Below are positions 1 through 64,000 of a stretch of DNA of 64,000 bases, piece after piece. Source of the stretch: a virus; IMG/VR virus record IMGVR_UViG_3300023174_000056, positions 64,001 through 128,000 of that record; one strand, given 5' to 3'. A model generated the notes under the pieces. The model had not been told where the DNA came from. It searched no databases and was given only the letters and a program-made list of their open reading frames with translations. Both the position numbers and the translations under genes were made by a program. The first letter of the stretch is position 1, and each line of letters begins with the position of its first letter.

Positions 1-1680
1 AGACGCACGGGCCTCTTTAAATATTTTGGTACCTTCTTCGCTTAGATTACCGATTGATTTTTTGCCAGCTTCTGCTACTGTTTTTGACCCTGCGGATGCA
101 GGAACTGGTAAATTTCCTGCGCCTCCTCCCTTAAATATACCACCAATCTTATCCTTTAAAAATCCACCAGCCATATTTGCTGCAACTGCTCCAGCTAGGG
201 CAGTAATTGTTCCAGCTAGAAAGAGTATCTTTCCTCCCAAAGAATCTAAAGTTTTGTCTAACTTATCATTCATTTGCAAATAAGTGTCAACTGCACCGGC
301 ACCGCCTACTGCTTCAGTCATTCTAGCAGTAGTTTTACCAGCAGCACGCTCTTCACCAGTTGCTGCTTCTTTAGCTAAATCTCTTACACTTTTTTCTTTC
401 TTTAAATCTTCCTGTTCTCTAATTGCTTTAGCTAATTTATCTCCTGTCAAATTAGCTAAACCTTTAAATGTTTGCGGATCAATACCAGAAGCTTGTGTGA
501 CTGCTCTCATTACTTTTGGATCGTTTAAATCTAGACCCGCTCTTTGAATGTTTTCAACGATATATTGAATTTTTTCTGCGCCTTCTAGATTCACCAACTG
601 CCCAACATCAAAAAGATCCATACCTGCTAAAGCATTCAATCTACCGGCAAACTCTCCTGCACCTTCAAATGTTGATAGCTTTTCCGTTAAGTCAGTTAAT
701 GTACTAACTTGCGTTCCAGCTAAATGAGCTTGCCTCTCTAGCCCTTCAAATTGTTTTCCAGCGTTAGAACCATAAATTGCTAAACGATTTAAGTTTGAAG
801 TTAAATCTGAGTTTACTTCTGAAGCTGTTTTTCCTATGGATCTTGCTAAATGCACTAAATTTTCTTCTAAATCTATTGCTGTTTCTTTAGAAACTCCAAG
901 ATTTGTATTTAAAGTATTAACAACAGTAGAAAACTCCTTTGAAGGAACTCCTAATTGTTCAAGGCTTCTTGCCATTTCGGCCGCTCTTGAACGAAACTCT
1001 AAACTAGTATCATTAAAACCAACTATTGTAGTTGATAGATTACTAAAAACCCTAGCTGCGTCTTCATGTTGAGTTCCTAAATCTGCGGTAGCTTTCTGCA
1101 AGGCTACCATTTCTTCTTTATATTTTCTACCAGCTCCTGTTGTTTTAGCAAAGCTTGCTTGTGCTGCGTCCATTTGCTTTATCATTCCAATTGCCATTTC
1201 AGGAGTGTATAATCCTTTAATATTAAAGTAGGCTTTTCCGGCCTCCATGCCCATATCTTTAATATTACCAGCAATTTTTTTAAATGCTTCAGACGCTTTT
1301 GAAGTATTATTTTCAACTTCTTTTAATTCTTTATTGATTGTTTTTAGGTCTGCAATATATCTTTTTGCTTCTTCGCTATTCTTTTTTCCAGCCTTTATTT
1401 CGGCTTCGAGGGCGTCTTCAAGCGTGCGTTGCATCTGTTTTAATGCACGTTGCTTTTCACTTCTTAATTCTTCTCTTTTTTGCTCGCCAGAATAAATTTC
1501 TTCTATTAATTCTTTTTGAATTTTATAAACTTCATTTTGCTTTTGCAAACTAGCAGGAACATCAGAGGAATCACTATCGTCAGTAGCTGTTCTTCTTGTG
1601 GCTCTTGAAGATGTGCCACCTTTTACAACTTTAAGAAGGTTTTCTAAAGCCGACTCTAATTCTTTTGGATCATATGCCAT
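1..1680 (-). CDS. Tail tape measure protein, partial (runs off window start)
   Basis: Not in the ORF track. ATG at 1680 (MAYDPKELESALENLLKV...) stays open to position 1. Long Ala/Leu/Lys/Glu-rich helical sequence with a hydrophobic Gly/Ala stretch. It follows sheath-tube-chaperone and has a GAGG RBS. Confidence 0.8.
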   Translation of the reverse strand, partial: MAYDPKELESALENLLKVVKGGTSSRATRRTATDDSDSSDVPASLQKQNEVYKIQKELIEEIYSGEQKREELRSEKQRALKQMQRTLEDALEAEIKAGKKNSEEAKRYIADLKTINKELKEVENNTSKASEAFKKIAGNIKDMGMEAGKAYFNIKGLYTPEMAIGMIKQMDAAQASFAKTTGAGRKYKEEMVALQKATADLGTQHEDAARVFSNLSTTIVGFNDTSLEFRSRAAEMARSLEQLGVPSKEFSTVVNTLNTNLGVSKETAIDLEENLVHLARSIGKTASEVNSDLTSNLNRLAIYGSNAGKQFEGLERQAHLAGTQVSTLTDLTEKLSTFEGAGEFAGRLNALAGMDLFDVGQLVNLEGAEKIQYIVENIQRAGLDLNDPKVMRAVTQASGIDPQTFKGLANLTGDKLAKAIREQEDLKKEKSVRDLAKEAATGEERAAGKTTARMTEAVGGAGAVDTYLQMNDKLDKTLDSLGGKILFLAGTITALAGAVAANMAGGFLKDKIGGIFKGGGAGNLPVPASAGSKTVAEAGKKSIGNLSEEGTKIFKEARAS

Positions 1681-1711
1681 TTAAATTTCCTCAAAACTCT
1701 TTATATACAAA

Positions 1712-1719
1712 TAAATAGT
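1712..1719 (-). promoter_or_regulatory. ACTATTTA motif, putative late promoter
   Basis: Recurrent motif, here upstream of the tape measure gene. Confidence 0.65.
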
Positions 1720-1726
1720 GATAAAT

Positions 1727-1754
1727 AAAAAATCCCAGCTATTAGGCTGGGATT
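1727..1754 (-). terminator. Rho-independent terminator
   Basis: AATCCCAGC/GCTGGGATT stem followed by a U-tract on the minus strand, just after the gp51-like stop. Confidence 0.8.
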
Positions 1755-1756
1755 AA

Positions 1757-1903
1757 TTATCTGGAAGTATTTGCTTTTTTATTTTCTTCTGCTTCCTCTT
1801 TCTTTAACTTAATAAGTCTTCTGAGCATCCACCGTCTTAGACCTATTGGCATATTATAAGTTTCAACTAAACTCCAGCCGTTATAATACTTAAGAAGAAA
1901 CAT
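1757..1903 (-). CDS. gp51-like baseplate hub/tail assembly protein (GT-type chaperone half), possibly made by frameshift from the upstream ORF
   Basis: Not in the ORF track. MFLLKYYNGWSLVETYNMPIGLRRWMLRRLIKLKKEE resembles the T4-like gp51 pattern. The frame is open back to the U7 run at 1943-1949. Confidence 0.75.
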   Translation of the reverse strand: MFLLKYYNGWSLVETYNMPIGLRRWMLRRLIKLKKEEAEENKKANTSR

Positions 1904-1931
1904 TTCCTCATATATAGATTCAATATATTCT

Positions 1932-2771
1932 TTACTTAGACCAAAAAAAGTTTACGTTAAACGGCACCTCCATGTCCGTTTCGTTTTGGCATACAGTACA
2001 AGTAACCACTGTATTGGTTGTAATATTTGGGAAGCATTCTGCATAAACATTTCTTAAAAACTTGGAGTCTCTAGCTGGCATACTCATTATTGCCTGATAG
2101 ATTATGTTTTCCTCAGAAACTCCATTAATTGAATAAATAAAAGTCTTAGCAGTTTCAATTAATGTATTTTCTTCTAGTTTATGTTTTTTTCTACCTTCTA
2201 GGATTTTTTGAAGTTTTTCTTGTTCATATCCATCTAATGGCTTCACTTCTATTTTCCATTTTGTTACTGGTAGTACAACTTCAACTAATCCATTTTCTAA
2301 TAATCTACAACCTTCTTTTAATTCAGGCTCTTTTATCTTCAAAAGCGTGCTTAAATCTACTTCAGTATCAAAAGAGCTACCACAAGAGGAACATTCCGCT
2401 TTTATTGGATATTCTGGCCCATAACCACTGATTCTTGCTGCTAACAATAGAGCATTTTTGTCTATAACAAGTAAAGATGTTGGGTCTATTCTTTTGTCAA
2501 CCAAAATTGATTGCAAAAGGCGATCCATAACAATACCTTTTTCTAAAAATGATTTATTGTAGAGAATGTCCTCTTCACGGGCAGTCATTTCCTTTATTTC
2601 GGCTGACTCTTTACCGTGAAGAGGATGTTCTGGAGGATAATACGCACCTTTTGATGGTAAATCCACTAATTGCGTTGGTACTACATAATTAAACGGACTT
2701 CTTACTGCTTCTACATCTGAATCTTGCGTGTGTAATTGATTACTTGTCAAGCGGTCTTGATTATTTCTCAT
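1932..2771 (-). CDS. gp26-like baseplate hub assembly / tail assembly chaperone
   Basis: LPSKG..Y, MTAREEDIL, D...LLLAARISGYG, two CxxC motifs (CSSC, CTVC) and a C-terminal FFW. Located between tube and tape measure. Confidence 0.8.
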   Translation of the reverse strand: MRNNQDRLTSNQLHTQDSDVEAVRSPFNYVVPTQLVDLPSKGAYYPPEHPLHGKESAEIKEMTAREEDILYNKSFLEKGIVMDRLLQSILVDKRIDPTSLLVIDKNALLLAARISGYGPEYPIKAECSSCGSSFDTEVDLSTLLKIKEPELKEGCRLLENGLVEVVLPVTKWKIEVKPLDGYEQEKLQKILEGRKKHKLEENTLIETAKTFIYSINGVSEENIIYQAIMSMPARDSKFLRNVYAECFPNITTNTVVTCTVCQNETDMEVPFNVNFFWSK

Positions 2772-2790
2772 CTAAAACTCTTTTCTTTTG

Positions 2791-3381
2791 TTATGATAAG
2801 TTTCCTACTACCCAGTATTTTCTTGTAGGTGAAATTCCGTTAGCTGTGTGGCGTGAGCCTTGGTTTACTGTTGATAATTGTGCCCAGTCATAAGCTAATG
2901 TCATTTTAACTTCAATTAAACCTTCATTTTCATATGAGAGCGAACCACCAAAGTCTGCTGATTTAACGATTGGATTTGTTAATCTCCAAACTTCGATTGG
3001 CTTACCTTGTGCATCAACTTGCTTAATATAAACTTCTCCCAAAGTGTTTGTTGATTTTTTCTTTGAGATTGTTTCCACACCAACACCTTGTGGTGCAGCA
3101 ACTGGTGGGTTATAACCAGATTGGCGTAAGATTGTAGCCAAAATATTTACTGAGTCTGGTTGAACTGGATCTACCAATGTAATATTAATGTCATTCCAAG
3201 TAACGTTACCTGGATATTTATAGGTATGTCCAAAGAACTTGTGTTCTTGTGCGCCAACAGTTGCTACTGGTTTATCGACTGATTTAACCACCCATAAAGG
3301 GATATGGTTTGATAAACCAAATACCCATCTAAACTGTCTCTTTGGTTCTACGCTGCTATCGCTCCAAAATGATCCTGCCAT
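2791..3381 (-). CDS. Tail tube protein (gp19-like)
   Basis: EPKRQFRW, KYPGNVTWNDINITLVDP, LSY, LAYDWA. Directly downstream of the sheath. Confidence 0.9.
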   Translation of the reverse strand: MAGSFWSDSSVEPKRQFRWVFGLSNHIPLWVVKSVDKPVATVGAQEHKFFGHTYKYPGNVTWNDINITLVDPVQPDSVNILATILRQSGYNPPVAAPQGVGVETISKKKSTNTLGEVYIKQVDAQGKPIEVWRLTNPIVKSADFGGSLSYENEGLIEVKMTLAYDWAQLSTVNQGSRHTANGISPTRKYWVVGNLS

Positions 3382-3413
3382 CTTTTTTTTCCTCTTTTAT
3401 TATACTTCTGTTT

Positions 3414-3421
3414 TAAATAGT
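3414..3421 (-). promoter_or_regulatory. ACTATTTA motif, putative late promoter
   Basis: Recurrent motif, here upstream of the tail tube gene. Confidence 0.65.
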
Positions 3422-3435
3422 GTTAAAACTATTTT

Positions 3436-6285
3436 TTAATCGTTGAAAGAAGCACCGCTATTTGTTACAACGAAATCTAGAGCAATAAATTCAATTGCAC
3501 GTGCTGGCTTCAATAGGATCTTGGCATACATGATGTTTCTATCAACTAGTTCTGGAGTTGTTGTTGTTTCGTCAAGAATGACTCTGAAGTCTGTTAATCC
3601 TAATCTTGCTTGAATGCTTGCCAAGAATGGATTAACTTGACCCAAGAATCTTTCCCAAGTTACTTGAACGTCTGGATCAAATAGCACAGTTGAAGCAACA
3701 CGACTAATTTCTTTCTTAACGTAATTCATTAATCTACGAACGTTAATACGGTCAAGAGCGCTTTCAGTTACTTGTAGGGTCTTTTGACCAAAGATAACGA
3801 TACCCTCTGCTGGGAATGAAGCGATTGGGTTAATATTTGTTTCGTATAATAAATCACGTTCTTTTGAATTAAGTTTTTGTGATACTGCTGTAACTGTCAA
3901 ACCGCCAGCGCTATTTTCTGATAGTCCGCCACGGGTGAACCCTGCTGGGGCAAACCATATTTCTGAGAATCTTCTTGTTGTTGCAAAAGTCCCCAAGGCA
4001 ACAACTGATGGAGGCATCCAAACAGTGTTTGTTGAATAATCATCCTTGACTAATACCCAAGGATAGAAAGCGCATCCATATGAGCTATTAATAGTTAAAT
4101 CGTCCTTAACATAGGATACAGCGTCAGCAACGTTTGGTTTACGAGCAGATTCTGCGTCTTTATTTTCTGTGCTTGGTGTGTAATCGCCTTGTAAGTCAAT
4201 GATTGCCAATGAATCTCCACGTGTTTCACATGCTGCAATCATTTTTTTATGAATACTTGTGTTTTTAATTCCTGGGATTGCCAAAGTATTCATTTCAACA
4301 ACTTCTGGATCTGAAACAGCGTCAATGGCAACGTTTAATGAATTAATTGCATAGCTTGTTGTTTCATCGGCTGTTGCATCTAGAACTGCCGCTGAGTTGT
4401 TGAATGGTTCTTTTTCTGTAATGTCTAGACCTTCAAATCCGCCAGCTAATGGCAAGGTGAATTTATTAAAATGAGCTAAGAATGTACCTAGTTCATCGCC
4501 ACCCATATTTGAAGTTACAGAATTTCCAGAAGCTCTATTTCCTGGTGTCCATGAGGCTTCCTTGTATTTACCAGTTTGTGAATTTAAAGAACCAGAAATA
4601 TCATCTAAAGAAAACACAAATGAGTATTGTTTAACTGATTCAGGTACGCCAACTGGTTTAGTTCTTAAGTACTCTGGGATTTCTTTATTAAATAACTTTG
4701 TACCTTCTACTGCTGTCTTCATACCCCAGTAAATATTCTCTGGTCTTGTGATGTAGTTATCTTCAATGCTACTTGTTAGAACTGCTGGCAATTGTGGGAA
4801 TGCAAAGCTTGCTGTCCATTCGGCTGTGCAAGTAGGACCGCTTGAGCTTACTACGCCATAAAATTGAGTTGTTAAGTAGCTTGAACCATCAGATTTTGAT
4901 AAGTTTGTAGCTGCGGCATTTGCAGAAGCTGAAACATTAGCAACTGTCTTATATGTTTCTGGACCGTAGAAACCAAATGGTAGTAAGTCTTGGTCAGTTA
5001 TACCAGCCTCTACATCTGGATCTACTTCTACACGAACATATCTTGACATATTTTCATATGTGCCATATTCTTTAAATCTTCTGTTTATATAATCCCATTC
5101 TGTGTATTTATCGCCAATCTTCTTTGAGATATAATTTGGCGATGAAGGATCAAGAGAAATTTGATCAAATCTTTCTAGCACAATTTGTTGATCATCAGTA
5201 TCTTTAATATCTCTGATTACAACTGCAAAGCTTCCAAATTTAAGGTACTTGCTAGCTGGGACTTTGATGTCTTGGATAGAAATTTTTACACTTTTTTGTA
5301 CTGATTCGTCTTCTGATAAAGTGTGAAACTTGAAAAGTTTCTGTGATGGTGCGCCAACTGTTAAATCTGTGCTTGCAGCCCACTCTACTGGTTGCCCTTT
5401 ATGTTGTGCAAAAATCCAACCACTTTCTGATTTTGCAGCATCTTTTTTGAAATTGCTTGCTTTTTTATCACCTTGAGCTAAACCTAAGATAATGGCTGCT
5501 ACTTCGCCATTATATGATTTAACTGCGTTTTCAAATGTTTCACCCAACCAATAAATCTCTGGTTGTGACGATAGGGCATCATTTACTTTTGAAGGGCTTG
5601 TATTTAATACGTTTCTAATGAATAATTTTGAATCTTCATTAAAGTTTACAATTTTTGAAGGCAATGCGACATTGCTTTTGCTTTTAAAAGTTAGTTTAAA
5701 TTCTTTTGCTTGTAAGTCTGTAGAAGTTGTTTTAACCCAAGTGCCAGCTTTACCGTCTACTGCTGAATTGTCTAAAGCACTTCCTGAAAGACCGACGCTT
5801 CCTTCGTCTACATAAATAATTGCTGCTAATTGTGCAGTACCACTAACTGTTGTACCGCTCACAGGAGCTAGGAACAAACCAAAGGCTCCACCGTTTAAGT
5901 TTTGAGTAACGTTTAAGCTATTTGTTGTAGACCATCCTGCATACCCCAACTCTGAAGCGTCTGGATTTTGATATCCGCCCAAACGAACGAAGGTTAGTGG
6001 ACCTGCATTTTTTAAATATGCTTCTGCTGCATAAGCGCCATAGGTTGGAGCAATTTGATTACCTTCTCTCCATACATCTACATTTTTTGAGCCAGCTACT
6101 GGTTTACCAAATAGTTGTTCAAATTCTAATACTGATTGTACTTTTACTGGACGTAAAATTGGGCCTTTTAGTGAACGACCAACAACAACTGGACCGATTT
6201 CTTCAAATTCTCTTGGTAATTGTGATTGATCAATTTCATTTACGAAAACGCCTGGAGACACGAACTTAAAGCTGTTAACTGACAT
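3436..6285 (-). CDS. Tail sheath protein (gp18-like)
   Basis: FVSPGVFVNEID at the N-terminus; WFAPAGFTRG, INPI, GQKTLQ, LDRINVRRL and PARAIEFI at the C-terminus. Confidence 0.97.
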   Translation of the reverse strand: MSVNSFKFVSPGVFVNEIDQSQLPREFEEIGPVVVGRSLKGPILRPVKVQSVLEFEQLFGKPVAGSKNVDVWREGNQIAPTYGAYAAEAYLKNAGPLTFVRLGGYQNPDASELGYAGWSTTNSLNVTQNLNGGAFGLFLAPVSGTTVSGTAQLAAIIYVDEGSVGLSGSALDNSAVDGKAGTWVKTTSTDLQAKEFKLTFKSKSNVALPSKIVNFNEDSKLFIRNVLNTSPSKVNDALSSQPEIYWLGETFENAVKSYNGEVAAIILGLAQGDKKASNFKKDAAKSESGWIFAQHKGQPVEWAASTDLTVGAPSQKLFKFHTLSEDESVQKSVKISIQDIKVPASKYLKFGSFAVVIRDIKDTDDQQIVLERFDQISLDPSSPNYISKKIGDKYTEWDYINRRFKEYGTYENMSRYVRVEVDPDVEAGITDQDLLPFGFYGPETYKTVANVSASANAAATNLSKSDGSSYLTTQFYGVVSSSGPTCTAEWTASFAFPQLPAVLTSSIEDNYITRPENIYWGMKTAVEGTKLFNKEIPEYLRTKPVGVPESVKQYSFVFSLDDISGSLNSQTGKYKEASWTPGNRASGNSVTSNMGGDELGTFLAHFNKFTLPLAGGFEGLDITEKEPFNNSAAVLDATADETTSYAINSLNVAIDAVSDPEVVEMNTLAIPGIKNTSIHKKMIAACETRGDSLAIIDLQGDYTPSTENKDAESARKPNVADAVSYVKDDLTINSSYGCAFYPWVLVKDDYSTNTVWMPPSVVALGTFATTRRFSEIWFAPAGFTRGGLSENSAGGLTVTAVSQKLNSKERDLLYETNINPIASFPAEGIVIFGQKTLQVTESALDRINVRRLMNYVKKEISRVASTVLFDPDVQVTWERFLGQVNPFLASIQARLGLTDFRVILDETTTTPELVDRNIMYAKILLKPARAIEFIALDFVVTNSGASFND

Positions 6286-6351
6286 TTATTTTTCTCCTTG
6301 GGAGCAAATTTTTTTTCAAAATTTAGTCAAATATTTTAAAAATATTTATTA

Positions 6352-6359
6352 TAAGTAGT
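6352..6359 (-). promoter_or_regulatory. ACTACTTA motif, putative late promoter
   Basis: Variant of the recurrent motif, upstream of the sheath gene. Confidence 0.6.
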
Positions 6360-6382
6360 ATTTTGTGTTTTGAAATGTCAAA

Positions 6383-6889
6383 TTACTTTGAATTGAAAAC
6401 ACTTTCTCTGGCTTTGATGCACTTGGCAATAATTTCAAATTTATGATCTATTTGACCAAATAATCTCTTACTTTCATTTAATGTAACAATTTCGTAGAAT
6501 GTATCGCCATATGCAACAAAATCTCCTTCTCTTACATACAAATCTTGATCTTCAATAAGCCTTCTACGATGAAATTTAACAGTTATTGAAGTAACACGAT
6601 CAATACCAAATGCTTCTGTTGATGTTTTTGAGCCTTCCCATTCAACTAAAACATTTATTTTAACTGGTGCAAGGAATGTTTTTTGCACAGCCTCGCCATA
6701 AATTGGATGATAGTTCGTTAACTCTCTGCTTATAGGATAGTATACAATTGTTTGTCCAATAACTCTTTCAATTAGCTCATCATTTACTTGTTTTACTAAA
6801 TTTCTCTCCTTTTCACCAAGAAAAAGAGGAGGAGGAGGCGATTCAGGCGGTAATTGCGCTATATTATCGTCTTTTTTTCTTCTAGCCAT
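6383..6889 (-). CDS. Neck / head-closure protein (gp14-like)
   Basis: ELIERVIGQTIVYY, HPIYGEA..K.F, VREGDFV.Y. Located between adaptor and sheath. Confidence 0.7.
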   Translation of the reverse strand: MARRKKDDNIAQLPPESPPPPLFLGEKERNLVKQVNDELIERVIGQTIVYYPISRELTNYHPIYGEAVQKTFLAPVKINVLVEWEGSKTSTEAFGIDRVTSITVKFHRRRLIEDQDLYVREGDFVAYGDTFYEIVTLNESKRLFGQIDHKFEIIAKCIKARESVFNSK

Positions 6890-6895
6890 CTAGTT

Positions 6896-8170
6896 TTATC
6901 CTACAAATATTAAGTTTGGAACATACGCCTGAGTTTTATTGGCATCTTCCATCATTTTAGCGCTTTCTTCATTTATTTTAACATAAGTCATATCAGCTAA
7001 TAAAGTTTTTAGCTCCTCACGAAGCTCTCTTTGTTCTTCTTTACCTTCTGATATCAGTTTATCACCATTTAAAGTTACACTTTCGCCTGGAATTGGGATT
7101 GAACCAAACTTACTACGTATCTGACCAAGCATTTCTTTGCAAAGCGCTAGTGCAAAACGGCGAATCCATTGCTTTCCTATGCTGTTGATCTTATCATATG
7201 GTAAATTTTGAAAAGGCACCGAGTTCATGTTGTTAATTCCATTAACTCCACTTGTTGAATTTGGTGTGCTTTCTGTCCAAGCGTCAGTTGGGACTATAAA
7301 TTCAACCCAAAATTGCTGTGGGCTTGATGCATTTGGTACTGGAAATATTCGTAATTGATTATTTCTTATTTGGAATGACCAATCAGATACTCTTGTTTTA
7401 ATTGCATCCTCATAAGCCATAGCTTGTAACTTATTTTGCCACGCTGGGATAATTTCAAAAGTGCTATCATCTGCATATTGACCATATGTGCTTAAGTTAC
7501 CAACAACGTTAAGACCGCCAAAGTAGCCATAAAAGTTCCATGAAGCACCAGCAGTCTTGTAATAAACTTTTTTTATTGCTATTCTTTTATTACCAATATT
7601 CCATCCATTTGCTTCGCTTGCTCCACTAATAATACTTTGTAGGTCGTAGTCCTGCTGGGAAGGAATCATCGCAAATGAAGCTGAATAGACTGGCTCTGTG
7701 CCATTTGTCAGTGTTTCATTGGCAACGTAATTTGCAATATTTTTAGCATAAACAAACGACATTTTAGGAAATGCAAGATTTGCATTTGTTAAATCTTGGT
7801 CAGAACCCGATAATTGACCATCATTATTAAATGTGCCAGTTGTTTGTCCTAAAATAAAAGGTAAAGCATTTTTACTTTGATGCAAATTAATTAAATAAGA
7901 GTATTCTAAAGTTGCTTCTTCGTAAGCGGCATAAACGTTTCCTTCAACTAATTCAATATCAAGTACGTCACCGCCTAATTTCTTATATACGTGTGCTACT
8001 TCTTCAACCGCACCAGATTTAAACATACTTATCTGATCGTTTGACCAGTAATCTGTATTTAAATAAATTGCAAATGGTAAATTATTTGGGGTTACATTTT
8101 GTACATTACCAGTTGGCGGTAATATAACTTTACTCATTTGTGATACAGGGCTAAAAGCTGGTAGAGACAT
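6896..8170 (-). CDS. Neck / head-tail adaptor protein (gp13-like)
   Basis: KLGGDVLDIEL, WIRRFALALCKEMLGQIRSKF, IPGESVTLNGDKL and a C-terminal P..IFVG. Confidence 0.85.
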   Translation of the reverse strand: MSLPAFSPVSQMSKVILPPTGNVQNVTPNNLPFAIYLNTDYWSNDQISMFKSGAVEEVAHVYKKLGGDVLDIELVEGNVYAAYEEATLEYSYLINLHQSKNALPFILGQTTGTFNNDGQLSGSDQDLTNANLAFPKMSFVYAKNIANYVANETLTNGTEPVYSASFAMIPSQQDYDLQSIISGASEANGWNIGNKRIAIKKVYYKTAGASWNFYGYFGGLNVVGNLSTYGQYADDSTFEIIPAWQNKLQAMAYEDAIKTRVSDWSFQIRNNQLRIFPVPNASSPQQFWVEFIVPTDAWTESTPNSTSGVNGINNMNSVPFQNLPYDKINSIGKQWIRRFALALCKEMLGQIRSKFGSIPIPGESVTLNGDKLISEGKEEQRELREELKTLLADMTYVKINEESAKMMEDANKTQAYVPNLIFVG

Positions 8171-8197
8171 TATTTTTTTCCTCTAATAATCATAAAT

Positions 8198-8205
8198 TAA
8201 ATAGT
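8198..8205 (-). promoter_or_regulatory. ACTATTTA motif, putative late promoter
   Basis: Recurrent motif, here upstream of the neck genes. Confidence 0.65.
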
Positions 8206-8228
8206 TTTCTCGGAAATTTAAAGCAAAT

Positions 8229-8259
8229 AAAAACCCCGCCAATCTCTCGAAAGGCGGGG
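8229..8259 (-). terminator. Rho-independent terminator
   Basis: CCCCGCC/GGCGGGG stem with a U-tract on the minus strand. Confidence 0.7.
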
Positions 8260-8280
8260 ATGATAAATTATGATTTTATT

Positions 8281-8682
8281 TTATTCTTCGCTCTTATCAA
8301 TATATTTTCCAACTTCGGCAGAGGCTTTCTTTCTAGCGTCTTTAACGAAATCTCTAGCTGCTTGCTCTGTTTCAAAAGGTCCATATGCATCGCTATATCC
8401 CAATGAATCAACGTGATCAACATAAAAACCTTTTTTCATTAAATCAGTTCTGTGAGCAGTACGAGCGGTCTTGTTTAAAGTCCCAGTATTCACATTTAAT
8501 TGTCTAATTTGCCATCTACCTTTATCTAATTCACTATCTGGATCTTGTGGCTCTGGAGTTCCCCCAGCTGGTGTTTTTTGGCTAAAGCGTCTTAATTGTT
8601 GTCTTTGTTTTGTTCCTAACGTATCTACTTCTTCAATTGCTTCTTTAATAAGTTCTCTTAAAAATTGTTTTGTAACTTTCAT
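8281..8682 (-). CDS. Hypothetical protein with MKVTKQFLRELIKEAIEE leader (candidate internal head protein)
   Basis: ORF with AGGAG RBS; N-terminal motif shared with three other ORFs. Confidence 0.7.
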   Translation of the reverse strand: MKVTKQFLRELIKEAIEEVDTLGTKQRQQLRRFSQKTPAGGTPEPQDPDSELDKGRWQIRQLNVNTGTLNKTARTAHRTDLMKKGFYVDHVDSLGYSDAYGPFETEQAARDFVKDARKKASAEVGKYIDKSEE

Positions 8683-8763
8683 ATTACTTCTCCTTCAAAT
8701 AAAATTATAACATAAATAGATGTTTGATTTACAAACTGAACTTTTTAGTTTTTTAACAAAAAC

Positions 8764-8791
8764 AAAACCCCTCAAGTTTTCACAAGAGGGG
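8764..8791 (-). terminator. Probable terminator after the major capsid gene
   Basis: CCCCTC/GAGGGG stem with a long loop and a U-rich tail. Confidence 0.5.
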
Positions 8792-8824
8792 CGGTTTTTC
8801 AACCTTTAATTTGTTTAGCTAAGA

Positions 8825-10621
8825 TTAGCCTAATAGATCTTGTACAACAACTAAGCCGTACATGTCTGGGCGAACCATTGCCTTACCATAACGAGTCATA
8901 ACAGCCTTACGTGGTACGAAGGTGTTTGGATCGAAGATGGTTGGTGTTGATTGTAGTGGTACGTATGGAGCATAGACGTAGCCGCTTTCTAGGAAGCTAC
9001 CGCCCTTACGACCGACTAGGATTACGTTACGGTGGAAGTATGGGTGAACGATAACATCCCACTTCTTGTTTAGATCGCCAGTCTTTACTGCACCAACTGT
9101 GCCTTTTTCTGCATCGGCAGTTACTGATGCACGGAATCCGCTGGTGAATTCAAGAATGTTTGCAACTTCTGGTCCGCAAACTAGGAAGTTTGCGCCACCA
9201 CGTAATGTCTTACGGTGGATATTTGCTGAAACATCGTTGATGGTTTCAACTAGGGTTTCGTACCACATGCTTACGTTACCAGTGAAGTCTGGTGGAGCAG
9301 CGTAGTTAGCTAATACGTTACCAGCAATATCTAGGCCGGTATCACGGTTTACGAACTTACCTGGACGGCGTGACCAGTACTTAACGCCAGCAGTTTGTCC
9401 CTTGACTAGATCGTTTAGAATTTCTTGGTCAATTTCTAGACCAATTTGTTCTGACAACATTGAAGTTAATTCAACTTCAGCGTCTAGGTTGTGGTAAGCG
9501 TTTAGATCTTGGCCTAATTCTGGGGTCCAAGCAGCCTTTAGCTTACGGGTACGAGCAGTGATTGAGAATGAATCAACTTTTAGTTCAATTTCTGGAATTG
9601 CTGCTGAACCTTCAAATGTCCAAGGAGTTGCACCAACAATTGCACCTAATGCTGAGTCACCAACTGTTGACAAATTGTCTTTGATTGGGTATGATAGAAC
9701 TAAGTGGGTCTTGCCACTTAGGATAGCTGTTTTAGCAGCATCGCCACCTGAAGCTACAACGAATTGTAGAGCTGGTGTTCCGTCTAATGAACCGCTTTGA
9801 ACAACTTTAGCTAAACGACGAATTAGTTTTGTTCCAGTTCCAGCTAATGCAGCACCACCAGCGTAATCACCGGCTGCTGAACCTGCTGAAGCCGTTGTGG
9901 CAACTGCTGAAAGAGCGAATACGTCTTGAACAGCTAGTAAACCACCAAATGCTAGGTCGCTTATTCTTACTTCTAATACTGAGGCTGATACAACTGATGA
10001 GTCATTTAATAGATCTGCATCAAAGCGTACCAATTTCTTTTGTGCATCTGTTGCAGCTGCAACGCCGAAAGCTGCAAGTTCTGCTACGCTTCCTGTTGCA
10101 ATTGATTGGTAATAACGTGATGTGTTATAACCATTTGCCATGTTGTAGAAACCTTTTTCAGCATATTCTACACCATCTACACGTACACCACCAGTGATTT
10201 GAACGCCCAAACGATCACCAAAGAATGATGATGAAACTACGAAAGGACGGTTATCACCTTCAGCTGCGTTACCAATTGATGTACCACGGCGGAAGTCCAT
10301 GAAGAATACTAGACCGCTTGGTAGTGACATTGGTTGTACTGAAACTAGATCGTTAGCGATCAAGCCAGCAAATACACGACGGACGATTGGGAACGCAACA
10401 GCGGCAAAGCCTTGTACGTCACCACCAGCCATTGTGGTTGATTCTTTTAGTAGTTCTTTGGCTTGGTTCTCTAATAGAACTGCCATTGTTGATTTTTGGC
10501 GAGCTGATTTTAGACCTTCTAATAGTCCTGATTTTTCCCACTTGGAAACAACTGCTTCGGTTTCCTTTAACATATTGCGTTCAACGACGCCTTCTGTTAG
10601 TCTTTCTAATACGTTAGCCAT
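8825..10621 (-). CDS. Major capsid protein (gp23-like)
   Basis: KWEKSGLLEGL, LLENQA, VQPMSLPSGLVF, RKLKAAWTPE..QDL.AYH.LDAE.EL, YAPYVPL, PRKAVMTRYG. Confidence 0.98.
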   Translation of the reverse strand: MANVLERLTEGVVERNMLKETEAVVSKWEKSGLLEGLKSARQKSTMAVLLENQAKELLKESTTMAGGDVQGFAAVAFPIVRRVFAGLIANDLVSVQPMSLPSGLVFFMDFRRGTSIGNAAEGDNRPFVVSSSFFGDRLGVQITGGVRVDGVEYAEKGFYNMANGYNTSRYYQSIATGSVAELAAFGVAAATDAQKKLVRFDADLLNDSSVVSASVLEVRISDLAFGGLLAVQDVFALSAVATTASAGSAAGDYAGGAALAGTGTKLIRRLAKVVQSGSLDGTPALQFVVASGGDAAKTAILSGKTHLVLSYPIKDNLSTVGDSALGAIVGATPWTFEGSAAIPEIELKVDSFSITARTRKLKAAWTPELGQDLNAYHNLDAEVELTSMLSEQIGLEIDQEILNDLVKGQTAGVKYWSRRPGKFVNRDTGLDIAGNVLANYAAPPDFTGNVSMWYETLVETINDVSANIHRKTLRGGANFLVCGPEVANILEFTSGFRASVTADAEKGTVGAVKTGDLNKKWDVIVHPYFHRNVILVGRKGGSFLESGYVYAPYVPLQSTPTIFDPNTFVPRKAVMTRYGKAMVRPDMYGLVVVQDLLG

Positions 10622-10644
10622 TTTTATTCTCCTGTGAATAATTT

Positions 10645-12042
10645 TTAAGTTTTGTTTGTAATTCCTGCTAATTTCTTCATTCTTTCAGTAAATGACTCAT
10701 CGGCCACTTGCTGTTTGCGATTTAAGAATGGCGAATTACCACGGTTTAACGCTTCGCTTAGTGATTCTTTTGGCTTTTTCGTTGAAAAAGCCCCTTGCAC
10801 TGTGCTTTGAAGCGTGTTATAGATGGTTTTTGCCTCTAAAACGCTTGTAGATTTGGAAATGTTTTCGACAATTTGTTCTTTTTGTCGCTCATTCAACGAG
10901 GCATTTCCTAATACTTTGTTAGTATATAGTAATTTGGCGTTTGAAATGCTTAATTTTTCAATATTTTCTTTCAAAGTAGCAAAATTTTCTTCGAATTCTA
11001 CCATTTTTTCAATTAATTCTTCGTTTTCTTTTTTGCTTTCTTCTAATTTGGCCTTTAAGTCTGACATTGCGGCTTCTTGTGCTGCTCTTTCTTCTTCTGC
11101 TTTGGCATCTCTTGCAGCAGCTTTTTCAACATCACCGGCAAATTTACGTTCTATTGTTGTTGTACCCATATAACCACGTAATTGACTTTCTGGCTTTAAA
11201 TCTACTTCTAAACGCTCCGCTAATTCAGCTAATTCTTCTTCTGTTATTTGGATATCTTCTTCCATAGATGTAGCACTCATTCTTCCACCAGACAAATTTT
11301 TTCTAGCTGATTTAGAGGCTAAATCGTGGTAGATTGCATCTGCTTCCAAAGCTTTTTTACGTGCGACTTGGACTGCTGGGTCTTCCCCTTGTTCTTGCAA
11401 TTCATCTTCTAGTTCGAGTTCCAATTCTTCTTCGTATTCTTCCATTTCGCCTTCGTGGCTACCTAAATGAATTTTTATAGCTTCTTCTAATTCTTCTTCA
11501 TTAATAGTCCCACCATCTAAAGCATCTGTATGAGTTGCGTCTGATGGCCCTTCGCCACGCTCTTCTAATTCCTCTTCTTCCAATTCTTGTTCTTCATTCC
11601 AGCCTTCAGCTAAAGGCTGTGTTTCTAGGGATGGTTCCTCTTCTGTTGATTGTTCAAGAGGCTCTTCTTCTGGTGATCCTAAAATTGGGTTTTCAACACC
11701 CATCATTGATGATATTTGTTTTTTTAATTGATCAAAATTAATAGTTATAATTTGATCATCATCGCCATCTAAATATGATGCAGGAACTTTCTCAAATGCT
11801 TTTTCTTTATTATCGTCTGCCCCTGTCATCTGTGGGACATCAGCACTAAGTGAAGCATCTGGTGACATCATTGGGTCTGTTTGCATTGCAGCAGTAGACA
11901 TATCTTCTTGCTCTAATAATTTTTCAACAGATTGTTTAAATTCTTTTGAATATTTTTCAATTAAAGCAGATTCTGCATTTTTTATAGCAATTTCTCGAAG
12001 CGCTGCTGCATCTACTATTGCTTGTTCTAACAAATTTGACAT
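10645..12042 (-). CDS. Prohead core / scaffolding protein (gp22-like)
   Basis: Very acidic, coiled-coil, NAKLLYTNK, C-terminal RMKKLAGI. Immediately upstream of the MCP. Confidence 0.8.
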   Translation of the reverse strand: MSNLLEQAIVDAAALREIAIKNAESALIEKYSKEFKQSVEKLLEQEDMSTAAMQTDPMMSPDASLSADVPQMTGADDNKEKAFEKVPASYLDGDDDQIITINFDQLKKQISSMMGVENPILGSPEEEPLEQSTEEEPSLETQPLAEGWNEEQELEEEELEERGEGPSDATHTDALDGGTINEEELEEAIKIHLGSHEGEMEEYEEELELELEDELQEQGEDPAVQVARKKALEADAIYHDLASKSARKNLSGGRMSATSMEEDIQITEEELAELAERLEVDLKPESQLRGYMGTTTIERKFAGDVEKAAARDAKAEEERAAQEAAMSDLKAKLEESKKENEELIEKMVEFEENFATLKENIEKLSISNAKLLYTNKVLGNASLNERQKEQIVENISKSTSVLEAKTIYNTLQSTVQGAFSTKKPKESLSEALNRGNSPFLNRKQQVADESFTERMKKLAGITNKT

Positions 12043-12083
12043 ATAATTTTACTCCTGTAGACAGGAAAAGGAAACTTTGTAAA

Positions 12084-12091
12084 TAAATAGT
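12084..12091 (-). promoter_or_regulatory. ACTATTTA motif, putative late promoter
   Basis: Upstream of the scaffold-MCP operon. Confidence 0.7.
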
Positions 12092-12114
12092 GTTTAATGG
12101 TACTAAAGGACTAT

Positions 12115-12423
12115 TTATTCTTTTTTTACAGTTTCTTGTGATTGCTTTGAATAAGCTTTTTTCTTTTTAGTTTTAACGGGACCGTCGCCGTTTAATTCAT
12201 CATTGTATTTTTTTGCATTTCTCTTATATCTTAGCTTTTTTTCTCTAGTGATAATTGATTTTTTTGTGAATCTTCTAGAAAAAGCACTATTATCAGCTAA
12301 AAATTGTAATAAAGAATCCTTACTACATTCTTTTAGAAATTTTTTGATAAGTTGTTCACTAGTCTCATCGGTTGGTCTTACGTGAGGAGGTAATTTTACC
12401 TCTAAGTTTACTGCTCTAGCCAT
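12115..12423 (-). CDS. Divergent ribosomal protein bS21-like
   Basis: Likely start MARAVNLEVK. The pattern V.V..ETSEQLIKKFLKECSKDSLL...F.K.S..REKK..KR aligns by eye with bS21. Basic protein. Confidence 0.6.
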   Translation of the reverse strand: MARAVNLEVKLPPHVRPTDETSEQLIKKFLKECSKDSLLQFLADNSAFSRRFTKKSIITREKKLRYKRNAKKYNDELNGDGPVKTKKKKAYSKQSQETVKKE

Positions 12424-12431
12424 GCTATACC

Positions 12432-12881
12432 CTATTCTTTCTTGCCTTTTCCATTTAAGGCAGTTGTAAAAGTTTTCCAAACTTCTTTATTTTGTCCCAA
12501 TAGCGCAGAAATATCTACGCCCTTTCCTTGAATACCTGGAACTACGGATGCTTCTGGGTTTAATGATTCTGCAATTTGTTCAGGATCATTTTCTGTAGGA
12601 GTTGATCCAGCAAATGGATCAAAACCACCCATTGAAATTTTTTCTAATAAATGCTTTTTTGCTTCTTGAATTTTATTTGGTTTATTCTCTGAAGTTTGTT
12701 TCATGAATTTAACTTCTTTTACCGCATAAGATTCTTCTTCTTTATTTTCTTTTACCATTTCACGTTGTCTTGTCTTAATAGACTCTTCAATAAGCTTATT
12801 TAAACCTTGTTCATAAAGAATCTCAGTTAAGCATTCTTTAATTAGCGGTTTAATTATTTTTTTTAAATTATTTTTATCCAT
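12432..12881 (-). CDS. Hypothetical protein with LKKIIKPLIKECL leader (candidate head protein)
   Basis: ORF with GAGG RBS and several I/L-x-E sites. Confidence 0.65.
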   Translation of the reverse strand: MDKNNLKKIIKPLIKECLTEILYEQGLNKLIEESIKTRQREMVKENKEEESYAVKEVKFMKQTSENKPNKIQEAKKHLLEKISMGGFDPFAGSTPTENDPEQIAESLNPEASVVPGIQGKGVDISALLGQNKEVWKTFTTALNGKGKKE

Positions 12882-12889
12882 TATTACCT

Positions 12890-14227
12890 CTAAATAGCTG
12901 TTATAGTATATGGTTCATAATCACTTACATCTCTAATCATCCAAGTATATCCAAATTGGCTTGATGATATAGCTTGTAAGGTTATAAAATTATGTTGGTC
13001 AGTCTCATTTGCATGTGCAATCATACTTGAAAAATCTCTTACTGCATTTGTAATTAAATAACTATGAAATGTATTATTACCAGTTATTTTACCAGTACCA
13101 ATGTAATCTGTATAGCCTCCACTTGAATATGGATTAAATGTTATTTTATGGACCGAGTATTTACCATTTATTGTAAATAACCCATCAGAAGAAGAATAGC
13201 CTACCGGGTCTATGCTTGTTGTTCCTACATAAGTAGCATTAATAAAAGTAAACGTCTTACCAAGCACTAACGAAACTGGCGGTAAATTAATTGACATGCT
13301 CATATCGGAAACGGCATAATCAACACCTTTTAATCTTGGCTCTTGAGCAGTCCAAGGAGAATAGGTTATATTATTATAGTGTGGACTAAAGGAGAAATAT
13401 ATTGTTTTGTCTTCTGCTTGTGGAACATAACTGCTGGTGTTATATAAAAATTTATAACTGTCTAAAGAAGCGGTATTAAACGATAGAGTAACAGTAGAAC
13501 CGCTTCTATAAGTTAATACTTCGCCAGCAGAAACTACGTCGGTTATGTAGTTTTGATTATTATCACCACCGCTATTGCCGTTTACGGCAGCAGCAATTTG
13601 TTCTATGGATATAGTATTATTTCCAACAGAAAAATCTATACCAGCTTCTGTTAAACGGACCTTTGATTGATTGACAGAAAGTTCTATAATGTCGCTGTTA
13701 ATATTATAGCTGCTAGCGGATACATGGCCGATAGCAATAGAAGCGTTCTGCCCTTGTCCTTGACCATCTACGATTGAAGTTCCTAAGAAGTAGCTATCCT
13801 GACCGCCGCCAAATTCAGCAAATGATTGCGTAGTTTGTTGAATACAGTTATCAGCATAACTACCGCTGTCTCCACCGCCATTATCTCCACCATTATTGCC
13901 GCCGTTATCACCACCACCGTTATTACCACCCATAGATGCAAAAACATCCATGCCATTATAATAAATTGTAGCATTTCCATTGATATGCAAACTAGAATCA
14001 TTTAAGCAAATACCAGCAGAGGACGTAAACGGAGCATTTACTGTTATTAAATCAGCAGCGCTGCTTCCTAGAATTACATTATTTTTAAAGTCGGCATTTG
14101 CATAGACATACAAATCATCTACATTTCCATCATTATTTTCTAGTGGAGTTCCAATAGTAAATACATCCTTGGCGGCGGATGCCATATTAAGACCACCAGA
14201 AACTGTTAAAGTAGTTAATATTTTCAT
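12890..14227 (-). CDS. Putative fibre/virion appendage protein
   Basis: Ser/Thr/Gly/Asn-rich. VILGSSAADLITV resembles VILGNASGDAITV in 31178..33640. GGDN linker. Confidence 0.55.
   Translation of the reverse strand: MKILTTLTVSGGLNMASAAKDVFTIGTPLENNDGNVDDLYVYANADFKNNVILGSSAADLITVNAPFTSSAGICLNDSSLHINGNATIYYNGMDVFASMGGNNGGGDNGGNNGGDNGGGDSGSYADNCIQQTTQSFAEFGGGQDSYFLGTSIVDGQGQGQNASIAIGHVSASSYNINSDIIELSVNQSKVRLTEAGIDFSVGNNTISIEQIAAAVNGNSGGDNNQNYITDVVSAGEVLTYRSGSTVTLSFNTASLDSYKFLYNTSSYVPQAEDKTIYFSFSPHYNNITYSPWTAQEPRLKGVDYAVSDMSMSINLPPVSLVLGKTFTFINATYVGTTSIDPVGYSSSDGLFTINGKYSVHKITFNPYSSGGYTDYIGTGKITGNNTFHSYLITNAVRDFSSMIAHANETDQHNFITLQAISSSQFGYTWMIRDVSDYEPYTITAI
13866..13932 (-). repeat. Short tandem coding repeat (GGNN/GGDN linker)
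   Basis: Encodes MGGNNGGGDNGGNNGGDNGGGDS. Confidence 0.8.
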
Positions 14228-14238
14228 ATATAAATATC

Positions 14239-15822
14239 CTAAAATAGGTCTAATTCAATAGTTAAATCTGCTGCCAAACCGGGATTACCGGGGGTCGTCG
14301 TTTGAACAGCCAAATATTCACCAATGCCGAAATCCACAGAACAAAGATAGTTTGTAGCTTTTGTTTCGCCATCGGTTATACTTGCGGTCATAGCGGTTGC
14401 TACACCACTTCCAGGTATGCCTGTTGTGCTTTTTAGTATTGTGATAACAACAGTATGGACACCAACTAAATTACCAGGAGCAGTTCTTAAATTAATTGAC
14501 ATACCTTGTAAAATGCTTTTTTGTTGAAAGCGATAATAAACTTCGGTAGCATCGCCAGTAGTTTGATTGCCCTGCCAATAGTAATATGTACCATTAGGTA
14601 CATTTCCACGTAAACCATAAAGCAAAGTTGTTGGAGTAACATAGGTGGTAAAAGGTTTACCGCCAGCAGTTTTATTTATAAGATCACAGCCGGGGCCAAG
14701 TTGGATGCCAGTATTGATAAAGCCTGTACCTGGAGTTGTCTGTAAGATATCGCTACCTGTATAACTACCGCTTGTCGTTGGACCGCTAATGCTTGTTGTA
14801 CGCATTTGCAATGAACAACTTGCATTATCTGATTGTATACCTACATATGATCCGGTTGAAAGTGCGCTAGTTGGTGCTTTAACATAAATATTTGTATCAC
14901 GAAATGTTGTTACAACCGGAGTATCAGCATAAACACCACGTTTTTTTCCACCGCCATTTGAAAATACATTTATTGTTACACCACGGGTAAAATTAAATGA
15001 AAAGTCGCTTGGTGTTATACCAGTTGAACCACTGGCGTAAACTCCATAGACATTCGTGTTTGCGCTTGCAGTAACACTACTATTATCAACAGTCAATACT
15101 GCTGTACGTAATTTACTGTTTGTTCCTGTACTACCCGGTAATTTAATACCAATTAAGTTAGCGGTGCTGCTTGTTGAATAAAGTGTTAATGATAAATCTT
15201 CTATACGGCTATTGTTACCCATAGTAACCATAGTTACATCGCCGTTGCTTGCGGTTAGAACAAGTTTTGTGGTTTGTGTTGATAGACCACGTAGGGCACA
15301 ATTATCTGGCATTGTAAAACCAGAAGTTAAAGTATAAGTATTTGGCATTACCCAAATTGTAGGATAAGATAGACCACTGCCACTAACATAATTAATAGCT
15401 GCATTTACTGTTTTGAATGGAAGACCATTGACTACACCAGTACTATCATTTCCGTTTACACCATCAACAACAATAACATTGCCAGCCTTAGATGCGGCAA
15501 CACCAGCAGAAGCAGCATTTAGCGCATAAGAAGATGTTATAGAATAAGAAGAAGAAATAACACCTGTAACTTGTGAACCATCGCCTTTTAGTGAAGCGGT
15601 TACAGCCGTAATTGAAATACTTGGCTGTAATTGCACAGGGCTGCCTACTGTGCCATTTCCTTGAATACCATCAGTAGTCACAATAACAGGAACGTATGAT
15701 GCAGTTAAAACATAATCTACTAAAGGAGCCGAAACCCATCCTGCGCCGATACCATTGTTTATCAGTAAAGACGCAGTATTAGGCACTCCTTCTGGTAGTG
15801 GTTTAGGTCCAAAACGTAACAT
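14239..15822 (-). CDS. Spike-like protein with a predicted right-handed beta-helix (pectin-lyase-like)
   Basis: IVVDGVNGNDSTG...PFKTVNAAIN..IWVMPNTY beta-helix cap motif followed by repetitive beta-strand sequence. Confidence 0.65.
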   Translation of the reverse strand: MLRFGPKPLPEGVPNTASLLINNGIGAGWVSAPLVDYVLTASYVPVIVTTDGIQGNGTVGSPVQLQPSISITAVTASLKGDGSQVTGVISSSYSITSSYALNAASAGVAASKAGNVIVVDGVNGNDSTGVVNGLPFKTVNAAINYVSGSGLSYPTIWVMPNTYTLTSGFTMPDNCALRGLSTQTTKLVLTASNGDVTMVTMGNNSRIEDLSLTLYSTSSTANLIGIKLPGSTGTNSKLRTAVLTVDNSSVTASANTNVYGVYASGSTGITPSDFSFNFTRGVTINVFSNGGGKKRGVYADTPVVTTFRDTNIYVKAPTSALSTGSYVGIQSDNASCSLQMRTTSISGPTTSGSYTGSDILQTTPGTGFINTGIQLGPGCDLINKTAGGKPFTTYVTPTTLLYGLRGNVPNGTYYYWQGNQTTGDATEVYYRFQQKSILQGMSINLRTAPGNLVGVHTVVITILKSTTGIPGSGVATAMTASITDGETKATNYLCSVDFGIGEYLAVQTTTPGNPGLAADLTIELDLF

Positions 15823-15851
15823 CTTTCACACCCCCCCTTGCAAAACCTTTA

Positions 15852-16250
15852 TTAACCTACACCAACAGAGCCAGACCAGCTACCTGGTAATAAATTGGCA
15901 TCTATACCTGTTAGAGAAGCGATAACGGAAATACTTGCTGTGCTTGCGGTATTACTGAGCAAGTACAGTTTAGTTATTTTTACATCCGCCTCAAAAGATT
16001 CGTCTTTATCTAATAAGAAATAATTTGTTCCTTTTACGCCATTAGCACTAAAACCAACTCTAACTTTATTGGTAGAACCATTTACATTTTTTATAAGTAT
16101 TGTTTTAGTCACGCTTGGAAAAGTTACTTCTAGCGGTTCAGAAGAAGACACTGGTGCCGTTAAGGACGATGTAACCCACGGAATACCGCTTACTTGATAA
16201 TTACCTACATTATTTAAACCTGCTTTTGGGACATATGTAAAATCACTCAT
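15852..16250 (-). CDS. Hypothetical virion protein
   Basis: 132-aa beta-rich, Ser/Thr-rich ORF, coupled to the protease gene. Confidence 0.6.
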   Translation of the reverse strand: MSDFTYVPKAGLNNVGNYQVSGIPWVTSSLTAPVSSSEPLEVTFPSVTKTILIKNVNGSTNKVRVGFSANGVKGTNYFLLDKDESFEADVKITKLYLLSNTASTASISVIASLTGIDANLLPGSWSGSVGVG

Positions 16251-16251
16251 T

Positions 16252-16860
16252 TTATTTTCCTACTATATCGTTCAGTAAACGATTTAATTTATCTGCCTTG
16301 CTAAAAACTTGATTAATATCTCTTCTTTTGCCTTCACTCATCATAAAAGCGCCTGGAGTTGATGGTTCTTGGACGAAATCAAAACAAATTAATTGAAAAT
16401 CATCTTCAACTATTGTTTTTCCGCCTTCTTTTCTTGTTGAGCCTAAGCCTCTAGAAGAAATTCCTAGTTTTACTCCACCTCTAACTAGATTTTTAAGAAT
16501 ATTACCAGAAGGAGTGTCTAATACCTTAACTTTGCCCATAACATTATTGCCGTCCCACCATATTTTTGTTACCATATGGGATGCATTCTTTAAATTAACA
16601 ACAGAGTCATCTGGGTGGTCCAATTCTCCCAAAGCTCTTCGGTCTTCCACTATTCTTTGATAGTTTTCAATTTCTCTTTCAAGAATATTTCTAGAATAAA
16701 CACGGCCATTTCCATTTTCTTGATCGCATTTTTGCATTATACCCGTCAAGAAAACAACGCCGTTATTTTTTATCATAATCTTCTCATCTTCCGTTAGAAG
16801 ATCTTGACAAAAACCGCCTTCACATAATTCATAATATTCTCTTAATAATTCTTGTGCCAT
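16252..16860 (-). CDS. Prohead core protease (gp21-like)
   Basis: NGNGRVY, ALGELDHP (catalytic His), GISSRGLGS (catalytic Ser), FDFVQEPST. Confidence 0.97.
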   Translation of the reverse strand: MAQELLREYYELCEGGFCQDLLTEDEKIMIKNNGVVFLTGIMQKCDQENGNGRVYSRNILEREIENYQRIVEDRRALGELDHPDDSVVNLKNASHMVTKIWWDGNNVMGKVKVLDTPSGNILKNLVRGGVKLGISSRGLGSTRKEGGKTIVEDDFQLICFDFVQEPSTPGAFMMSEGKRRDINQVFSKADKLNRLLNDIVGK

Positions 16861-16881
16861 GTTTTATAACCTATTTTGAGT

Positions 16882-16916
16882 TATAGCCTCCTAGATTTTT
16901 TTTCTAGGAGGCTATA
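16882..16916. promoter_or_regulatory. Perfect 14-bp inverted repeat between the RRCC peptide and the protease gene
   Basis: TATAGCCTCCTAGA-7nt-TCTAGGAGGCTATA, with no U-tract on the coding strand. Confidence 0.8.
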
Positions 16917-16989
16917 TTATGCTACCATTGCAACAACGTCTAACGGGTTGCAACATATAACGACGGATGTATACAGTTTCTGTACGCAT
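16912..16989 (-). CDS. 25-aa peptide MRTETVYIRRYMLQPVRRCCNGSII
   Basis: Not in the ORF track. Perfect SD GGAGGTGA (16996-17003) 6 nt before the ATG; ACTATTTA motif at 17012-17019. Confidence 0.75.
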   Translation of the reverse strand: MRTETVYIRRYMLQPVRRCCNGSII

Positions 16990-17011
16990 AATAGATCACC
17001 TCCAATCAATA

Positions 17012-17019
17012 TAAATAGT
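17012..17019 (-). promoter_or_regulatory. ACTATTTA motif, putative late promoter
   Basis: Upstream of the peptide and protease genes. Confidence 0.7.
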
Positions 17020-17023
17020 GAAA

Positions 17024-17314
17024 TTAATGTTTTTTCACTTTTATTGTTAAACCGTCGTCATCTGCTATACGTGATAACAGATACGATGTGCCAGATGAAA
17101 TACAACCAGCAACAAACCAATTAAAACTTACATCTATCAAAAAACAATTAATAATTCCAACCCAAAATCCCATACACATAGTACATTTAATCATGTATGA
17201 AATTAAATTATTATTTAAAGAATTAATTTTAATTCTTATTTTTTCAAAAATTTTGCTATAGACTAAGATCATAGTCATTCCATAGCAAGCAAGAACAAAA
17301 ATTAATAAATTCAT
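17024..17314 (-). CDS. Small membrane protein with CxxC (DUF1360-like)
   Basis: Hydrophobic segments and a CTMCMGFWVG motif. Confidence 0.65.
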   Translation of the reverse strand: MNLLIFVLACYGMTMILVYSKIFEKIRIKINSLNNNLISYMIKCTMCMGFWVGIINCFLIDVSFNWFVAGCISSGTSYLLSRIADDDGLTIKVKKH

Positions 17315-17317
17315 TTA

Positions 17318-17839
17318 TTATTCTGTGCCTTCTTCTTTACCTTGTTGGGTTTCTGCTGCTTCTGGTGATGCTTCCGCTGGCACTGGCTTTTCTTTCTTCA
17401 TTTTACCAGCGGCACCAGAACCTACCATTTGATCGTGAACTAGTTTGTCTAAATCTGTCATAGCAGACATAACTTTTGCATAAAAAGGTTTTGATTCTTC
17501 TCCTTTAAATACAATTTGCATATCTTTATGCAAATCATTAATTTTTGGAAGAATAACTTGTTGAAGTTTTACAGCTCTTTGTTTTGAGTGCGTTTGCATA
17601 CCAATAGTTTTTTTAGTTTTTTCAGCTGAAGCTGCTACATCTTTTGCGCCAACCATTCCAGCGGCTTTGCCAATTCCACCTACAGCGGCAGATTTAGCTG
17701 CGCCCTTTAATCCCTGCCAGCCGCTAGCAACACCAGCCCCAACACGATCAAAAAAACCTTCTTCTAATTGACTTTCTTGTACTACTGATTCCAATTCTTC
17801 TTTAATTATTTGTTCTAAATATTGTTTTGTTACTTTCAT
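17318..17839 (-). CDS. Hypothetical protein with MKVTKQYLEQIIKEELE leader (candidate internal head protein)
   Basis: AGGAG RBS. Leader followed by LEE|GFFDR and a Gly/Ala/Lys amphipathic segment. Confidence 0.7.
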   Translation of the reverse strand: MKVTKQYLEQIIKEELESVVQESQLEEGFFDRVGAGVASGWQGLKGAAKSAAVGGIGKAAGMVGAKDVAASAEKTKKTIGMQTHSKQRAVKLQQVILPKINDLHKDMQIVFKGEESKPFYAKVMSAMTDLDKLVHDQMVGSGAAGKMKKEKPVPAEASPEAAETQQGKEEGTE

Positions 17840-17869
17840 TTTTTATTTTCTCCTGTAACTGATTATAAA

Positions 17870-17877
17870 TAAGTAGT
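17870..17877 (-). promoter_or_regulatory. ACTACTTA motif, putative late promoter
   Basis: Variant motif upstream of 17318..17839. Confidence 0.6.
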
Positions 17878-17893
17878 TCTTGCAAACTTAAAA

Positions 17894-18418
17894 TTAATAA
17901 TTGTAACGATAAATACCACGTGTTGGGAAGCCGTATTTTGGAATGGATCCCTTGAAAGGCTCTTGAGGAACTTCTCCAAGCTCCGTAGAATTTTTGATAC
18001 TTGGCTCCAATAATTGCTTTTCTTTTGCATCATGAAATTCTTTTTCATATGTAAATTCTGGGCGTTGGTCTTCAATAAAATTTGCAATAGTATAAATTGC
18101 TACTTGTAAAGCACTTTCTCCACCTGGGGGAGTTGGATTATACATTGCTTGTAGCGAACCATAAATATTTCCACCAGTTACAGTATCAGGTAATATTGTA
18201 CCCTCTTTTAACATAAAATTAAATAATTTATCTTGTATATTATATACACGATCATTATAATCATCTTTTGGTAAAGATAGAATTTTATTTTTTTCTGGCA
18301 TTACAATAATATCAATCTCGGGGTGTTCCCTGAGAAAATAATCTCCATTAATTGTTCTTGAAATTTGAACTTCTTTTTTTAAGCCAGTTTGTCTATCCTT
18401 AATGGTGATATTTAACAT
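17894..18418 (-). CDS. Hypothetical protein
   Basis: 174-aa ORF, TAATG-coupled to the upstream gene. Confidence 0.65.
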   Translation of the reverse strand: MLNITIKDRQTGLKKEVQISRTINGDYFLREHPEIDIIVMPEKNKILSLPKDDYNDRVYNIQDKLFNFMLKEGTILPDTVTGGNIYGSLQAMYNPTPPGGESALQVAIYTIANFIEDQRPEFTYEKEFHDAKEKQLLEPSIKNSTELGEVPQEPFKGSIPKYGFPTRGIYRYNY

Positions 18419-19248
18419 TATTTGTTCACCTCACTAACAAATTGTTGAATTTTTAAAACTTTTTGTAGATTATCTTGTGATAATTCTTTAATTTGCTTAA
18501 AAGAATTTAAATAATCAAGAGCTTTTTTAGTTTTATCAACTAGGGTAGGATTACTGATTATTTCTTCTTTTTCTAAAGATTTTTCTACTTGCTCTTTTAA
18601 TCTTTCTAATTCTTCATTTAAATAAATTTTTAAATCTAAACCATCATTTTGAAAAGATTCAATATATTTTGTTAATAATTTTTTTTGTTCGTTTAAAAGA
18701 GAGCTGTATTTTTCATTAAATTTTTTGCTAAATGTTTTATAAAGAAGATTATCAATTGGTTGCATAGTTTCTTTTAACTTGTCTTCTTTAATAATTTTAA
18801 TTTTTTCTACGACTGCTTGCTCTAGCAGGATTTTTTCTTTTATTGGAGTTGAGTTATTGAAAATTTGCGAAATAGTAGCAAGGTCTTTATAATTTGGAAC
18901 AAACGAGTTGTATGTATTGAATCCCAACTTCTTATTAATTTTATTAATAAGAGCTGTTTGTTCATTAAAAATTGTTTTTTTATCTAATTTTTCATATCTC
19001 GCTTCAACTTCTTTAACAAATTTTTCAGCATATTGCTCTTCTACACTATTGCTTTCTAAAGCTTCATATAATTTTAGCTCTTTGTTTAGCTCCGTCGAAG
19101 AATTAAAATGCTCACACAAAATATCTCTTACTATTTTTATCTTCTCTAAATTTTGCTCTACTGCTGCTCTTGTACCTTCTCTCAAAAGAGCCTCGTAAAG
19201 AAAAGCGGTGTTTCTTTTCTTATTATGTTTCATTTTTATTTTCTCCAA
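18418..19248 (-). CDS. Hypothetical helical protein next to the portal (possible head assembly protein)
   Basis: KHNKKRNTAFLYEAL N-terminus; overlaps the end of the portal gene. Confidence 0.65.
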   Translation of the reverse strand: MEKIKMKHNKKRNTAFLYEALLREGTRAAVEQNLEKIKIVRDILCEHFNSSTELNKELKLYEALESNSVEEQYAEKFVKEVEARYEKLDKKTIFNEQTALINKINKKLGFNTYNSFVPNYKDLATISQIFNNSTPIKEKILLEQAVVEKIKIIKEDKLKETMQPIDNLLYKTFSKKFNEKYSSLLNEQKKLLTKYIESFQNDGLDLKIYLNEELERLKEQVEKSLEKEEIISNPTLVDKTKKALDYLNSFKQIKELSQDNLQKVLKIQQFVSEVNK

Positions 19249-21196
19249 TTACTTCTTTTTTATTTAATTTCTTGTCAAGACTTTTTAATTTTTCTTGAAC
19301 TTCATTTAATAACTGTTCATCTTTTTCATATAGGTCTACTTTTACGTTCTCTGTCATTCTTGCTATAGAGTCTAAGCCATCTTTACCTTTAAATAAGTTT
19401 TTTTGTGAGGAAGAGGCTATATTTGAAGAATACTTAGCAGAGTTGCTTCTCTCTCTAGGTCCATCTGTTTTTCTTTTATCTACAACTTTATATGTATAAG
19501 CTTTCTTTTTGGATTTTTCAGTTTCGTGAGGCAAAGAAGTTCCATCTGCTCTTCTAGCTGGGGCTGCTAATAGTGGAGATTCTTTGCCAGTATCGCCAGT
19601 AGCTGCTGGAGTGGCTGTTTCTGGAGTTGTCTCGGCTGCTGGTGTTTCTGTTCCTTCGTCTCCTCCAAATGTAGCGCCTCCACCAGTACCACCACCGCTT
19701 TCAGCGCCCTCTGCTCCAATAGCTTCTAAAGATTTAGAGAAAGTTGCATCATAACCAAGCTCTCTTTGATTTTTTAAGAAATCATGGTCAGAGAACTTCA
19801 AAATATTTGTAAAAATCCAGTGCTTGCTAATTCCTTGTTCTTTAGCGCTATTAGCAACGCCAAGTTGTTTATCTAAATGTTCTAACTCTTGTAACTCTGC
19901 CAATTTTGATGGATTGTGTAGTCTTAGATTAAATTTTAACAAGTCGTCATTTCTAAAACCAAGAGTGTACAAGTGGATCATACCAATTTTTTCTAGCTCT
20001 GAAATAATAACTCTTTGTAATCTTTGGATCGTGCGAGCAAAACGAATGTCTTTTTGAGCTAACATTGTCTTATCTTCTGCTGCGCCTTCGCCTCTTGCCA
20101 AGTAAGCTTGAGGAATCTTTAAAGCAGAAAATAATTTATCTCTTAAGTATTTAACGTCGTCAATGTCGCCAACAAAGTTAGCACCTGGTAGCGTTTCAAT
20201 AGCTGTAGCGCTTTGGTTACCACGAACTGGGATAAAATAATCTTCATCAATACTCATTGGATTATAACGAAGATCAACACGACCAGTATTTGGGTCAACA
20301 ATTTGATTACGCTTCATCTGCGTAATAATTTTTTGCATGTATTGTTCAACATCTTGAGGAGCAATATTGCCTACGTCAATTTTAAATACTCTACGGTCTG
20401 GCGCACGCACGATGCGGTATGCCATCATAGCGTCTTCTAGTAGTTGTAGCTGTCTCCAGATGCGTCTGGCTGGCTCTAGGATTGAGGTTCCGTATGGAGC
20501 ATATTTATCTTGTCCAAGAATACGAAAATGAGCAATTTGCCAATTTTCAAAAGTTAATTGAGCCGTGTTCCATTGAAATTGAACATAATTTGGGTTTGTT
20601 TCATCTTGTCCTTCCAGTCTTTCTACTTCAGGCGAAGGTAAACCAAGAACACTTTTAACGCCATATTGTTCATCTATATCAAGATACATGAAAAAATCGC
20701 CAAATTTGCACATTGTACGGCACCAACCATACAAATTTTGTTCGATATTTAAAGTTTTATAAAAAAGACTGTGTAAGACATGTTTTATTTCATCATTTTT
20801 ACAGTCAATAGACAATAAAGGTCTAAATTGATTACTTGTTGTCATTTCATCAGCATAAATATCCATAGCAGACGCAATCTCTGGCATGAATTCCATTTGA
20901 TCAAAGTCGCTGTATCGTTCAGCACGACTTTGATTAGCCATAATATTACTTTGAATTGCTTCAAAAGGATTATAACTCTTCTTTTTAAAGCTTTGACCGC
21001 TAGCTGATGTAAATTTAAAGCGGTCTAGATCTCGTCTTGTGAATCTTAGCTGGGCTTCTTGTTTATAATTTGCAATAGGGCCAGAAAATAAACGAGTTAA
21101 GGCAGTATATAATGCCGATTCTTCATTTTTAGGGTTCTTTTTTGATAAATTGTTTGTACCGTATCCTATTGTATTCTTTTTTATATTATTAGCCAT
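19223..21196 (-). CDS. Portal protein (gp20-like)
   Basis: LEDAMMAYRIVRAPDRRVFKIDVGN, EDYFIPVRG, IETLPG, DVKYLRDKLFSALKIP. Confidence 0.97.
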   Translation of the reverse strand: MANNIKKNTIGYGTNNLSKKNPKNEESALYTALTRLFSGPIANYKQEAQLRFTRRDLDRFKFTSASGQSFKKKSYNPFEAIQSNIMANQSRAERYSDFDQMEFMPEIASAMDIYADEMTTSNQFRPLLSIDCKNDEIKHVLHSLFYKTLNIEQNLYGWCRTMCKFGDFFMYLDIDEQYGVKSVLGLPSPEVERLEGQDETNPNYVQFQWNTAQLTFENWQIAHFRILGQDKYAPYGTSILEPARRIWRQLQLLEDAMMAYRIVRAPDRRVFKIDVGNIAPQDVEQYMQKIITQMKRNQIVDPNTGRVDLRYNPMSIDEDYFIPVRGNQSATAIETLPGANFVGDIDDVKYLRDKLFSALKIPQAYLARGEGAAEDKTMLAQKDIRFARTIQRLQRVIISELEKIGMIHLYTLGFRNDDLLKFNLRLHNPSKLAELQELEHLDKQLGVANSAKEQGISKHWIFTNILKFSDHDFLKNQRELGYDATFSKSLEAIGAEGAESGGGTGGGATFGGDEGTETPAAETTPETATPAATGDTGKESPLLAAPARRADGTSLPHETEKSKKKAYTYKVVDKRKTDGPRERSNSAKYSSNIASSSQKNLFKGKDGLDSIARMTENVKVDLYEKDEQLLNEVQEKLKSLDKKLNKKEVIGENKNET

Positions 21197-21201
21197 TTAT
21201 T

Positions 21202-22779
21202 TTAACCTTTTATTAGCCAAGCAAATTCTTTATAAACATTTTGCTGCTGATTCATTTTTTGAGCATATTCATATGTTTGCATACCAGGAATGCTTGTATT
21301 TAAATGTGATCTTGAGTTACTAATTGCACCTAAGAAGGCTTTAGAATACTCTAAATTTCTCTCATTGTTAACAATAGCAGTATCACGAACCCAACATCCA
21401 ATTGCTAATGACATAACTAAATCATCATTATAACCTTTTTGGGCTTCTGGGCGGCCATTAATCCAAACAAAGGTATCTAATTCATTTATTGTTCGCTGTG
21501 AATTAATTTTTAGGATCTTATTTCTAACAAACTCATCTAATTTTGCAACAATTAATGGTCTTGTTTTCATTGTTGTTGCAAACCCTGGGACGCTGTTGCT
21601 ACTATATTGAGCGGTTGTTGTATCCATAAATTCATGAGAGCTTTTTGAGCTATAATAAATATTTGGATATCTCATGTCTATTAATTTTGTAATAACAGAA
21701 TACCCAATATTATTGTTTTCAACAACAGCCATACAACCGCCATATTCTAAACCAGTGTCATAAATTAATTTAGCAAAGTTATCTGGGTCTAGTTTACCTT
21801 GGTACTCTGCTACTTGTTCCATATTTTTTACATCAATAATATGAAATACTGAAAAATCTTTGCCGTCGCCACGGGCAACGTCAGCAGTTAAAATATAAGA
21901 ACCACCGGCTTCATACGGTTTCCATATGTGTAAATTTCTATCAACATAGCTTTTATATTTAGCCTCTGATAGATCTACCTTCATTCTTATAATATCTTCT
22001 GGATTGATAACTGTCTCACCCGACGCATTAAAATTACACTCATATTCTTGTGCAATTTCTCTCTTGGACATATTTTTTGTCATATTCGCAAACCATTCTT
22101 GCGTATATTCTGGGTGTACTGTCCAAGGAAGTCTTGTGGGTTTAAAATTATTACCGCCAGCTTCTGAGTCTATGTATGTCTTGTGGAACCAGTTACCTAC
22201 GCCGTTTGGTGTTGATAGGGCTATACAGCGACCACCAGTTGAAATGGTTGGTAATAAGCCAGTCCAAAGCTCGTCCATATCATCAACGAATGCGGCTTCG
22301 TCAATAATAAGAAGGCTCAAAGCCTGACCACGACCAGCATCTTTTGATGTTGGAGTGCCTTGGATCTTTGAGCCGTTATTTAATTCAAATGTTGTTTTAT
22401 TATTTGTTACTACTGTAGCTAGTTTAAGAAACTCTGGAATGGAGTCAATAATGTCTTTAACTTTATCAACAATTTCTATAGCTGTTTTTTGTTTTGTTGC
22501 CATACAAAGAATATTTTTTTCTTTGTGGAACAACATCATCCAAGCGCAATAGCCAGAAACAATTGTAGATATACCAAGCTGACGGCCTTTTAAAATTATA
22601 TTATATCTATGATCGTGGAAATCATTCAATAGATCTTTTTGAAACTTAAAAGTTCTAAAAGGAATTATGCCTTTTTCTTGGTGAGTAATTTTTGCATAAT
22701 TATCTAGGAAGTATGCTGGATCTCGTCCACATTTTATTATTTCGCTTCTGATCTCTTCCTTTGATAATTTATAAGACAT
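21202..22779 (-). CDS. terL: Terminase large subunit (gp17-like)
   Basis: GRQLGIST Walker A variant, LLIIDEAAF Walker B, STPNG, nuclease ADVARGDGKDFS and DDLVMS. Confidence 0.97.
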   Translation of the reverse strand: MSYKLSKEEIRSEIIKCGRDPAYFLDNYAKITHQEKGIIPFRTFKFQKDLLNDFHDHRYNIILKGRQLGISTIVSGYCAWMMLFHKEKNILCMATKQKTAIEIVDKVKDIIDSIPEFLKLATVVTNNKTTFELNNGSKIQGTPTSKDAGRGQALSLLIIDEAAFVDDMDELWTGLLPTISTGGRCIALSTPNGVGNWFHKTYIDSEAGGNNFKPTRLPWTVHPEYTQEWFANMTKNMSKREIAQEYECNFNASGETVINPEDIIRMKVDLSEAKYKSYVDRNLHIWKPYEAGGSYILTADVARGDGKDFSVFHIIDVKNMEQVAEYQGKLDPDNFAKLIYDTGLEYGGCMAVVENNNIGYSVITKLIDMRYPNIYYSSKSSHEFMDTTTAQYSSNSVPGFATTMKTRPLIVAKLDEFVRNKILKINSQRTINELDTFVWINGRPEAQKGYNDDLVMSLAIGCWVRDTAIVNNERNLEYSKAFLGAISNSRSHLNTSIPGMQTYEYAQKMNQQQNVYKEFAWLIKG

Positions 22780-22797
22780 TTCATTACCTATTTTCTA

Positions 22798-23301
22798 TTA
22801 TTTAGACTTTACATTCATTAGCCATCTTTTGGCAATATCTGCAAATTGTTCTTGTTCTGAGTCGTAGACCTTAACATCGCCACGATCTATTTGAACTCCA
22901 CCGATTTTATAAATTTGCACTGCATTTACGTAACAAGTTCTACGGTTAGCTGATTGAACAAGAATTTGAATGTCTCCTTCTTCAACTAAATTAAGGCTAG
23001 ATTTCATTAATTTACGATATTCTTCTTTGATGTGCTTATTTACTTGTTTTACGGTATCTCTAATGTCAGTTTCAAAATTTTTATCATGTACTTTTACTAG
23101 TGGCATTTCTGAATGGTATTTCAAGATCAACCTATCACCTTGGTATTGTACTCCAAAACCGTCCATAACTCTTGGATCATAAATTGAAACACCTTGCACT
23201 AGGTCGTGTGTTTCTCTTTTAAGACCAAATTCTGCACCACCATGATGCTTTGATTTAATTGCTTCTGAGATTCCTGTGATTACTTCTAGGATACTAGCCA
23301 T
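22798..23301 (-). CDS. Hypothetical protein
   Basis: 167-aa ORF immediately upstream of TerL. Confidence 0.65.
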   Translation of the reverse strand: MASILEVITGISEAIKSKHHGGAEFGLKRETHDLVQGVSIYDPRVMDGFGVQYQGDRLILKYHSEMPLVKVHDKNFETDIRDTVKQVNKHIKEEYRKLMKSSLNLVEEGDIQILVQSANRRTCYVNAVQIYKIGGVQIDRGDVKVYDSEQEQFADIAKRWLMNVKSK

Positions 23302-23303
23302 TT

Positions 23304-23642
23304 TTATTTATCCTCTAACTTGCACATATAACATCTATAGCAAGTTTTAAATTTATTTAAGTATAGATCGTCACGCTTGTCAAAAGAATATTTTTTACAT
23401 AAAGAACATTCTTTATCTATATTTTTATTAATTAGTTTCTTTGGTAATAAAACTCCGTCAACCTCTACTTTTTCCTTGTTTTGTTCATTTTTATACTTTT
23501 TATCTATAAAATGTTTTTGGTCTTCTATAAATTGCTTTTCTTTTTCTTCATTCCAAAATTGTTTTGGGTTATATGTAGCCTGTTCCCCATATTTTTCTTT
23601 AACAGCTTTCTCTAAAGCTTGAACAAAATTTAAATCTCTCAT
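23304..23642 (-). CDS. Hypothetical protein with a C-terminal zinc-finger-like motif
   Basis: CSLC...CYRC. Confidence 0.65.
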   Translation of the reverse strand: MRDLNFVQALEKAVKEKYGEQATYNPKQFWNEEKEKQFIEDQKHFIDKKYKNEQNKEKVEVDGVLLPKKLINKNIDKECSLCKKYSFDKRDDLYLNKFKTCYRCYMCKLEDK

Positions 23643-24103
23643 TTTGTGACCTGCACTGCTGCATAAAATATAGCTATTGAAGCAGCGAACCCTAAAATAA
23701 AACCTCCAACTAACTTTACATCACTCCATTTTTGTTCTGAGGATAGTTGGTCTATTCTATCTTGTCTTATTTTTAATAAACTTTCATACATATCTTTATT
23801 GATAGCTAGTTCTATTTCTTTCTTCTTAGTTAAAGTTTCTAGTTCTAGGTCTTTCTTCTTTAGTTCTGTATTAAAAGATAATTTTAATTTAGCTAATTCT
23901 TGTTCACGCTCTGTTATTAATTTTACCATAGCGTCTTTATGCAGCAAAAAACCATCGTAAGGGGCTGGTTCTTCCTGTCTAAGCTCTATGTAATCTCCAT
24001 CGTTGTCGTCGTCGGCAACGTCTTCATTTTCAGCAATGGCTGGTAGTGCCGTCAAATAAGAAGACAGCACAATTAAAGCTAATAACTTTTTTAAAAAAAC
24101 CAT
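23639..24103 (-). CDS. Exported coiled-coil protein with a C-terminal TM helix (spanin-like candidate)
   Basis: Signal peptide ending AIA, APYDGFLL, coiled coil and a C-terminal hydrophobic helix; no Cys. Confidence 0.5.
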   Translation of the reverse strand: MVFLKKLLALIVLSSYLTALPAIAENEDVADDDNDGDYIELRQEEPAPYDGFLLHKDAMVKLITEREQELAKLKLSFNTELKKKDLELETLTKKKEIELAINKDMYESLLKIRQDRIDQLSSEQKWSDVKLVGGFILGFAASIAIFYAAVQVTK

Positions 24104-24495
24104 TACTTCGATGGTCCCTTCTTTTTCTTTTTTTCCTTTAATCCAAGGACTGCTTTTGCTTCTTTTTTAACCTCTTCTGAGGGTGCTTTTTTTAACTTTT
24201 CTACCTTTTCTTTTGTTTCAGCTTCAAGTTTTGCTTCTGCCTCTTTCTTTTCTTCTTCAAGCTTGGCTTCCGCTGCCTTTTTTTCTGCTTCAAGTTTTGC
24301 TGTTTCGGCAGCTAATTTTGCTGCTGCATCATTTTTTACTTCTTCTTCTTTTACAACTTGCTCTTGCTTTGCCCATTCATCTTGAACGTGCTTACGCCAA
24401 GCTGCAACACCAACAAGCAAGCCAGCAATTACGACACCAACCAATAATTTAAATTTCATGATAGCCTCTCCTAGCATTTTTTTTAATGTTTCCAT
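24103..24495 (-). CDS. Membrane-anchored coiled-coil protein (i-spanin-like candidate)
   Basis: N-terminal TM LLVGVVIAGLLVGVAAW followed by an E/K/A coiled coil; follows the holin-like gene. Confidence 0.5.
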   Translation of the reverse strand: METLKKMLGEAIMKFKLLVGVVIAGLLVGVAAWRKHVQDEWAKQEQVVKEEEVKNDAAAKLAAETAKLEAEKKAAEAKLEEEKKEAEAKLEAETKEKVEKLKKAPSEEVKKEAKAVLGLKEKKKKKGPSK

Positions 24496-24496
24496 G

Positions 24497-24793
24497 TTAT
24501 TTTCCAACTCCCTTCCACTTTGTGGCTAAATCTGTAACTCCTTGAACTCCAATATAACCTAATGATATTGCCATCCATTCGTCTGGCGTAATTTTTCCAA
24601 GGCCTAAGAATGCAGTTGATACAATCCATACAAGTAATTTTCTTGATAAGATTTTTTCAGACACAACATCAATTAAACCAACACCTTCTTTTTGAGCTTT
24701 TTCCATTTCTTCCTCAATTTCTTTTTTTAAGCTACCTAAAATACCAGTGTTAGAGGCATCTTCTGATTTTATCTTACTTCTTCCCTCTGCCAT
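24497..24793 (-). CDS. Holin-like small membrane protein
   Basis: SRKLLVWIVSTAFL...WMAISLGYIGVQGVTD, two TM segments and a basic tail. Confidence 0.6.
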   Translation of the reverse strand: MAEGRSKIKSEDASNTGILGSLKKEIEEEMEKAQKEGVGLIDVVSEKILSRKLLVWIVSTAFLGLGKITPDEWMAISLGYIGVQGVTDLATKWKGVGK

Positions 24794-24804
24794 TTTACAT
24801 CTCC

Positions 24805-27800
24805 TTATTGATTAATATGTGCAAATCCATTAATTTTATCAATTGTAATTTGCATATCAACACAATCTTTTAAACTATCAAGATGTGAAATAAGAATAAC
24901 AGTCTTGAAGTATGATTTAATTAGTTCTAAAATGCGAACAAAGCCATCCATATTTTCTTCGTCAAGAGCAGTCCCTGGTTCGTCTAGGATGAAGATATCA
25001 CCTTTTGGAAGCGTTGTTACACTCAAAAGTGCCAATCTTATTGCCGTTGATGCGATTGTTTTTTCAGCACCGCTACCCATTTCTAGTGGGCGAGCATCAT
25101 ATTTTGGATGTTTAATCATAATGTCTAATTTATCATCATCATTTTCTAAGAAAACTCCAAATTCAACGATATTTGTTAATATTTTAGCAATTTCACCATT
25201 AATTTCTGGTAGTTTTTGTTTAATAATTTCATAAGAAATACCGCTTGGATGCATACATGACTGATAAAGGTCATATGCAGCATATTCTTTACGCAAATTA
25301 TCAAGATCAACTTTTTGTTTCTTTAAATTTTCTAATTTTTCCGTAACGGATCCATGTTTTCTATGAGCGTCAATGATTTCTGCTTCACAGTTTTTGATAT
25401 CTTTTGTTGTAGAATTAAACTGAGAGCGGCAAATTTCACGTTCGTTAAATACTGTTCCGTAATTTTCAATTGCTTCTCTATTATCGATGTAATTTTGGAG
25501 TTTTTGCTCATATTCGCCAATTTGTTTAGTTGTTTTTTCAATTGAGACATTGTTTTTTTCAATTTTTAGCTCATTCAAGCTTAAATGCTTCTCACTTTCA
25601 ATTTTCTTTTGAGAAATTTTACTTTGTTTATTAGAAAGTTCTGCGACTTTTGCATCTAATTCATCGTATCGATCATTTAATTGTTGTAATTCGTTGTTTT
25701 TACCATCAAATTTTGCATTTAGTAGCGGATATTGTGTTTTGACACCAAAGGCGTCCTTAATAAACTTGCAACTTGGGAATGAATCGCCGCATGGAACGCT
25801 TTCTAATAGCTCTAATTTATGTTTCGCAGAGCTTAATTGCGATGAGAGAGTAGAAATCTCTTTCTCAAGAGGTAAAATTTTGTTGTTAAGCTCTTCTATT
25901 TCGATACGACCATCAGAAATAGACTTAACATCTATCGTTGCTAACAATTCATCCGCTTTTTTAATGATATTTGCGAGTCTTTCATTATCTTTTTCTAAAG
26001 TATCGTTCTCGCTCTGCATTGAGGCTACAGAAGTCTTTAGGTTTTTAACTGATGCCGTTGTAGAATTGTAATCAATAACTTCCGCTGGAACGCTCGTAAG
26101 GGCTTTATTGAGTGTACAAAGCCTTTCATTGATGCTCGCTAAGTCTCTTTTTAGCTTTTCTACACTTTCTGTCTTTTCTTTGACAAGATTTTCGGCAGCA
26201 ACAACTTCTAATTCGGTTGTAGCGATATCTCTATCGTAGTTATTACCTTCAAGTTTCTTTAGGAGGCTTTTAACTTCAGCAGATTCTTCTTTTGCAAGCT
26301 TATACTTTTTTTCAAAGTTCTCAAGATCAAGGAATTTAGCAAGAATTTGCTTACGGTTTGTCGATCCTTCACCAATAAATGACAAATATCCAAATTGACT
26401 TGCCATAGAAGTCAAGAAAAAGTCATCAATTGTACCAAAGAAACGACGAATGTTCTTGTCAGTATCGTTACGAGCAAGACCATTTAATGATTCGCCGCTT
26501 GTTGTAAACTCAACATCGGTTTTTGCTTCAGTTGTTGTTACACCCTTTAGCTTTTTTGTATACTTTTCTGATGTTCTCGTGATTGTATAAGTTTCGTCGT
26601 CGATCTCAACCTCTACCTTGCCAGTACCTTTTTCACGGTTTTGATTAATAATATTGATATTTTTACGATTATTTTTGCTTGTTGTGTTATAGATAGTATA
26701 AAGCAACGAATCAATTACAGAGCTTTTACCGCTGTAATTTTTACCAAAAATACCAACGATACCATTTAAATTTTCAAAATCAATTTTATTACCTTCGCCG
26801 TAATTAAAAAGATTATCCCATTCTAATGTTTTTAATTTCCAATTAACGTTACGCAGTACTTCTTCGCTTTCTTCAAGGTATGAAGAAAACTTCTTGTTGA
26901 GTGCAACAACCTTTTCTAATACTTCCTCTTCAGCCTTGAAGTCTTTTAGATAATTACGGATCAATTTTTCTTGAACAGAAAGATCTCGCAAGTTTTCCGA
27001 CTGTGTTACTAACTCACTTACGCTCTCTGTATCAAAACTAGAAGTCGCTTTATTTAGGAAAGTAACGCTTTCTGGCGTATATCTTGATTTAACTACCTGT
27101 GTAGCCTTCTTGATTTTTTCTAAAGAAATACTTTTATCTGCAATAATACGAATTCTTGCGCCATCTTTTACTTGAACTTGTGGAATTTCTCCATTTTCAT
27201 CAAGATTAATTGTAAAAAATGGTCTTGGATTAGGAATTGCGTAGTGTACACAAGAAAATTCATCTTTACTTTCGATATCCCAAATTAAAAAACCCTTATC
27301 GTCAGTTTCGCCAAAGTTCTGCTGAACTGTTGAACCGGGATAACGAACCCGCCCAGCAACATCTAATGTTTGATTTGTTTTATGAATGTCACCAAGAAAT
27401 GCAAAATCATGGCCTTCAAAGATATCTACAGAATAATCGCCATGTTCCATCACATAGCCAATATCGGTTTGGACACCAGAAACCGAACCGTGAAACAAGG
27501 CAACATTAATTTTGTTATGATCGCTTGGTTTTACCCAATTTTCTTCGTCAAAAACACTCATAACATTAAAAGTTAGTTGGTCATTGACTTGTACCTCACC
27601 AGCATTTTTTAGTAGAGAAAGATTTGACAAATTGAGAGCATTTACAATTGGCGTAATTGCATCTTGACGACTATCATTACGTAAATTACCATCATGATTA
27701 CCAAGAATAATATATGTTGGAGCAATAGTGGCTAGATTCTTAAAAAAATCGCTAGCCATTTCAACAAATTCTGGGCTAATTTGCGTTTTTGTGTGGGCGA

Positions 27801-27933
27801 TGTCGCCGCAATGAACGATATAATCTACTTTTTGCTCTCTTAAAATATCATAAATTTTTGAAAAGATTTCACGATATTCGTCGTGGTACTTTAGGTTTTT
27901 AATGTGCGTGTCTGCAAGATGCGCTATTTTCAT
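24805..27933 (-). CDS. Fused Mre11/SbcD nuclease - Rad50/SbcC ATPase (gp47-gp46 fusion)
   Basis: DTH, GD, GNHD, HG and GDIH phosphoesterase motifs; GKNYSGKSS Walker A; long coiled coil; GSGAE signature; ILDEP Walker B; ISH. Confidence 0.95.
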   Translation of the reverse strand: MKIAHLADTHIKNLKYHDEYREIFSKIYDILREQKVDYIVHCGDIAHTKTQISPEFVEMASDFFKNLATIAPTYIILGNHDGNLRNDSRQDAITPIVNALNLSNLSLLKNAGEVQVNDQLTFNVMSVFDEENWVKPSDHNKINVALFHGSVSGVQTDIGYVMEHGDYSVDIFEGHDFAFLGDIHKTNQTLDVAGRVRYPGSTVQQNFGETDDKGFLIWDIESKDEFSCVHYAIPNPRPFFTINLDENGEIPQVQVKDGARIRIIADKSISLEKIKKATQVVKSRYTPESVTFLNKATSSFDTESVSELVTQSENLRDLSVQEKLIRNYLKDFKAEEEVLEKVVALNKKFSSYLEESEEVLRNVNWKLKTLEWDNLFNYGEGNKIDFENLNGIVGIFGKNYSGKSSVIDSLLYTIYNTTSKNNRKNINIINQNREKGTGKVEVEIDDETYTITRTSEKYTKKLKGVTTTEAKTDVEFTTSGESLNGLARNDTDKNIRRFFGTIDDFFLTSMASQFGYLSFIGEGSTNRKQILAKFLDLENFEKKYKLAKEESAEVKSLLKKLEGNNYDRDIATTELEVVAAENLVKEKTESVEKLKRDLASINERLCTLNKALTSVPAEVIDYNSTTASVKNLKTSVASMQSENDTLEKDNERLANIIKKADELLATIDVKSISDGRIEIEELNNKILPLEKEISTLSSQLSSAKHKLELLESVPCGDSFPSCKFIKDAFGVKTQYPLLNAKFDGKNNELQQLNDRYDELDAKVAELSNKQSKISQKKIESEKHLSLNELKIEKNNVSIEKTTKQIGEYEQKLQNYIDNREAIENYGTVFNEREICRSQFNSTTKDIKNCEAEIIDAHRKHGSVTEKLENLKKQKVDLDNLRKEYAAYDLYQSCMHPSGISYEIIKQKLPEINGEIAKILTNIVEFGVFLENDDDKLDIMIKHPKYDARPLEMGSGAEKTIASTAIRLALLSVTTLPKGDIFILDEPGTALDEENMDGFVRILELIKSYFKTVILISHLDSLKDCVDMQITIDKINGFAHINQ

Positions 27934-27943
27934 ACAACCCTCT

Positions 27944-27977
27944 AAAAAAAGACTCTGCTGGCTTGAACAGCAGAGTC
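27944..27977 (-). terminator. Rho-independent terminator
   Basis: Perfect 10-bp stem GACTCTGCTG/CAGCAGAGTC followed by U7. Confidence 0.8.
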
Positions 27978-28006
27978 AGTATACAACAGAGAAAATTTCT
28001 TGTCTA
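27978..28006 (-). promoter_or_regulatory. Sigma70-type promoter for the Mre11-Rad50 gene
   Basis: TAGACA-17 nt-TATACT on the minus strand. Confidence 0.65.
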
Positions 28007-28453
28007 CTCTTGAACCCAGTTTTTTTTGTAAAGATACACTGGCTCACCTTTTCTAGAGCTTTTTGTTTGCGGAGATCGCAAAAATTCTGCATCTTGATCT
28101 ATGTTAGGGTTATGATCTATTTGTGGAAAATGTGCAAATGCATTAATATTTTTTTCTTCACCACCAATAATTTTTACTATTTCATTATGTAATTGAGCGC
28201 AACGAATATAAAAATTTTGATCTACTTCCCTGTCTGGGTCTAACATATTGATCGCTAGACTTGGATTTACACCAATTTCTTCAAATGATTTAATCAAATC
28301 TTGAACAATATTTTCTTTATTAGCAGGGTCATCTGCTAATTGTATTCCTTTTATGAATAAATTAATAACTTTCCGTTTTATAGCATCGCTATAAAGCGTG
28401 TTTTGTATTTCTTCTTTTATTATTTGCTTTATGTAATTTATTTTAATTTTCAT
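28004..28453 (-). CDS. Hypothetical protein with MKIKINYIKQIIKEEIQ leader
   Basis: Shared leader motif; ATGA overlap with the primase gene. Confidence 0.65.
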   Translation of the reverse strand: MKIKINYIKQIIKEEIQNTLYSDAIKRKVINLFIKGIQLADDPANKENIVQDLIKSFEEIGVNPSLAINMLDPDREVDQNFYIRCAQLHNEIVKIIGGEEKNINAFAHFPQIDHNPNIDQDAEFLRSPQTKSSRKGEPVYLYKKNWVQE

Positions 28454-29394
28454 AAATTAACCAACTTGTTTAATAAAAAATAATCTTTTCCATTAATTAG
28501 TTTTGCTTTTGATTTACATTCTAAGAATTGTTCGTGAGACATATCTCCTACGTCTATTCCGAATGGAATATCAATTTTATAAACCTCGGCGTCGTATTGT
28601 ATTAAATCTAAAATAAGACGTTCCGCCTTTTTCTCTGCATCTGGATCTAATGCAATATAAACGGCTGGATCGTTCTTGATGATCTCTTTAAAGAGTCTGG
28701 AATTTTCCCGCATTGTGGAACCAAGAATAGGGATTGCATTTTTAGCTTTAATTGCATCAAAAACACCTTCAACGATTGTAACATCTTCACTCCAATCAAT
28801 ATAAAGTTCATTAAAAACTAAATCTTTAGTTACATCTGGATTTTTATACTTGGACCAGCCGCCGCCGTCATAACGTCTGCCTATATAATAATTAACTTTT
28901 CCTTGGATATTAAATGATGGGATAATAACCCTGCTTTCATATTCGCCAGATACAGCGTATCCCATCTTCCAAAAAAGAATGTCTTGCTGAGTTATGCCAC
29001 GTTCTCGCAAATATCTACGTGCGGGTAAGGAAGTGAGAGATGGATCACGGCTACAAAGCGTTTGAAACTCTACTGGAAGCTCTGGCAATTCTTCATTCTC
29101 TTCTGCTACTTCGGTAAAATCAAAAATTTTTTCATAATCTGAAATCTCAACGACGCCGTTAAGTTCATTCCATGCACGATTATGGTTAAAATTACCAAGA
29201 CGTACAACAATTCTGCGAATAGTAGAACCATTCCAATCACAAACCCAGCACTTAAATTTATCTTTGCTAAGATTGACAGAAAGCTTTTTTTTGTGGTGCT
29301 TACATTTTGGACAAAAGAATAAGTATTCATTCCCAACATGGCTACAATTACCAAGAATTTCTTTTAAGATATTTAATTTTTTTGTTTCTGACAT
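28450..29394 (-). CDS. DNA primase (gp61/DnaG-like)
   Basis: Zn finger CPKC...CWVC, YLRERGI, KYKNP, Toprim EGVFD and DPD. Confidence 0.93.
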   Translation of the reverse strand: MSETKKLNILKEILGNCSHVGNEYLFFCPKCKHHKKKLSVNLSKDKFKCWVCDWNGSTIRRIVVRLGNFNHNRAWNELNGVVEISDYEKIFDFTEVAEENEELPELPVEFQTLCSRDPSLTSLPARRYLRERGITQQDILFWKMGYAVSGEYESRVIIPSFNIQGKVNYYIGRRYDGGGWSKYKNPDVTKDLVFNELYIDWSEDVTIVEGVFDAIKAKNAIPILGSTMRENSRLFKEIIKNDPAVYIALDPDAEKKAERLILDLIQYDAEVYKIDIPFGIDVGDMSHEQFLECKSKAKLINGKDYFLLNKLVNL

Positions 29395-29903
29395 AGGATG
29401 TACCCTGCTTTTGCAATTACATATGAATCAGCACGATCATATGTCCCAGGCTTGGGGTTGCCATGAGCAGTATACTCTACTTTAAATGTCGGTTCAAGAG
29501 CAAGAATATGCTTGAGGACTATTTCTTTTGCATTTTGGCCTTTTTCTACTTTAATATCTAGCTTTTTACGAGCAGAAGAAGCGCCAATATATTGTGGTTC
29601 TTTACCAAAAATTTCACAACAAATCCAACTAACTATACCATTAAATTTTCCAAGAGTCAAGATAACTTGTGCGCTGCTGAGTCCGGGTCTAAAAGCATTA
29701 AGCGACTGTTCAATATAAACTTCTTTTATGTTATATAAAAGTTTTATTTGCTGTAGCCGGTCTTTAACAACTTGTGCTTTTTGAAACATTGTTTCAAGTT
29801 TTTTAGAATCAAGACGTATTGCTTCATTATGCAAAATAATTCCGTCATCTCTAAGAACGGTAAAGCCAGTTATTGAAGTGCTTATATCTAATCCAAGTAT
29901 CAT
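29373..29903 (-). CDS. RuvC-like Holliday junction resolvase
   Basis: MILGLDISTSITG, VYIEQ, DRADSY acidic catalytic residues. Confidence 0.85.
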   Translation of the reverse strand: MILGLDISTSITGFTVLRDDGIILHNEAIRLDSKKLETMFQKAQVVKDRLQQIKLLYNIKEVYIEQSLNAFRPGLSSAQVILTLGKFNGIVSWICCEIFGKEPQYIGASSARKKLDIKVEKGQNAKEIVLKHILALEPTFKVEYTAHGNPKPGTYDRADSYVIAKAGYILCQKQKN

Positions 29904-29909
29904 AATATT

Positions 29910-30632
29910 TTATAGTATCACATAATCATCTGGGTTTTCATTATTTGCTAATAATTTATACTCATCCGTGTTTGTTAAGGCTGGTGCCGAAATATCAATA
30001 AAAATATTACCACCAGATACATAACTTTCAACAGCAACTAAATCGTTAGTCCATCTGCCATTATCTTTTATATATACATTTATATTTAAGAAATCTATTG
30101 AAGATGTAGGAAAAGAAGCTGCTCCATATGCAAAATTTGGCAACATAACTGTTTTAAATCCATCTATGTCAAAATAGCCAACTTCTTGGTATTTTAATCT
30201 TGCATGAGCATTTTTAACCTCTACGCCTATATTAGCATTGCCAGCGTATTCAGCATAAGACGCTGTACCAAATAAGTTACCAGTTATATTTGGTGCGACT
30301 AAGCTCTCTGAAACGTAGAGATAAGAAGAAGATATAGTGCCAATTACCAGAGGGTCTTTCAAGGCAATTGGATTTTCAAGCATACCACTACCAGTAACAG
30401 AACCAGTAGTGTAAATATTTAAATAATAGTCCGGTACATTTAACGCATACGACGCAGTACCATATAGTCGGCCTTCAATGCCAGCAGAAGCAGTTAATGG
30501 CAAAGACGTAATAACAACGCCGTCTTCTAAAGTACCGCTAACCTTGAAGAGTATATTGCCGTCTTGATCTTGTTTTAAAATCTGCTTTTTAGTTAGCAGA
30601 TCCGATAAAACTTTTACTGGCTTATTCGCCAT
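29910..30632 (-). CDS. Short fibre-like virion protein, paralog of 31178..33640
   Basis: Shares the N-terminus (MAN.P.KVL.DL) and the C-terminal WTNDLV.V...ISAPAL motif; TASYA repeats. Confidence 0.6.
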   Translation of the reverse strand: MANKPVKVLSDLLTKKQILKQDQDGNILFKVSGTLEDGVVITSLPLTASAGIEGRLYGTASYALNVPDYYLNIYTTGSVTGSGMLENPIALKDPLVIGTISSSYLYVSESLVAPNITGNLFGTASYAEYAGNANIGVEVKNAHARLKYQEVGYFDIDGFKTVMLPNFAYGAASFPTSSIDFLNINVYIKDNGRWTNDLVAVESYVSGGNIFIDISAPALTNTDEYKLLANNENPDDYVIL

Positions 30633-30634
30633 TA

Positions 30635-30889
30635 TTACTCCTCAATTCCGTACTGTTTCTTGATATCTTTAAGATTGGTTATAAAATCTTTTTGAACGCC
30701 AACCAAGCGAATATTTCTCTCTAATATATCTTTAATTAGTTGTAGGTACTTCTTTTGAGCGTTTAAATTTTCAAGAGCATCCTGTTTAGAAACCTTCTCT
30801 TTGTCTAATCTAAGACGGAAATCTTTTAATTTACCCCTGATTACATATACCCAATTAGCCACCTGAATAAAATTAAAGTTATACTTCAT
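30635..30889 (-). CDS. Hypothetical protein
   Basis: 84-aa ORF coupled to its neighbours. Confidence 0.55.
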   Translation of the reverse strand: MKYNFNFIQVANWVYVIRGKLKDFRLRLDKEKVSKQDALENLNAQKKYLQLIKDILERNIRLVGVQKDFITNLKDIKKQYGIEE

Positions 30890-31082
30890 ACTCTTCCTCG
30901 CCTTCTACAGATATTTCATCTATAATTTTATCATATTTTTTTAACATTTTGTCAATTTCTTCATAAATTTCTTGACGGTTCTTTAGAAGTTCTGCTTGAG
31001 ATTTTATATCTTTTGTATGTGTAAGAATAAATTTCATCATTTCATCAAAGTCTTTTAATAAATAAGTTACTTTTCTTTTCAT
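30879..31082 (-). CDS. Hypothetical protein
   Basis: Likely start MKRKVTY with a GAGG RBS. Confidence 0.55.
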   Translation of the reverse strand: MKRKVTYLLKDFDEMMKFILTHTKDIKSQAELLKNRQEIYEEIDKMLKKYDKIIDEISVEGEEEYEV

Positions 31083-31098
31083 TGTCAACCTCAAGATA

Positions 31099-31106
31099 TA
31101 AATAGT
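31099..31106 (-). promoter_or_regulatory. ACTATTTA motif, putative late promoter
   Basis: Directly after the terminator at 31109-31141. Confidence 0.65.
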
Positions 31107-31108
31107 AT

Positions 31109-31141
31109 AAAAAAAGCGAGGCGGTCGTTAAACCGCCTCGC
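31109..31141 (-). terminator. Rho-independent terminator
   Basis: Perfect 10-bp stem GCGAGGCGGT/ACCGCCTCGC followed by U7. Confidence 0.9.
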
Positions 31142-31177
31142 CAATTAATCTTTATTCAAGACTAATTCTAATTTCTA

Positions 31178-33640
31178 CTAAGCAATTACGTTAGCTTTTT
31201 CGTTAACAACGATTAAGCGAACATACCCGTCAGCTGCTAATGCTGGTGCGCTGATGGTGAACTTAGGATACCAAACACTGCCTGAAGAAACAGCTTCAAC
31301 TTGGACTGAAACTAGATCGTTTGTCCACATTGCTCCTGCTGCTGATTGTACTGCAACGTCAAATGAAGCAAATGGCATAACGTTGTTTAATAGATCAGCT
31401 GCTGAAGTGCTTGAGCTTAAGCCAGTAATTGGTGCCTTGTTGTATGTGCTTCCAGCACCGTCTGCGCCTGAGCCTGAGAATTGGATAACGATATCATCGG
31501 CATTGCCTTTCTTGCGTGCTGATACTGATGCACGAACGCCGTAGTATTCAGCTGGTGAAACAGTTGCAGCATTTGCGCCTGCAATTGCAGCATCTAATTG
31601 TTTAAATGCTTTTGCAACGTCTAGCTTGTTGCCTGCACCCCAAGTTGAACCAGTAACAACTGCAAAGCTTGCAGAGTTATCTGTTGAGAACAATGACATG
31701 GTTCCGTCAACGTTAACTGCTGAAAGGGTTGAAGTGCCATTGACTTGTAGATCAGCTTGAACGTTAACAAGTCCTGCTGATTTTAGGTCAATTCCGTTTG
31801 AAGCTGATAGTGTTACGCTATCTGAATTAACCATAAAGCCTAGTGGTCCAGCGTCTACTAATACCGCATCACCCTTAAGAGCAAGACCGTTTCCACTGTC
31901 TTGTCCTGCACTAAACGCACCAGCCAATACATAAGCATCAGCGGCGCTTCCATAGTTAAGTAATGAACCAGTGAATGAAACAAGGTTAGGACCAGCTGCT
32001 ACTTCTTTTTCTGCATATTTTAATGCTTCTACTGATCCTAGTTTTAGAGCGGCTGCTTCATCGATTGAGATACCAGCTAACGATGACATTGCACCGCTTA
32101 CTGTGATGGCATCACCAGATGCGTTACCTAGAATTACTGCACCATTGAATGCAGCTGCATTTGTTACAGTTAATGAATCAGCTGTAACAGCAGCTAATGT
32201 TGATGCACCTGAAGCATTTAATGTTCCAACTGAAGCGCCAACTGAAGCAGTGATTGCTGGAGCTTTTAATGCTGCGCTTGCGCTTAGATTTTCAGCATAG
32301 ATATCTTTTGCTTGGAAGTCAGCAAAAGTTGTTAATGTAATTTCATCGTCAGCGCCTGTTTCTGAAGTTGCACCTACTTGGAATCTAGCTGAATCATGGT
32401 CCCAGATAAATGCTTGTTGGCTGGTTGAACCGAAGATCAAACCTAAATCTTTACCAGCAGCATTTGAGCCGCTACCTACTAAGATAACTGGATCTTTGAC
32501 TAGTAAGTTTTCAGTGTCTACAGTTGTGGTAGCACCTGTAACGTATAGATTACCATTGATTGTGAAGTTACCTTCAACTGTGGTTAAACCTGTTCCGTCT
32601 TGAACTAGTTTTGAGCTAACAAATTTCTTGTTAATGTGGTCCCACATTGATAAGTAATCTTTATCGATGCTTAGACCAGTTTGATCAATTGATGAAGTGC
32701 CATTTGAGTAAGCGATACCTTGTGAGGCTGAGAATTCACCACGAACTGCTGCTTGAACGCCAGTGATATTACCATAGGTTAGATTTGTAACTTGTGCGCC
32801 ATCACCAATAAATGCAGTTGCTGAAATTCCTGCGCTTGATGTAACTGGTTTTGATAGCGAAATCTTAGTTCCATCTTCGCTGATGTCTGAATCAACTAAT
32901 TGTGAATTTGATGCATCCCATTTTAATAGTTTATTTCCAGAGAAGTTACCAGCATTCTTTAGTTGAACGTCACCTGCATTAACAGTAATACCTGTTCCTG
33001 CGCCAACTCCTAATACGCCAGCGGCAAAACCTAGACCAGCACCAGCAACGCTTTCGGTTAGAGCAAATTCACCAGTTGTTGAGTTGTATTTAACGCCTTC
33101 TGTTGCTGATAGTTCGCCACGTACTGATGAATGGATACCAGCAATATTTCCGTATGTTAGGTTTACTAAACCAGAGCCATCGCCAACTACTGTTGAAGCT
33201 GACATTTGGCCAGAAATATCTGCTGAAGCGGCTGTTAATTTACCAGTCAAAGCAACTGCGCTTGCGCTCATGAAGTTGTTGGTAAAAATCTTACCGTCGT
33301 CTGTAATTGTTACACCGCTTGGGCTACCTTGAACATAACCATTACCTGACTTTACTGCACCGCTAGCTTTCATGTCGCCAGTAATTTCAGCGCCATTTGA
33401 TGCGGTTAATTGACCAGAAACAGTCAATTTTTGAACTGTTGAAGCACCGTTGCTGATATTTAAGCCGCCTGCGCCACTGATTAAATCAGAAGCTTTTAAC
33501 GCTCCGGTGATTTCAGCACCACCGTATGTAACTGTTAGCTTATCAGCAAATGTTGCAGTTGATTTAGCATCCAATGCACCAGATAAGCTTGTAGAACCCG
33601 AAACAATTAGATCTGTTAGAACTTTTAATGGATTTGCCAT
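31178..33640 (-). CDS. Long fibre-like virion protein
   Basis: Ala/Gly/Ser/Thr-rich; GNLYVTGATTTVDTENLLVKDPVI fibre motif; GDGSGL.NL repeats. Confidence 0.7.
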   Translation of the reverse strand: MANPLKVLTDLIVSGSTSLSGALDAKSTATFADKLTVTYGGAEITGALKASDLISGAGGLNISNGASTVQKLTVSGQLTASNGAEITGDMKASGAVKSGNGYVQGSPSGVTITDDGKIFTNNFMSASAVALTGKLTAASADISGQMSASTVVGDGSGLVNLTYGNIAGIHSSVRGELSATEGVKYNSTTGEFALTESVAGAGLGFAAGVLGVGAGTGITVNAGDVQLKNAGNFSGNKLLKWDASNSQLVDSDISEDGTKISLSKPVTSSAGISATAFIGDGAQVTNLTYGNITGVQAAVRGEFSASQGIAYSNGTSSIDQTGLSIDKDYLSMWDHINKKFVSSKLVQDGTGLTTVEGNFTINGNLYVTGATTTVDTENLLVKDPVILVGSGSNAAGKDLGLIFGSTSQQAFIWDHDSARFQVGATSETGADDEITLTTFADFQAKDIYAENLSASAALKAPAITASVGASVGTLNASGASTLAAVTADSLTVTNAAAFNGAVILGNASGDAITVSGAMSSLAGISIDEAAALKLGSVEALKYAEKEVAAGPNLVSFTGSLLNYGSAADAYVLAGAFSAGQDSGNGLALKGDAVLVDAGPLGFMVNSDSVTLSASNGIDLKSAGLVNVQADLQVNGTSTLSAVNVDGTMSLFSTDNSASFAVVTGSTWGAGNKLDVAKAFKQLDAAIAGANAATVSPAEYYGVRASVSARKKGNADDIVIQFSGSGADGAGSTYNKAPITGLSSSTSAADLLNNVMPFASFDVAVQSAAGAMWTNDLVSVQVEAVSSGSVWYPKFTISAPALAADGYVRLIVVNEKANVIA

Positions 33641-33673
33641 TAAATACTTCTCCCGGTCAAGTGACCTGTAAAA

Positions 33674-33697
33674 ATTGACAAGACTCCTCTTGTCAAT
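33674..33697. promoter_or_regulatory. Perfect 10-bp inverted repeat in the fibre gene leader
   Basis: ATTGACAAGA-GGAG-TCTTGTCAAT followed by U4 on the minus strand. Confidence 0.7.
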
Positions 33698-33721
33698 ATA
33701 ATTAGAATATTATTTTTGTAT

Positions 33722-34792
33722 TTAACCAATAATTGTAACAATATATCTTAATCCAAGATTATCTGGGTCTACTACATCTCCCATGTCTATAGAAATATTG
33801 TTTAAATCCATAAAACCTACTGCTACTTCTACTCTTGCATAGTCACCAAAATTTTCTCTAATAGAAACATACATATCTCTTGTATTTAGGTTGTGCGTTA
33901 CTTGGTAAACAGAGTCAAGGTTATTTCCTATTTCGTAAGTCTTTTTTACAGCTATACCGGCTGAAACAGGAACGCCAGCATTTCTTAATAAAGAAGGAGC
34001 TTCCCTTTGTCTTTTTGGCTCTTCTTGTATAAAAGCAAGGTTTTCTTTTGGAATTTTTACTTCAACGGCATTTTCTTGAATTATTTCTTGAGGTTTTTCT
34101 TGATTGTCACCCTCTCCAATTAAATATCCAAGAACTTTAACAGTAATTGTTGATCTATATTTTCTCTCTTCTTCTCCTAAATTTGAAATACTTTCTTGTT
34201 CAAAACTAGGATTCATAAAACATTCATATTTATGCTCATCTTTTGTTATTATAAAATAATTTTGAGCGGTTCTTGCCATAAATGGTTGAATTGCTTCATT
34301 CATTTGGCCTTGATAATTTGTTATTATATTTATCTTATACTCTACCGTAACATAGATTGGCACTGGTATTGATTTATACTTATAGACCTTTTTTTGATTT
34401 TTTTTAGAAGTAACGAAATTGATTTGACCAGCGGTTCGTAAAGAGTCTGCGTTTGCAAAATTAGAAGTTTTATCTTGATTTAATTCTTCTGCTACGAAAT
34501 ATCTATCGAATCTTGGTGACAAAGTACCAAAAAAACTACCTTTATTAGTTGGTTCTTTTGCAGTAGATGATCTTTCTATAGATATAATTGGAGGTATTAA
34601 AGACCCATTTTTGTCTCTAAGCTCTCTATTATTTTTTATTTGGTATGCACGCTCTGCTGATGACCAGATAACTGGAATTTTTTCCCATCCATTTATTGTA
34701 GTACAAAATAAATTCAAGCCCTCGACGTATTGCAAAAATGCACCGTCGATTGTTTCAATTGAGCTTGGACTTGTATTGACTACTTTTTCCAT
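33722..34792 (-). CDS. Tail terminator / sheath stabiliser (gp15-like) with an extra C-terminal domain
   Basis: IPVIWSSAERA, PPIISIER, P.YVTVEYKINI.T....QMNE.IQPF. Confidence 0.65.
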   Translation of the reverse strand: MEKVVNTSPSSIETIDGAFLQYVEGLNLFCTTINGWEKIPVIWSSAERAYQIKNNRELRDKNGSLIPPIISIERSSTAKEPTNKGSFFGTLSPRFDRYFVAEELNQDKTSNFANADSLRTAGQINFVTSKKNQKKVYKYKSIPVPIYVTVEYKINIITNYQGQMNEAIQPFMARTAQNYFIITKDEHKYECFMNPSFEQESISNLGEEERKYRSTITVKVLGYLIGEGDNQEKPQEIIQENAVEVKIPKENLAFIQEEPKRQREAPSLLRNAGVPVSAGIAVKKTYEIGNNLDSVYQVTHNLNTRDMYVSIRENFGDYARVEVAVGFMDLNNISIDMGDVVDPDNLGLRYIVTIIG

Positions 34793-34795
34793 ATA

Positions 34796-35251
34796 TTATT
34801 GGTTGCCTGAAGAAGAAAAAATCATTTCAAGTTTATGTAAGCTGCAAGTTAGATTAGTATCACTGCCTGACATATATAATTCTAACCCAAACCCTGGTTC
34901 ATTCCAAAATGGCTGTGGATCAATACCATAATATTTAATTTGTGCTACTGATTTCATACCAATATTGCTAGTAAATTGCAAGGTTTCGTCCATAGGCTGA
35001 ATATTTATGGATCCGGTGGCATCTGCTGCGCCAGTTATTTCTAGAATAACCATAATATTGTAGGAAGAACCAGATAAGCCATAACTACCAGAAGGAGGTA
35101 TTAAAATATTTGCAACCTTCTGCGACTCGGTTCCATAAGTTACAATAGGAAGTGTAGAATAAACTAAAGGTATAGTTAAAGGAAGGTCGGGATCTCTATT
35201 AACAGTTGTTGTTTGATTACTTGTTTGATAGCTTGGATATGAAATTGGCAT
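34796..35251 (-). CDS. Hypothetical virion protein
   Basis: 151-aa ORF, SGS-rich. Confidence 0.55.
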   Translation of the reverse strand: MPISYPSYQTSNQTTTVNRDPDLPLTIPLVYSTLPIVTYGTESQKVANILIPPSGSYGLSGSSYNIMVILEITGAADATGSINIQPMDETLQFTSNIGMKSVAQIKYYGIDPQPFWNEPGFGLELYMSGSDTNLTCSLHKLEMIFSSSGNQ

Positions 35252-35252
35252 G

Positions 35253-36719
35253 TTAGTATCCTATTCTTGTTACAAGAGTTTTTTGATTATTGACGGATTG
35301 ACTGATATAGAATCCAGCATGGAATAAACTAGCGGCGTATTCATCTGCTGTATAAGTACCCGATGGATAAATTACAAACGCATATGTCTCTGGCGCTGAC
35401 TCTGTAGTTTGTAGCAAAAATCCATTAACAAATCCAGGGTCAGAGCTACTACCTATTGCTATATAAAGTTCATGGCTGGACGGATTGGCAATAATTAAAG
35501 ATTTTCTATCTGTATCTGGGGTTGCCATGACGAACGTTCCGCTATTTACGGTCCAGTCAAAGCCATATACATTTGCAACATACCTTTGAGTTTGCGTTAT
35601 TGTAGCTGATCTCTTTTGTACCTGTAGTGGGAAGGAGTCAGAGGATGTAATGTATAAAGCGTTAGATGCGCTGTTAGCTACATACACTGGTTTGTCTGTA
35701 TCTGATATAACAAATAATGGATTTCCCTTAGAGGACGTAACGTTAACGCTGCCAGAAATAGAATTAACATTACTAACGTATATTGGATTTGAAATGCTTG
35801 CAACGTTTAGTGTACCTGTTACTGTTAACGGATCTTGCGCTGATGCTGTAACTTTAACTACTAAGGCAGATCCAGTTGGTAACGCATATGAAGCATAATC
35901 TAAAGCAAAATTACCAGTAACTGATACAGGGTCAGAAGAAGATCCTGTTATTTTTACAACAAGAGCAGCGCCTTCAGAAAAGCCATATTTTGCAACTCCG
36001 ATATCAGTAGAGCCGCTAACAAAAACTGGATCGGAATTATTGCTACCAGTTACTTTCACAACAAGAGCTGCGCCGCCAGATGGTAATCCGTACTTATTAA
36101 CACCAAACAAATTAGTATTCAAAGTACCAGTAACATATTGAGGCGAGTCTTCTGTAGAACCCGTAATTTTTACTTTTATTTTGTATTGGCTATCGCTTAA
36201 ATCAGTGGAAGCGGTGATGTAATTGATCATCTGCGCAAAACCAGAATTATCAATTGTAATTGAAGAGGCAGTTGTTGTAACGTAAAGAGATTTATAAGGC
36301 CCAAGAACATTTCTATATTCTTCTGGGAACTTCACACCTAAATAATTTGAAGATGGATCAACGCTGGTATAATACGAGTGCGATATAGCCACCATCGCAT
36401 GGTCAAAGAATGGGTTCTGAACAGAAACTGATGCCACACCAGTTATACTAGCAGTAATAGTATCTCCAACTACTAAATCAACATTAACAGGCTGACTAAT
36501 TGTTACAGCACCAGTAATATAAACTGGATTTGTTGAAGAAGCTGTAATTGATTGTACGGCAGCAGCAGAGCTTGAGATATCAGTTAATTTGCTAACAATA
36601 GATGCAATATTTGCGCCACTTATTTCTTGAATAATATGATGTGGCATATGGTCACTGCCAGTTACTGTCGTCTTTAAACTGGTAGTAGATCCTGCTCCAT
36701 CTTTTATAGTTAATGCCAT
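35253..36719 (-). CDS. Repetitive fibre-like virion protein
   Basis: Repeats of K[VI]TGS...PV.V[ST]G and G.ALVVK. Confidence 0.6.
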   Translation of the reverse strand: MALTIKDGAGSTTSLKTTVTGSDHMPHHIIQEISGANIASIVSKLTDISSSAAAVQSITASSTNPVYITGAVTISQPVNVDLVVGDTITASITGVASVSVQNPFFDHAMVAISHSYYTSVDPSSNYLGVKFPEEYRNVLGPYKSLYVTTTASSITIDNSGFAQMINYITASTDLSDSQYKIKVKITGSTEDSPQYVTGTLNTNLFGVNKYGLPSGGAALVVKVTGSNNSDPVFVSGSTDIGVAKYGFSEGAALVVKITGSSSDPVSVTGNFALDYASYALPTGSALVVKVTASAQDPLTVTGTLNVASISNPIYVSNVNSISGSVNVTSSKGNPLFVISDTDKPVYVANSASNALYITSSDSFPLQVQKRSATITQTQRYVANVYGFDWTVNSGTFVMATPDTDRKSLIIANPSSHELYIAIGSSSDPGFVNGFLLQTTESAPETYAFVIYPSGTYTADEYAASLFHAGFYISQSVNNQKTLVTRIGY

Positions 36720-36740
36720 ATTTGTATTCCTCTGTTTTTA

Positions 36741-36748
36741 TAAATAGT
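36741..36748 (-). promoter_or_regulatory. ACTATTTA motif, putative late promoter
   Basis: Upstream of 35253..36719. Confidence 0.65.
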
Positions 36749-36763
36749 TTTTATTATTTTAAA

Positions 36764-37768
36764 TTATAGATCCAATTTTAATTTAAAAGTAAAATCTCTT
36801 GACTCTGTTTTTCTTACTGGTTTTGCTAATTTAGCAACTCCAATAACATTTTTTTCTTCATCGTAAATTAAAATTTTACTTATATAAGTTTCTTTATGAA
36901 AACTAGCTGTTGGAGACAGATATAAATTTTTTGTAATATTCTTCAATTCCAGGTCTGCTGGCTCTTGGTAAGACTTACTACCAGTAAAAATTGTTGTGCC
37001 AACATCTTGCTCCCTTTTTACAAACGTATAATTTGTAGAATTGTTTAATTCGCCCTTTGGTGCATGTGCAAGTAAGGTTAATTGTGGAATTTTATTTATA
37101 CCATCAAATTCTATATCATAGCTGGAACTTATAACAGAATCTTTTATTAAATTTTTGCTAATACCCCAGTTGGTCCATCGAACATAATCTGGATTTGTAA
37201 CTGCAAAATCTTTTGAATAAAATTTTTCTTGATAGCTAGAAATTGCAGTATTATCAAATAAAGCTATAAGACCTTCATCATATAGCACAACACCAGCAAC
37301 ATTTTTAAAATTTGATTCTAATACTGTAGAGCCGGTTGTTTGAATTAATTCTCCATTGTGGTATACGTCTTCTATTTTTGATAATAATACTCCATCAGAG
37401 TATATGCTTAATTTAACAGTACCCTTAGAAATAGTATCTCCGTAAAAAATACTTGGTATGCTAACTAGACAAATATTATCTGTATTAAAATTGGCATAAC
37501 TTGAAGAAAATTGATAAAAATCACTGTATCGTGAGTATCTCCTAAAAAGAGGCTCCAGTGTTTTTAATCTAATCCTGGATGGATTGCCATATTGTGATGC
37601 CAAAACATCTGATTGATTTGGGAAAAAATCAATGCTTATTGAAGAAGTTAAAGGGTAATCTTGCTGAAATATCCCTCCATACCCTAATGTATTAGCCTCA
37701 ACAGAATCTACAGAACTAAATCTATCTAAATTTGAACTTTTAACAATATATCTGTAGTAATTTGACAT
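36764..37768 (-). CDS. Baseplate/fibre-attachment protein, paralog of 38018..39130
   Basis: C-terminal YISKILIYDEEKNVIGVAKLAKPVRK....FKLKLD. Confidence 0.6.
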   Translation of the reverse strand: MSNYYRYIVKSSNLDRFSSVDSVEANTLGYGGIFQQDYPLTSSISIDFFPNQSDVLASQYGNPSRIRLKTLEPLFRRYSRYSDFYQFSSSYANFNTDNICLVSIPSIFYGDTISKGTVKLSIYSDGVLLSKIEDVYHNGELIQTTGSTVLESNFKNVAGVVLYDEGLIALFDNTAISSYQEKFYSKDFAVTNPDYVRWTNWGISKNLIKDSVISSSYDIEFDGINKIPQLTLLAHAPKGELNNSTNYTFVKREQDVGTTIFTGSKSYQEPADLELKNITKNLYLSPTASFHKETYISKILIYDEEKNVIGVAKLAKPVRKTESRDFTFKLKLDL

Positions 37769-37772
37769 GTCA

Positions 37773-38015
37773 TTATATTAGTGGTAAATATTGAGAATTA
37801 CAATCTTGGCTAAAATCTAGGTTATTTTCGCAAGTAGAAGGTGTTACGCCTTCTCCCAAATTTAAATCATTTAATGCAGCGTGTCCTTTAGGAACTGTAT
37901 CGGCAAAGTCTGTTTTATAAAAAACATCTCCATTAAAAATAGAAAATTTGCAATGAGGTTTTGTTTTTATAACATTTACAAAATAATCATTTTGTTCAAA
38001 TTTTCTAATTGGCAT
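37773..38015 (-). CDS. Small hypothetical virion protein
   Basis: 80-aa ORF tightly packed in the operon. Confidence 0.55.
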   Translation of the reverse strand: MPIRKFEQNDYFVNVIKTKPHCKFSIFNGDVFYKTDFADTVPKGHAALNDLNLGEGVTPSTCENNLDFSQDCNSQYLPLI

Positions 38016-38017
38016 TT

Positions 38018-39130
38018 TTATACATCCAATCTAACTCTTAAGATGAGAGAATCATCTGGAGTCTTCTTTAACGGCTCTGATAATTTTGCTACAGCCAATA
38101 ATTCTTCATCAACCGAATAAAGACCTACTGTTGTTATATAAGAAACTGGTGCATCTGTGGCTGTTTTCTTGACAACAATCTGGCTACCGCTCAAATATGT
38201 TGGGTTTGAGGAGTAATTAAATTCATTGTGATTTGCACGGCAGAAATAAATTGTTGAATTTAGCTCAGTTGTATTATTAAAGCTAATATTTTGTACTCTA
38301 GTTCTTAATGCATTGGCAATACCATCAATTGAAGCACTAGCAAACAATTGTTGAATTGTGCCAGAAACTATTGTAGTACCATTAGTTCCAGACACGGCTG
38401 CTGAATCAGCTAGTTGTCCTTTTTCTGAAACATATAAGCTTTCAGTCTCTTTCACAGTATCATCAAATCCTTCAAAAACGCCAGCAGAAAGAACAACAAC
38501 TCCAGCTTGATAAAAAATCAAACCAGCGTTTGTATACGTTGGGTTGCCAGCTCCACCGGCAGTTTTTAGAAGAACACCATATTCACCAGTTGGTGAATCT
38601 ACATAATAACTATTTGCAGCGGCGCTATCATCGATTGTAATCGTAGATGCAAATGGGGTAGCAGAACTACTTGCAGCACCAAGGACCATTTGGAATGTTC
38701 CTTTTTTAATCTCATCTTTTACTAATAATCTAGAAAAATTCAAAAAATAACAGTTTTGAAATATAGGTTCTGCAAAAATTGTATTTTTTGAATCTAATTG
38801 TTTAATGCTGCTGGTTGCATCATAGCCAACTAATAGTTGTGCCATTTGATTATAAATATTTTTTTTCTTTCCTTGTTGGATAACAGAAGGAAACACAGCA
38901 TCGATTTGACTTGATCTGCCGACAGTTATATCAAATAAAGCGTTTGCTGATGAACTTTGGTGTGGGTAATCATATACCGTCTGGAACATACCGTGAGTGT
39001 ATGTTTTAATGTTATTTGTACCATAAACTGAGCTGCTAACCAAAGTACCAGTGATTGGGATAGCCTCGTATAGAGGGGTTCTAGTAACTGCAACATCTTC
39101 AGATGATAGTCTTTTAAAAGTAGAAGCCAT
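38018..39130 (-). CDS. Baseplate/fibre-attachment protein
   Basis: YFCRA...EFNYSSNPT and YITTVGLYSVDEELLAVAKLSEPLKK...RVRLD. Confidence 0.65.
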   Translation of the reverse strand: MASTFKRLSSEDVAVTRTPLYEAIPITGTLVSSSVYGTNNIKTYTHGMFQTVYDYPHQSSSANALFDITVGRSSQIDAVFPSVIQQGKKKNIYNQMAQLLVGYDATSSIKQLDSKNTIFAEPIFQNCYFLNFSRLLVKDEIKKGTFQMVLGAASSSATPFASTITIDDSAAANSYYVDSPTGEYGVLLKTAGGAGNPTYTNAGLIFYQAGVVVLSAGVFEGFDDTVKETESLYVSEKGQLADSAAVSGTNGTTIVSGTIQQLFASASIDGIANALRTRVQNISFNNTTELNSTIYFCRANHNEFNYSSNPTYLSGSQIVVKKTATDAPVSYITTVGLYSVDEELLAVAKLSEPLKKTPDDSLILRVRLDV

Positions 39131-39145
39131 TTTTGTTTCCTTATA

Positions 39146-40072
39146 TTATTGTTTCTTTAAGAAAGATACTGGTACGCTTACAGAATAACCTGTTGTAGCA
39201 CCAGTGACAGTGACGATTGTTTTTATAACTTTGTATGAAACGCTTGGAGATCCAATACTAACTTGTTGACCAAAGGTATCAAACAAATAAGTACTTGTTT
39301 GTGTTTCTAGTGATGAACGAATGCTAAATTTAATTGCTGAACCTTTTGGACCAGCAATGACGCTAGCTTTATTATTTTCAGTAGAAATAGCAGGTCCATC
39401 TAGAACATACGCTGGGTCTGTTGTTAGTGAGAAGTAATATTGTGCAATATTATCGTCGTCAACAAATGATTTAGCGGCCTCAGAAATATTGTTTTGGTTG
39501 CTATCAACTGTTATAATTGTTCCAAGGCGATTATCAATTTCAACCATATACTGTGTTTCTTTTAAGTCTTGGTCGATTGGAAAGTTAAAATTAATAGCAG
39601 TTGTGTCTAAACCTTGGTGAAGTTCAATAAAAGAAGAATTGTTTATGCTATATCCACGGATTAAGCCATCAACAACTGTTGATCCTGCGTTAAATGCTTC
39701 TTCTGTTTGCTGATCAACCAAAATAACAAATGTATTTTTGATAAAATCAGATCCATTTGTATAAGTTGGGCTTTTTAGTTTAATAACTGGTAAAAATAAT
39801 AAATTTGTTCTTGGGATTGTAAGTAGCTTACTGTTCAATGAAGCAATATTATTTGTAAATGCTTCTAACACTGGTGTTTGTAAAATATCTAAATCGTAAT
39901 ATGCACTACCGCTTGAGCTTGTAGGGTTATATAAACCATAATTGATCTCATCATCTCCGAGAGCAAATTGTGTTATCTTAAAACTACCATCTCCACGTGC
40001 AAGACGTTGACGGCCAGCGTCAGTTAATACTGCATCTAAAATTATATCACCAGAATTATCTAAAAATGCCAT
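39146..40072 (-). CDS. Baseplate/fibre-attachment protein
   Basis: DAVLTDAGRQRLARG..FKITQFALGDDEINY N-terminus. Confidence 0.65.
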   Translation of the reverse strand: MAFLDNSGDIILDAVLTDAGRQRLARGDGSFKITQFALGDDEINYGLYNPTSSSGSAYYDLDILQTPVLEAFTNNIASLNSKLLTIPRTNLLFLPVIKLKSPTYTNGSDFIKNTFVILVDQQTEEAFNAGSTVVDGLIRGYSINNSSFIELHQGLDTTAINFNFPIDQDLKETQYMVEIDNRLGTIITVDSNQNNISEAAKSFVDDDNIAQYYFSLTTDPAYVLDGPAISTENNKASVIAGPKGSAIKFSIRSSLETQTSTYLFDTFGQQVSIGSPSVSYKVIKTIVTVTGATTGYSVSVPVSFLKKQ

Positions 40073-40096
40073 TTTTATATCCTCTTTTTTGTACTA

Positions 40097-40104
40097 TAAC
40101 TAGT
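40097..40104 (-). promoter_or_regulatory. ACTAGTTA motif, putative late promoter
   Basis: Variant motif upstream of 39146..40072. Confidence 0.55.
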
Positions 40105-40133
40105 ATTCATGTTTAATTTTGTTAAAAAACTTA

Positions 40134-42701
40134 TTATCGTCTGACAATTCTAACAACAGCAGAGTTTAATTTTTCTGATATTGTCTCTTCACTTCCTATA
40201 GGTCTTGTTTCTTTGGCGGCTTTTTTGCCAGCATTGTCAGGTAAAACGGCAGTTGCGCCATTTAATATAGTTCTTGCGCCAATTTTCATAGAAAAATTAA
40301 TATCTATTTTACGTCCTGTTTGTTTTGAAGTTAAGCGAATTTTATATTTTTTATCCCATACTGTTGGACCAACACCAAAAGAAGGATTAATTGGAGCAGT
40401 TGATGGATCTTCTACTTTGTTTAGTAGAGTTTGAGTATATGATGGCGTTAGATATAGGTATTTTTTAAGACTTTTGCTTCCAACTACACCAGCATCATCT
40501 TTGAATTCATGTACAGATATTATTGGATAATAAACACCGCTATTATAGACTATTTCAATTTTGTACACAACAGTTGGGTTTGATTTTAAATTATTTTCGC
40601 CAACTTGTCTAAAAATATAATAATATTTTTTATTGTATTCTAAAGTATCAATAAATGATTCTGCTTGGATTGTTGTATATAATTGATTTTTAAAATCTTC
40701 GTATTTATATGGTTCTTTATCTATTCTAAATATTTCATACACTGATGGCGTTTTATTATAAATTGTAGGATCTGTATTTTGCATACCTGCTAAATCGCCA
40801 TTATAATCTATGGAATTCTTAAAGCCAAATTCAATACGTCCGTCTGGGAACCTTAGAGAATTAGCTTCTACAAATCGAATTGTGTCTCCATCGCTATCTA
40901 ATAATGGTACAAAATAATCTTTATAAAAATCAATCGTAGGTTGGAAATTAAATTTAATTTTATTTTTTAAGTCTTTATATGGGATTGGAGTTACAATTGG
41001 GGAAGTCGGAGGTCTTACTGGCTCCGGTACAAAAGAGTTCATTACAAGATCATCTTCTCCAAGTACTGGTATTTCAAAGACGTAAAGTAATTGTTTTGTA
41101 GTGACTTCTAAAATTGTTGGTTGTATTGCAGCAGCTTTTATGCCTAAATTAGTATCTTGTGTTTGTTTTGCCGTTGATGGTACTAATCTAGATAATTTAT
41201 TTAAGCCAACTTGCTCTAAAGTTTTTAAAGTTTCTAAAGAAGAAGGACTAGTATTTTGCTGTATTACCGTAAATTGTGAAGTTGTTTGTAATTGATTATT
41301 AGATTGAATAACTATTTGTGGAGGATTAATTGTATCTTGCAAAGTAGCTTGATTATTTTTTTGTTTTTTACCTTTGTTATCGATAGAGCCTAGGGAATAC
41401 TTATACTGATTTCCTATTGCTAAAACATAATAATATGTGTTATACTGGTACTCCTCAGCGTCAATTATTTGCGTGTCAATAAATTTTAGTAAATCCTCTT
41501 TTGTATTTTCAAAATAGTATGTTTGTACTACTCCAACTCCTTTTTTTTCTTTCTCTATTTTTATACCTACAACTTCCGTATAGCAATCTTTACCGGACAA
41601 TATTTCATACCAATTTCTAGTATTTTTAGAAGTAATAAAAGTAGATTTACCTAATAATATTCTTGATAGCAAGTTAGATAAAAAAACATTATCTCCAGTT
41701 GCTGGTAGCGAATCGTTTGTCTTATTTCCTATATAAAATGCATTTGAATTTTGGCTAAAATCAAAATATCTATTATTATTTATATCTGCGCTATTTTTTA
41801 ATATGTTTTCAAGCCATTCTGTGTAATCAAAGTATTTTATGCTATTATTTGTTGTTAATGACGCAACGATATCTACAGACCCAGTAGCACTTTCTACATC
41901 AAAATAAGGATGAATGTATCTTTTTAATTTATTAAACGGTAAAGCAGGAGACGAATCAGAACTACCAATTTCAACCATCTTAGATAAGAAATTTAATCCA
42001 TAATAAGTTTCATCAATTGCGCTAATAAAATCACCAGATGCATATTTATAAAAATCTACAGATGTATAATTTGGAAATAACTCTGCTGTAACTTCGCTAT
42101 ATGGAACATCTTTTGGATTAAAAGCAATTGTTTTTAATTTATCTTTATATTTTTTATCAAAAACATCTTTCCATTTTTCAAATGTTTTAACATAATTGCT
42201 ATAAAACGTATTAATGGTTTTTTTATCAAACAAAAAATCATCAATTTGATAGCCATTTGTAACGATATTTTCAATATCAGGGTTGTCTCTAATGTCTTTA
42301 GAAATAAGCAGATAATAGTTTAATAAATTTAATTCATCATTATAGTCTTTAGCTAATTTATTATATTCACTATTATAAAAATTAATTTTGTTAGTTATTT
42401 CTAATTTTGATGCTGGACCTACATTTGAGAATGTGCTCAACTCTTTATTTTTAATAACAAACGGAGATGATATTTCAAAAATAAAATCTTTGTATGTCTT
42501 GGTTAAATCAATATCTTGAATCAAGCTAGCATCTGGAACAAGCAAATAATACTTGCCGTCTTTATCTTTGGAAAATTTTTTTACATTCGATGAATCAATT
42601 GAAATACTGTTATTACCCTGAACCCATTCATTCTTGTATAATTTTCTAATTTGATCTTCATCTGTAAAAAAATAAAAATTTGAATCACCGACTTTTTTCA
42701 T
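40134..42701 (-). CDS. Large hypothetical protein, probably baseplate-associated
   Basis: 855-aa ORF with FN3-like D...Y.YY segments; baseplate context. Confidence 0.55.
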   Translation of the reverse strand: MKKVGDSNFYFFTDEDQIRKLYKNEWVQGNNSISIDSSNVKKFSKDKDGKYYLLVPDASLIQDIDLTKTYKDFIFEISSPFVIKNKELSTFSNVGPASKLEITNKINFYNSEYNKLAKDYNDELNLLNYYLLISKDIRDNPDIENIVTNGYQIDDFLFDKKTINTFYSNYVKTFEKWKDVFDKKYKDKLKTIAFNPKDVPYSEVTAELFPNYTSVDFYKYASGDFISAIDETYYGLNFLSKMVEIGSSDSSPALPFNKLKRYIHPYFDVESATGSVDIVASLTTNNSIKYFDYTEWLENILKNSADINNNRYFDFSQNSNAFYIGNKTNDSLPATGDNVFLSNLLSRILLGKSTFITSKNTRNWYEILSGKDCYTEVVGIKIEKEKKGVGVVQTYYFENTKEDLLKFIDTQIIDAEEYQYNTYYYVLAIGNQYKYSLGSIDNKGKKQKNNQATLQDTINPPQIVIQSNNQLQTTSQFTVIQQNTSPSSLETLKTLEQVGLNKLSRLVPSTAKQTQDTNLGIKAAAIQPTILEVTTKQLLYVFEIPVLGEDDLVMNSFVPEPVRPPTSPIVTPIPYKDLKNKIKFNFQPTIDFYKDYFVPLLDSDGDTIRFVEANSLRFPDGRIEFGFKNSIDYNGDLAGMQNTDPTIYNKTPSVYEIFRIDKEPYKYEDFKNQLYTTIQAESFIDTLEYNKKYYYIFRQVGENNLKSNPTVVYKIEIVYNSGVYYPIISVHEFKDDAGVVGSKSLKKYLYLTPSYTQTLLNKVEDPSTAPINPSFGVGPTVWDKKYKIRLTSKQTGRKIDINFSMKIGARTILNGATAVLPDNAGKKAAKETRPIGSEETISEKLNSAVVRIVRR

Positions 42702-42713
42702 TTTATTTTCTCT

Positions 42714-45700
42714 TTATTGTGTTTTATAGCTTACTATTAATACATTCTCGTTTTGTGTTCCTCTAAAACCTTTTACACCAACACGGTCTAAAACGCTTGG
42801 AACCTTATAAAATCTAGCGTCAGTGTATTGATCTGCTTGATCGCCTAATTCATATCTTATATCAATTTCTTCAAAAATTTTGTCTGGGTTCGTAAATATA
42901 TCTGTCACTTCCCCATCAGATTCGGCTCTTATTGTTAACCAAGCACCTGGTTCTAGTTTTCCTTTAGAATTTTTAAAATAATCAATTTTACTAAAATCCC
43001 CAACATTTGCCAATTGTGACTGTGGCATTGTTGGAACTAAATATAGATAAACTAATGGATCGCCCTTTTTAAACTTAGTACCAAGGAATGGGGCTGTTAT
43101 ATTTCCGTCTTTTTCAAAAGTAAGATATATTGCATTTTCAAATTGTTGTTTAAGCAAACCAAGCATTGATGGAGTGTAACCAGACGAATCTTTTGTTTCG
43201 TCCGCAATTTGTCCGTACTCTGGGACGCCCGTGAAGCTTAAAAAGTTATTTAACTTTACATTCCTTGTTATAGCGGTATTGAGTACTGGTACAAGATATG
43301 GTTTTGAAGGCTCTACTGCATAAAATGTAATACTTGGCTTTTCTACTATTGCCACAATATCAATTGGAGTAGTCTGGTCTACAACTGCACCCTTTGAATG
43401 TGAATAAATAAAATGCTGATTATGTACGGGCACATTACCATAAGTTGGCGAAGTCAAAAATGCCTTATCATTTACATATGGTCTAAGGAAGCATAGATAA
43501 TTGCCGTTTTTTTCATCGTTTGAAAATCTCGTATATACAGGATCTTTTAATATATAAACGCCTTTATGTTTTTTAAAAGAAATTTTCTCAACTTCTCTAA
43601 CAGTTTCGTACATTAATTTAAATTTGCTGGTTTTCCTTAGATTGATAGTAGAAAATTCTGAATTTGCTGGTAAAAACAGCGGACTTTCACCAGAAGAAAA
43701 ATTTTCTTGATTAGAATAATAGCTTAATTTTGCTTCAAAAATTGTCTTAACACTTTTATTTGTCTCATCCCCTATGGTAGTTGAATCGTTTAGAATTCCT
43801 GCTGTTAGCTTATAAAGCACACCAGAATCAATAAAATATAAAAGCTCTGATAAAATAGCTTCTGCTCTGTCTTCTCCATAAAGATTTTTTGTTTTTTCGT
43901 CAATAGCGTTTTGAATAAAAAATTCATCAAATAAGGTGCTTGTAGATATATCGTTAAGCTGTAAAATAGTTAAATCTGATGCTATTTTTTTAAGAGCAGC
44001 AACACCTTTTGTAGAAATAAGGTTCTCTTCTTTTAAGCTGTATAAATAAGCTTCAAATTCTTTTTTACCGTACAAGCTTAATAAGAAATCAACAGAAGCG
44101 TATGCAGAGTATTTAACTTCGTTTGACTGCTTAACGGCTTCTAATTCGTTTATTTTTTGTAGATCAAGCTTATAAAGTTGTTTATTGAAATCTTTGTAAG
44201 TAATATATTTTAAAAATTGATTAAATTTTGTATTCTGTATCTCTGAATCGAGGACACTAGAAAGCCCGTAACTCTTACTTTGGTTTTTATTAAAAAAATC
44301 AAGTCCAAAGCAATTTGTAGTTGTGGCATCTGCGATAAAATTATTGAAAACAACTTCTGTTTTAATTGTTTGTATGAAATTTGGTACAGAATTTAGAGAT
44401 GGGCTAGAAGAATTATATGATGCTGGTAATTCTGATAAACCATTATTTGGATTTATGCTTTTAGTGGATAAAATTTTATTTATATTTTCAAATAATTGTT
44501 CATAAAGTTTTAAAAATCCTTCTACACCTTCTGGATTACCTGTTTCTGGCTTTATTCCATAATAAATACTTGAGGCTAAACGTTCAATATGCTCTTGTAA
44601 ATCTATTTTATCTTTTTTAATTTTATCAGTATCTAGAAAAATTACATAAGTTCTTAAAAATCCAAGAATATTTTTAACTGCTTCTTCGCTAGAAAATATA
44701 TCTTGCAAGCCACTAGAAAAACGGTTTTCCGAAGCTATGTAAAAGCCCTCTTTTAAGTTTGCTAGATTTGTTTCTTTAAAAATATATTCACTTGCAACAT
44801 CAATATGTGGGTTTTCATCATATACATTTTCTGCTTGCAAATAAGGAATTGATGATATTTTTTGGTAAGCTTTTAAATAATTGTAACTTTTTAATAAGTA
44901 ATCATTTATTTTTTGTAAAATAGCATATGCAGGATCTACTATTTCTATTGAAAATTTGTACTTATATCTACCATTTGTAATATTTTTGAATGTTGTATCC
45001 ATTCCACTGAAAAATACAAGCTCGGGAGCATTATTTATAATGCTTGCGTGCAATTGATTATAATTTACTTCTTTTGCCGTAACTCCCTCTAAAATTACTT
45101 TTTCTTCATAATCGCCATATTTGTTTGGAACTTCATTTATTCTAGATAATTTTGCATTTAGGATAAAGCTAGAATTTGTTATGCTTGTATTATTAACAGT
45201 TGCTAGTTCGGCTAACTTACCAATTATTGAATTTTCTTTTAAAAATCTTTTTATATCAAAAAAGAATCCAAATTTAACAACATTTGAAACTTCTTGGTCT
45301 GCAATTTCATAGTATTCTACTTCTTTGCTTTTCTTACGTCTCTTTAATAATAAATTTTCATTGTCGTATGCAGCAAAAAAATCAGAAAAATAATCTAAAT
45401 TTGCTTTTTTTGTTTCTGATAAATTTGAATCATAAATATATTCTGGGATGTTTGTTAAAATTGTTGTATCGACTACGGTATTTGCAATGTCTCTTTCAAT
45501 TTTTCTATTGTTTATAATTCTTTGTATTTCTGGGGTGCCTACAAAATACTCCTCTGTGCCCAAAGAATTATTTAGATCTAAACCGTATTCTTTACAAATT
45601 TCTAAAGAATCGTAATACGATAAAAATACTACAGACAAATGTAAAATATCTTCAATTTTTTCTTTGTAGATATTATTTTCAAATTCAATTACAAATTTAG

Positions 45701-46097
45701 TTAAGTTAGCCTTTTTATCTTCAATCACTTTTTTAAAGTTTTGAAAAGAAAACGTATGTGTTCTATAGTTTTCTAATGCCACTGCCGATAAAGGGTCTTC
45801 AGATAATCTTTTTGCCTCTTGTTCATCTAAACAAATAATTGTTTTAAATTTTAAAAATTTATTTAAAATTTCATTGTTGAACCATGTTCCGCTATTTTGT
45901 ATTTTTTTATAATTGTCAAATAAGTGGAATTTGAATTTAAAATTTAATATGTTTTTGGGGTTTGATGAACCTTTTACTGGTTTTATTAAAGATTCAACCT
46001 CAAAAGAAACATCATTTACTTTTTTTGAAATAACACAGCTATCATAAGTTAACTGTGGAACAGTAGCGGTTGATATTTCGTTTATTAAACTTGTCAT
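42714..46097 (-). CDS. Large hypothetical protein, probably baseplate-associated
   Basis: About 1127 aa; ATG coupled (TAATG) to the upstream gene. Confidence 0.55.
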   Translation of the reverse strand: MTSLINEISTATVPQLTYDSCVISKKVNDVSFEVESLIKPVKGSSNPKNILNFKFKFHLFDNYKKIQNSGTWFNNEILNKFLKFKTIICLDEQEAKRLSEDPLSAVALENYRTHTFSFQNFKKVIEDKKANLTKFVIEFENNIYKEKIEDILHLSVVFLSYYDSLEICKEYGLDLNNSLGTEEYFVGTPEIQRIINNRKIERDIANTVVDTTILTNIPEYIYDSNLSETKKANLDYFSDFFAAYDNENLLLKRRKKSKEVEYYEIADQEVSNVVKFGFFFDIKRFLKENSIIGKLAELATVNNTSITNSSFILNAKLSRINEVPNKYGDYEEKVILEGVTAKEVNYNQLHASIINNAPELVFFSGMDTTFKNITNGRYKYKFSIEIVDPAYAILQKINDYLLKSYNYLKAYQKISSIPYLQAENVYDENPHIDVASEYIFKETNLANLKEGFYIASENRFSSGLQDIFSSEEAVKNILGFLRTYVIFLDTDKIKKDKIDLQEHIERLASSIYYGIKPETGNPEGVEGFLKLYEQLFENINKILSTKSINPNNGLSELPASYNSSSPSLNSVPNFIQTIKTEVVFNNFIADATTTNCFGLDFFNKNQSKSYGLSSVLDSEIQNTKFNQFLKYITYKDFNKQLYKLDLQKINELEAVKQSNEVKYSAYASVDFLLSLYGKKEFEAYLYSLKEENLISTKGVAALKKIASDLTILQLNDISTSTLFDEFFIQNAIDEKTKNLYGEDRAEAILSELLYFIDSGVLYKLTAGILNDSTTIGDETNKSVKTIFEAKLSYYSNQENFSSGESPLFLPANSEFSTINLRKTSKFKLMYETVREVEKISFKKHKGVYILKDPVYTRFSNDEKNGNYLCFLRPYVNDKAFLTSPTYGNVPVHNQHFIYSHSKGAVVDQTTPIDIVAIVEKPSITFYAVEPSKPYLVPVLNTAITRNVKLNNFLSFTGVPEYGQIADETKDSSGYTPSMLGLLKQQFENAIYLTFEKDGNITAPFLGTKFKKGDPLVYLYLVPTMPQSQLANVGDFSKIDYFKNSKGKLEPGAWLTIRAESDGEVTDIFTNPDKIFEEIDIRYELGDQADQYTDARFYKVPSVLDRVGVKGFRGTQNENVLIVSYKTQ

Positions 46098-46951
46098 TAA
46101 CAATCCTCACCAAATGGTGGTTTAACTGTTTTTGTAGGTATAGATGAAATTTCTTTTGATAACTCTTCAAGGCTTATTTCATCATCTACTAAAATGTTAA
46201 AATAATTATCAGCAAGTGTTAAATTTTCATCAATTCTTTCTTCCGGTACTTCACTTTCATCTAATAAGATATTATTAACAACATACTCTTTTGGTTTCCT
46301 GAACTTTATTTGTTCTAAAAATTCTTCATTATTCTGATCTTCTTTTACTTCATAAAGCTCCATATCAAATGATTCTTTTTCAAAATCAACATTAAGCTCG
46401 GAAATGTCTAGTAAAACATACGTATTTTCTATTCTCAAAGCAGACTTATCATTAAAAAAGATGTCTGTACCCTTTTTTTCTTCTTCTGGTTTTATTGTTT
46501 TCACCTCATATTGAACTTTTTTTAAGTTAATTTGAGGAATATCTAAATCATTATTATTTTTAGTATATTTTTGCTCAAAACTCTCCGCTTCGCCACTTAA
46601 GATATTAATCTTCCACGCTGGTTTATAATCTTTATTCAGAGAAGAGTTACCCAATAAATTATTAATAAGACCACTATCCGATTTTTGGTCTAACGGAGAA
46701 ATTTTTTTATTTGTATTATCTACAGAAGTAAATCTTGTTTGAGGTTTAACATATAAACTTTCTTCAAGAATTCTCAAAGAAGACGAAAGCTGTATCTCAT
46801 CGTTAGACTCAGCGTATTTTATATCATAAATAATATCATCATCATGAAAAGTATAATAAGCTGGCTTAAATTTGCCTTCTAGGAGAAGCTTTTTTCCATA
46901 AGGTGTTAATTCTATATTGATTACTTCTTCCTTGCTATCAAAAAAAGACAT
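46097..46951 (-). CDS. Baseplate-associated protein; N-terminus paralogous to 39146..40072
   Basis: IELTPYGKKLL.EG.F...YYTFHDDDIIYD. Confidence 0.55.
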   Translation of the reverse strand: MSFFDSKEEVINIELTPYGKKLLLEGKFKPAYYTFHDDDIIYDIKYAESNDEIQLSSSLRILEESLYVKPQTRFTSVDNTNKKISPLDQKSDSGLINNLLGNSSLNKDYKPAWKINILSGEAESFEQKYTKNNNDLDIPQINLKKVQYEVKTIKPEEEKKGTDIFFNDKSALRIENTYVLLDISELNVDFEKESFDMELYEVKEDQNNEEFLEQIKFRKPKEYVVNNILLDESEVPEERIDENLTLADNYFNILVDDEISLEELSKEISSIPTKTVKPPFGEDC

Positions 46952-46962
46952 ATTTTATCCTC

Positions 46963-49900
46963 TTATTTTTTTATTTTTCTTGAAAATGACGCTTTTATGT
47001 TTTTTACTGCTGCTTGAGCTGTTGATGAATTTATTGTTTTTAATGCACTATTTTGTTGGTTTATTAATTGACTTGTAGTTGCGGTTACATTCAAATTAGT
47101 AGCATTTATATTTTGAATTTGCGCTTGTGCAACAGGGGTAAGCGAATTTACATTAATTGCTTGCAATGAAGAAGTCGGAGATCCGTTTAATGCTGACACC
47201 GTATTTATCTGTGGAACAAATTGAGTCTGAACAAGCGTTGGATTTGCTATCGTTGTCGTTAATTGCGTTGTTCCAATATTTGTATTATTTGTTTCTTGTG
47301 CATTTGTTACTACTGGTGTTGAAGTGTCTGCGTTGGAAGTTACTCTTCTTTGCGTTACAAATGTTTCTCCTGCCGTTTTTGATTTCAAATTAATATCTGT
47401 TTTACCATTTTTTAATTCTACTGTGGCATTAGCCATCTCAATAACAGAACAAAAATCGTAAGGCCAGTTATAAGAATATTCTGGTACTGCTTCTGATGAG
47501 GTAAACTTAAACTTAAAACGCTTTAGCGCCGACTCTTTTGAGTCTTCGACTAATTCATAGTAATTTACATTTGCTTTTTGTTTAATTTTGAAAACTTTAA
47601 ATTTAACATCTTTTGGCAATCTTTTACCGTGGAATAATTCATCCGAATTAAATGGATGTGAGATATTCTTGTTTTCTATATGTGATTCCATAGATTTTGA
47701 TGGCATGACACCTTGCCAGATATCAGATAAATCTGTATAATTACTGTCTTGCTGTAATTCTATATCAAATGGAATAACATACATTACGAAAGGATCAATA
47801 TTTTTGTTTCTTAACCAATCTAGATGAGGTGGCAAAACGAATCTTGTCATTTGTCTAACGGTATCTACTATGCTTGTATTTTTTAAAGAACTATTATTGT
47901 CAATAATTGTTTTTATTTCTTCAAAAGATATTTTTGATTCCTTACCAAAAGAAACCCCAAATGTTTCTTTTAGGATATCTCTATTGATCTTGAAATAATA
48001 TGGTCCTCTTCCTCTTTGATTTGGTTTTAAAATATTGTTTTCACCAAGAATCTCTGGTAATGTTTCTGCAAATTCTTGATTTATTTTTTTCTTTCCATCG
48101 ACATGGTTTTTATTATATGTGTATGGAATCAAAACCAAAGCTTCGCTGACAGTTTTTTCGGATCCTAGAACACCTAAAGTTGGCTTAACGTCAGTTTTAA
48201 ATCCACACATTTGAATTAAAGAACCAGTGTTAGGACCAGTTGGTGATTCTTGCAAATATAGTTTTATACCGCTGCCTTCTTGAACAGGGGAGCCATAAGT
48301 TGTCCAAATTCCTTTAAATAAGTTCTTATAAACGCCCTTAACAGTTCCTGGAATGCTTTTATCACCATCAATAAATTGTAGACCGATGTTATCTGTTAAA
48401 TCTGCATCATTAAAATTAATGCTTGGTGTTTCAAATTTTGTTTGAATTACCCATTTAAATTTTGGAACAAAAGATTTAGTGCCTTTATCTGCTTTTGAAG
48501 TTGCAACATCCACAGATAAATCTAGGTCTTCTGACTTTAATGTCAAATTGATGCTTGATGACAAGTTCATCATTGACTTATATGCTGGAGAATTTTTATA
48601 ATTATCCGCATACGAACTTGAAAAATCATTCAATAGGAAGTTTGATCTTTGCTTGAATAATGCTTCGGCCTCTGAGTTTAGGAATTCAATATTAATAGAA
48701 TCTTGAATTTCCTGTAGGCTGTAGGCTCTTGTTTTTGTATCGCTAGCTAAGAATGAAATTCTTGCAATTGCTTTTCCATAATAATATGGAGGTACATAAG
48801 GAGCATACGAAGGAGTATCTAGTAATTTAGAGTACAAATTATATGGGCCTTTTTGGTATAATAGGCTAGCAGAACCGGCGCTATCCCAGTATCTAACTGG
48901 AGGTCCGTATAATGAATCGGGTGAAGGAATCATAAATGTTCCTTCGCTATGCTTCGCTGGGTCGCTCTTTAGATTCTCGTAGTATGGATCTGTTATAAAT
49001 TCTTTGTAAGCTCCGTCTTTCTCAAGAACAACGTCCATGTAATAACGTGTGCCAGGAATTGCAGCAGCAAACTCGTTTTCTGGCTTGGAAGTTATTGATG
49101 TTAATTTACCTTTAAGGAAGAAATTAGGAATTTCTGCCAAGAAGTTATGCATAGCTAATTTATAGTTTGCATCCAAGAATGTAAATGACTTCAAAGAGCC
49201 AGTACCCATATTGTATGAAGGGTATGCAATATTATTAAAATCAGAACCTGTAATTGTATCTGTTGTATAATGTGTTGGGTTTAAGTAGTACAGATTATTT
49301 GCAGATACTTTTAAGTCATCTGGTATCTTTGTATCAAAATCAATTAAAGCTTCAAATGGTAATCTATAGTTTGGATTTAAATCAATGTAATTTGAAGCAG
49401 TGTAGTTTCTTTGAATATTATTAATGTAATCAAATAGATAATTTGTTGTTAGAGAACTTCCTGTGTTACCGTAAAATACGGGTGGCGTTCTTGAATCATA
49501 GCTAACACTTGATGTAATAAATACAGGGAAATCCACAGCAACTGATGATTTAATAGTATTTAAAAGAATACCTGGCGCAAATAGTGGCTGTAATAAAGCC
49601 AAAACTTGTTGATTTAGTGGCGTTCCATTTGAAAGTGCTGAGTAATATACCTCTTTTGGATTTTTACTTGAAACAAGAGTTCTTTTTAAAGGTAAAAATG
49701 AATTTATGAAATAGCTGCTTAATTGTTCTATTCTTTCACTTGGATAAAATCCTTTATATGGTAACAATTTTTTAATAGCAGAAATATTAATTGTTAATTT
49801 AAAATCATTATCTATGGGTAGACTTTCATCATACAAGAATGTTGTATCAAAGTTTTGCGAAATATTTGTAGAGCTGCTAAGATTATTAAATGAAGATTCC

Positions 49901-52900
49901 TGTAAAGCGCCTTGTAGGGTTAAATAATCGCTTGTTAAAATTGAATTAAAATTACCATTAACTTTTTTAACATAACTTTCCACAAAATTGCTAATTTTAT
50001 ACTCTGGTACTATAGAATACTTTTGAGAGTGTGGTTTAATGTCTTCTATAAATTTTGTATAAGAATCATAAAATGCGCCACGGCCTGCCTTTTGGTCTGT
50101 TTCATAAACATATCCTTGGTTTAAAACAAAGATTGAATTATTGCTAGAAGAATAAACCGTTGTGGTCAAATCTGTATTTGTTGCGTATGTGTTCTCGGCA
50201 ATTTTTAAATTTGAATTTGCATTTGGTGGTATAAAGTTATTAAAAATTAATTGAGGTTTTGGCATAACAATATCTACTGAAGCCGAATATGCTTCAAATT
50301 GATATTTAAAATCTTTTGTTTTAATAGTTGGACCCGATCTTGTGCCAGCAAAACGTCCACCAATAAAAATTTTATTTCCATCAGATACCAAGCTATAAAT
50401 TTCATCATCAGTTGTAAGATTAAAACCATTTCTAATACCGTTCGTACCAACTTGATTCCAATTTGTACCATCCCAGCAAGCTATATTATTTAAAATTGTG
50501 CCATCTGATGCAGAAGTGAAATTTCCAGCGGCATAAATTTTATTGTTTAAAGCTGTGAAAGACCAAATAAGCCCATTTAAAGTTTTAGAAATATCACTCC
50601 AACTTGTTCCATTCCATTTTTTAATAAATGGAGAAGTTACAGCATTACCAGCGTTACCAATAGTGTAGCCATCAGCACCATATACGTATAAACCATCAGA
50701 TGCGGACGCCATAGTAATTACTGTATTGTTTGGCCTTGATGGCGAAGACCCTCCGACTGAGTTCCACTTTACTCCATCCCACCTTGCAATGTTTGCAGTG
50801 TCGCTAATTCCCGTATCGGTAAATCCACCTCCGACATAAATGCCTTCGGAAGATGAAAGCATACAAAATACGCCACTTCCTAAACCGAACGATCCTGTTC
50901 CGAGAGAATTCCAACTTGTCCCATCCCATCTTGCAATACCATCAGCAGCTGCGATTCCCGCAGCATTAGTGAATTTGCCACCGACATAGATTCCTTCAGA
51001 CGCCGAAATTATAGATGAAATTTGATTATTGAAAGAATTCGTAGGTCCAACAATCTGGAAGGAACCACTACTTTTACATAAAACTAAGTTTTTGGCACCA
51101 GAGACACCGCCCCCATTAGTAAATTTACCACCAACATAAACACCAGCGGAGCTAGAGCATAAAGCAAATACAGAATCTCCAAACGTTGATGGAGTAATAT
51201 TTCCTATTGTAACCCAATCATTTTCTTTAGTCCATTTTTTTAGAAAACCTGTTAGGTTACCTATGCTGTTATAATCATTAACAGCCCTTAAACCTGCATA
51301 TACACCGTCAGAGCCGCTTACTAAGCATAAAATATCTCTATCTAAATTGTTTGTATAATCCTGGGTTGTTCCGTATAGAGAATATATATTTCCATTACCA
51401 TATTGGTTTGTATCTAGAATTGCTACATTTTTTATTGGATAGTAAATTTGTTCTAGATCAAAATATTTTTCTAGCAGTATGTCTTTGTTTGAAAGATAGC
51501 CAGAAGTATTTTTTTCATAAAAGATTTTCTGTAATTTATCTGGTACGAATTGTGTAACACTTCCACCAAAAATTATCCCAGACGAACCAGATGTAATTGT
51601 ATTTATTACAGAATAAGAATTTAATGGTAAATATATACTGCCACCAATCGTTCCCCAGCTTGCTCCATCCCATTTTGCTAATCCAATATTTTTATAAGAA
51701 GTATTACCAAAATTTCCAACTTTAGAAAATAACCCACCAATATATACACCATCGGAAGAAGAAAACAGAGAATTTATTCCAGAATTTACAAATGTTGCAG
51801 ATTTGTCTAGAGCATTGTAGGTAACTGTTGATAAAACAGAACCAAAACCTTTCCATTTTGATAAAATAGTATCCCATTTAGCAACGTTAGATACGCTATC
51901 GCTACCAGTTAAAGGAGAAGCTATAGAAAAACTACCGCCGACATAAATACCGTCAGAGCCGGATGAGATTGAAGCAACACGGTCATAATAAGAATTGCCT
52001 CCAACTCCATCACCAATAGTATTTCCAAACGCCGTCCAATTAGTGCCATTCCACACTGCTATATTTTTTGCATTTAGGTTGTTTGAAGCTGCAATAGCAA
52101 AAGCCCCTCCAACATAAAGACCATATGAAGAACTAGCCAAAGAAAATACTGTCGCAGAACTATACAATGAAGACCAGTCAGGGTCTGCGAGTGGTGGCGA
52201 GCCAGGAGAACCAGTGCCAACATTAGTCCAAGTTGAGCCATTCCATAGTGCTATTGTATCGGCATTAGAGACACCGCCAGCGTCTGTAAATACTCCTCCA
52301 ACATAAAGACCTTGAGAAGAGCTGACCATAGAATAAACAATAGTTTTAGAACCATTTGGAGAAAGTGGGGCGCTCCCAGCTGAAGACCCTGTTCCTAAAC
52401 TAACCCAATCTGTTCCATCCCATTTTATAATTGCATTTTTTGATGTAGTAGAATCCAAATTACTAAACTTGCCACCAACGTATAAACCGTCAGCGCCAGA
52501 CACTATTGAATAAACTACGGCATCAGTGACGTTTATTCCATTTTTGAATGTAGTAACTCTTTGTCCATCCCATTTAAGAATACAATTTGCTTTAGAATTA
52601 CCGCCAGCATTTGTAAAATCGCCGCCTATATAAATACCATCAGAAGTAGACAAAGAAGTATTTATATTACTTGCGAATATACCAGTATAAGCTCCAAAGT
52701 TTGTAACAATATTTGTATCCTTATTAAAAGAAAAAATATTATTTACTGGTAACTTAATATTATCAATATTATTTTGTAAAGAATAAGATTCACTATACTG
52801 CAAGTCTTGAGCAAAAATAGAATTTTTTAGTTTATTATTAGGATCAAAAATAAAATTATCGTAAGACCCATAGGAAGAAAATAATTTTGAGCCAATAGTA

Positions 52901-55900
52901 TTATATGAACTTGTAGCAAATCCAAACATATCAACAGTCGATGAAGGTCTTTCACGGTCTACGGCAGAATCCCTCCAGAATGTTTTTGTTTTTACTATGC
53001 TGTCTGTACTACCATTATCTTCATAATTTGGCTTTGTTCTAATGTCGCCTAAACCAATTTTATCTTTTCTTGGGAAAACAAGCTCAGAATAAGCAATACC
53101 AGCCGCCACAGGTTCGTCTATATCTTGTACTTTTGAGGTCAATAGATTATAAATCTTCTTATAGGAAGTTTTATTTCTATCTGGCTGCACTGGTGCAATT
53201 TCATTTTTTAATAATTGATTGGCAATTGTGTCTAAAACGTTTGAATATTCTGTTCTTAAAATTGTGTATACATCATTAATTTTTGTTAATTCTGTATTTA
53301 ATGTTACTCCAAATGTAATTGGTAAATTCCACTCTACAGGTGGTTCAATATAAGGCTTTGTTATGGATTTTACTTCTAATTTTGAAGGCTTTGTTAAGGG
53401 AGGAGACACAGAATCTGCGGCATAGGTTCTTGTTTCCGTTACAAAGTTTGAAGTATTTTTTTGAATAATAAACTTATTATTTTTAAATAATAAATTGGCA
53501 AGTTTATTATTATCTTTTTGTCTTATTTGCTTCCAAGAAGTATATCCAAAAGGTCCATCTTTTTTTAATAAATATTTATGTAAACTTCCGTTCTCATTAA
53601 AAGAAATAGTTGAAGTATCTTGGTTGACAGATGTTGTAATATTTGAATTATTTAAACCAACAAAGTCAATAACTTCGCCAGATTCTGTAGATGCAGATAA
53701 AACAGCAAGTGTACCAATATCAGTATTTGGATATATCGATGAGTAGGGACCACTTGAAGTTATTAAGTTTGTAGCAGACGCTGATATCCAAGCATAACCA
53801 TAATCACTTCTTGGAATTTGATGCGATACGAAGCCGTTATCATACTCATTGCTATTTGCTGTTTTTAAATGATTTTTATTAATCTTATGAAACGATGGGT
53901 TGTTTGAATCTATTGAAGCCGTTTCTCTCATCCAATCGTTTAAAGCTTTTCTTACTAATGGATTTCTATAATTAACTGTATTGTAAACCGAAAATGTTTC
54001 TGACTCTCTATCTAAAGCACCTCTTGATAGCGACTCAGGACCACCTGGGGCTGAGAACCGATTGACCATTATTCCTTCGTATTTCTTACGGGTTGGTAAT
54101 GGATAATCATAAGCGCCACTAATAAATGCGCTTGCAGTAGCAGAAGATAGAACACCTTCTACATCGACTAAATGTTTGTTATTGATTTCTCTACCAGCTG
54201 CTTGAACTATATTATATTGTTTAGAATAGTTTGCTCTTGGTTGGTTAAATAGGGAAGTTCTAGCAGATCCAGAGTCTGCAAACAAAGGTCTTAGTTCTAC
54301 TGAATTTGTTAAACTATTAAGCACATTTACAACTGCAAATGTTTCGATGCCATCAACCAAAGAGTAAGGCTTATCAGCTGCTAAATCATATAATCTTGCC
54401 AAGCGTCTATCATAATATGCAGTTTTTTCATAAACTGTGCTTGTGGCAGCATTATAAGATTTGTATTTTTTCTTATTTGTTTCATTTACAATCGAATCTA
54501 ATAATTTTTGCTTATCAGCATCTGCATCGCCTGATGAAACTATTACTGGCGAGTTAATTCGTTCGGCTCTTTCTTTCAGCCATAACGCACTATCTTCCTG
54601 CGAGAAGCTTGTTAAATCTTCTGGTGCATGGCCTTTCTTCCAATTATATTTTAACTCTTTAATGCCTTTTGCTTGTGCATAATCTACCGTAGTCTTTTTT
54701 ACTTGTGGAAGCTTATAATCGTATTTTGGTCTTTCCAATACGTGGCTTTCAATCATATTTCTAATATTTTGTGAAAATTCAGAACCAGCTGGTGCTAATT
54801 GATATAACATTTCTCCAATAGCTGAATCTATCCATTTATAGAATTCAATATATTTCTCTACAGATGGTTCATTTTCTACTTTTTCAAAAAACTTTCTTCT
54901 TAGGGCGTTTAAGTCTCTATACTCTTGGCGATATTTATTTATTGGATCGCCAATAAGATTATTAAAATCAACAATACCAGCAAACATATTTAACATTTCT
55001 TCTGATATTGTTTGGTACATACTTTTTTCAAAAGCCCAAAACAAACTAACTGGTTTAGTATCTTTTGTAAAAGCGTAGTCCGAATCGCCATAGATATTAA
55101 TTGTGTCTGATGTGTACAGATTCTCTGGGACTGTTTGCTTTGAGGCCAAAGTATAGTGTTTTTTAACTATATCTTTTGAATTTGCCAGAGTTTCTGATGC
55201 TTTGGCTGCATAAGTTTTTTCTACGTTGTAAGAAAATAAGCTGTCAAGACCACTTACAGCCCCTTTGGTATCCTTGACTAAAACTTCACCATTGCTATCG
55301 CTTGATGTTACTTCATCAAAATCCCAGTTAAAAGCTAAAAGATTTATTCTTTCGATCTTTTCATCTAAATTTTCATATGGTTTTGCAATAGGATTTTTTA
55401 CACCAAAATTAGCAGAATCTTTCGCATGTTCTTGAATTTCTTCGTTAGATAGATAATCATACCAGAATCTGGCGTTTGACACTAAGATATCTGTATAATT
55501 CAACACAGAGCCAGTAAAATTGTTTTTTCTAGCGCCTACATAAAATTTCTTAAAATCACCATGAATGTTTTGAACCTGCTCAAGAGTCAATGCAGAGCTT
55601 GTTACTGTGAATTCATTTTTTATATTACCTTCTACTGTGTTTACGCCATAAAATTCTAGATAATAATCTTTCCCAACGGGTAGGGTATTAAAAGCATTAA
55701 TATCATAATTTAACTTGTCTAAGTTATCATATGGAGTTTTTAGTCTAACCGCAAAATTCCATTTTTCTCCCTCGTAAATATCAGAAAAATATTGGCTTCT
55801 TAGATTATTATCAGCGGTAGCAATACAATTAAATTTAAAATATCCGCCCCTATCGTCCTTTTTATTTTTAACTAAAAATGTTTCAAAGTTATAGTGCGAA

Positions 55901-58053
55901 GTGACGATATTAGCTTCATCGGTTAAGTTATTTATAGAATAACCACCAAACAAAGATATATTTGTTTCTTCTGGCACTGAGTAATTTACGTCTGACGTTT
56001 CTAGTTTTTTTGGAAAGAAAATTTCTGTTTCAAACGTTAATGGGATTAAATAATAAGGTACTTTTGCAGTGTCTAAATTTATTGTAGGTAATAGAGACGA
56101 ATAAGAAGTTGTTGAATCGGAGGTTTCATTTGTGTTAAAAATATTTGTTCCGTAGCTATCTGGGGTTGAGAAGTTAAGAACTTTCTTTTTTTCTACGATA
56201 CTCTTCTTGTTGTTTTCAATAGTAAATTCTGTATTATTTGCATAGATATTTAATTTAATCAACTCATCATCTATACCAAATGATCTTATAAGATTTCTAA
56301 AGGATTTTTCTGTACCTTTTGTTTTATAAATATATGTTAAGTTATTTAAGATATTTTTATAAATTAAATTCTTTAAATCTGTTAATTTTTCTTCAAATAG
56401 TCTTTGTTCATCTCTAGATTTTAGATCTTCTATAATTTTAGAATCAACAAAAATATCAGGAGCTAGAAACCCGTTAGATTCTAGAATTGAATTAATAAAT
56501 GGAGCTGGCTTTCTATCTTGCTCGTAATATTCTCCAAAACCAAATGTAGGTAATTCTTTTATTTGAAGATAAATTTTATCAAAATAACTTGCAATTATTT
56601 GAGTAACTTTTTTTAGTTCTTCTGTCGCTACTTCTTCGTCTTCTGTGGTTATCCATTCTGGGAGGCTTCGGTAAATTGAATTACCATTCCGCAAATCCCA
56701 TTCTTGCCCTTTTTCTTTTAATTCTGAACTTTTATTTATAACCAAATAATGGTCTGGGTATAAGATTGGGTCTTTGACTTCTTGGCTTTCAAATAGACCG
56801 CTATCATCAATTGCTGACGATGTTGAGCGGACGCCAGCCGTATAATTTACGATAGTTCCGTTAGAAACACGCCCAGAATAATCTAATATTATAGAATCTC
56901 TCTGGTCTATAGACTCTTCGTTTAAAACGCCTTCATTAAATCTATAGTAAACTCCAAGATCTGTATTTGATAAATCTGTATTTGAACCACCATAAACTCT
57001 ATCGAATAAATAACGTTTTATATCTTTTTGAGTTTTTTCTGTTTTCCAAAATCTAAATTCATCAAAACTTCCAGGTGCTGCACCTAAATTATAATTGCCT
57101 GCGCTATAGAATCTATAAGATCCTAAGTTTGCTAAGAGATTTTTATTATCAAATGATAATGCAGATGCGTACTCGCCGTCTGATTTCCAAACTAATTCGC
57201 CGTCAATATATAATTTTGCAATTAATGTTCCATCATTTTCTTCTCTATTAACAAATGAGAATGCGTAATGATGCCAAGAGTTTAAATCAGTTAAATTATA
57301 ATCTATAGAGACATTTTGTAGAGCGCCATACCCTGAGAGAGGGTCTGTATTACCTTTATAAGTTATAGTAAACTTTTTTTGCGATGCTAAAAGACCTATT
57401 GACAATCTAGCATAATTTGAAGAATTGGTGTCCTCGATGCCGTTCCATAAATCAAATAAACCAAAAGAAGAAGAAAGGACATTTTGTGAAAGCCCTTCTT
57501 CCAACTTAAACCAAAATTCTACAGTATTTCCTTTTTGTGAACTTAAACCAAAATTGGCTTCTTGATTATTATTTACGTTATAGATGTTTCCATCTTTATA
57601 CAAATTTCCTTTTGCATTTGGGCCACTGTATGCCTTAACATATTGTGCGTTATTGCTTACTAAAACTTTAGTATCACCACTTCCTACTGAAGTGTATGCG
57701 GAATCATACGTATCAGAATTTAAAGTAATAAAGCCGGTTGTTTTTGGATATTCACTATCAAAAACATACTTTTCCAAGTAAGTTAATTTATTTCGCCAGT
57801 CAGTTATTTCTGACTCGGAACCATCATATGGATAAGAGCTATAGATATGTTGAATCGCTGAAGAATAATATTCATCAGCTAAACCAAATCTTGCAAAAGA
57901 TTTTGGATCAGAAAAATCTAAATTTGGTATAAATTCTTGGTTCTCTTCATTCTTTTTTTGAATGAAAGTTCTAGATTCTACTTCATTGTAAATTTCTTCT
58001 GGTTTTTCATTTGCTACTTGCTTGGTATCTTTAAATAAGTCTTTTATGGACAT
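46963..58053 (-). CDS. Giant baseplate wedge protein (gp7-like) with a LamG domain and beta-propeller repeats
   Basis: TVEFWFK/WHHYAF/LYIDG/FDEFRFW LamG motifs; KTKGTEKS.RNLIRSFGI wedge motif; 14 G.YVGG.F...WDG repeats. Follows gp6. Confidence 0.75.
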   Translation of the reverse strand: MSIKDLFKDTKQVANEKPEEIYNEVESRTFIQKKNEENQEFIPNLDFSDPKSFARFGLADEYYSSAIQHIYSSYPYDGSESEITDWRNKLTYLEKYVFDSEYPKTTGFITLNSDTYDSAYTSVGSGDTKVLVSNNAQYVKAYSGPNAKGNLYKDGNIYNVNNNQEANFGLSSQKGNTVEFWFKLEEGLSQNVLSSSFGLFDLWNGIEDTNSSNYARLSIGLLASQKKFTITYKGNTDPLSGYGALQNVSIDYNLTDLNSWHHYAFSFVNREENDGTLIAKLYIDGELVWKSDGEYASALSFDNKNLLANLGSYRFYSAGNYNLGAAPGSFDEFRFWKTEKTQKDIKRYLFDRVYGGSNTDLSNTDLGVYYRFNEGVLNEESIDQRDSIILDYSGRVSNGTIVNYTAGVRSTSSAIDDSGLFESQEVKDPILYPDHYLVINKSSELKEKGQEWDLRNGNSIYRSLPEWITTEDEEVATEELKKVTQIIASYFDKIYLQIKELPTFGFGEYYEQDRKPAPFINSILESNGFLAPDIFVDSKIIEDLKSRDEQRLFEEKLTDLKNLIYKNILNNLTYIYKTKGTEKSFRNLIRSFGIDDELIKLNIYANNTEFTIENNKKSIVEKKKVLNFSTPDSYGTNIFNTNETSDSTTSYSSLLPTINLDTAKVPYYLIPLTFETEIFFPKKLETSDVNYSVPEETNISLFGGYSINNLTDEANIVTSHYNFETFLVKNKKDDRGGYFKFNCIATADNNLRSQYFSDIYEGEKWNFAVRLKTPYDNLDKLNYDINAFNTLPVGKDYYLEFYGVNTVEGNIKNEFTVTSSALTLEQVQNIHGDFKKFYVGARKNNFTGSVLNYTDILVSNARFWYDYLSNEEIQEHAKDSANFGVKNPIAKPYENLDEKIERINLLAFNWDFDEVTSSDSNGEVLVKDTKGAVSGLDSLFSYNVEKTYAAKASETLANSKDIVKKHYTLASKQTVPENLYTSDTINIYGDSDYAFTKDTKPVSLFWAFEKSMYQTISEEMLNMFAGIVDFNNLIGDPINKYRQEYRDLNALRRKFFEKVENEPSVEKYIEFYKWIDSAIGEMLYQLAPAGSEFSQNIRNMIESHVLERPKYDYKLPQVKKTTVDYAQAKGIKELKYNWKKGHAPEDLTSFSQEDSALWLKERAERINSPVIVSSGDADADKQKLLDSIVNETNKKKYKSYNAATSTVYEKTAYYDRRLARLYDLAADKPYSLVDGIETFAVVNVLNSLTNSVELRPLFADSGSARTSLFNQPRANYSKQYNIVQAAGREINNKHLVDVEGVLSSATASAFISGAYDYPLPTRKKYEGIMVNRFSAPGGPESLSRGALDRESETFSVYNTVNYRNPLVRKALNDWMRETASIDSNNPSFHKINKNHLKTANSNEYDNGFVSHQIPRSDYGYAWISASATNLITSSGPYSSIYPNTDIGTLAVLSASTESGEVIDFVGLNNSNITTSVNQDTSTISFNENGSLHKYLLKKDGPFGYTSWKQIRQKDNNKLANLLFKNNKFIIQKNTSNFVTETRTYAADSVSPPLTKPSKLEVKSITKPYIEPPVEWNLPITFGVTLNTELTKINDVYTILRTEYSNVLDTIANQLLKNEIAPVQPDRNKTSYKKIYNLLTSKVQDIDEPVAAGIAYSELVFPRKDKIGLGDIRTKPNYEDNGSTDSIVKTKTFWRDSAVDRERPSSTVDMFGFATSSYNTIGSKLFSSYGSYDNFIFDPNNKLKNSIFAQDLQYSESYSLQNNIDNIKLPVNNIFSFNKDTNIVTNFGAYTGIFASNINTSLSTSDGIYIGGDFTNAGGNSKANCILKWDGQRVTTFKNGINVTDAVVYSIVSGADGLYVGGKFSNLDSTTSKNAIIKWDGTDWVSLGTGSSAGSAPLSPNGSKTIVYSMVSSSQGLYVGGVFTDAGGVSNADTIALWNGSTWTNVGTGSPGSPPLADPDWSSLYSSATVFSLASSSYGLYVGGAFAIAASNNLNAKNIAVWNGTNWTAFGNTIGDGVGGNSYYDRVASISSGSDGIYVGGSFSIASPLTGSDSVSNVAKWDTILSKWKGFGSVLSTVTYNALDKSATFVNSGINSLFSSSDGVYIGGLFSKVGNFGNTSYKNIGLAKWDGASWGTIGGSIYLPLNSYSVINTITSGSSGIIFGGSVTQFVPDKLQKIFYEKNTSGYLSNKDILLEKYFDLEQIYYPIKNVAILDTNQYGNGNIYSLYGTTQDYTNNLDRDILCLVSGSDGVYAGLRAVNDYNSIGNLTGFLKKWTKENDWVTIGNITPSTFGDSVFALCSSSAGVYVGGKFTNGGGVSGAKNLVLCKSSGSFQIVGPTNSFNNQISSIISASEGIYVGGKFTNAAGIAAADGIARWDGTSWNSLGTGSFGLGSGVFCMLSSSEGIYVGGGFTDTGISDTANIARWDGVKWNSVGGSSPSRPNNTVITMASASDGLYVYGADGYTIGNAGNAVTSPFIKKWNGTSWSDISKTLNGLIWSFTALNNKIYAAGNFTSASDGTILNNIACWDGTNWNQVGTNGIRNGFNLTTDDEIYSLVSDGNKIFIGGRFAGTRSGPTIKTKDFKYQFEAYSASVDIVMPKPQLIFNNFIPPNANSNLKIAENTYATNTDLTTTVYSSSNNSIFVLNQGYVYETDQKAGRGAFYDSYTKFIEDIKPHSQKYSIVPEYKISNFVESYVKKVNGNFNSILTSDYLTLQGALQESSFNNLSSSTNISQNFDTTFLYDESLPIDNDFKLTINISAIKKLLPYKGFYPSERIEQLSSYFINSFLPLKRTLVSSKNPKEVYYSALSNGTPLNQQVLALLQPLFAPGILLNTIKSSVAVDFPVFITSSVSYDSRTPPVFYGNTGSSLTTNYLFDYINNIQRNYTASNYIDLNPNYRLPFEALIDFDTKIPDDLKVSANNLYYLNPTHYTTDTITGSDFNNIAYPSYNMGTGSLKSFTFLDANYKLAMHNFLAEIPNFFLKGKLTSITSKPENEFAAAIPGTRYYMDVVLEKDGAYKEFITDPYYENLKSDPAKHSEGTFMIPSPDSLYGPPVRYWDSAGSASLLYQKGPYNLYSKLLDTPSYAPYVPPYYYGKAIARISFLASDTKTRAYSLQEIQDSINIEFLNSEAEALFKQRSNFLLNDFSSSYADNYKNSPAYKSMMNLSSSINLTLKSEDLDLSVDVATSKADKGTKSFVPKFKWVIQTKFETPSINFNDADLTDNIGLQFIDGDKSIPGTVKGVYKNLFKGIWTTYGSPVQEGSGIKLYLQESPTGPNTGSLIQMCGFKTDVKPTLGVLGSEKTVSEALVLIPYTYNKNHVDGKKKINQEFAETLPEILGENNILKPNQRGRGPYYFKINRDILKETFGVSFGKESKISFEEIKTIIDNNSSLKNTSIVDTVRQMTRFVLPPHLDWLRNKNIDPFVMYVIPFDIELQQDSNYTDLSDIWQGVMPSKSMESHIENKNISHPFNSDELFHGKRLPKDVKFKVFKIKQKANVNYYELVEDSKESALKRFKFKFTSSEAVPEYSYNWPYDFCSVIEMANATVELKNGKTDINLKSKTAGETFVTQRRVTSNADTSTPVVTNAQETNNTNIGTTQLTTTIANPTLVQTQFVPQINTVSALNGSPTSSLQAINVNSLTPVAQAQIQNINATNLNVTATTSQLINQQNSALKTINSSTAQAAVKNIKASFSRKIKK
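50340..52660 (-). repeat. 14 beta-propeller blade repeats (2 x 7) within the giant protein
   Basis: Repeated S-x-S-[DE]G[ILV]YVGG.FT.AGG....IA.WDGT.W units in two groups of seven. Confidence 0.8.
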
Positions 58054-58055
58054 TT

Positions 58056-59483
58056 TTACTGGACCTTAAATTTAAAAGTATTTTTTATTTCATTCAATTG
58101 CGACCCATCGTAAGTTGCAAGTCGTATACCATATGTATAGCCAGGTTCTAAAAACGTTAAATCTAAATCAAAATAATTTCCGTTGGAATCATAAGATGTT
58201 TTAGAGAAAGCGATAGAACCAGTTGAATAATCTATTATAGTATAATTATCGCTTAATCTTAAAATTTTATAGTATAAATTATTTGAAATTGTGTTTTCTA
58301 CAAGATTTGTAGCATTTGTATAAATTGTTGGTTTCCAATCACGATCTCTTATAAAAATTTTAAATCTTGCGTTTTCAGATCCAGTGTAATTTACTTTTAA
58401 ATTTACTATATTTACAACATACTCTGGCGTGCTATCATAATCATAACCATTTGGTTGATTAATATCAAAAGCGCTTGAAAAATATCTTCCAAGAGATGAG
58501 CTATTAATCCATACGTCGTATCCAACGCTCGCTGTTGTGTCCAATGAAACCCTAGCTTTATAAATACCTTCGCTTGGGTTAGAAATCGACAAATAAGAAG
58601 GAGCAATTTCGTTCAACAGAGTTGAATCGCTGTAAAATTTAACATTTAGCTGCGGATCTCCAGCGATGTTTTTTAAGACTCCTCTTGGTTTATTAAAATA
58701 ATATAAGTTCATTATATTATCTTCTGTATCGAAAGCACTGCTAGAAGCAAAGAAATTAGTCCTATCATCAGTTACAACTGCTGCCCATCGTGCTTCAATG
58801 GATGGTCTTTTATAGAAAAACTCACTACCTCTAGCAGAGAATTTTTTTGTATAAAAGCTTCTACCCTCTGTGCCGTCTTCAAAAGAACCAGAAAGTTTTA
58901 CTAAAACACCATTATTTGGAATTGTTGAAGTTATCCAATCTTCTACTAAATTTGTTATATCTAAATCAATATCTTCTAAACCGCTTGAGAATGTTTGAGT
59001 AAAATCATAGCCAGAGCCAGTAATATATGAAGATCCTGTGCCGCTCCAGACCGTTCCACTTTGTGCGTATTCCCAAGTACAGCCAGAACCTTTTAATACA
59101 GGGTGCCAACCAATATCGGAATATGTCTCCATGTCTAAGCCATAGCCTTCATCCCAAGACTGGCTAACAGGATTGATAGAAACACTAAAATCTCTTGGTA
59201 CGCTAAACGGATGTTCAACGTTATATAATTTCAAAAAAAATTTAACGCTCCCAGAGGCCGGAATTTTTGAAGATGTTCTATCTTCTATAATTTGCTCTAT
59301 TGGAAATTGAACTAAAATTCTGCTTTTTTCAACTGAATTATCCGTCGCCTGAGCAAATATAGAAAATATCTCTAACGAGTCGGAAGCTCCCATATTTGCA
59401 TTTACGGCCCTAGTAATTAGATCTGGCTTGAATGCGTCCGTAATTGTTGTATCTTTGCTCGCTACATATTTTTTTATTGGCAT
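58056..59483 (-). CDS. Virion protein with a DNRLRE/CBM96-like N-terminal domain
   Basis: ASKDTTI, N.GASDSLEI, SRILVQF, DITNLVEDW, NNGVLVK, P.IEARW. Confidence 0.6.
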   Translation of the reverse strand: MPIKKYVASKDTTITDAFKPDLITRAVNANMGASDSLEIFSIFAQATDNSVEKSRILVQFPIEQIIEDRTSSKIPASGSVKFFLKLYNVEHPFSVPRDFSVSINPVSQSWDEGYGLDMETYSDIGWHPVLKGSGCTWEYAQSGTVWSGTGSSYITGSGYDFTQTFSSGLEDIDLDITNLVEDWITSTIPNNGVLVKLSGSFEDGTEGRSFYTKKFSARGSEFFYKRPSIEARWAAVVTDDRTNFFASSSAFDTEDNIMNLYYFNKPRGVLKNIAGDPQLNVKFYSDSTLLNEIAPSYLSISNPSEGIYKARVSLDTTASVGYDVWINSSSLGRYFSSAFDINQPNGYDYDSTPEYVVNIVNLKVNYTGSENARFKIFIRDRDWKPTIYTNATNLVENTISNNLYYKILRLSDNYTIIDYSTGSIAFSKTSYDSNGNYFDLDLTFLEPGYTYGIRLATYDGSQLNEIKNTFKFKVQ

Positions 59484-61285
59484 TATACTATTGTTCCATG
59501 AATGTCAACATCTGGATATTTTACTTCCCAGATAACGTTTGAAGGCATATTTATAATATTATCGTACAATGAGCTATTTGTGCTACTGTTTATATTTAAA
59601 TTGGTTCTAGCATAGTTTGAGCCATTTTTTGTCTTTATTGTAACTTCTCTTACGTCTAGAACGCTATCTACCCTTTTTAAAACAGCTAAAACGTCATTTA
59701 TCATAAATGGTTCACCAATTTCTGGTATTCTAGAGAAATACTTTTTTAAGGCTGTTAGAGCATCGTCTAGAACATCAGATTTTTGTTTTCCTGAAACTCC
59801 AATTGCAGTAAAATCTATTGATAAATTAACTATTTTTGCATCAATCATATCGATTGTATCTGATAAAACTCTATTTTTATCTATCCAAGTTTTTAAATTT
59901 TTCTTAATATTAACTGAAGACTTTATTAAATGTCCCTCATTGTCCTCAGATATTATATAAAGATTTAAGTTTCTTTTAAAAGAGTCTTGATCTTTTATTA
60001 ATCTGACTCTTTTAACTGATCCAAATTTTCCTGGCATTGAATATGCTAATGCTTCGTAATCTTTTTCAGTTACTGCTCTGTTTTGAGCCGCAAAATTATC
60101 GCCTATTCTTATTTTTAATTCATTTGAGTCTGGGATTTTAATATATCCAACAACTGGGTCTTCATTTTCTACTACAAAGCTGCTTCTTACATCATCAACG
60201 TCAAGTGCATTTAATGTTTGCTCATCTGTAAATTCAACAACTAATCTTGTTATAGAATTTATAGCTCCAACGGCGGCATTCACGTTTTCCGTAGTATTGA
60301 CTCTATATGTTATTGTAATATCGGTGTTTGAAGGAGCTATTCCAAATTTATCGCTATTTATCAATTTTTTTGGATCAAAGGAAGTGTCAGTAACGTATCT
60401 TTTTCCATACATCTTCATTACAAATTTGTTTGGATCTTCTAACATATTATCATTTTCTACATCAATTAAATTAGCAGCGCCAAAAGTAAGATAAGTGGAC
60501 TCATTATCTTTTTGGACAACATATCTTCTTGGAATAGCAAATGGAACTAAAATATTTGGCGCAGAAGCCGCATCTTCTGAATTATTTGGTATTTCTCTAT
60601 AGCTGATATTTTGGGATAAAAAGTCAGCTTCGTAATATTCATTTCCTTCTGCATCTACGACAGAAACAATATCTGTCACATTTGGTTCATTAATCTGTAC
60701 TTTTAGAAATCTTTTAAAAGAACCTATTGTGCTTACTTGATTTTTGTATATACCAGAAACTACCGTTCCAAATCCTTTTATAGCATAATACGTAGGAGAA
60801 CCTGTATCTGGATCTGTTTTTGCAACTCTTACTGTAAAGTTTGAATTTGACATGTTCACATTTTCAATTAATGAAAATGTGTTAGGTCCAGCTGCAAATG
60901 TAGTACCTTTTTTTATAATAGGCGCATAAGAAAGATTTGGCCCCAAACCATCAACTTTAGCAGGCACTAAACAATAAATTGAAACAGTGCCGTAAGAAGA
61001 AGGAAATGGATCATATCTATAGCCTAATTTATAGCCATGTTTTAATACGTTGTTAAACTCTATAGATGTCTTTAAATGGCTTTCATTAGCGCTGTAATCC
61101 ACATAAAAAGACAAAACATCGCCAACATACGCAACAGTATCAAGCATTAAAGCGCCAAAGCTTGCCTCATTAAAGTCTTTAAAAGTATCAGGATAATACT
61201 TTTTTGCATATTCGACCAACTCAGTTTTTATTGAATTAAAGTCTCTGGCTGTATATTTTATTGGTACTAATTTTTTACTATTCAT
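59483..61285 (-). CDS. Baseplate wedge subunit (gp6-like)
   Basis: YTARDFNSIK, DFNEASFG...LD..AYVGD.LSFY.D, AQNRAVTEKDY; likely start MNSKK. Confidence 0.92.
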   Translation of the reverse strand: MNSKKLVPIKYTARDFNSIKTELVEYAKKYYPDTFKDFNEASFGALMLDTVAYVGDVLSFYVDYSANESHLKTSIEFNNVLKHGYKLGYRYDPFPSSYGTVSIYCLVPAKVDGLGPNLSYAPIIKKGTTFAAGPNTFSLIENVNMSNSNFTVRVAKTDPDTGSPTYYAIKGFGTVVSGIYKNQVSTIGSFKRFLKVQINEPNVTDIVSVVDAEGNEYYEADFLSQNISYREIPNNSEDAASAPNILVPFAIPRRYVVQKDNESTYLTFGAANLIDVENDNMLEDPNKFVMKMYGKRYVTDTSFDPKKLINSDKFGIAPSNTDITITYRVNTTENVNAAVGAINSITRLVVEFTDEQTLNALDVDDVRSSFVVENEDPVVGYIKIPDSNELKIRIGDNFAAQNRAVTEKDYEALAYSMPGKFGSVKRVRLIKDQDSFKRNLNLYIISEDNEGHLIKSSVNIKKNLKTWIDKNRVLSDTIDMIDAKIVNLSIDFTAIGVSGKQKSDVLDDALTALKKYFSRIPEIGEPFMINDVLAVLKRVDSVLDVREVTIKTKNGSNYARTNLNINSSTNSSLYDNIINMPSNVIWEVKYPDVDIHGTIV

Positions 61286-61304
61286 GGTTTTGTTCTCTAA
61301 CAAA

Positions 61305-61312
61305 TAAGTAGT
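61305..61312 (-). promoter_or_regulatory. ACTACTTA motif, putative late promoter
   Basis: Between gp25 and gp6. Confidence 0.6.
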
Positions 61313-61690
61313 CTATCTAGTAAGATTTTCAAGCGATAAATAATCCGTAACAGAAAGAGAAGGAACAGAATAAGAAATTGTTATACTAATACTATTATAA
61401 TCATCTTTTCTTAATATTTTTATAGAGTTAACGCTTAAAAACGACATATATTTTGATATTTGGTTTCCAATTCTGGAAATAATGTCGGCGTCTACTGCCT
61501 CTGACATATTCTCAAATAGAAATCTTTTAATACCTACGCCAAAATTTGCGTCATAAACTCTTTCACCTGGGTTTGTCAAAACTAAATTTTTTAAATTTTG
61601 TTTTATCGTATCTTTAATGTTTTTGTTTAATGTATGACCTATATCATTTCTATCTAATGATAACGGTAGTCTTGGTGAAATACCTGCCAT
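61313..61690 (-). CDS. Baseplate wedge / sheath initiator (gp25-like)
   Basis: IKQNLKNLVLTNPGERV.D.NFGVGI..FLFE. Confidence 0.93.
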   Translation of the reverse strand: MAGISPRLPLSLDRNDIGHTLNKNIKDTIKQNLKNLVLTNPGERVYDANFGVGIKRFLFENMSEAVDADIISRIGNQISKYMSFLSVNSIKILRKDDYNSISITISYSVPSLSVTDYLSLENLTR

Positions 61691-61699
61691 TTTTATCTC

Positions 61700-64000
61700 C
61701 TAACAAACATCATCATCGTTTGTTGTACTATCAGTTTCCATACCAAAATCATCTTCTGCCAATGAAATTGCAAAAGCCGCTTGTCCTTGTGGTGTGATAG
61801 GAGGAAGTAGAGCTGCTGACAATCCTAAACTTGGTATATACATAGGAAGGTTTTTAACGGAGATTTGTACTCCAGCAGCTTCTGCTTGCGCTACTCCAAG
61901 GCCGTAAGCCGTTGATACGGCAGAAGCAATAGAGATGTTTGGATCAGTTATTTGAGCAAAACTCCTAACAATTGTTTTTGGTAATGCAGCAAGCACTTTT
62001 AATTTAGATATACTTGCCGTAACTCCATTATCTTCTATTTTTTTCGTATAATCACTGGCTAGATCTATAATATCTATTATAGACTTAATTTCTTGTTTAG
62101 AAGCATCAAAAGAGGAATTTAAAACGTCAAGGCTGTTTAATGACAATAGCATTGTTGAACAATATCCAGAAAACATTTCGTCAAATGGATAATATAATTT
62201 AAAGTAGGTATAGAATAAATCTTTAAATGTAAGATCTTTTTTATAAGACTCATTAGATGTTATAGCGAATGTATATAAACTTTCAATATCGCTAGTAAAA
62301 AAGTCTGTATATTTTTTGGTTTCTTTTGCAACCATTGAAAAATATGAACGTCCATTGTTAGTAATAATGCAAAATGGAGGGTTTGTTGCAGCCAGTTTAT
62401 CTAAATCTACATCTACTTTTTCTATTAATTGCTGTTTTTCTTTAATACGATCAGAAAAAGTTTTTATCTGAGTAACGACTTCTAACCCTTCTTTAGTTAC
62501 AAGTGATAAATTGTCGTCATTATCACTCTCAATTAAAAGATCATTTATCCTATCGTAGCTGGGCTTTAACGAGTACTCATTATTTTCATAAAATTTATCA
62601 ACATTAGAAAAATAATTACTATTACTATCTCCATATTCTTTCAATAAATTAATAATATAATTTAAGATGTTTTTTAGGTCTTCTTCGGTCATGCTATCGG
62701 AGGAGACAAGAGCCGCTAAAAATATTCTTACTTGATCTAGCGACCATCCCGGTGGCTTTATTTTATTATCATACTCTTTTAATAAAATTTCTAATGACGG
62801 TTTTGATATCAAGAAATCAAATATATTTTTTATTCTAGCCATAATGTCATTATTAGTTATTAAAGAAATTTCTTTATTTAAAGAATTTTTTACGTTTGAA
62901 ATGCTTGCTGGATCTGGTATTAATGTGATATTATCATATGCATAATCTACAAATGATTTATAATTCTTCTCTTGTATTATTTCTTCCGATTTAGTTATTT
63001 TTACTATATTTTTATTTTTTTCATTTTTATAAATTTCGTGAATTTGAGTGCTGACCGACGAGAAATCTTTCTTAAAATGCATTTTAAACGCATTTAAAAT
63101 ATCTGCTTTTGAATTTAATAAGTCTTCTATTTTTATATCTTTTAGATTTTGTTCTCTCTTATACTTCTCCATCATTATTTTATTAATTTTAGATGCATAA
63201 GAGGAGCCAAAAAGTCTCTTTATGTCTTTCATTATAAAATCATAGCAAATCACATAAAAAACTTCTGAGTCTAGTAGCGATAAGTAATTGCCGAATGGTA
63301 GCAATTTTAAATTAAAATCAATAGAATAAATTCTAAAAAATAATGCCAATCCTGCTTCATAATTTGCTGTATCCGCAGCAGATGGAACCTTCTTTTTACC
63401 ATCTAGTGACATTATAGGAGGTAAACAAGCTGATTTAGCAGCGGCCTTTTGAACACTATTTTTTATTTCATCTAGATTAATCAGTCTTTTATCTTTAACA
63501 CCACACTTTTTTTCTTTTTTAGTTAGCAGCGGATTGAGATCTAGTGATAAAGCTTTTTGTATATTTGGTGTTTGTAAATTTCCATTTTTATCTGTTTTAT
63601 ATTCAAAAAGAAAATTATTAAAAAATTGCTTTTGAAATAAGTAATTTACAATCTTTTTGTCGTAAGCATCCTGCTTTGACTGGATTTCTGTATTTATGCC
63701 GCCAATTAAAGAAAGTAAATTTTGATTAGCTTGTACCGAATAAGAACTAGTAGAAAAATTATAATTATTTGAAAGACTTTTATTTAAGTTTATTATTCTA
63801 TTTTCCTGATCGGATATTGTGCTAATTCTTGTTGCATTTAAGCTGTTATACGAAAGATCAAGACCAGTACCGCTTATTGAAGAAGTTGAAGCATTTATGC
63901 GTATTTTTGTATTTATATTAATATTGTTAGTTTCAACCAATAATTTTGAAAATTGGCTATCTGGGTCTTCGTTAATTAATTTTGCATTTTCTTCTGTTGC
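61700..64000 (-). CDS. Large hypothetical protein, 5' partial
   Basis: Frame is open beyond 63940 to the window end. Helical, with C-terminal ITDPNI.IA and PPITP. Precedes gp25. Confidence 0.65.
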   Translation of the reverse strand, partial: ATEENAKLINEDPDSQFSKLLVETNNININTKIRINASTSSISGTGLDLSYNSLNATRISTISDQENRIINLNKSLSNNYNFSTSSYSVQANQNLLSLIGGINTEIQSKQDAYDKKIVNYLFQKQFFNNFLFEYKTDKNGNLQTPNIQKALSLDLNPLLTKKEKKCGVKDKRLINLDEIKNSVQKAAAKSACLPPIMSLDGKKKVPSAADTANYEAGLALFFRIYSIDFNLKLLPFGNYLSLLDSEVFYVICYDFIMKDIKRLFGSSYASKINKIMMEKYKREQNLKDIKIEDLLNSKADILNAFKMHFKKDFSSVSTQIHEIYKNEKNKNIVKITKSEEIIQEKNYKSFVDYAYDNITLIPDPASISNVKNSLNKEISLITNNDIMARIKNIFDFLISKPSLEILLKEYDNKIKPPGWSLDQVRIFLAALVSSDSMTEEDLKNILNYIINLLKEYGDSNSNYFSNVDKFYENNEYSLKPSYDRINDLLIESDNDDNLSLVTKEGLEVVTQIKTFSDRIKEKQQLIEKVDVDLDKLAATNPPFCIITNNGRSYFSMVAKETKKYTDFFTSDIESLYTFAITSNESYKKDLTFKDLFYTYFKLYYPFDEMFSGYCSTMLLSLNSLDVLNSSFDASKQEIKSIIDIIDLASDYTKKIEDNGVTASISKLKVLAALPKTIVRSFAQITDPNISIASAVSTAYGLGVAQAEAAGVQISVKNLPMYIPSLGLSAALLPPITPQGQAAFAISLAEDDFGMETDSTTNDDDVC

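Follow-up and report, generated by a model that had tools for sequence, protein, structure and literature searches.

An ordered [ST]-[GAS]-S tripeptide in the outer domains of virion proteins of a T4-like aquatic phage: a candidate O-glycosylation sequon

Why should one short tripeptide recur throughout the virion proteins of a phage when these proteins have no detectable relationship to each other? The question is raised by a stretch of 64,000 nucleotides (the window) from an uncultured 168-kb T4-like aquatic phage, whose genome record is estimated to be 92% complete. A first-pass annotation proposed that [ST]-[GAS]-S is a surface motif accepting a modification, most plausibly O-glycosylation. 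Here, the motif is assessed for its statistical reality, its location, its distribution among relatives and the enzymes that may read it.

An ordered motif in the outer domains of virion proteins

Relative to per-protein composition-preserving shuffles, from which expected counts were derived, the proteins of the window contain 162 copies of [ST][GAS]S versus 67 expected (z 12), approximately 2.4 times chance, and the remaining 104 kb of the genome contains 40-41 versus 48-49 expected. Local shuffling in blocks of six residues leaves the excess in place (167 vs 84, z 9), and across the composition, local-shuffle and permutation controls it persists at 2- to 2.4-fold, with z 9-12. When all tripeptides were scanned without prior selection, TGS ranked second (z 7.3) and TAS fourth (z 6.8), and SGS, TSS and SSS reached z 4-4.8. 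The permuted orders GTS, ATS, SGT, TGT, TAT, GSS and ASS showed no excess, their counts matching expectation, and T[GAS]S occurred 86 times, compared with 31 occurrences of the reversed pattern S[GAS]T. The tripeptide was found to be order-specific against both composition-matched and permuted controls, and its excess in the window is confirmed as real and not an effect of composition.

The definition given in the first-pass annotation holds, but it requires a correction: the middle residue is preferably G, less so A and least of all S, and the third position is Ser, Thr being rejected there in every lineage examined. The preceding residue is hydrophobic at 55% of sites compared with 33% in the background, the flanks of the motif show an alternation of hydrophobic residues, and position +2 is enriched in Gly. 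The motif serine is encoded by all six Ser codons, and this diversity indicates a protein-level signal with no underlying DNA word. No dominant spacing between motifs was found. BLAST among the motif-rich proteins detected no shared domains, internal repeats or mutual homology, which agrees with the earlier suggestion of unrelated folds converging on one motif. Every by-eye motif count of that annotation was reproduced on recount (Table 1).

Table 1. Motif content of proteins in the window, and position of the GT4 pair. Positions refer to the window unless marked genome; by-eye counts are those of the first-pass annotation.
Feature	Length (aa)	Position	Strand	Motifs counted	Motifs expected	By-eye count	Remarks
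Tail sheath	949	3436..6285	-	6			PHROG tail sheath; all motifs in residues 167-564
Tail tube	168	6383..6889	-	0		0	Sheath-covered negative case
gp13-like neck/adaptor protein	424	6896..8170	-	2			PHROG head-tail adaptor Ad2
Major capsid protein (MCP), gp23-like	598	8825..10621	-	5		5	Residues 130-278, insertion region
Scaffold-position protein	465	10645..12042	-	0		0	
ORFan in head module	445	12890..14227	-	8	3.1		
Predicted beta-helix (tailspike-like) protein	527	14239..15822	-	14	3.8		
132-aa protein	132	15852..16250	-	5	1.2	5	
240-aa protein	240	29910..30632	-	7	0.7	7	z 7.9
Virion structural protein	820	31178..33640	-	17	7.8	~15	phrog_6002
151-aa protein	151	34796..35251	-	5	0.9	5	
Fibre-like protein	488	35253..36719	-	18	5.3	~15	
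Two distantly related ORFans	334 and 370	36764..39130	-	6 each		~6 each	36764.. and 38018..
Giant baseplate-module protein	3696	46963..58053	-	42	16	dozens	Called the giant wedge
Baseplate-module protein	475	58056..59483	-	10	2.5	~9	
GT4b		genome 142381-143592					PF00534, 38.7 bits vs cut-off 26.4
GT4a		genome 143594-144838					PF00534 (Glycos_transf_1), 45.5 bits vs cut-off 26.4

The motif is limited to outer parts of the virion proteins, as had been claimed; in the MCP and the sheath it is found only in variable insertion domains. The PHROG major head protein profile covers only residues 8-103 and 334-581 of the MCP, which Foldseek matched to T4 gp23/gp24, and the motifs start at residues 130, 176, 212, 243 and 276, all in the central insertion and in exactly the contexts quoted earlier (VSSSF, ATGSV, VSASV, TTASA and QSGSL). 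Seventy-nine MCP orthologues contain 463 motifs versus 182 expected, concentrated at their own residues 150-325, and their conserved core is essentially motif-free. One MCP site is found in 68 of 80 MCPs, and its substitutions (T62/S9, G59/A12, S70) are exactly the motif definition. Two MCP sites keep their position, and most others shift while the number of motifs stays. In 38 sheath orthologues, motifs are confined to their own residues 100-300 and 450-600 and are essentially lacking in the conserved core (residues 0-100 and 600-949), which bears out the statement that the sheath copies avoid the C-terminal core. Sheath orthologues contain 365 motifs versus 162 expected. The neck/adaptor orthologues (n=59) contain 293 motifs versus 78 expected, or 3.7-fold, and those of the 132-aa protein (n=22) contain 75 versus 23. 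TerL, scaffold and tail tube are motif-free, as reported before, and so is the protease, and the portal and the 1042-aa protein have the two motifs each that had been claimed. In the 80 relatives, interior or non-virion proteins do not exceed expectation, their observed/expected ratios being 0.53 for the scaffold, 0.21 for the protease and 0.31 for TerL.

The sites are tentatively assigned to the surface from domain location and secondary-structure context; most motif-rich proteins are without a reliable model. The MCP insertion domain (pLDDT 83-91, AF2) is the only confidently modelled motif-bearing domain. In this model, the motifs sit at predicted beta-strand ends and a hairpin turn: T176-G-S lies between strands E169-175 and E179-186, T243-A-S after strand E238-242, and S276-G-S after strand E264-275. 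The ESM Atlas model of the 527-aa protein matches pectate-lyase/DUF1565 beta-helix clusters (TM 0.61-0.63), which points to a right-handed, tailspike-like beta-helix. The 240-aa protein could be linked only weakly to T4 gp9/10-like N-domain clusters, and the 445-aa ORFan had no Pfam or PHROG family match. The AF2 monomer model of the 488-aa fibre-like protein is poor (pLDDT 48); in its family, the motif is embedded in short V-[TS]-[AGS]-S-x3-P-[VL]-[YF]-V repeats.

A glycan operon beyond the window and the distribution of its GT4 pair

Following the suggestion to search for glycosyltransferases beyond the window, four were located just outside it, together with a sugar-nucleotide pathway. The glycan operon (genome 135248-145808, 10.5 kb) lies 7-18 kb past the window end and comprises two GT4 genes, two GT2 genes and sugar-nucleotide enzymes, the GT4 pair being placed about 15.6-16.8 kb beyond that end. 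Both GT4 proteins have the E-x7-E motif in their C-terminal Rossmann domain (E281/E289 in GT4a, E276/E284 in GT4b), and conservation of these residues reaches 95% or more among 81 GT4a and 70 GT4b orthologues. The two genes are adjacent in all 36 complete loci, and their median identities (59% for GT4a, 48% for GT4b) are comparable to that of the MCP (57%). The sugar genes downstream of the pair are variable, being found in 0 to 19 of the 36 loci; they encode GT2s, RmlB/C/D-like enzymes, a DegT aminotransferase, a PglD-like acetyltransferase, Gmd and a cytidylyltransferase. Among proteins of solved structure, B736L of chlorovirus NY-2A (PDB 3oy2; E 3e-7 over ~190 residues) is the closest to GT4a, and Gtf1 (4pqg) reached only E 0.35. 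The glycosyltransferases showed no TM segments by hydropathy scanning. From their sequences, GT4a and GT4b are predicted to be soluble retaining GT4 glycosyltransferases and are candidates for the enzymes modifying the motif.

Among 50,697 phage records, GT4a homologues were found in only nine, with hits in immuto (4 records), Mel-JY01, LR756508, RM378 and TJE1, and the conserved pair occurs only in the motif-bearing clade plus one distant siphovirus. The motif is enriched in Flavobacterium phage immuto (ratio 2.04, z 10.9), in Rhodothermus phage RM378 (1.74, z 6) and about 4-fold in the virion proteins of Microcystis phage Mel-JY01, and the 80 IMG/VR relatives show the same excess in their virion orthologue families. 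LR756508 has an excess in one protein only. RM378 also enriches T-[LFVIY]-S, a broader T-x-S in which the middle residue is hydrophobic and which resembles the alternation of a beta-strand. Five outgroups were tested, including one cyanophage and two jumbo phages: T4 has the motif at 0.78 of expectation, and no enrichment was found in S-SRM01, Xoo-sp13, LR756511 or P22, the beta-helix tailspike of the latter included. The proposed co-occurrence across relatives was positive within a single clade, the five outgroups being negative, with no independent gains or losses, and Tetrasphaera phage TJE1, a distant carrier whose GT4a homologue has 23% identity, shows no motif excess. As the co-occurrence is essentially that of one clade, it is phylogenetically confounded, and the motif and the pair could be independent lineage traits.

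A virion O-glycosylation sequon and its alternatives

The motif [ST]-[G>A>S]-S, usually following a hydrophobic strand-end residue, is a lineage-specific surface tag of a large aquatic 'far-T4' myophage clade. Given that the excess is common to the relatives keeping the GT pair, the tag is probably the attachment site of a phage-made sugar coat. Its best reading, to which we give about an even chance, is an acceptor sequon for cytoplasmic O-glycosylation of the virion. The GT4 pair would act on proteins, recognizing the tag on virion proteins that are folded or in the course of assembly, and laying down a conserved core, with the invariant Ser at position 3 as the likeliest attachment point. 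The variable downstream genes would make and add lineage-specific sugars, and the outcome would be a glycan coat over capsid, sheath, neck, baseplate and fibres, possibly a 'glycan-shielded virion', if shielding is its purpose. In the acceptor-site interpretation of the first-pass annotation, the motif, its restriction to outer parts and the availability of candidate glycosyltransferases stand, but glycosylation itself is something that we infer.

A more extensive version of the sequon reading, to which we assign somewhat less than an even chance, holds that a [ST]-[GA]-S sequon with Ser as acceptor and a cytoplasmic soluble GT4 pair coat the whole virion exterior in a globally abundant clade, the hypervariable island setting a lineage glycan 'serotype' and interior and non-virion proteins being selected against the tag. 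If this is true, the sugar island downstream of each lineage's GT4 pair gives it a virion glycan 'serotype' of its own, and selection acts on interior and non-virion proteins to avoid the tag.

The main rival, which we regard as rather unlikely but as the most serious, is that the motif is a purely structural strand-end or tight hydrophilic-turn element, preferred by this clade in its surface beta-sandwich, beta-helix and fibre modules, and that the glycan operon serves an unrelated purpose, for example DNA, a host envelope glycan or one or two proteins. The modelled positions of T176, T243 and S276, the alternating hydrophobic flanks with Gly at +2, the fibre-like repeats of the 488-aa family, the T-[LFVIY]-S enrichment in RM378 and the two positionally conserved MCP sites are all consistent with it. 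However, the same folds in T4, P22, the cyanophage and the jumbo phages (gp23/gp18 homologues and the beta-helix tailspike) show no excess, and the strict preference for Ser over Thr at position 3, like that for T-x-S over S-x-T, is unlike a simple strand pattern. Moreover, most MCP sites change position while their number is maintained, and the excess spans proteins lacking detectable mutual homology. Against the sequon reading stand the siting of motifs where strands end and hairpins turn, which a structural role alone would also explain, the periodic structural repeat into which one fibre family builds the motif, the T-x-S pattern of RM378, the lack of an excess in TJE1 and its limitation to one protein in LR756508.

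It is improbable, in our view, that the reader of the tag is not a glycosyltransferase and that the tag serves instead for another modification, whether phosphorylation, acylation or a similar modification, or as a docking site for decoration/cement proteins or chaperones. A lineage-specific, ordered and surface-restricted tag would also fit such a reader, and the evidence tying the GT pair to the tag is indirect, but neither a candidate kinase or acyltransferase nor a shared binding protein came to light, the GT4 pair comprises the only clade-specific enzymes found to match the motif distribution, and a docking site is not expected dozens of times per protein, as in the 3696-aa protein. An artefact of composition, low complexity, internal repeats, a DNA word or mis-called ORFs is very improbable and was rejected: the motif-rich proteins are S/T/G-rich, about 12 of the 42 sites of the giant protein fall within one propeller-like repeat family, and a wrong-strand ORF gave a false S/G/T repeat signal in the Mel-JY01 control, but the excess withstands the shuffle, permutation, codon and spacing tests and is replicated in annotated orthologue families from 80 relatives.

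Comparison with known glycosylation systems

Virion glycosylation in mycobacteriophages offers, by analogy, a precedent for the sequon reading. In Che8, Corndog and Myrna, phage GTs glycosylate capsid and tail proteins, forming a surface shield (Freeman et al. 2023 Cell Host Microbe, via PMC12619734); according to PMC12619734, the glycans are at the C-termini of capsid and tail-tube subunits of actinobacterial siphoviruses. Both systems involve phage-encoded GTs, shown there and proposed here from sequence. In contrast, the candidate sites here form an internal three-residue tag, placed in surface loops of numerous proteins in a T4-like myovirus, and the GTs of the two systems are not known to be related. 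C-terminal acceptor sites of this type were not found here: the MCP motifs lie at residues 130-278 of 598, and the tail tube has none.

Soluble phage-encoded GTs in a T4-like phage also recall the glucosylation of hydroxymethylcytosine in T4 and the more recent systems for hyper-glycosylation of phage DNA (Pyle et al. 2024, bioRxiv 10.1101/2023.12.21.572611), but this function would leave the protein motif unexplained. DNA glycosylation of T4 or 5mYOX type is not supported, as no acceptor-base gene was found: in the genome record, there was no match to the ThyA/dCMP-hydroxymethylase family (PF00303) or to the TET/JBP family (PF12851), for which the control genomes gave none either; since the record is 92% complete, missing gene families are not proof of absence.

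The general O-glycosylation sequon of Bacteroidota, the phylum that hosts the nearest cultured relative of this phage, likewise has three residues, D-[ST]-[AILVMT], and is modified beyond the inner membrane, on exported proteins and with lipid-linked glycans; virions assemble in the cytoplasm. The tag does not match it, having a hydrophobic residue (V, I or L) at -1, no preference for Asp, and G, A or S at +1 of the first S/T. Lipid-linked glycan export of the O-antigen/capsule type, or seroconversion, is likewise not supported: the hydropathy scan found no polytopic flippase, polymerase or oligosaccharyltransferase candidate in the genome record, in which no more than two proteins, both small (90 and 131 aa), have three TM-like segments.

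Chlorovirus Vp54 and mimivirus fibrils are glycosylated by virus-encoded soluble enzymes, and giant-virus pathways combine soluble GTs with 4,6-dehydratase, aminotransferase, acetyltransferase and rhamnose-type enzymes; in chloroviruses, the glycans are attached by N-linkage to sites that are atypical. The pathway proposed here would resemble these in being self-contained and cytoplasmic, with no membrane export steps, whereas giant viruses infect eukaryotes, and the similarity of GT4a to B736L is remote and silent on the acceptor. GtfA/GtfB of Gram-positive bacteria carry out cytoplasmic Ser O-glycosylation of serine-rich-repeat adhesins in S-[AVT]-S-type contexts; they are adjacent GT-B fold proteins, one partner being non-catalytic, and their acceptor is a long low-complexity repeat. 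The phage pair resembles them in being two adjacent GT-B fold proteins that would act on Ser in a short context of this kind, and it shares with them a GT4/GT-B family hit. Unlike GtfA/GtfB, both GT4 partners keep E-x7-E, and the candidate sites occur as isolated tags within domains that are folded.

An ordered serine motif in the window proteins

The tripeptide [ST][GAS]S, which the first-pass annotation had picked out by eye in the virion proteins, was counted in the 44 translated minus-strand ORFs of the window and compared with 1000 composition-preserving shuffles per protein. The excess was present and was individually significant in 11 proteins; the earlier by-eye counts were correct or fell slightly short, and all five sequence contexts quoted for the major capsid protein (MCP) matched exactly. 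Inside the window, 162 copies were observed against 67 expected, and in the other 104 kb of the genome, mostly non-structural genes, 40-41 against 48-49. Observed and expected counts were 42 and 16 in the 3696-aa giant protein, 18 and 5.3 in the 488-aa fibre-like protein, 14 and 3.8 in a 527-aa protein, and 7 and 0.7 in a 240-aa protein. TerL, scaffold, protease and tail tube had none in the ORF count.

The window covers positions 64001-128000 of a single 168,144-bp IMG/VR virus sequence with an estimated completeness of 92%, and the source phage is an uncultured aquatic 'far-T4' myophage. By MCP, its closest cultured relative is Flavobacterium phage vB_FspM_immuto (47% identity), followed by Microcystis phage Mel-JY01 and Rhodothermus phage RM378. 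All long ORFs of the window lie on the minus strand, and for most of the motif-rich proteins Pfam and PHROGs had no match. The 527-aa protein, a predicted right-handed beta-helix of the tailspike type (tailspike/depolymerase-like), sits in the head-gene block between prohead protease and scaffold, which is an unusual position for a spike.

Positions of the features discussed (window positions unless marked as genome)
Feature	Position	Strand	Basis or content
Tail sheath, T4-type	3436..6285	minus	PHROG/Pfam
Neck protein, gp13-like	6896..8170	minus	PHROG/Pfam
Major capsid protein, gp23-like	8825..10621	minus	PHROG/Pfam
527-aa predicted beta-helix protein	14239-15822	minus	
488-aa fibre-like protein	35253-36719	minus	
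Giant baseplate-module protein	46963-58053	minus	
Baseplate wedge subunit, gp6-like	59483..61303	minus	PHROG/Pfam
Baseplate wedge subunit, gp25-like	61313..61690	minus	PHROG/Pfam
Sugar/glycosyltransferase operon	genome 135248-145808		14 called ORFs, 3 of unknown function; all predicted soluble

With regard to residue order, a scan of all tripeptides in the window proteins placed TGS second (30 against 9.0 expected, z 7.3) and TAS fourth (29 against 9.0, z 6.8), with z 4.0-4.8 for SGS, TSS and SSS and 2.6 for SAS, and none of the permuted orders GTS, ATS, SGT, TGT, SAT, TAT, GSS and ASS exceeded expectation. T[GAS]S was found 86 times and the mirrored order S[GAS]T 31 times. When shuffling was confined to blocks of 30, 15, 10 or 6 residues, 167 copies were observed against 75-84 expected (z 9-11). 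Permuted orders and block shuffles together rule out composition and local low complexity as the cause, and a DNA-level word is ruled out because all six serine codons and all threonine, glycine and alanine codons are used at the motif. In the middle position only glycine (2.8x), alanine (2.4x) and serine (2.1x) were enriched, and the enrichment was lost when threonine replaced the last serine. The preceding residue is hydrophobic at 55% of sites, against a background of 33%, and glycine is 2.8-fold enriched two residues past the motif. The tag is spread over many virion proteins without detectable homology among themselves; a shared domain was rejected, as an all-against-all BLAST of the window proteins found weak similarity in two pairs only and detected no internal repeats, and a single periodic repeat was likewise rejected, the motif spacing having no dominant period.

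All five MCP sites fall inside residues 104-333, a segment skipped by the PHROG major-head-protein profile. Eighty aligned MCPs carry 1-10 motifs each (mean 5.8), nearly all at their own residues 150-325. One column holds the motif in 68 of the 80 (T62/S9, then G59/A12, then S70) and a second in 47, and the remaining sites turn over in position. In 38 sheath orthologues the motifs lie at own residues 100-300 and 450-600, which are variable inserted domains, with only 8 of about 370 elsewhere. An AF2 model of the MCP, built from a 61-sequence alignment, was confident in the insertion domain only (pLDDT 83-91); there, T176-G-S is placed between two hairpin strands, T243-A-S and S276-G-S directly after strands, and S212-A-S at the start of a strand. 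Foldseek identified the MCP as kin to T4 gp23/gp24, and its domain mapping was not useful. In T4, the insertion domain of gp23/gp24 points outward, and so do the outer domains of the sheath.

Relatives, control phages and the glycosyltransferase pair

In the structural half of the immuto genome, 202 motifs were observed against 99 expected (z 10.9), SGS being first and TGS third of all tripeptides, and the other half showed no excess (26 against 35). RM378 gave 114 against 66 (z 6), with SGS fourth and TGS eleventh. In Mel-JY01, a structural protein, the MCP, the sheath and one more protein together hold about 29 against 7, a count that leaves out an S/G/T-repeat ORF called on the wrong strand. 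The same ordered excess was present in 80 MCP-centred IMG/VR loci. Two small sheath-adjacent proteins there gave ratios of 0.20 and 0.30 and are depleted like scaffold and protease. The depletion in interior or non-virion proteins could mean that the tag is avoided, the counts being phylogenetically non-independent.

Motif counts by protein family in 80 MCP-centred IMG/VR loci
Family	Observed	Expected	Ratio
Neck protein	293	78	3.74
132-aa protein	75	23	3.21
MCP	463	182	2.55
Sheath	365	162	2.26
Portal			0.94
Scaffold			0.53
TerL			0.31
Protease			0.21

No ordered excess was found in T4 (structural block 22 against 28 expected, fibre block 22 against 17.5), jumbo phage Xoo-sp13 (ratio 1.02), the uncultured LR756511 or P22 including its beta-helix tailspike, and the ratio of 1.40 in cyanophage S-SRM01 was not above permuted controls. 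The P22 tailspike (2 against 1.7) also excludes the beta-helix fold as the cause. The folds themselves therefore do not impose the motif, which is a trait of one lineage. In the thermophilic RM378, the pattern widens to T-x-S, where x is L, F, V, I, Y or H (1.7-2.8x) besides G; its structural genes include a UDP-galactopyranose mutase homologue.

The first-pass annotation had suggested looking for glycosyltransferases beyond the window, and BLAST of those annotated in immuto against the source genome located an operon 7-18 kb past the window end. According to Pfam, it encodes a cytidylyltransferase, two GT2 enzymes, a PglD-like acetyltransferase, a DegT aminotransferase, RmlD-, RmlB- and RmlC-like enzymes, GDP-mannose 4,6-dehydratase (Gmd), and an adjacent GT4 pair, GT4b (403 aa) and GT4a (414 aa). 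A conserved PD-(D/E)XK nuclease, M90-like peptidase and PhoH/PIN stand ahead of it. GT4a homologues occur in only 9 of 50,697 phage records. Immuto (four records), Mel-JY01, LR756508 and RM378 are among them and coincide exactly with the closest relatives by MCP; the other carrier is the unrelated Tetrasphaera siphovirus TJE1 (23% identity). The Mel-JY01 homologue is annotated as two adjacent CDSs (33441-34932 of the Mel-JY01 sequence examined) and was recovered as two tblastn pieces; the gene may be split, or the cause may be a frameshift or a sequencing error.

Relatives in IMG/VR number at least 509 for GT4a and at least 598 for the MCP. In all 36 loci with full flanks, the two GT4 genes lie side by side, always preceded by the same nuclease, peptidase and PhoH/PIN; the downstream sugar-synthesis genes are each present in only 0-19 of them. 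Conservation of GT4a is close to that of the MCP gene (median identity 59%; 131 of 414 residues at least 95% conserved), and both GT4 proteins keep the E-x7-E motif. The closest solved relative of GT4a is the chlorovirus glycosyltransferase B736L (3oy2, E 3e-7). No membrane segment was predicted in the cluster glycosyltransferases, and the genome (92% complete by estimate) has no polytopic membrane protein that could serve as flippase, polymerase or transferase for a lipid-linked glycan. A search of the genome for ThyA/dCMP-hydroxymethylase genes found none, and one for the TET/JBP family gave no match, but control genomes gave none either.

Glycosylation tag or structural motif

The soluble pair is conserved, the sugar island beside it is hypervariable, and neither an export route nor an evident DNA acceptor is present; together these features suggest that the acceptor is a soluble macromolecule inside the infected cell. 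An ordered, serine-specific tag, apparently restricted to the surface and found only in the lineage that keeps the pair, is the obvious candidate. We therefore rank first, at roughly even chances on sequence grounds, that the virion would be O-glycosylated at the [ST]-[GAS]-S tag, as the first-pass annotation had proposed. That proposal is partly supported by the motif and by its co-occurrence with the GT4 pair within the clade. Two things weaken the argument from co-occurrence: it concerns a single clade, and TJE1, considered as an independent carrier, has its distant GT4a homologue and no motif excess.

The main rival, a lineage-specific structural turn or strand-capping motif, appears possible but less likely. 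It fits the sites at strand ends, the periodic repeat of one fibre family that includes the motif, and the hydrophobic middle residue of the RM378 T-x-S enrichment, which resembles an alternating strand pattern. Nevertheless, homologous and analogous folds of other phages lack the motif, and neither the requirement for serine rather than threonine, nor the directional asymmetry, nor the turnover of sites at a maintained count would be expected of it. The Bacteroidota D-[ST]-[AILVMT] system was rejected: it has another sequon and another compartment, and the genome has no such transferase.

To our knowledge, only a few mycobacteriophages have chemically documented glycosylated virions, at C-terminal tails, and an [ST]-[GA]-S sequon has not been published. 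In mycobacteriophages, phage glycosyltransferases are described as acting on capsid and tail-tube subunits at their C-termini (PMC12619734). Here, in contrast, the tag is internal and the tail tube has no site, and we do not class the candidate system with that type. Closest in logic is giant-virus capsid and fibril glycosylation, likewise a self-contained cytoplasmic pathway, and there is a likeness to GtfA/GtfB glycosylation of serine-rich repeats; substrate and sequon differ from both. If virion O-glycosylation is correct, a very large marine and freshwater phage group would share a glycan coat as a core trait, a simple rule would predict which virion surfaces are coated, the rare-sugar pathways of phages without export genes would be explained, and a small portable tag and enzyme pair would be available for cytoplasmic glycoengineering. 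As immuto, RM378 and Mel-JY01 are cultured, this reading is directly testable.

Local repeats in the giant and fibre-like proteins

Two local exceptions to the aperiodic spacing were found. About 12 of the 42 sites of the giant protein lie in a propeller-like repeat, roughly 50 residues long and located at about residues 1820-2530, which combines phi-A-[KR]-W-D-G-x-x-W-x-x-phi-G (phi, hydrophobic residue) with [ST][GAS]S-[DE]-G-phi-Y; because of it, WDG and KWD are the first and third most over-represented tripeptides of the window. The 488-aa family carries short fibre-like repeats, V-[TS]-[AGS]-S-x3-P-[VL]-[YF]-V, and the unit phi-motif-x3-P-phi (6 of 18 sites) is confined to one protein. 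The AF2 model of the 488-aa protein had a pLDDT of 48, too low for use. The proteins of this family are 288 to 566 aa long; their N-terminus (MALTIKDGAGS...) and C-terminal domain (SGTF...NGF...YPSGTY) are conserved, and the number of repeats varies.

What the first reader, a model, noticed from the sequence alone, without database searches (positions are those of the whole stretch)
12115..12423. Divergent ribosomal protein bS21 in the head operon of a phage that uses Shine-Dalgarno sequences
Seen: NLEVK...ETSEQLIKKFLKECSKDSLLQ...RRFTKKSIITREKK..KRNAKK follows the bS21 pattern (beta strand, E.....L++F++.C.K..+L, aromatic-x-K-x-S, basic helix). It has short insertions, lacks the usual YEKP and carries a long Lys-rich tail. 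Established: phage bS21 genes are known beside structural genes and are expressed late, notably in phages of Bacteroidota, where bS21 helps sequester the anti-SD. Here the late genes have clear AGGAG/GAGG SDs. Inference: this copy may act differently, for example favouring SD-led phage mRNAs, and the host is probably not Bacteroidota.
Basis: partly seen in the sequence, partly recalled or inferred. Interest (0 to 1): 0.7.

Follow-up and report, generated by a model that had tools for sequence, protein, structure and literature searches.

The report
Divergent phage ribosomal protein bS21 gene
A small basic gene inside the head-assembly gene cluster of a large uncultured T4-like phage is a real, conserved but strongly diverged relative of bacterial ribosomal protein bS21; phage bS21 genes next to capsid genes are already known, so this is a new sequence variant of a known kind, not a new system.

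Summary
Window 12115-12423 (minus strand) encodes a 102-residue basic protein. It belongs to a family of at least 179 metagenomic proteins.

Single-sequence searches (Pfam, NCBIfam, PHROGs, PDB sequences) do not see bS21. Family-level evidence does:
- hhalign of 123 family members against 20 diverse bS21 gives probability 84%, P 7.5e-6 and 51 collinear columns. Column-shuffled controls against a 16-sequence bS21 set, where the real score was 30.5, scored 10.1 +/- 2.0.
- PF01165 is the family most often hit by members (13 of 37).
- Distant members restore the Y-E-K-P-S motif and reach E 6e-5.
- The three nearest ESM Atlas clusters are viral bS21 clusters.

The gene always lies between the prohead protease and the scaffold/capsid genes. 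Canonical bS21 occupies that slot in Microcystis phage Mel-JY01 and in uncultured phage LR756508. Core dN/dS is about 0.2.

The phage uses Shine-Dalgarno sites: 52% of ORFs, against 4% in its closest cultured relative, a Flavobacterium phage. This supports a host outside Bacteroidota, but the host was not identified.

Ribosome binding, late timing and any special effect on SD-led mRNAs are inferred, not shown.

Head-module phage bS21 is already published, and this scan has noted similar genes in other genomes. Interest is moderate.

The parts
12115..12423 (-). CDS of the 102-aa divergent bS21-like protein (P0001). The core, about residues 5-80, is conserved. Residues 81-102 are a Lys-rich variable tail.
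   Evidence: ORF. (family of >=179 proteins). (hhalign against bS21 with shuffle controls). (dN/dS 0.20 core, 0.73 tail).
12424..12431 (-). 8-nt spacer between the stop of the upstream 149-aa ORF and the ATG. Only a weak G-rich (GGG) SD-like element spans the stop codon of the upstream ORF and the first bases of the spacer, so translation is probably coupled to the upstream gene (inferred).
   Evidence: Sequence read.
12432..12881 (-). 149-aa ORF of no known family. It is the invariable upstream neighbour of the bS21-like gene.
   Evidence: Adjacent in all 19 related IMG/VR loci. No Pfam or PHROG hit. No detectable homology to the upstream neighbours of canonical phage bS21.
12084..12091 (-). 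ACTATTTA motif, a candidate late promoter, in the spacer between the bS21-like gene and the scaffold gene, 49 nt before the scaffold ATG.
   Evidence: 16 copies on the coding strand against 5 on the other. Copies lie 24-49 nt upstream of seven structural-region ORFs. Promoter function is inferred.
10645..12042 (-). Acidic 465-aa protein, the probable scaffold, with a CAGGAG SD.
   Evidence: Position between protease and capsid gene, composition, conserved in relatives. No family hit.
8825..10621 (-). T4-type major capsid protein.
   Evidence: phrog_138, E 9e-68. 47-51% identity to the capsid proteins of Flavobacterium phage immuto, Microcystis phage Mel-JY01 and uncultured phage LR756508.
16252..16860 (-). 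T4-type prohead protease, first long gene of the presumed late unit that ends with the bS21-like gene.
   Evidence: phrog_207, E 4e-58. ACTATTTA motif at 17012-17019 upstream.

Best explanation
The gene encodes a true but strongly diverged homologue of bacterial ribosomal protein bS21. It is fixed in the prohead protease-scaffold-capsid cassette of a clade of uncultured T4-like phages with genomes of about 170-190 kb.

The most likely mechanism follows that proposed for other phage bS21 (Mizuno 2019; Chen 2022). The gene is transcribed late, as the last gene of the protease transcription unit. The small basic protein binds the host 30S platform at the bS21 site, next to uS11 and the 3' end of 16S rRNA. 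There it replaces or supplements host bS21, keeping initiation efficient or biased towards phage mRNAs while virion proteins are mass-produced.

Shown here: homology at family level, conserved position, purifying selection, SD use by the phage.

Inferred: late timing, ribosome binding, any effect on translation.
For: 1. Profile-profile comparison. 123 family members against 16, then 20, diverse bS21 gave hhalign probability 70% then 84%, P 4e-5 then 7.5e-6, and score 30.5 then 34.7. The 51 aligned columns cover about bS21 positions 8-58. 150 column shuffles of the 16-sequence set gave 10.1 +/- 2.0 (max 15.3).

2. Register and motifs agree. F-x-K-x-C-x-K (F29, C33 and K35, invariant in the family) matches F-K-R-x-C-x-K of bS21. 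F-x-K-x-S matches Y-E-K-P-S. K-R-N-A-K-K matches K-R-H-A-K-K.

3. Transitive links. phmmer of P0001 against 1.84 billion representatives finds P0090 at E 5.5e-7. P0090 hits PF01165 at E 6e-5 (23.1 bits; cut-off 27) and carries Y-E-K-P-S. It also lies just after a T4-type prohead protease.

4. PF01165 is the family most often hit by members (13 of 37, best E 0.0014). The family HMM scores all 20 bS21 at P<=0.02.

5. ESM Atlas. The top three feature neighbours are viral clusters with PF01165 on 61-97% of members (scores 0.88-0.89, 195-203 shared features). The Atlas's own model matches a viral bS21 cluster at TM 0.53/0.65 over 72 residues.

6. Position. All 19 related loci keep protease..149-aa ORF-bS21-like-scaffold-capsid. 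Canonical bS21 (PF01165, 45 and 40 bits) lies on the same strand between protease and capsid gene in Mel-JY01, and 2.1 kb upstream of the capsid gene, on the same strand, in LR756508. These two phages are among the four records with the closest capsid proteins. Chen 2022 (PMC9723584) reports prohead protease within ten genes of bS21 in 310 of 900 phages.

7. Purifying selection: dN/dS 0.20 in the core.

8. Predicted pairing with E. coli uS11 gave weak support only: ipSAE 0.35 against a best control of 0.00. The mark was reached by 58 of 80 solved complexes and 2 of 110 mismatches. At 0.60 or under it was reached by only 7 of those 80 and by both mismatches. The runs share at least 57% of contacts and the partner pLDDT is at least 52. 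The pass may come from memory of solved ribosomes, so it shows likeness, not binding.

9. Mizuno 2019 (PMC6375957) showed that a phage bS21 enters E. coli 70S ribosomes.
Against: P0001 alone is not recognisable. It has no Pfam, NCBIfam or PHROG hit, no six-frame PF01165 match in its own genome at E<=10, and scores 3.7 bits against my bS21 HMM.

The family profile does not hit bS21 chains among PDB sequences.

No family member examined reaches Pfam's gathering score.

My AF2 model (pLDDT 76) gave no convincing bS21 match in PDB, BFVD or Atlas searches. This is inconclusive for a small extended helical protein.

The hallmark Y-E-K-P hinge is altered and there are two conserved insertions, so binding geometry could differ.

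The family is no closer to the head-module bS21 of Mel-JY01 than to bacterial bS21, so orthology of the slot is not proven.

Confidence: 0.65

Rival explanations
1. It is a bS21-derived protein that now serves in the head. It would be a basic prohead-core or internal protein, assembled with the scaffold, packaged, possibly bound to DNA through its Lys-rich tail, and perhaps injected with the genome. Any action on ribosomes would then come at the start of the next infection or not at all.
For: The gene is strictly fixed between prohead protease and scaffold, co-oriented and apparently co-transcribed with assembly genes. It is always paired with a 149-aa ORF of unknown function. Canonical motifs are lost and it scores below the Pfam threshold. 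The Lys-rich tail is weakly constrained in sequence but keeps its composition. Chen 2022 (PMC9723584, Discussion) raises encapsidation of phage bS21 as a possibility.
Against: The bS21 core, including the F/C/K helix and the basic C-terminal helix, is under purifying selection. Fully canonical bS21 occupies the same slot in other phages, so the location does not by itself indicate a structural role. The N-terminus does not consistently carry the T4-type (L/I)-x-E cleavage or targeting motif: here P3 is Asn, and some relatives lack the Glu. No structural-protein family matches.
Confidence: 0.18
2. It is a bS21-like RNA-binding protein that works off the ribosome, for example as a translational or mRNA-stability regulator of the neighbouring late transcripts.
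For: It is a small, very basic helical protein (pI 10.0, 27 K+R of 102). Its altered hinge and insertions may be incompatible with the platform pocket. This phage carries other translation-related genes: 10 tRNAs, a tmRNA, ClpP and a SpoU methylase.
Against: There is no direct evidence. Known bS21 homologues, including a phage one, act as ribosome components (Mizuno 2019, PMC6375957). The predicted pairing with uS11, though weak, is above its controls.
Confidence: 0.08
3. There is no homology. A small Lys/Arg-rich helical phage protein resembles bS21 by composition and chance.
For: The single sequence is undetectable by every HMM library. The structure searches show no bS21. HHsuite probability is only 70-84% with small alignments.
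Against: Column-shuffled and reversed controls lie about 10 standard deviations below the real score. Shuffled family sequences score a mean of -2.8 bits against 4.8 for real ones. Independent lines agree: Pfam hits on relatives, language-model neighbours, and the same genomic slot as canonical bS21.
Confidence: 0.07

Closest known systems
Phage-encoded bS21 in the head-gene region of large freshwater phages (Chen et al. 2022, PMC9723584) and of 900 published bS21 phages analysed there
   Same: A small bS21-type gene lies within a few genes of the prohead protease and major capsid protein. A late role in translation is presumed. The phages are aquatic and uncultured, with myovirus-type genomes.
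   Different: [quoted passage not shown] This gene is co-oriented with the head genes and invisible to Pfam. It has two conserved insertions and an altered hinge motif. Its phage is about 170-190 kb and uses SD sites on about half of its genes.
RpsU/bS21 of Microcystis phage Mel-JY01 (PP395634.1) and of uncultured phage LR756508.1
   Same: Same slot and strand, between T4-type prohead protease and scaffold/capsid genes. Capsid proteins are 47-51% identical to this phage's.
   Different: Those proteins are canonical (PF01165, 45 and 40 bits) and carry the K-P-S hinge. Pairwise similarity to this family is not detectable. The flanking small ORFs are not detectably homologous.
bS21 of Pelagibacter phage HTVC008M (Mizuno et al. 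2019, PMC6375957), Mosig, Melnitz, PA5oct
   Same: Phage-encoded bS21 in large T4-like or jumbo phages of SD-using Proteobacteria. The HTVC008M protein was shown to enter E. coli 70S ribosomes.
   Different: Those genes lie among early, replication or translation genes such as clamp loader, RegA, ClpX and a tRNA, not in the head cassette. Their sequences are canonical.
Bacterial bS21 (RpsU; PF01165), e.g. E. coli b3065
   Same: Collinear similarity over about residues 7-63 of the 71-residue E. coli protein. It includes the F-K-R-x-C-x-K helix, the aromatic-x-K-x-S hinge and the basic K-R-x-A-K-K helix. The protein is small and basic.
   Different: It is 102 aa against 71 aa. It has a Pro-rich insert after the N-terminal strand, a 4-residue insert before the hinge, Pro replaced by Lys in the hinge, and a Lys-rich tail. 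It scores below the Pfam gathering threshold.

Membership tests
Ribosomal protein bS21 (Pfam PF01165 Ribosomal_S21) | Sequence scores above the Pfam gathering threshold (27 bits) | tested here: not met
   P0001 has no hit at E<=10. There is no six-frame hit in its own genome. The best relatives reach 23.1 bits (P0090, E 6e-5) and E 0.0014.
Ribosomal protein bS21 (Pfam PF01165 Ribosomal_S21) | Homology to bS21 detectable by profile-profile comparison, above composition controls | tested here: met
   hhalign probability 84%, P 7.5e-6, score 34.7, 51 columns. Shuffled-column controls gave 10.1 +/- 2.0, max 15.3.
Ribosomal protein bS21 (Pfam PF01165 Ribosomal_S21) | Conserved motifs: F-K-R-x-C/x-x-K-x-G helix, R-R-x-x-Y-E-K-P-S hinge, basic C-terminal helix | tested here: inconclusive
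   F, C and K of the first motif are invariant in the family. The hinge is F-x-K-K-S here, with Pro lost, but Y-E-K-P-S or Y-x-K-P-S appears in distant family members. The basic K-R-N-A-K-K helix aligns with K-R-H-A-K-K.
Ribosomal protein bS21 (Pfam PF01165 Ribosomal_S21) | Fold: short N-terminal strand, two short helices, long basic C-terminal helix | tested here: inconclusive
   The AF2 model (pLDDT 76) has helices 19-33, 35-44, 47-50 and 55-78, in the expected order, but no strand. PDB, BFVD and Atlas searches with it gave no clear match. The Atlas's own model matches a viral bS21 cluster at TM 0.53/0.65.
Ribosomal protein bS21 (Pfam PF01165 Ribosomal_S21) | Binds the 30S platform next to uS11 and the 3' end of 16S rRNA | tested here: inconclusive
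   Predicted pairing with E. coli uS11 gave weak support: 0.35 against a best control of 0.00. See the counts in the For line. The pass may reflect memory of solved ribosomes. rRNA binding cannot be tested with these tools.
Head-module phage bS21 (Chen et al. 2022) | bS21 gene within a few genes of prohead protease and major capsid protein, conserved across related phages | tested here: met
   The gene is 5 genes after the protease and 2 before the capsid gene. The order is kept in 19 of 19 related loci and in the contigs carrying P0090.
Head-module phage bS21 (Chen et al. 2022) | Late co-expression with structural genes | not testable with these tools
   Only inferred, from co-orientation and a candidate late-promoter motif (ACTATTTA) ahead of the protease unit and the scaffold gene.
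T4-type prohead core/internal proteins | N-terminal capsid-targeting sequence ending in an (L/I)-x-E protease site, or similarity to gp67/gp68/IP families | tested here: not met
   There is no PHROG or Pfam match. The N-terminal x-L-E has Asn or His at P3 in most members, and the Glu is not invariant.

The most novel reading that the evidence does not exclude
The conserved changes of this subfamily are the Pro-rich insert beside the helix that overlies the anti-SD, the hinge without Pro, and the Lys tail. They might alter how the 3' tail of 16S rRNA is presented. Ribosomes carrying the phage protein would then pair more readily with the strong SD sites that about half of the phage genes carry. 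Alternatively, the protein could supply a bS21-like subunit to a host whose ribosomes lack bS21. Either way it would be a phage-made, SD-tuning ribosome variant and not a simple replacement part.
Probability: 0.1. Interest if true: 0.8.

Novelty: new variant of a known kind. Interest (0 to 1): 0.4.

Why it matters
Surveys of virus-encoded ribosomal proteins rely on PF01165-type HMM hits. This family has at least 179 proteins in public metagenomes and no precomputed Pfam hit on any of the 120 members listed, so such surveys would mostly miss it. bS21-type genes in phage head cassettes are therefore probably more widespread than counted, and they extend to SD-using hosts.

The family also gives a natural series. 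In the same genomic slot it runs from near-canonical members (Y-E-K-P-S) to strongly altered ones (F-x-K-K-S plus insertions). That series could be used to ask which parts of bS21 matter for platform binding and for handling the anti-SD.

If it is simply a diverged replacement subunit, it adds a subfamily to a known phenomenon.

Tried and rejected
- Direct HMM and sequence searches with P0001 (Pfam, NCBIfam, PHROGs, PDB sequences) gave nothing meaningful.
- Family profiles against PDB sequences gave only chance-level hits (uL29m, designed repeats) and no bS21.
- tblastn of P0001 and P0090 against 50,697 phage records found no relative among cultured phages.
- Foldseek on PDB and BFVD, VIA-align wide, and an Atlas shape search with my AF2 model gave no convincing match. 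The best Z was 3.6. The Atlas first row was a viral bS21 cluster, but at TM 0.30 over 35 residues. I treat this as inconclusive, not as evidence against.
- The A2 profile against the single Mel-JY01 bS21 sequence was not significant.
- The 149-aa upstream ORF shows no detectable homology to the upstream neighbours of canonical head-module bS21, so slot orthology rests on the protease and capsid anchors only.
- Host identification failed:
  - The phage PurB has at most 44% identity to homologues scattered over many phyla.
  - Gene sharing with immuto and Mel-JY01 is equally low, about 35 ORFs at 34% identity.
  - The one-piece tmRNA tag ending in YALAA is not diagnostic.
  - No relatives are drawn for virus records.
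- I looked for an early/late difference in SD use that would fit 'favouring SD-led late mRNAs' and found none.
- I rejected the longer TTG-started 121-aa reading (12480), because it overlaps the upstream ORF and the relatives start at the ATG.

Full report
**The gene.** On the minus strand an ATG at 12423 opens a 102-codon frame that ends at 12115. The longer TTG-started reading (12480) overlaps the preceding 149-aa ORF, which stops at 12432. Relatives do not support it, since they all begin M-[AGS]-[RK] at the same point. The protein is basic: pI 10.0, with 27 Lys+Arg of 102 residues. The window is bases 64001-128000 of an IMG/VR virus record of 168,144 bp, estimated 92% complete. That record has 34.6% G+C, and 190 of 195 long ORFs lie on one strand.

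**Direct searches fail.** P0001 has no hit in Pfam at E<=10, none in PHROGs, and only chance-level rows in NCBIfam and PDB sequences. A six-frame PF01165 scan of the whole phage record finds nothing. An ad hoc bS21 HMM gives P0001 3.7 bits, inside the range of shuffled sequences, whose 99th percentile is 4.6.

**The family.**
- A word-indexed search found 85 close relatives (54-81% identity), all metagenomic, several on contigs of 187-195 kb.
- An exhaustive phmmer search of 1.84 billion representatives added eight more distant clusters, at E 5e-22 to 2e-6.
- A profile search raised the count to 179 proteins. None of the 120 listed carries a precomputed Pfam domain.
- One member is called 'ribosomal protein S21' by JGI. 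Two are called 'lysyl-tRNA synthetase', surely an artefact of the Lys run.
- Invariant positions in the close family include L7, V9, L11, P12, P17, L25, I26, F29, C33, S34, K35, S37, R50, K54 and R60.
- The last 20 or so residues are Lys-rich but variable.

**Is it bS21?** Seven lines of evidence bear on this.
1. Scanning 37 members one by one, PF01165 is the family hit most often (13 members, best E 0.0014). The next family is hit by 6.
2. The distant members carry the canonical hinge: Y-E-K-P-S in P0090, Y-x-K-P-S in P0092 and P0093, F-E-K-P-S in P0088. P0090 matches PF01165 at E 6e-5 (23.1 bits, just under the 27-bit cut-off) and P0092 at E 0.0098. P0001 finds P0090 at E 5.5e-7 in a 1.84-billion-protein library, so this is a sound transitive chain.
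3. I assembled diverse bS21 sequences from phage and bacterial records and ran hhalign.
   - The 123-member family alignment against 16 bS21 gave probability 70%, P 4.1e-5, score 30.5.
   - Against 20 bS21 it gave probability 84%, P 7.5e-6, score 34.7.
   - Both alignments cover 51 collinear columns, bS21 positions about 8-58.
   - 150 column-shuffled versions of the bS21 alignment scored 10.1 +/- 2.0 (max 15.3), and the reversed alignment 10.5. The signal is therefore not composition.
4. The family HMM scores all 20 bS21 at per-sequence P<=0.02, best 1.4e-6.
5. The register makes biochemical sense. F29/C33/K35 fall on F/C/K of the F-K-R-x-C-x-K helix. F52-x-K54-x-S56 falls on Y-E-K-P-S. K-R-N-A-K-K falls on K-R-H-A-K-K of E. 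coli bS21.
6. In the ESM Atlas the three nearest clusters by language-model features are viral clusters with PF01165 on 61%, 92% and 97% of members (scores 0.88-0.89; 195-203 shared features). The Atlas's own model of this protein matches a viral bS21 cluster at TM 0.53/0.65 over 72 residues. By the tool's own calibration these are leads, but they point the same way.
7. A predicted pairing of residues 1-82 with E. coli uS11, the platform neighbour of bS21, gave weak support.
   - ipSAE was 0.35 against a best control of 0.00.
   - The mark was reached by 58 of 80 solved complexes and 2 of 110 mismatches. At 0.60 or under it was reached by only 7 of those 80 and by both mismatches.
   - The runs agree in at least 57% of contacts, and the partner pLDDT is at least 52.
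   - Because bS21-uS11 is solved in many ribosomes, the pass may come from memory. It then shows likeness, not binding.

**Structure.** The AF2 model built on the family alignment has mean pLDDT 76 and helices 19-33, 35-44, 47-50 and 55-78. This is the order expected for bS21, without the N-terminal strand. Searches of PDB (Foldseek and VIA-align wide), BFVD and the Atlas with this model gave nothing convincing. For a small, extended, rRNA-bound helical protein this is inconclusive.

**Context.**
- The gene sits in a T4-type head cassette. The order is prohead protease (phrog_207, E 4e-58), ORFs of 132, 527, 445 and 149 aa, the bS21-like gene, an acidic 465-aa scaffold-like protein, then the major capsid protein (phrog_138, E 9e-68).
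- All 19 related IMG/VR loci keep 149-aa ORF / bS21-like / scaffold / capsid. This includes four distant loci at 39-47% identity, in which other genes have moved.
- The near-canonical P0090 also lies shortly after a Peptidase_S77 prohead protease in a terminase-portal-protease cassette.
- The capsid protein's best matches among phage records are Flavobacterium phage immuto (47%), uncultured LR756508 (51%), Microcystis phage Mel-JY01 (47.5%) and Rhodothermus phage RM378.
- Mel-JY01 has an annotated RpsU (PF01165, 45 bits) in the same slot and orientation: protease, 154-aa ORF, bS21, 388-aa ORF, capsid.
- LR756508 has a PF01165 match (40 bits) 2.1 kb upstream of its capsid gene on the same strand.
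- Immuto and RM378 have none.
- The flanking small ORFs of these phages are not detectably homologous to the 149-aa ORF here. The family is also no nearer to Mel-JY01's bS21 than to bacterial ones. Common descent of the slot is therefore plausible but unproven.

**Selection and transcription.** Among 12 orthologues the median dN/dS is 0.20 for alignment columns 1-80 and 0.73 for the tail. dS is about 1.3, near saturation, so the values are rough. An ACTATTTA motif occurs 16 times on the coding strand against 5 on the other. It lies 24-49 nt upstream of seven structural-region ORFs, including the scaffold gene (motif at 12084-12091), and another copy precedes the protease unit (17012-17019). 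I read it as a candidate late promoter. The bS21-like gene would then be the last gene of the protease unit. This is inference. The gene's own ribosome-binding site is weak, with only a G run 8-10 nt upstream and an 8-nt gap after the preceding stop, so translational coupling is likely.

**SD use and host.**
- 52% of 195 ORFs have GGAG, GAGG or AGGA at -20..-4, against 6.6% upstream of internal ATGs.
- The same script gives 4% (control 20%) for Flavobacterium phage immuto and 31% for Mel-JY01.
- The phage therefore uses SD-led initiation, unlike a bona fide Bacteroidota phage of the same capsid lineage.
- SD use is even along the genome (45-77% in ten of eleven 16-kb bins; the remaining bin holds only 4 ORFs), so it does not single out late genes.
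- The host was not identified. The phage PurB has at most 44% identity to homologues spread over many phyla. Gene sharing with immuto and Mel-JY01 is equally low.
- The record also carries 10 tRNAs, a one-piece tmRNA, ClpP and a SpoU methylase.
- From memory only, contig names of relatives (prefix B570J) suggest Lake Mendota freshwater samples.

**What is known.** Mizuno et al. 2019 (PMC6375957) found that bS21 is by far the commonest virus-encoded ribosomal protein, occurs mostly in aquatic lytic phages, is under purifying selection, and that the HTVC008M protein enters E. coli 70S ribosomes. Al-Shayeb et al. 2020 (PMC7162821) noted phage bS21 with basic N-terminal extensions and proposed substitution into host ribosomes. 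Chen et al. 2022 (PMC9723584) described bS21 inside the head-gene region of 293-331 kb freshwater phages of Bacteroidetes, on the reverse strand and co-expressed with structural genes. They found prohead protease within ten genes of bS21 in 310 of 900 published bS21 phages, with hosts in Proteobacteria, Bacteroidetes and Firmicutes. The kind of thing is therefore known, including in SD-using hosts. This scan has also noted similar head-operon bS21 genes on other genomes. One earlier follow-up, on a different phage, reached the same type of verdict.

**Verdict.** Homology to bS21 is well supported at family level; I put it near 0.9. The functional reading, a late-made subunit that enters the host 30S platform, is the best explanation at about 0.65. 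The main rival is an exapted or packaged head protein. The suggestion of a special SD-favouring activity is untested and gets no support from the distribution of SD sites. The novelty is a Pfam-invisible, insertion-bearing subfamily of a known class, with moderate interest.

Noticed in passing
window 1712-1719, 3414-3421, 8198-8205, 12084-12091, 17012-17019, 31099-31106, 36741-36748 (minus strand): The ACTATTTA motif is enriched on the coding strand (16 against 5 genome-wide). It lies 24-49 nt upstream of structural-region ORFs, so it is a candidate late-promoter element of this phage clade, analogous to T4's TATAAATA.
   Followed up: partly
own genome outside the window: G000 339-2638, 152894-152967 and 154576-154865: Ten tRNA genes and a one-piece tmRNA whose 14-residue tag ends in YALAA. 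Nearby are ClpP (153219-153830), a SpoU-type methylase (150939-151493) and an adenylosuccinate lyase (148762-150042). The phage invests heavily in translation and quality control.
   Followed up: partly
window 12432-12881 (minus strand): A 149-aa ORF of no known family is the constant upstream partner of the bS21-like gene in all 19 related loci, while other cassette genes move. It may work with the bS21-like protein.
   Followed up: partly
L051-L058 (Flavobacterium phage immuto, MW353175.1): SD-core tetramers are depleted upstream of start codons (4%) relative to coding sequence (20%). This is a clean Bacteroidota-type signature and a useful negative control for SD-based host inference.
   Followed up: yes
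L154 3985-5064: A GIY-YIG homing-endonuclease-like gene is inserted between the prohead protease and the bS21-type gene in the phage that carries the near-canonical family member P0090.
   Followed up: no
window 46963-58053 (minus strand): A giant 3696-aa ORF lies in the structural region. It was not examined here.
   Followed up: no
P0040, P0082 (family members): JGI names these bS21-like proteins 'lysyl-tRNA synthetase class II'. This is almost certainly an annotation artefact of the Lys-rich tail.
   Followed up: no
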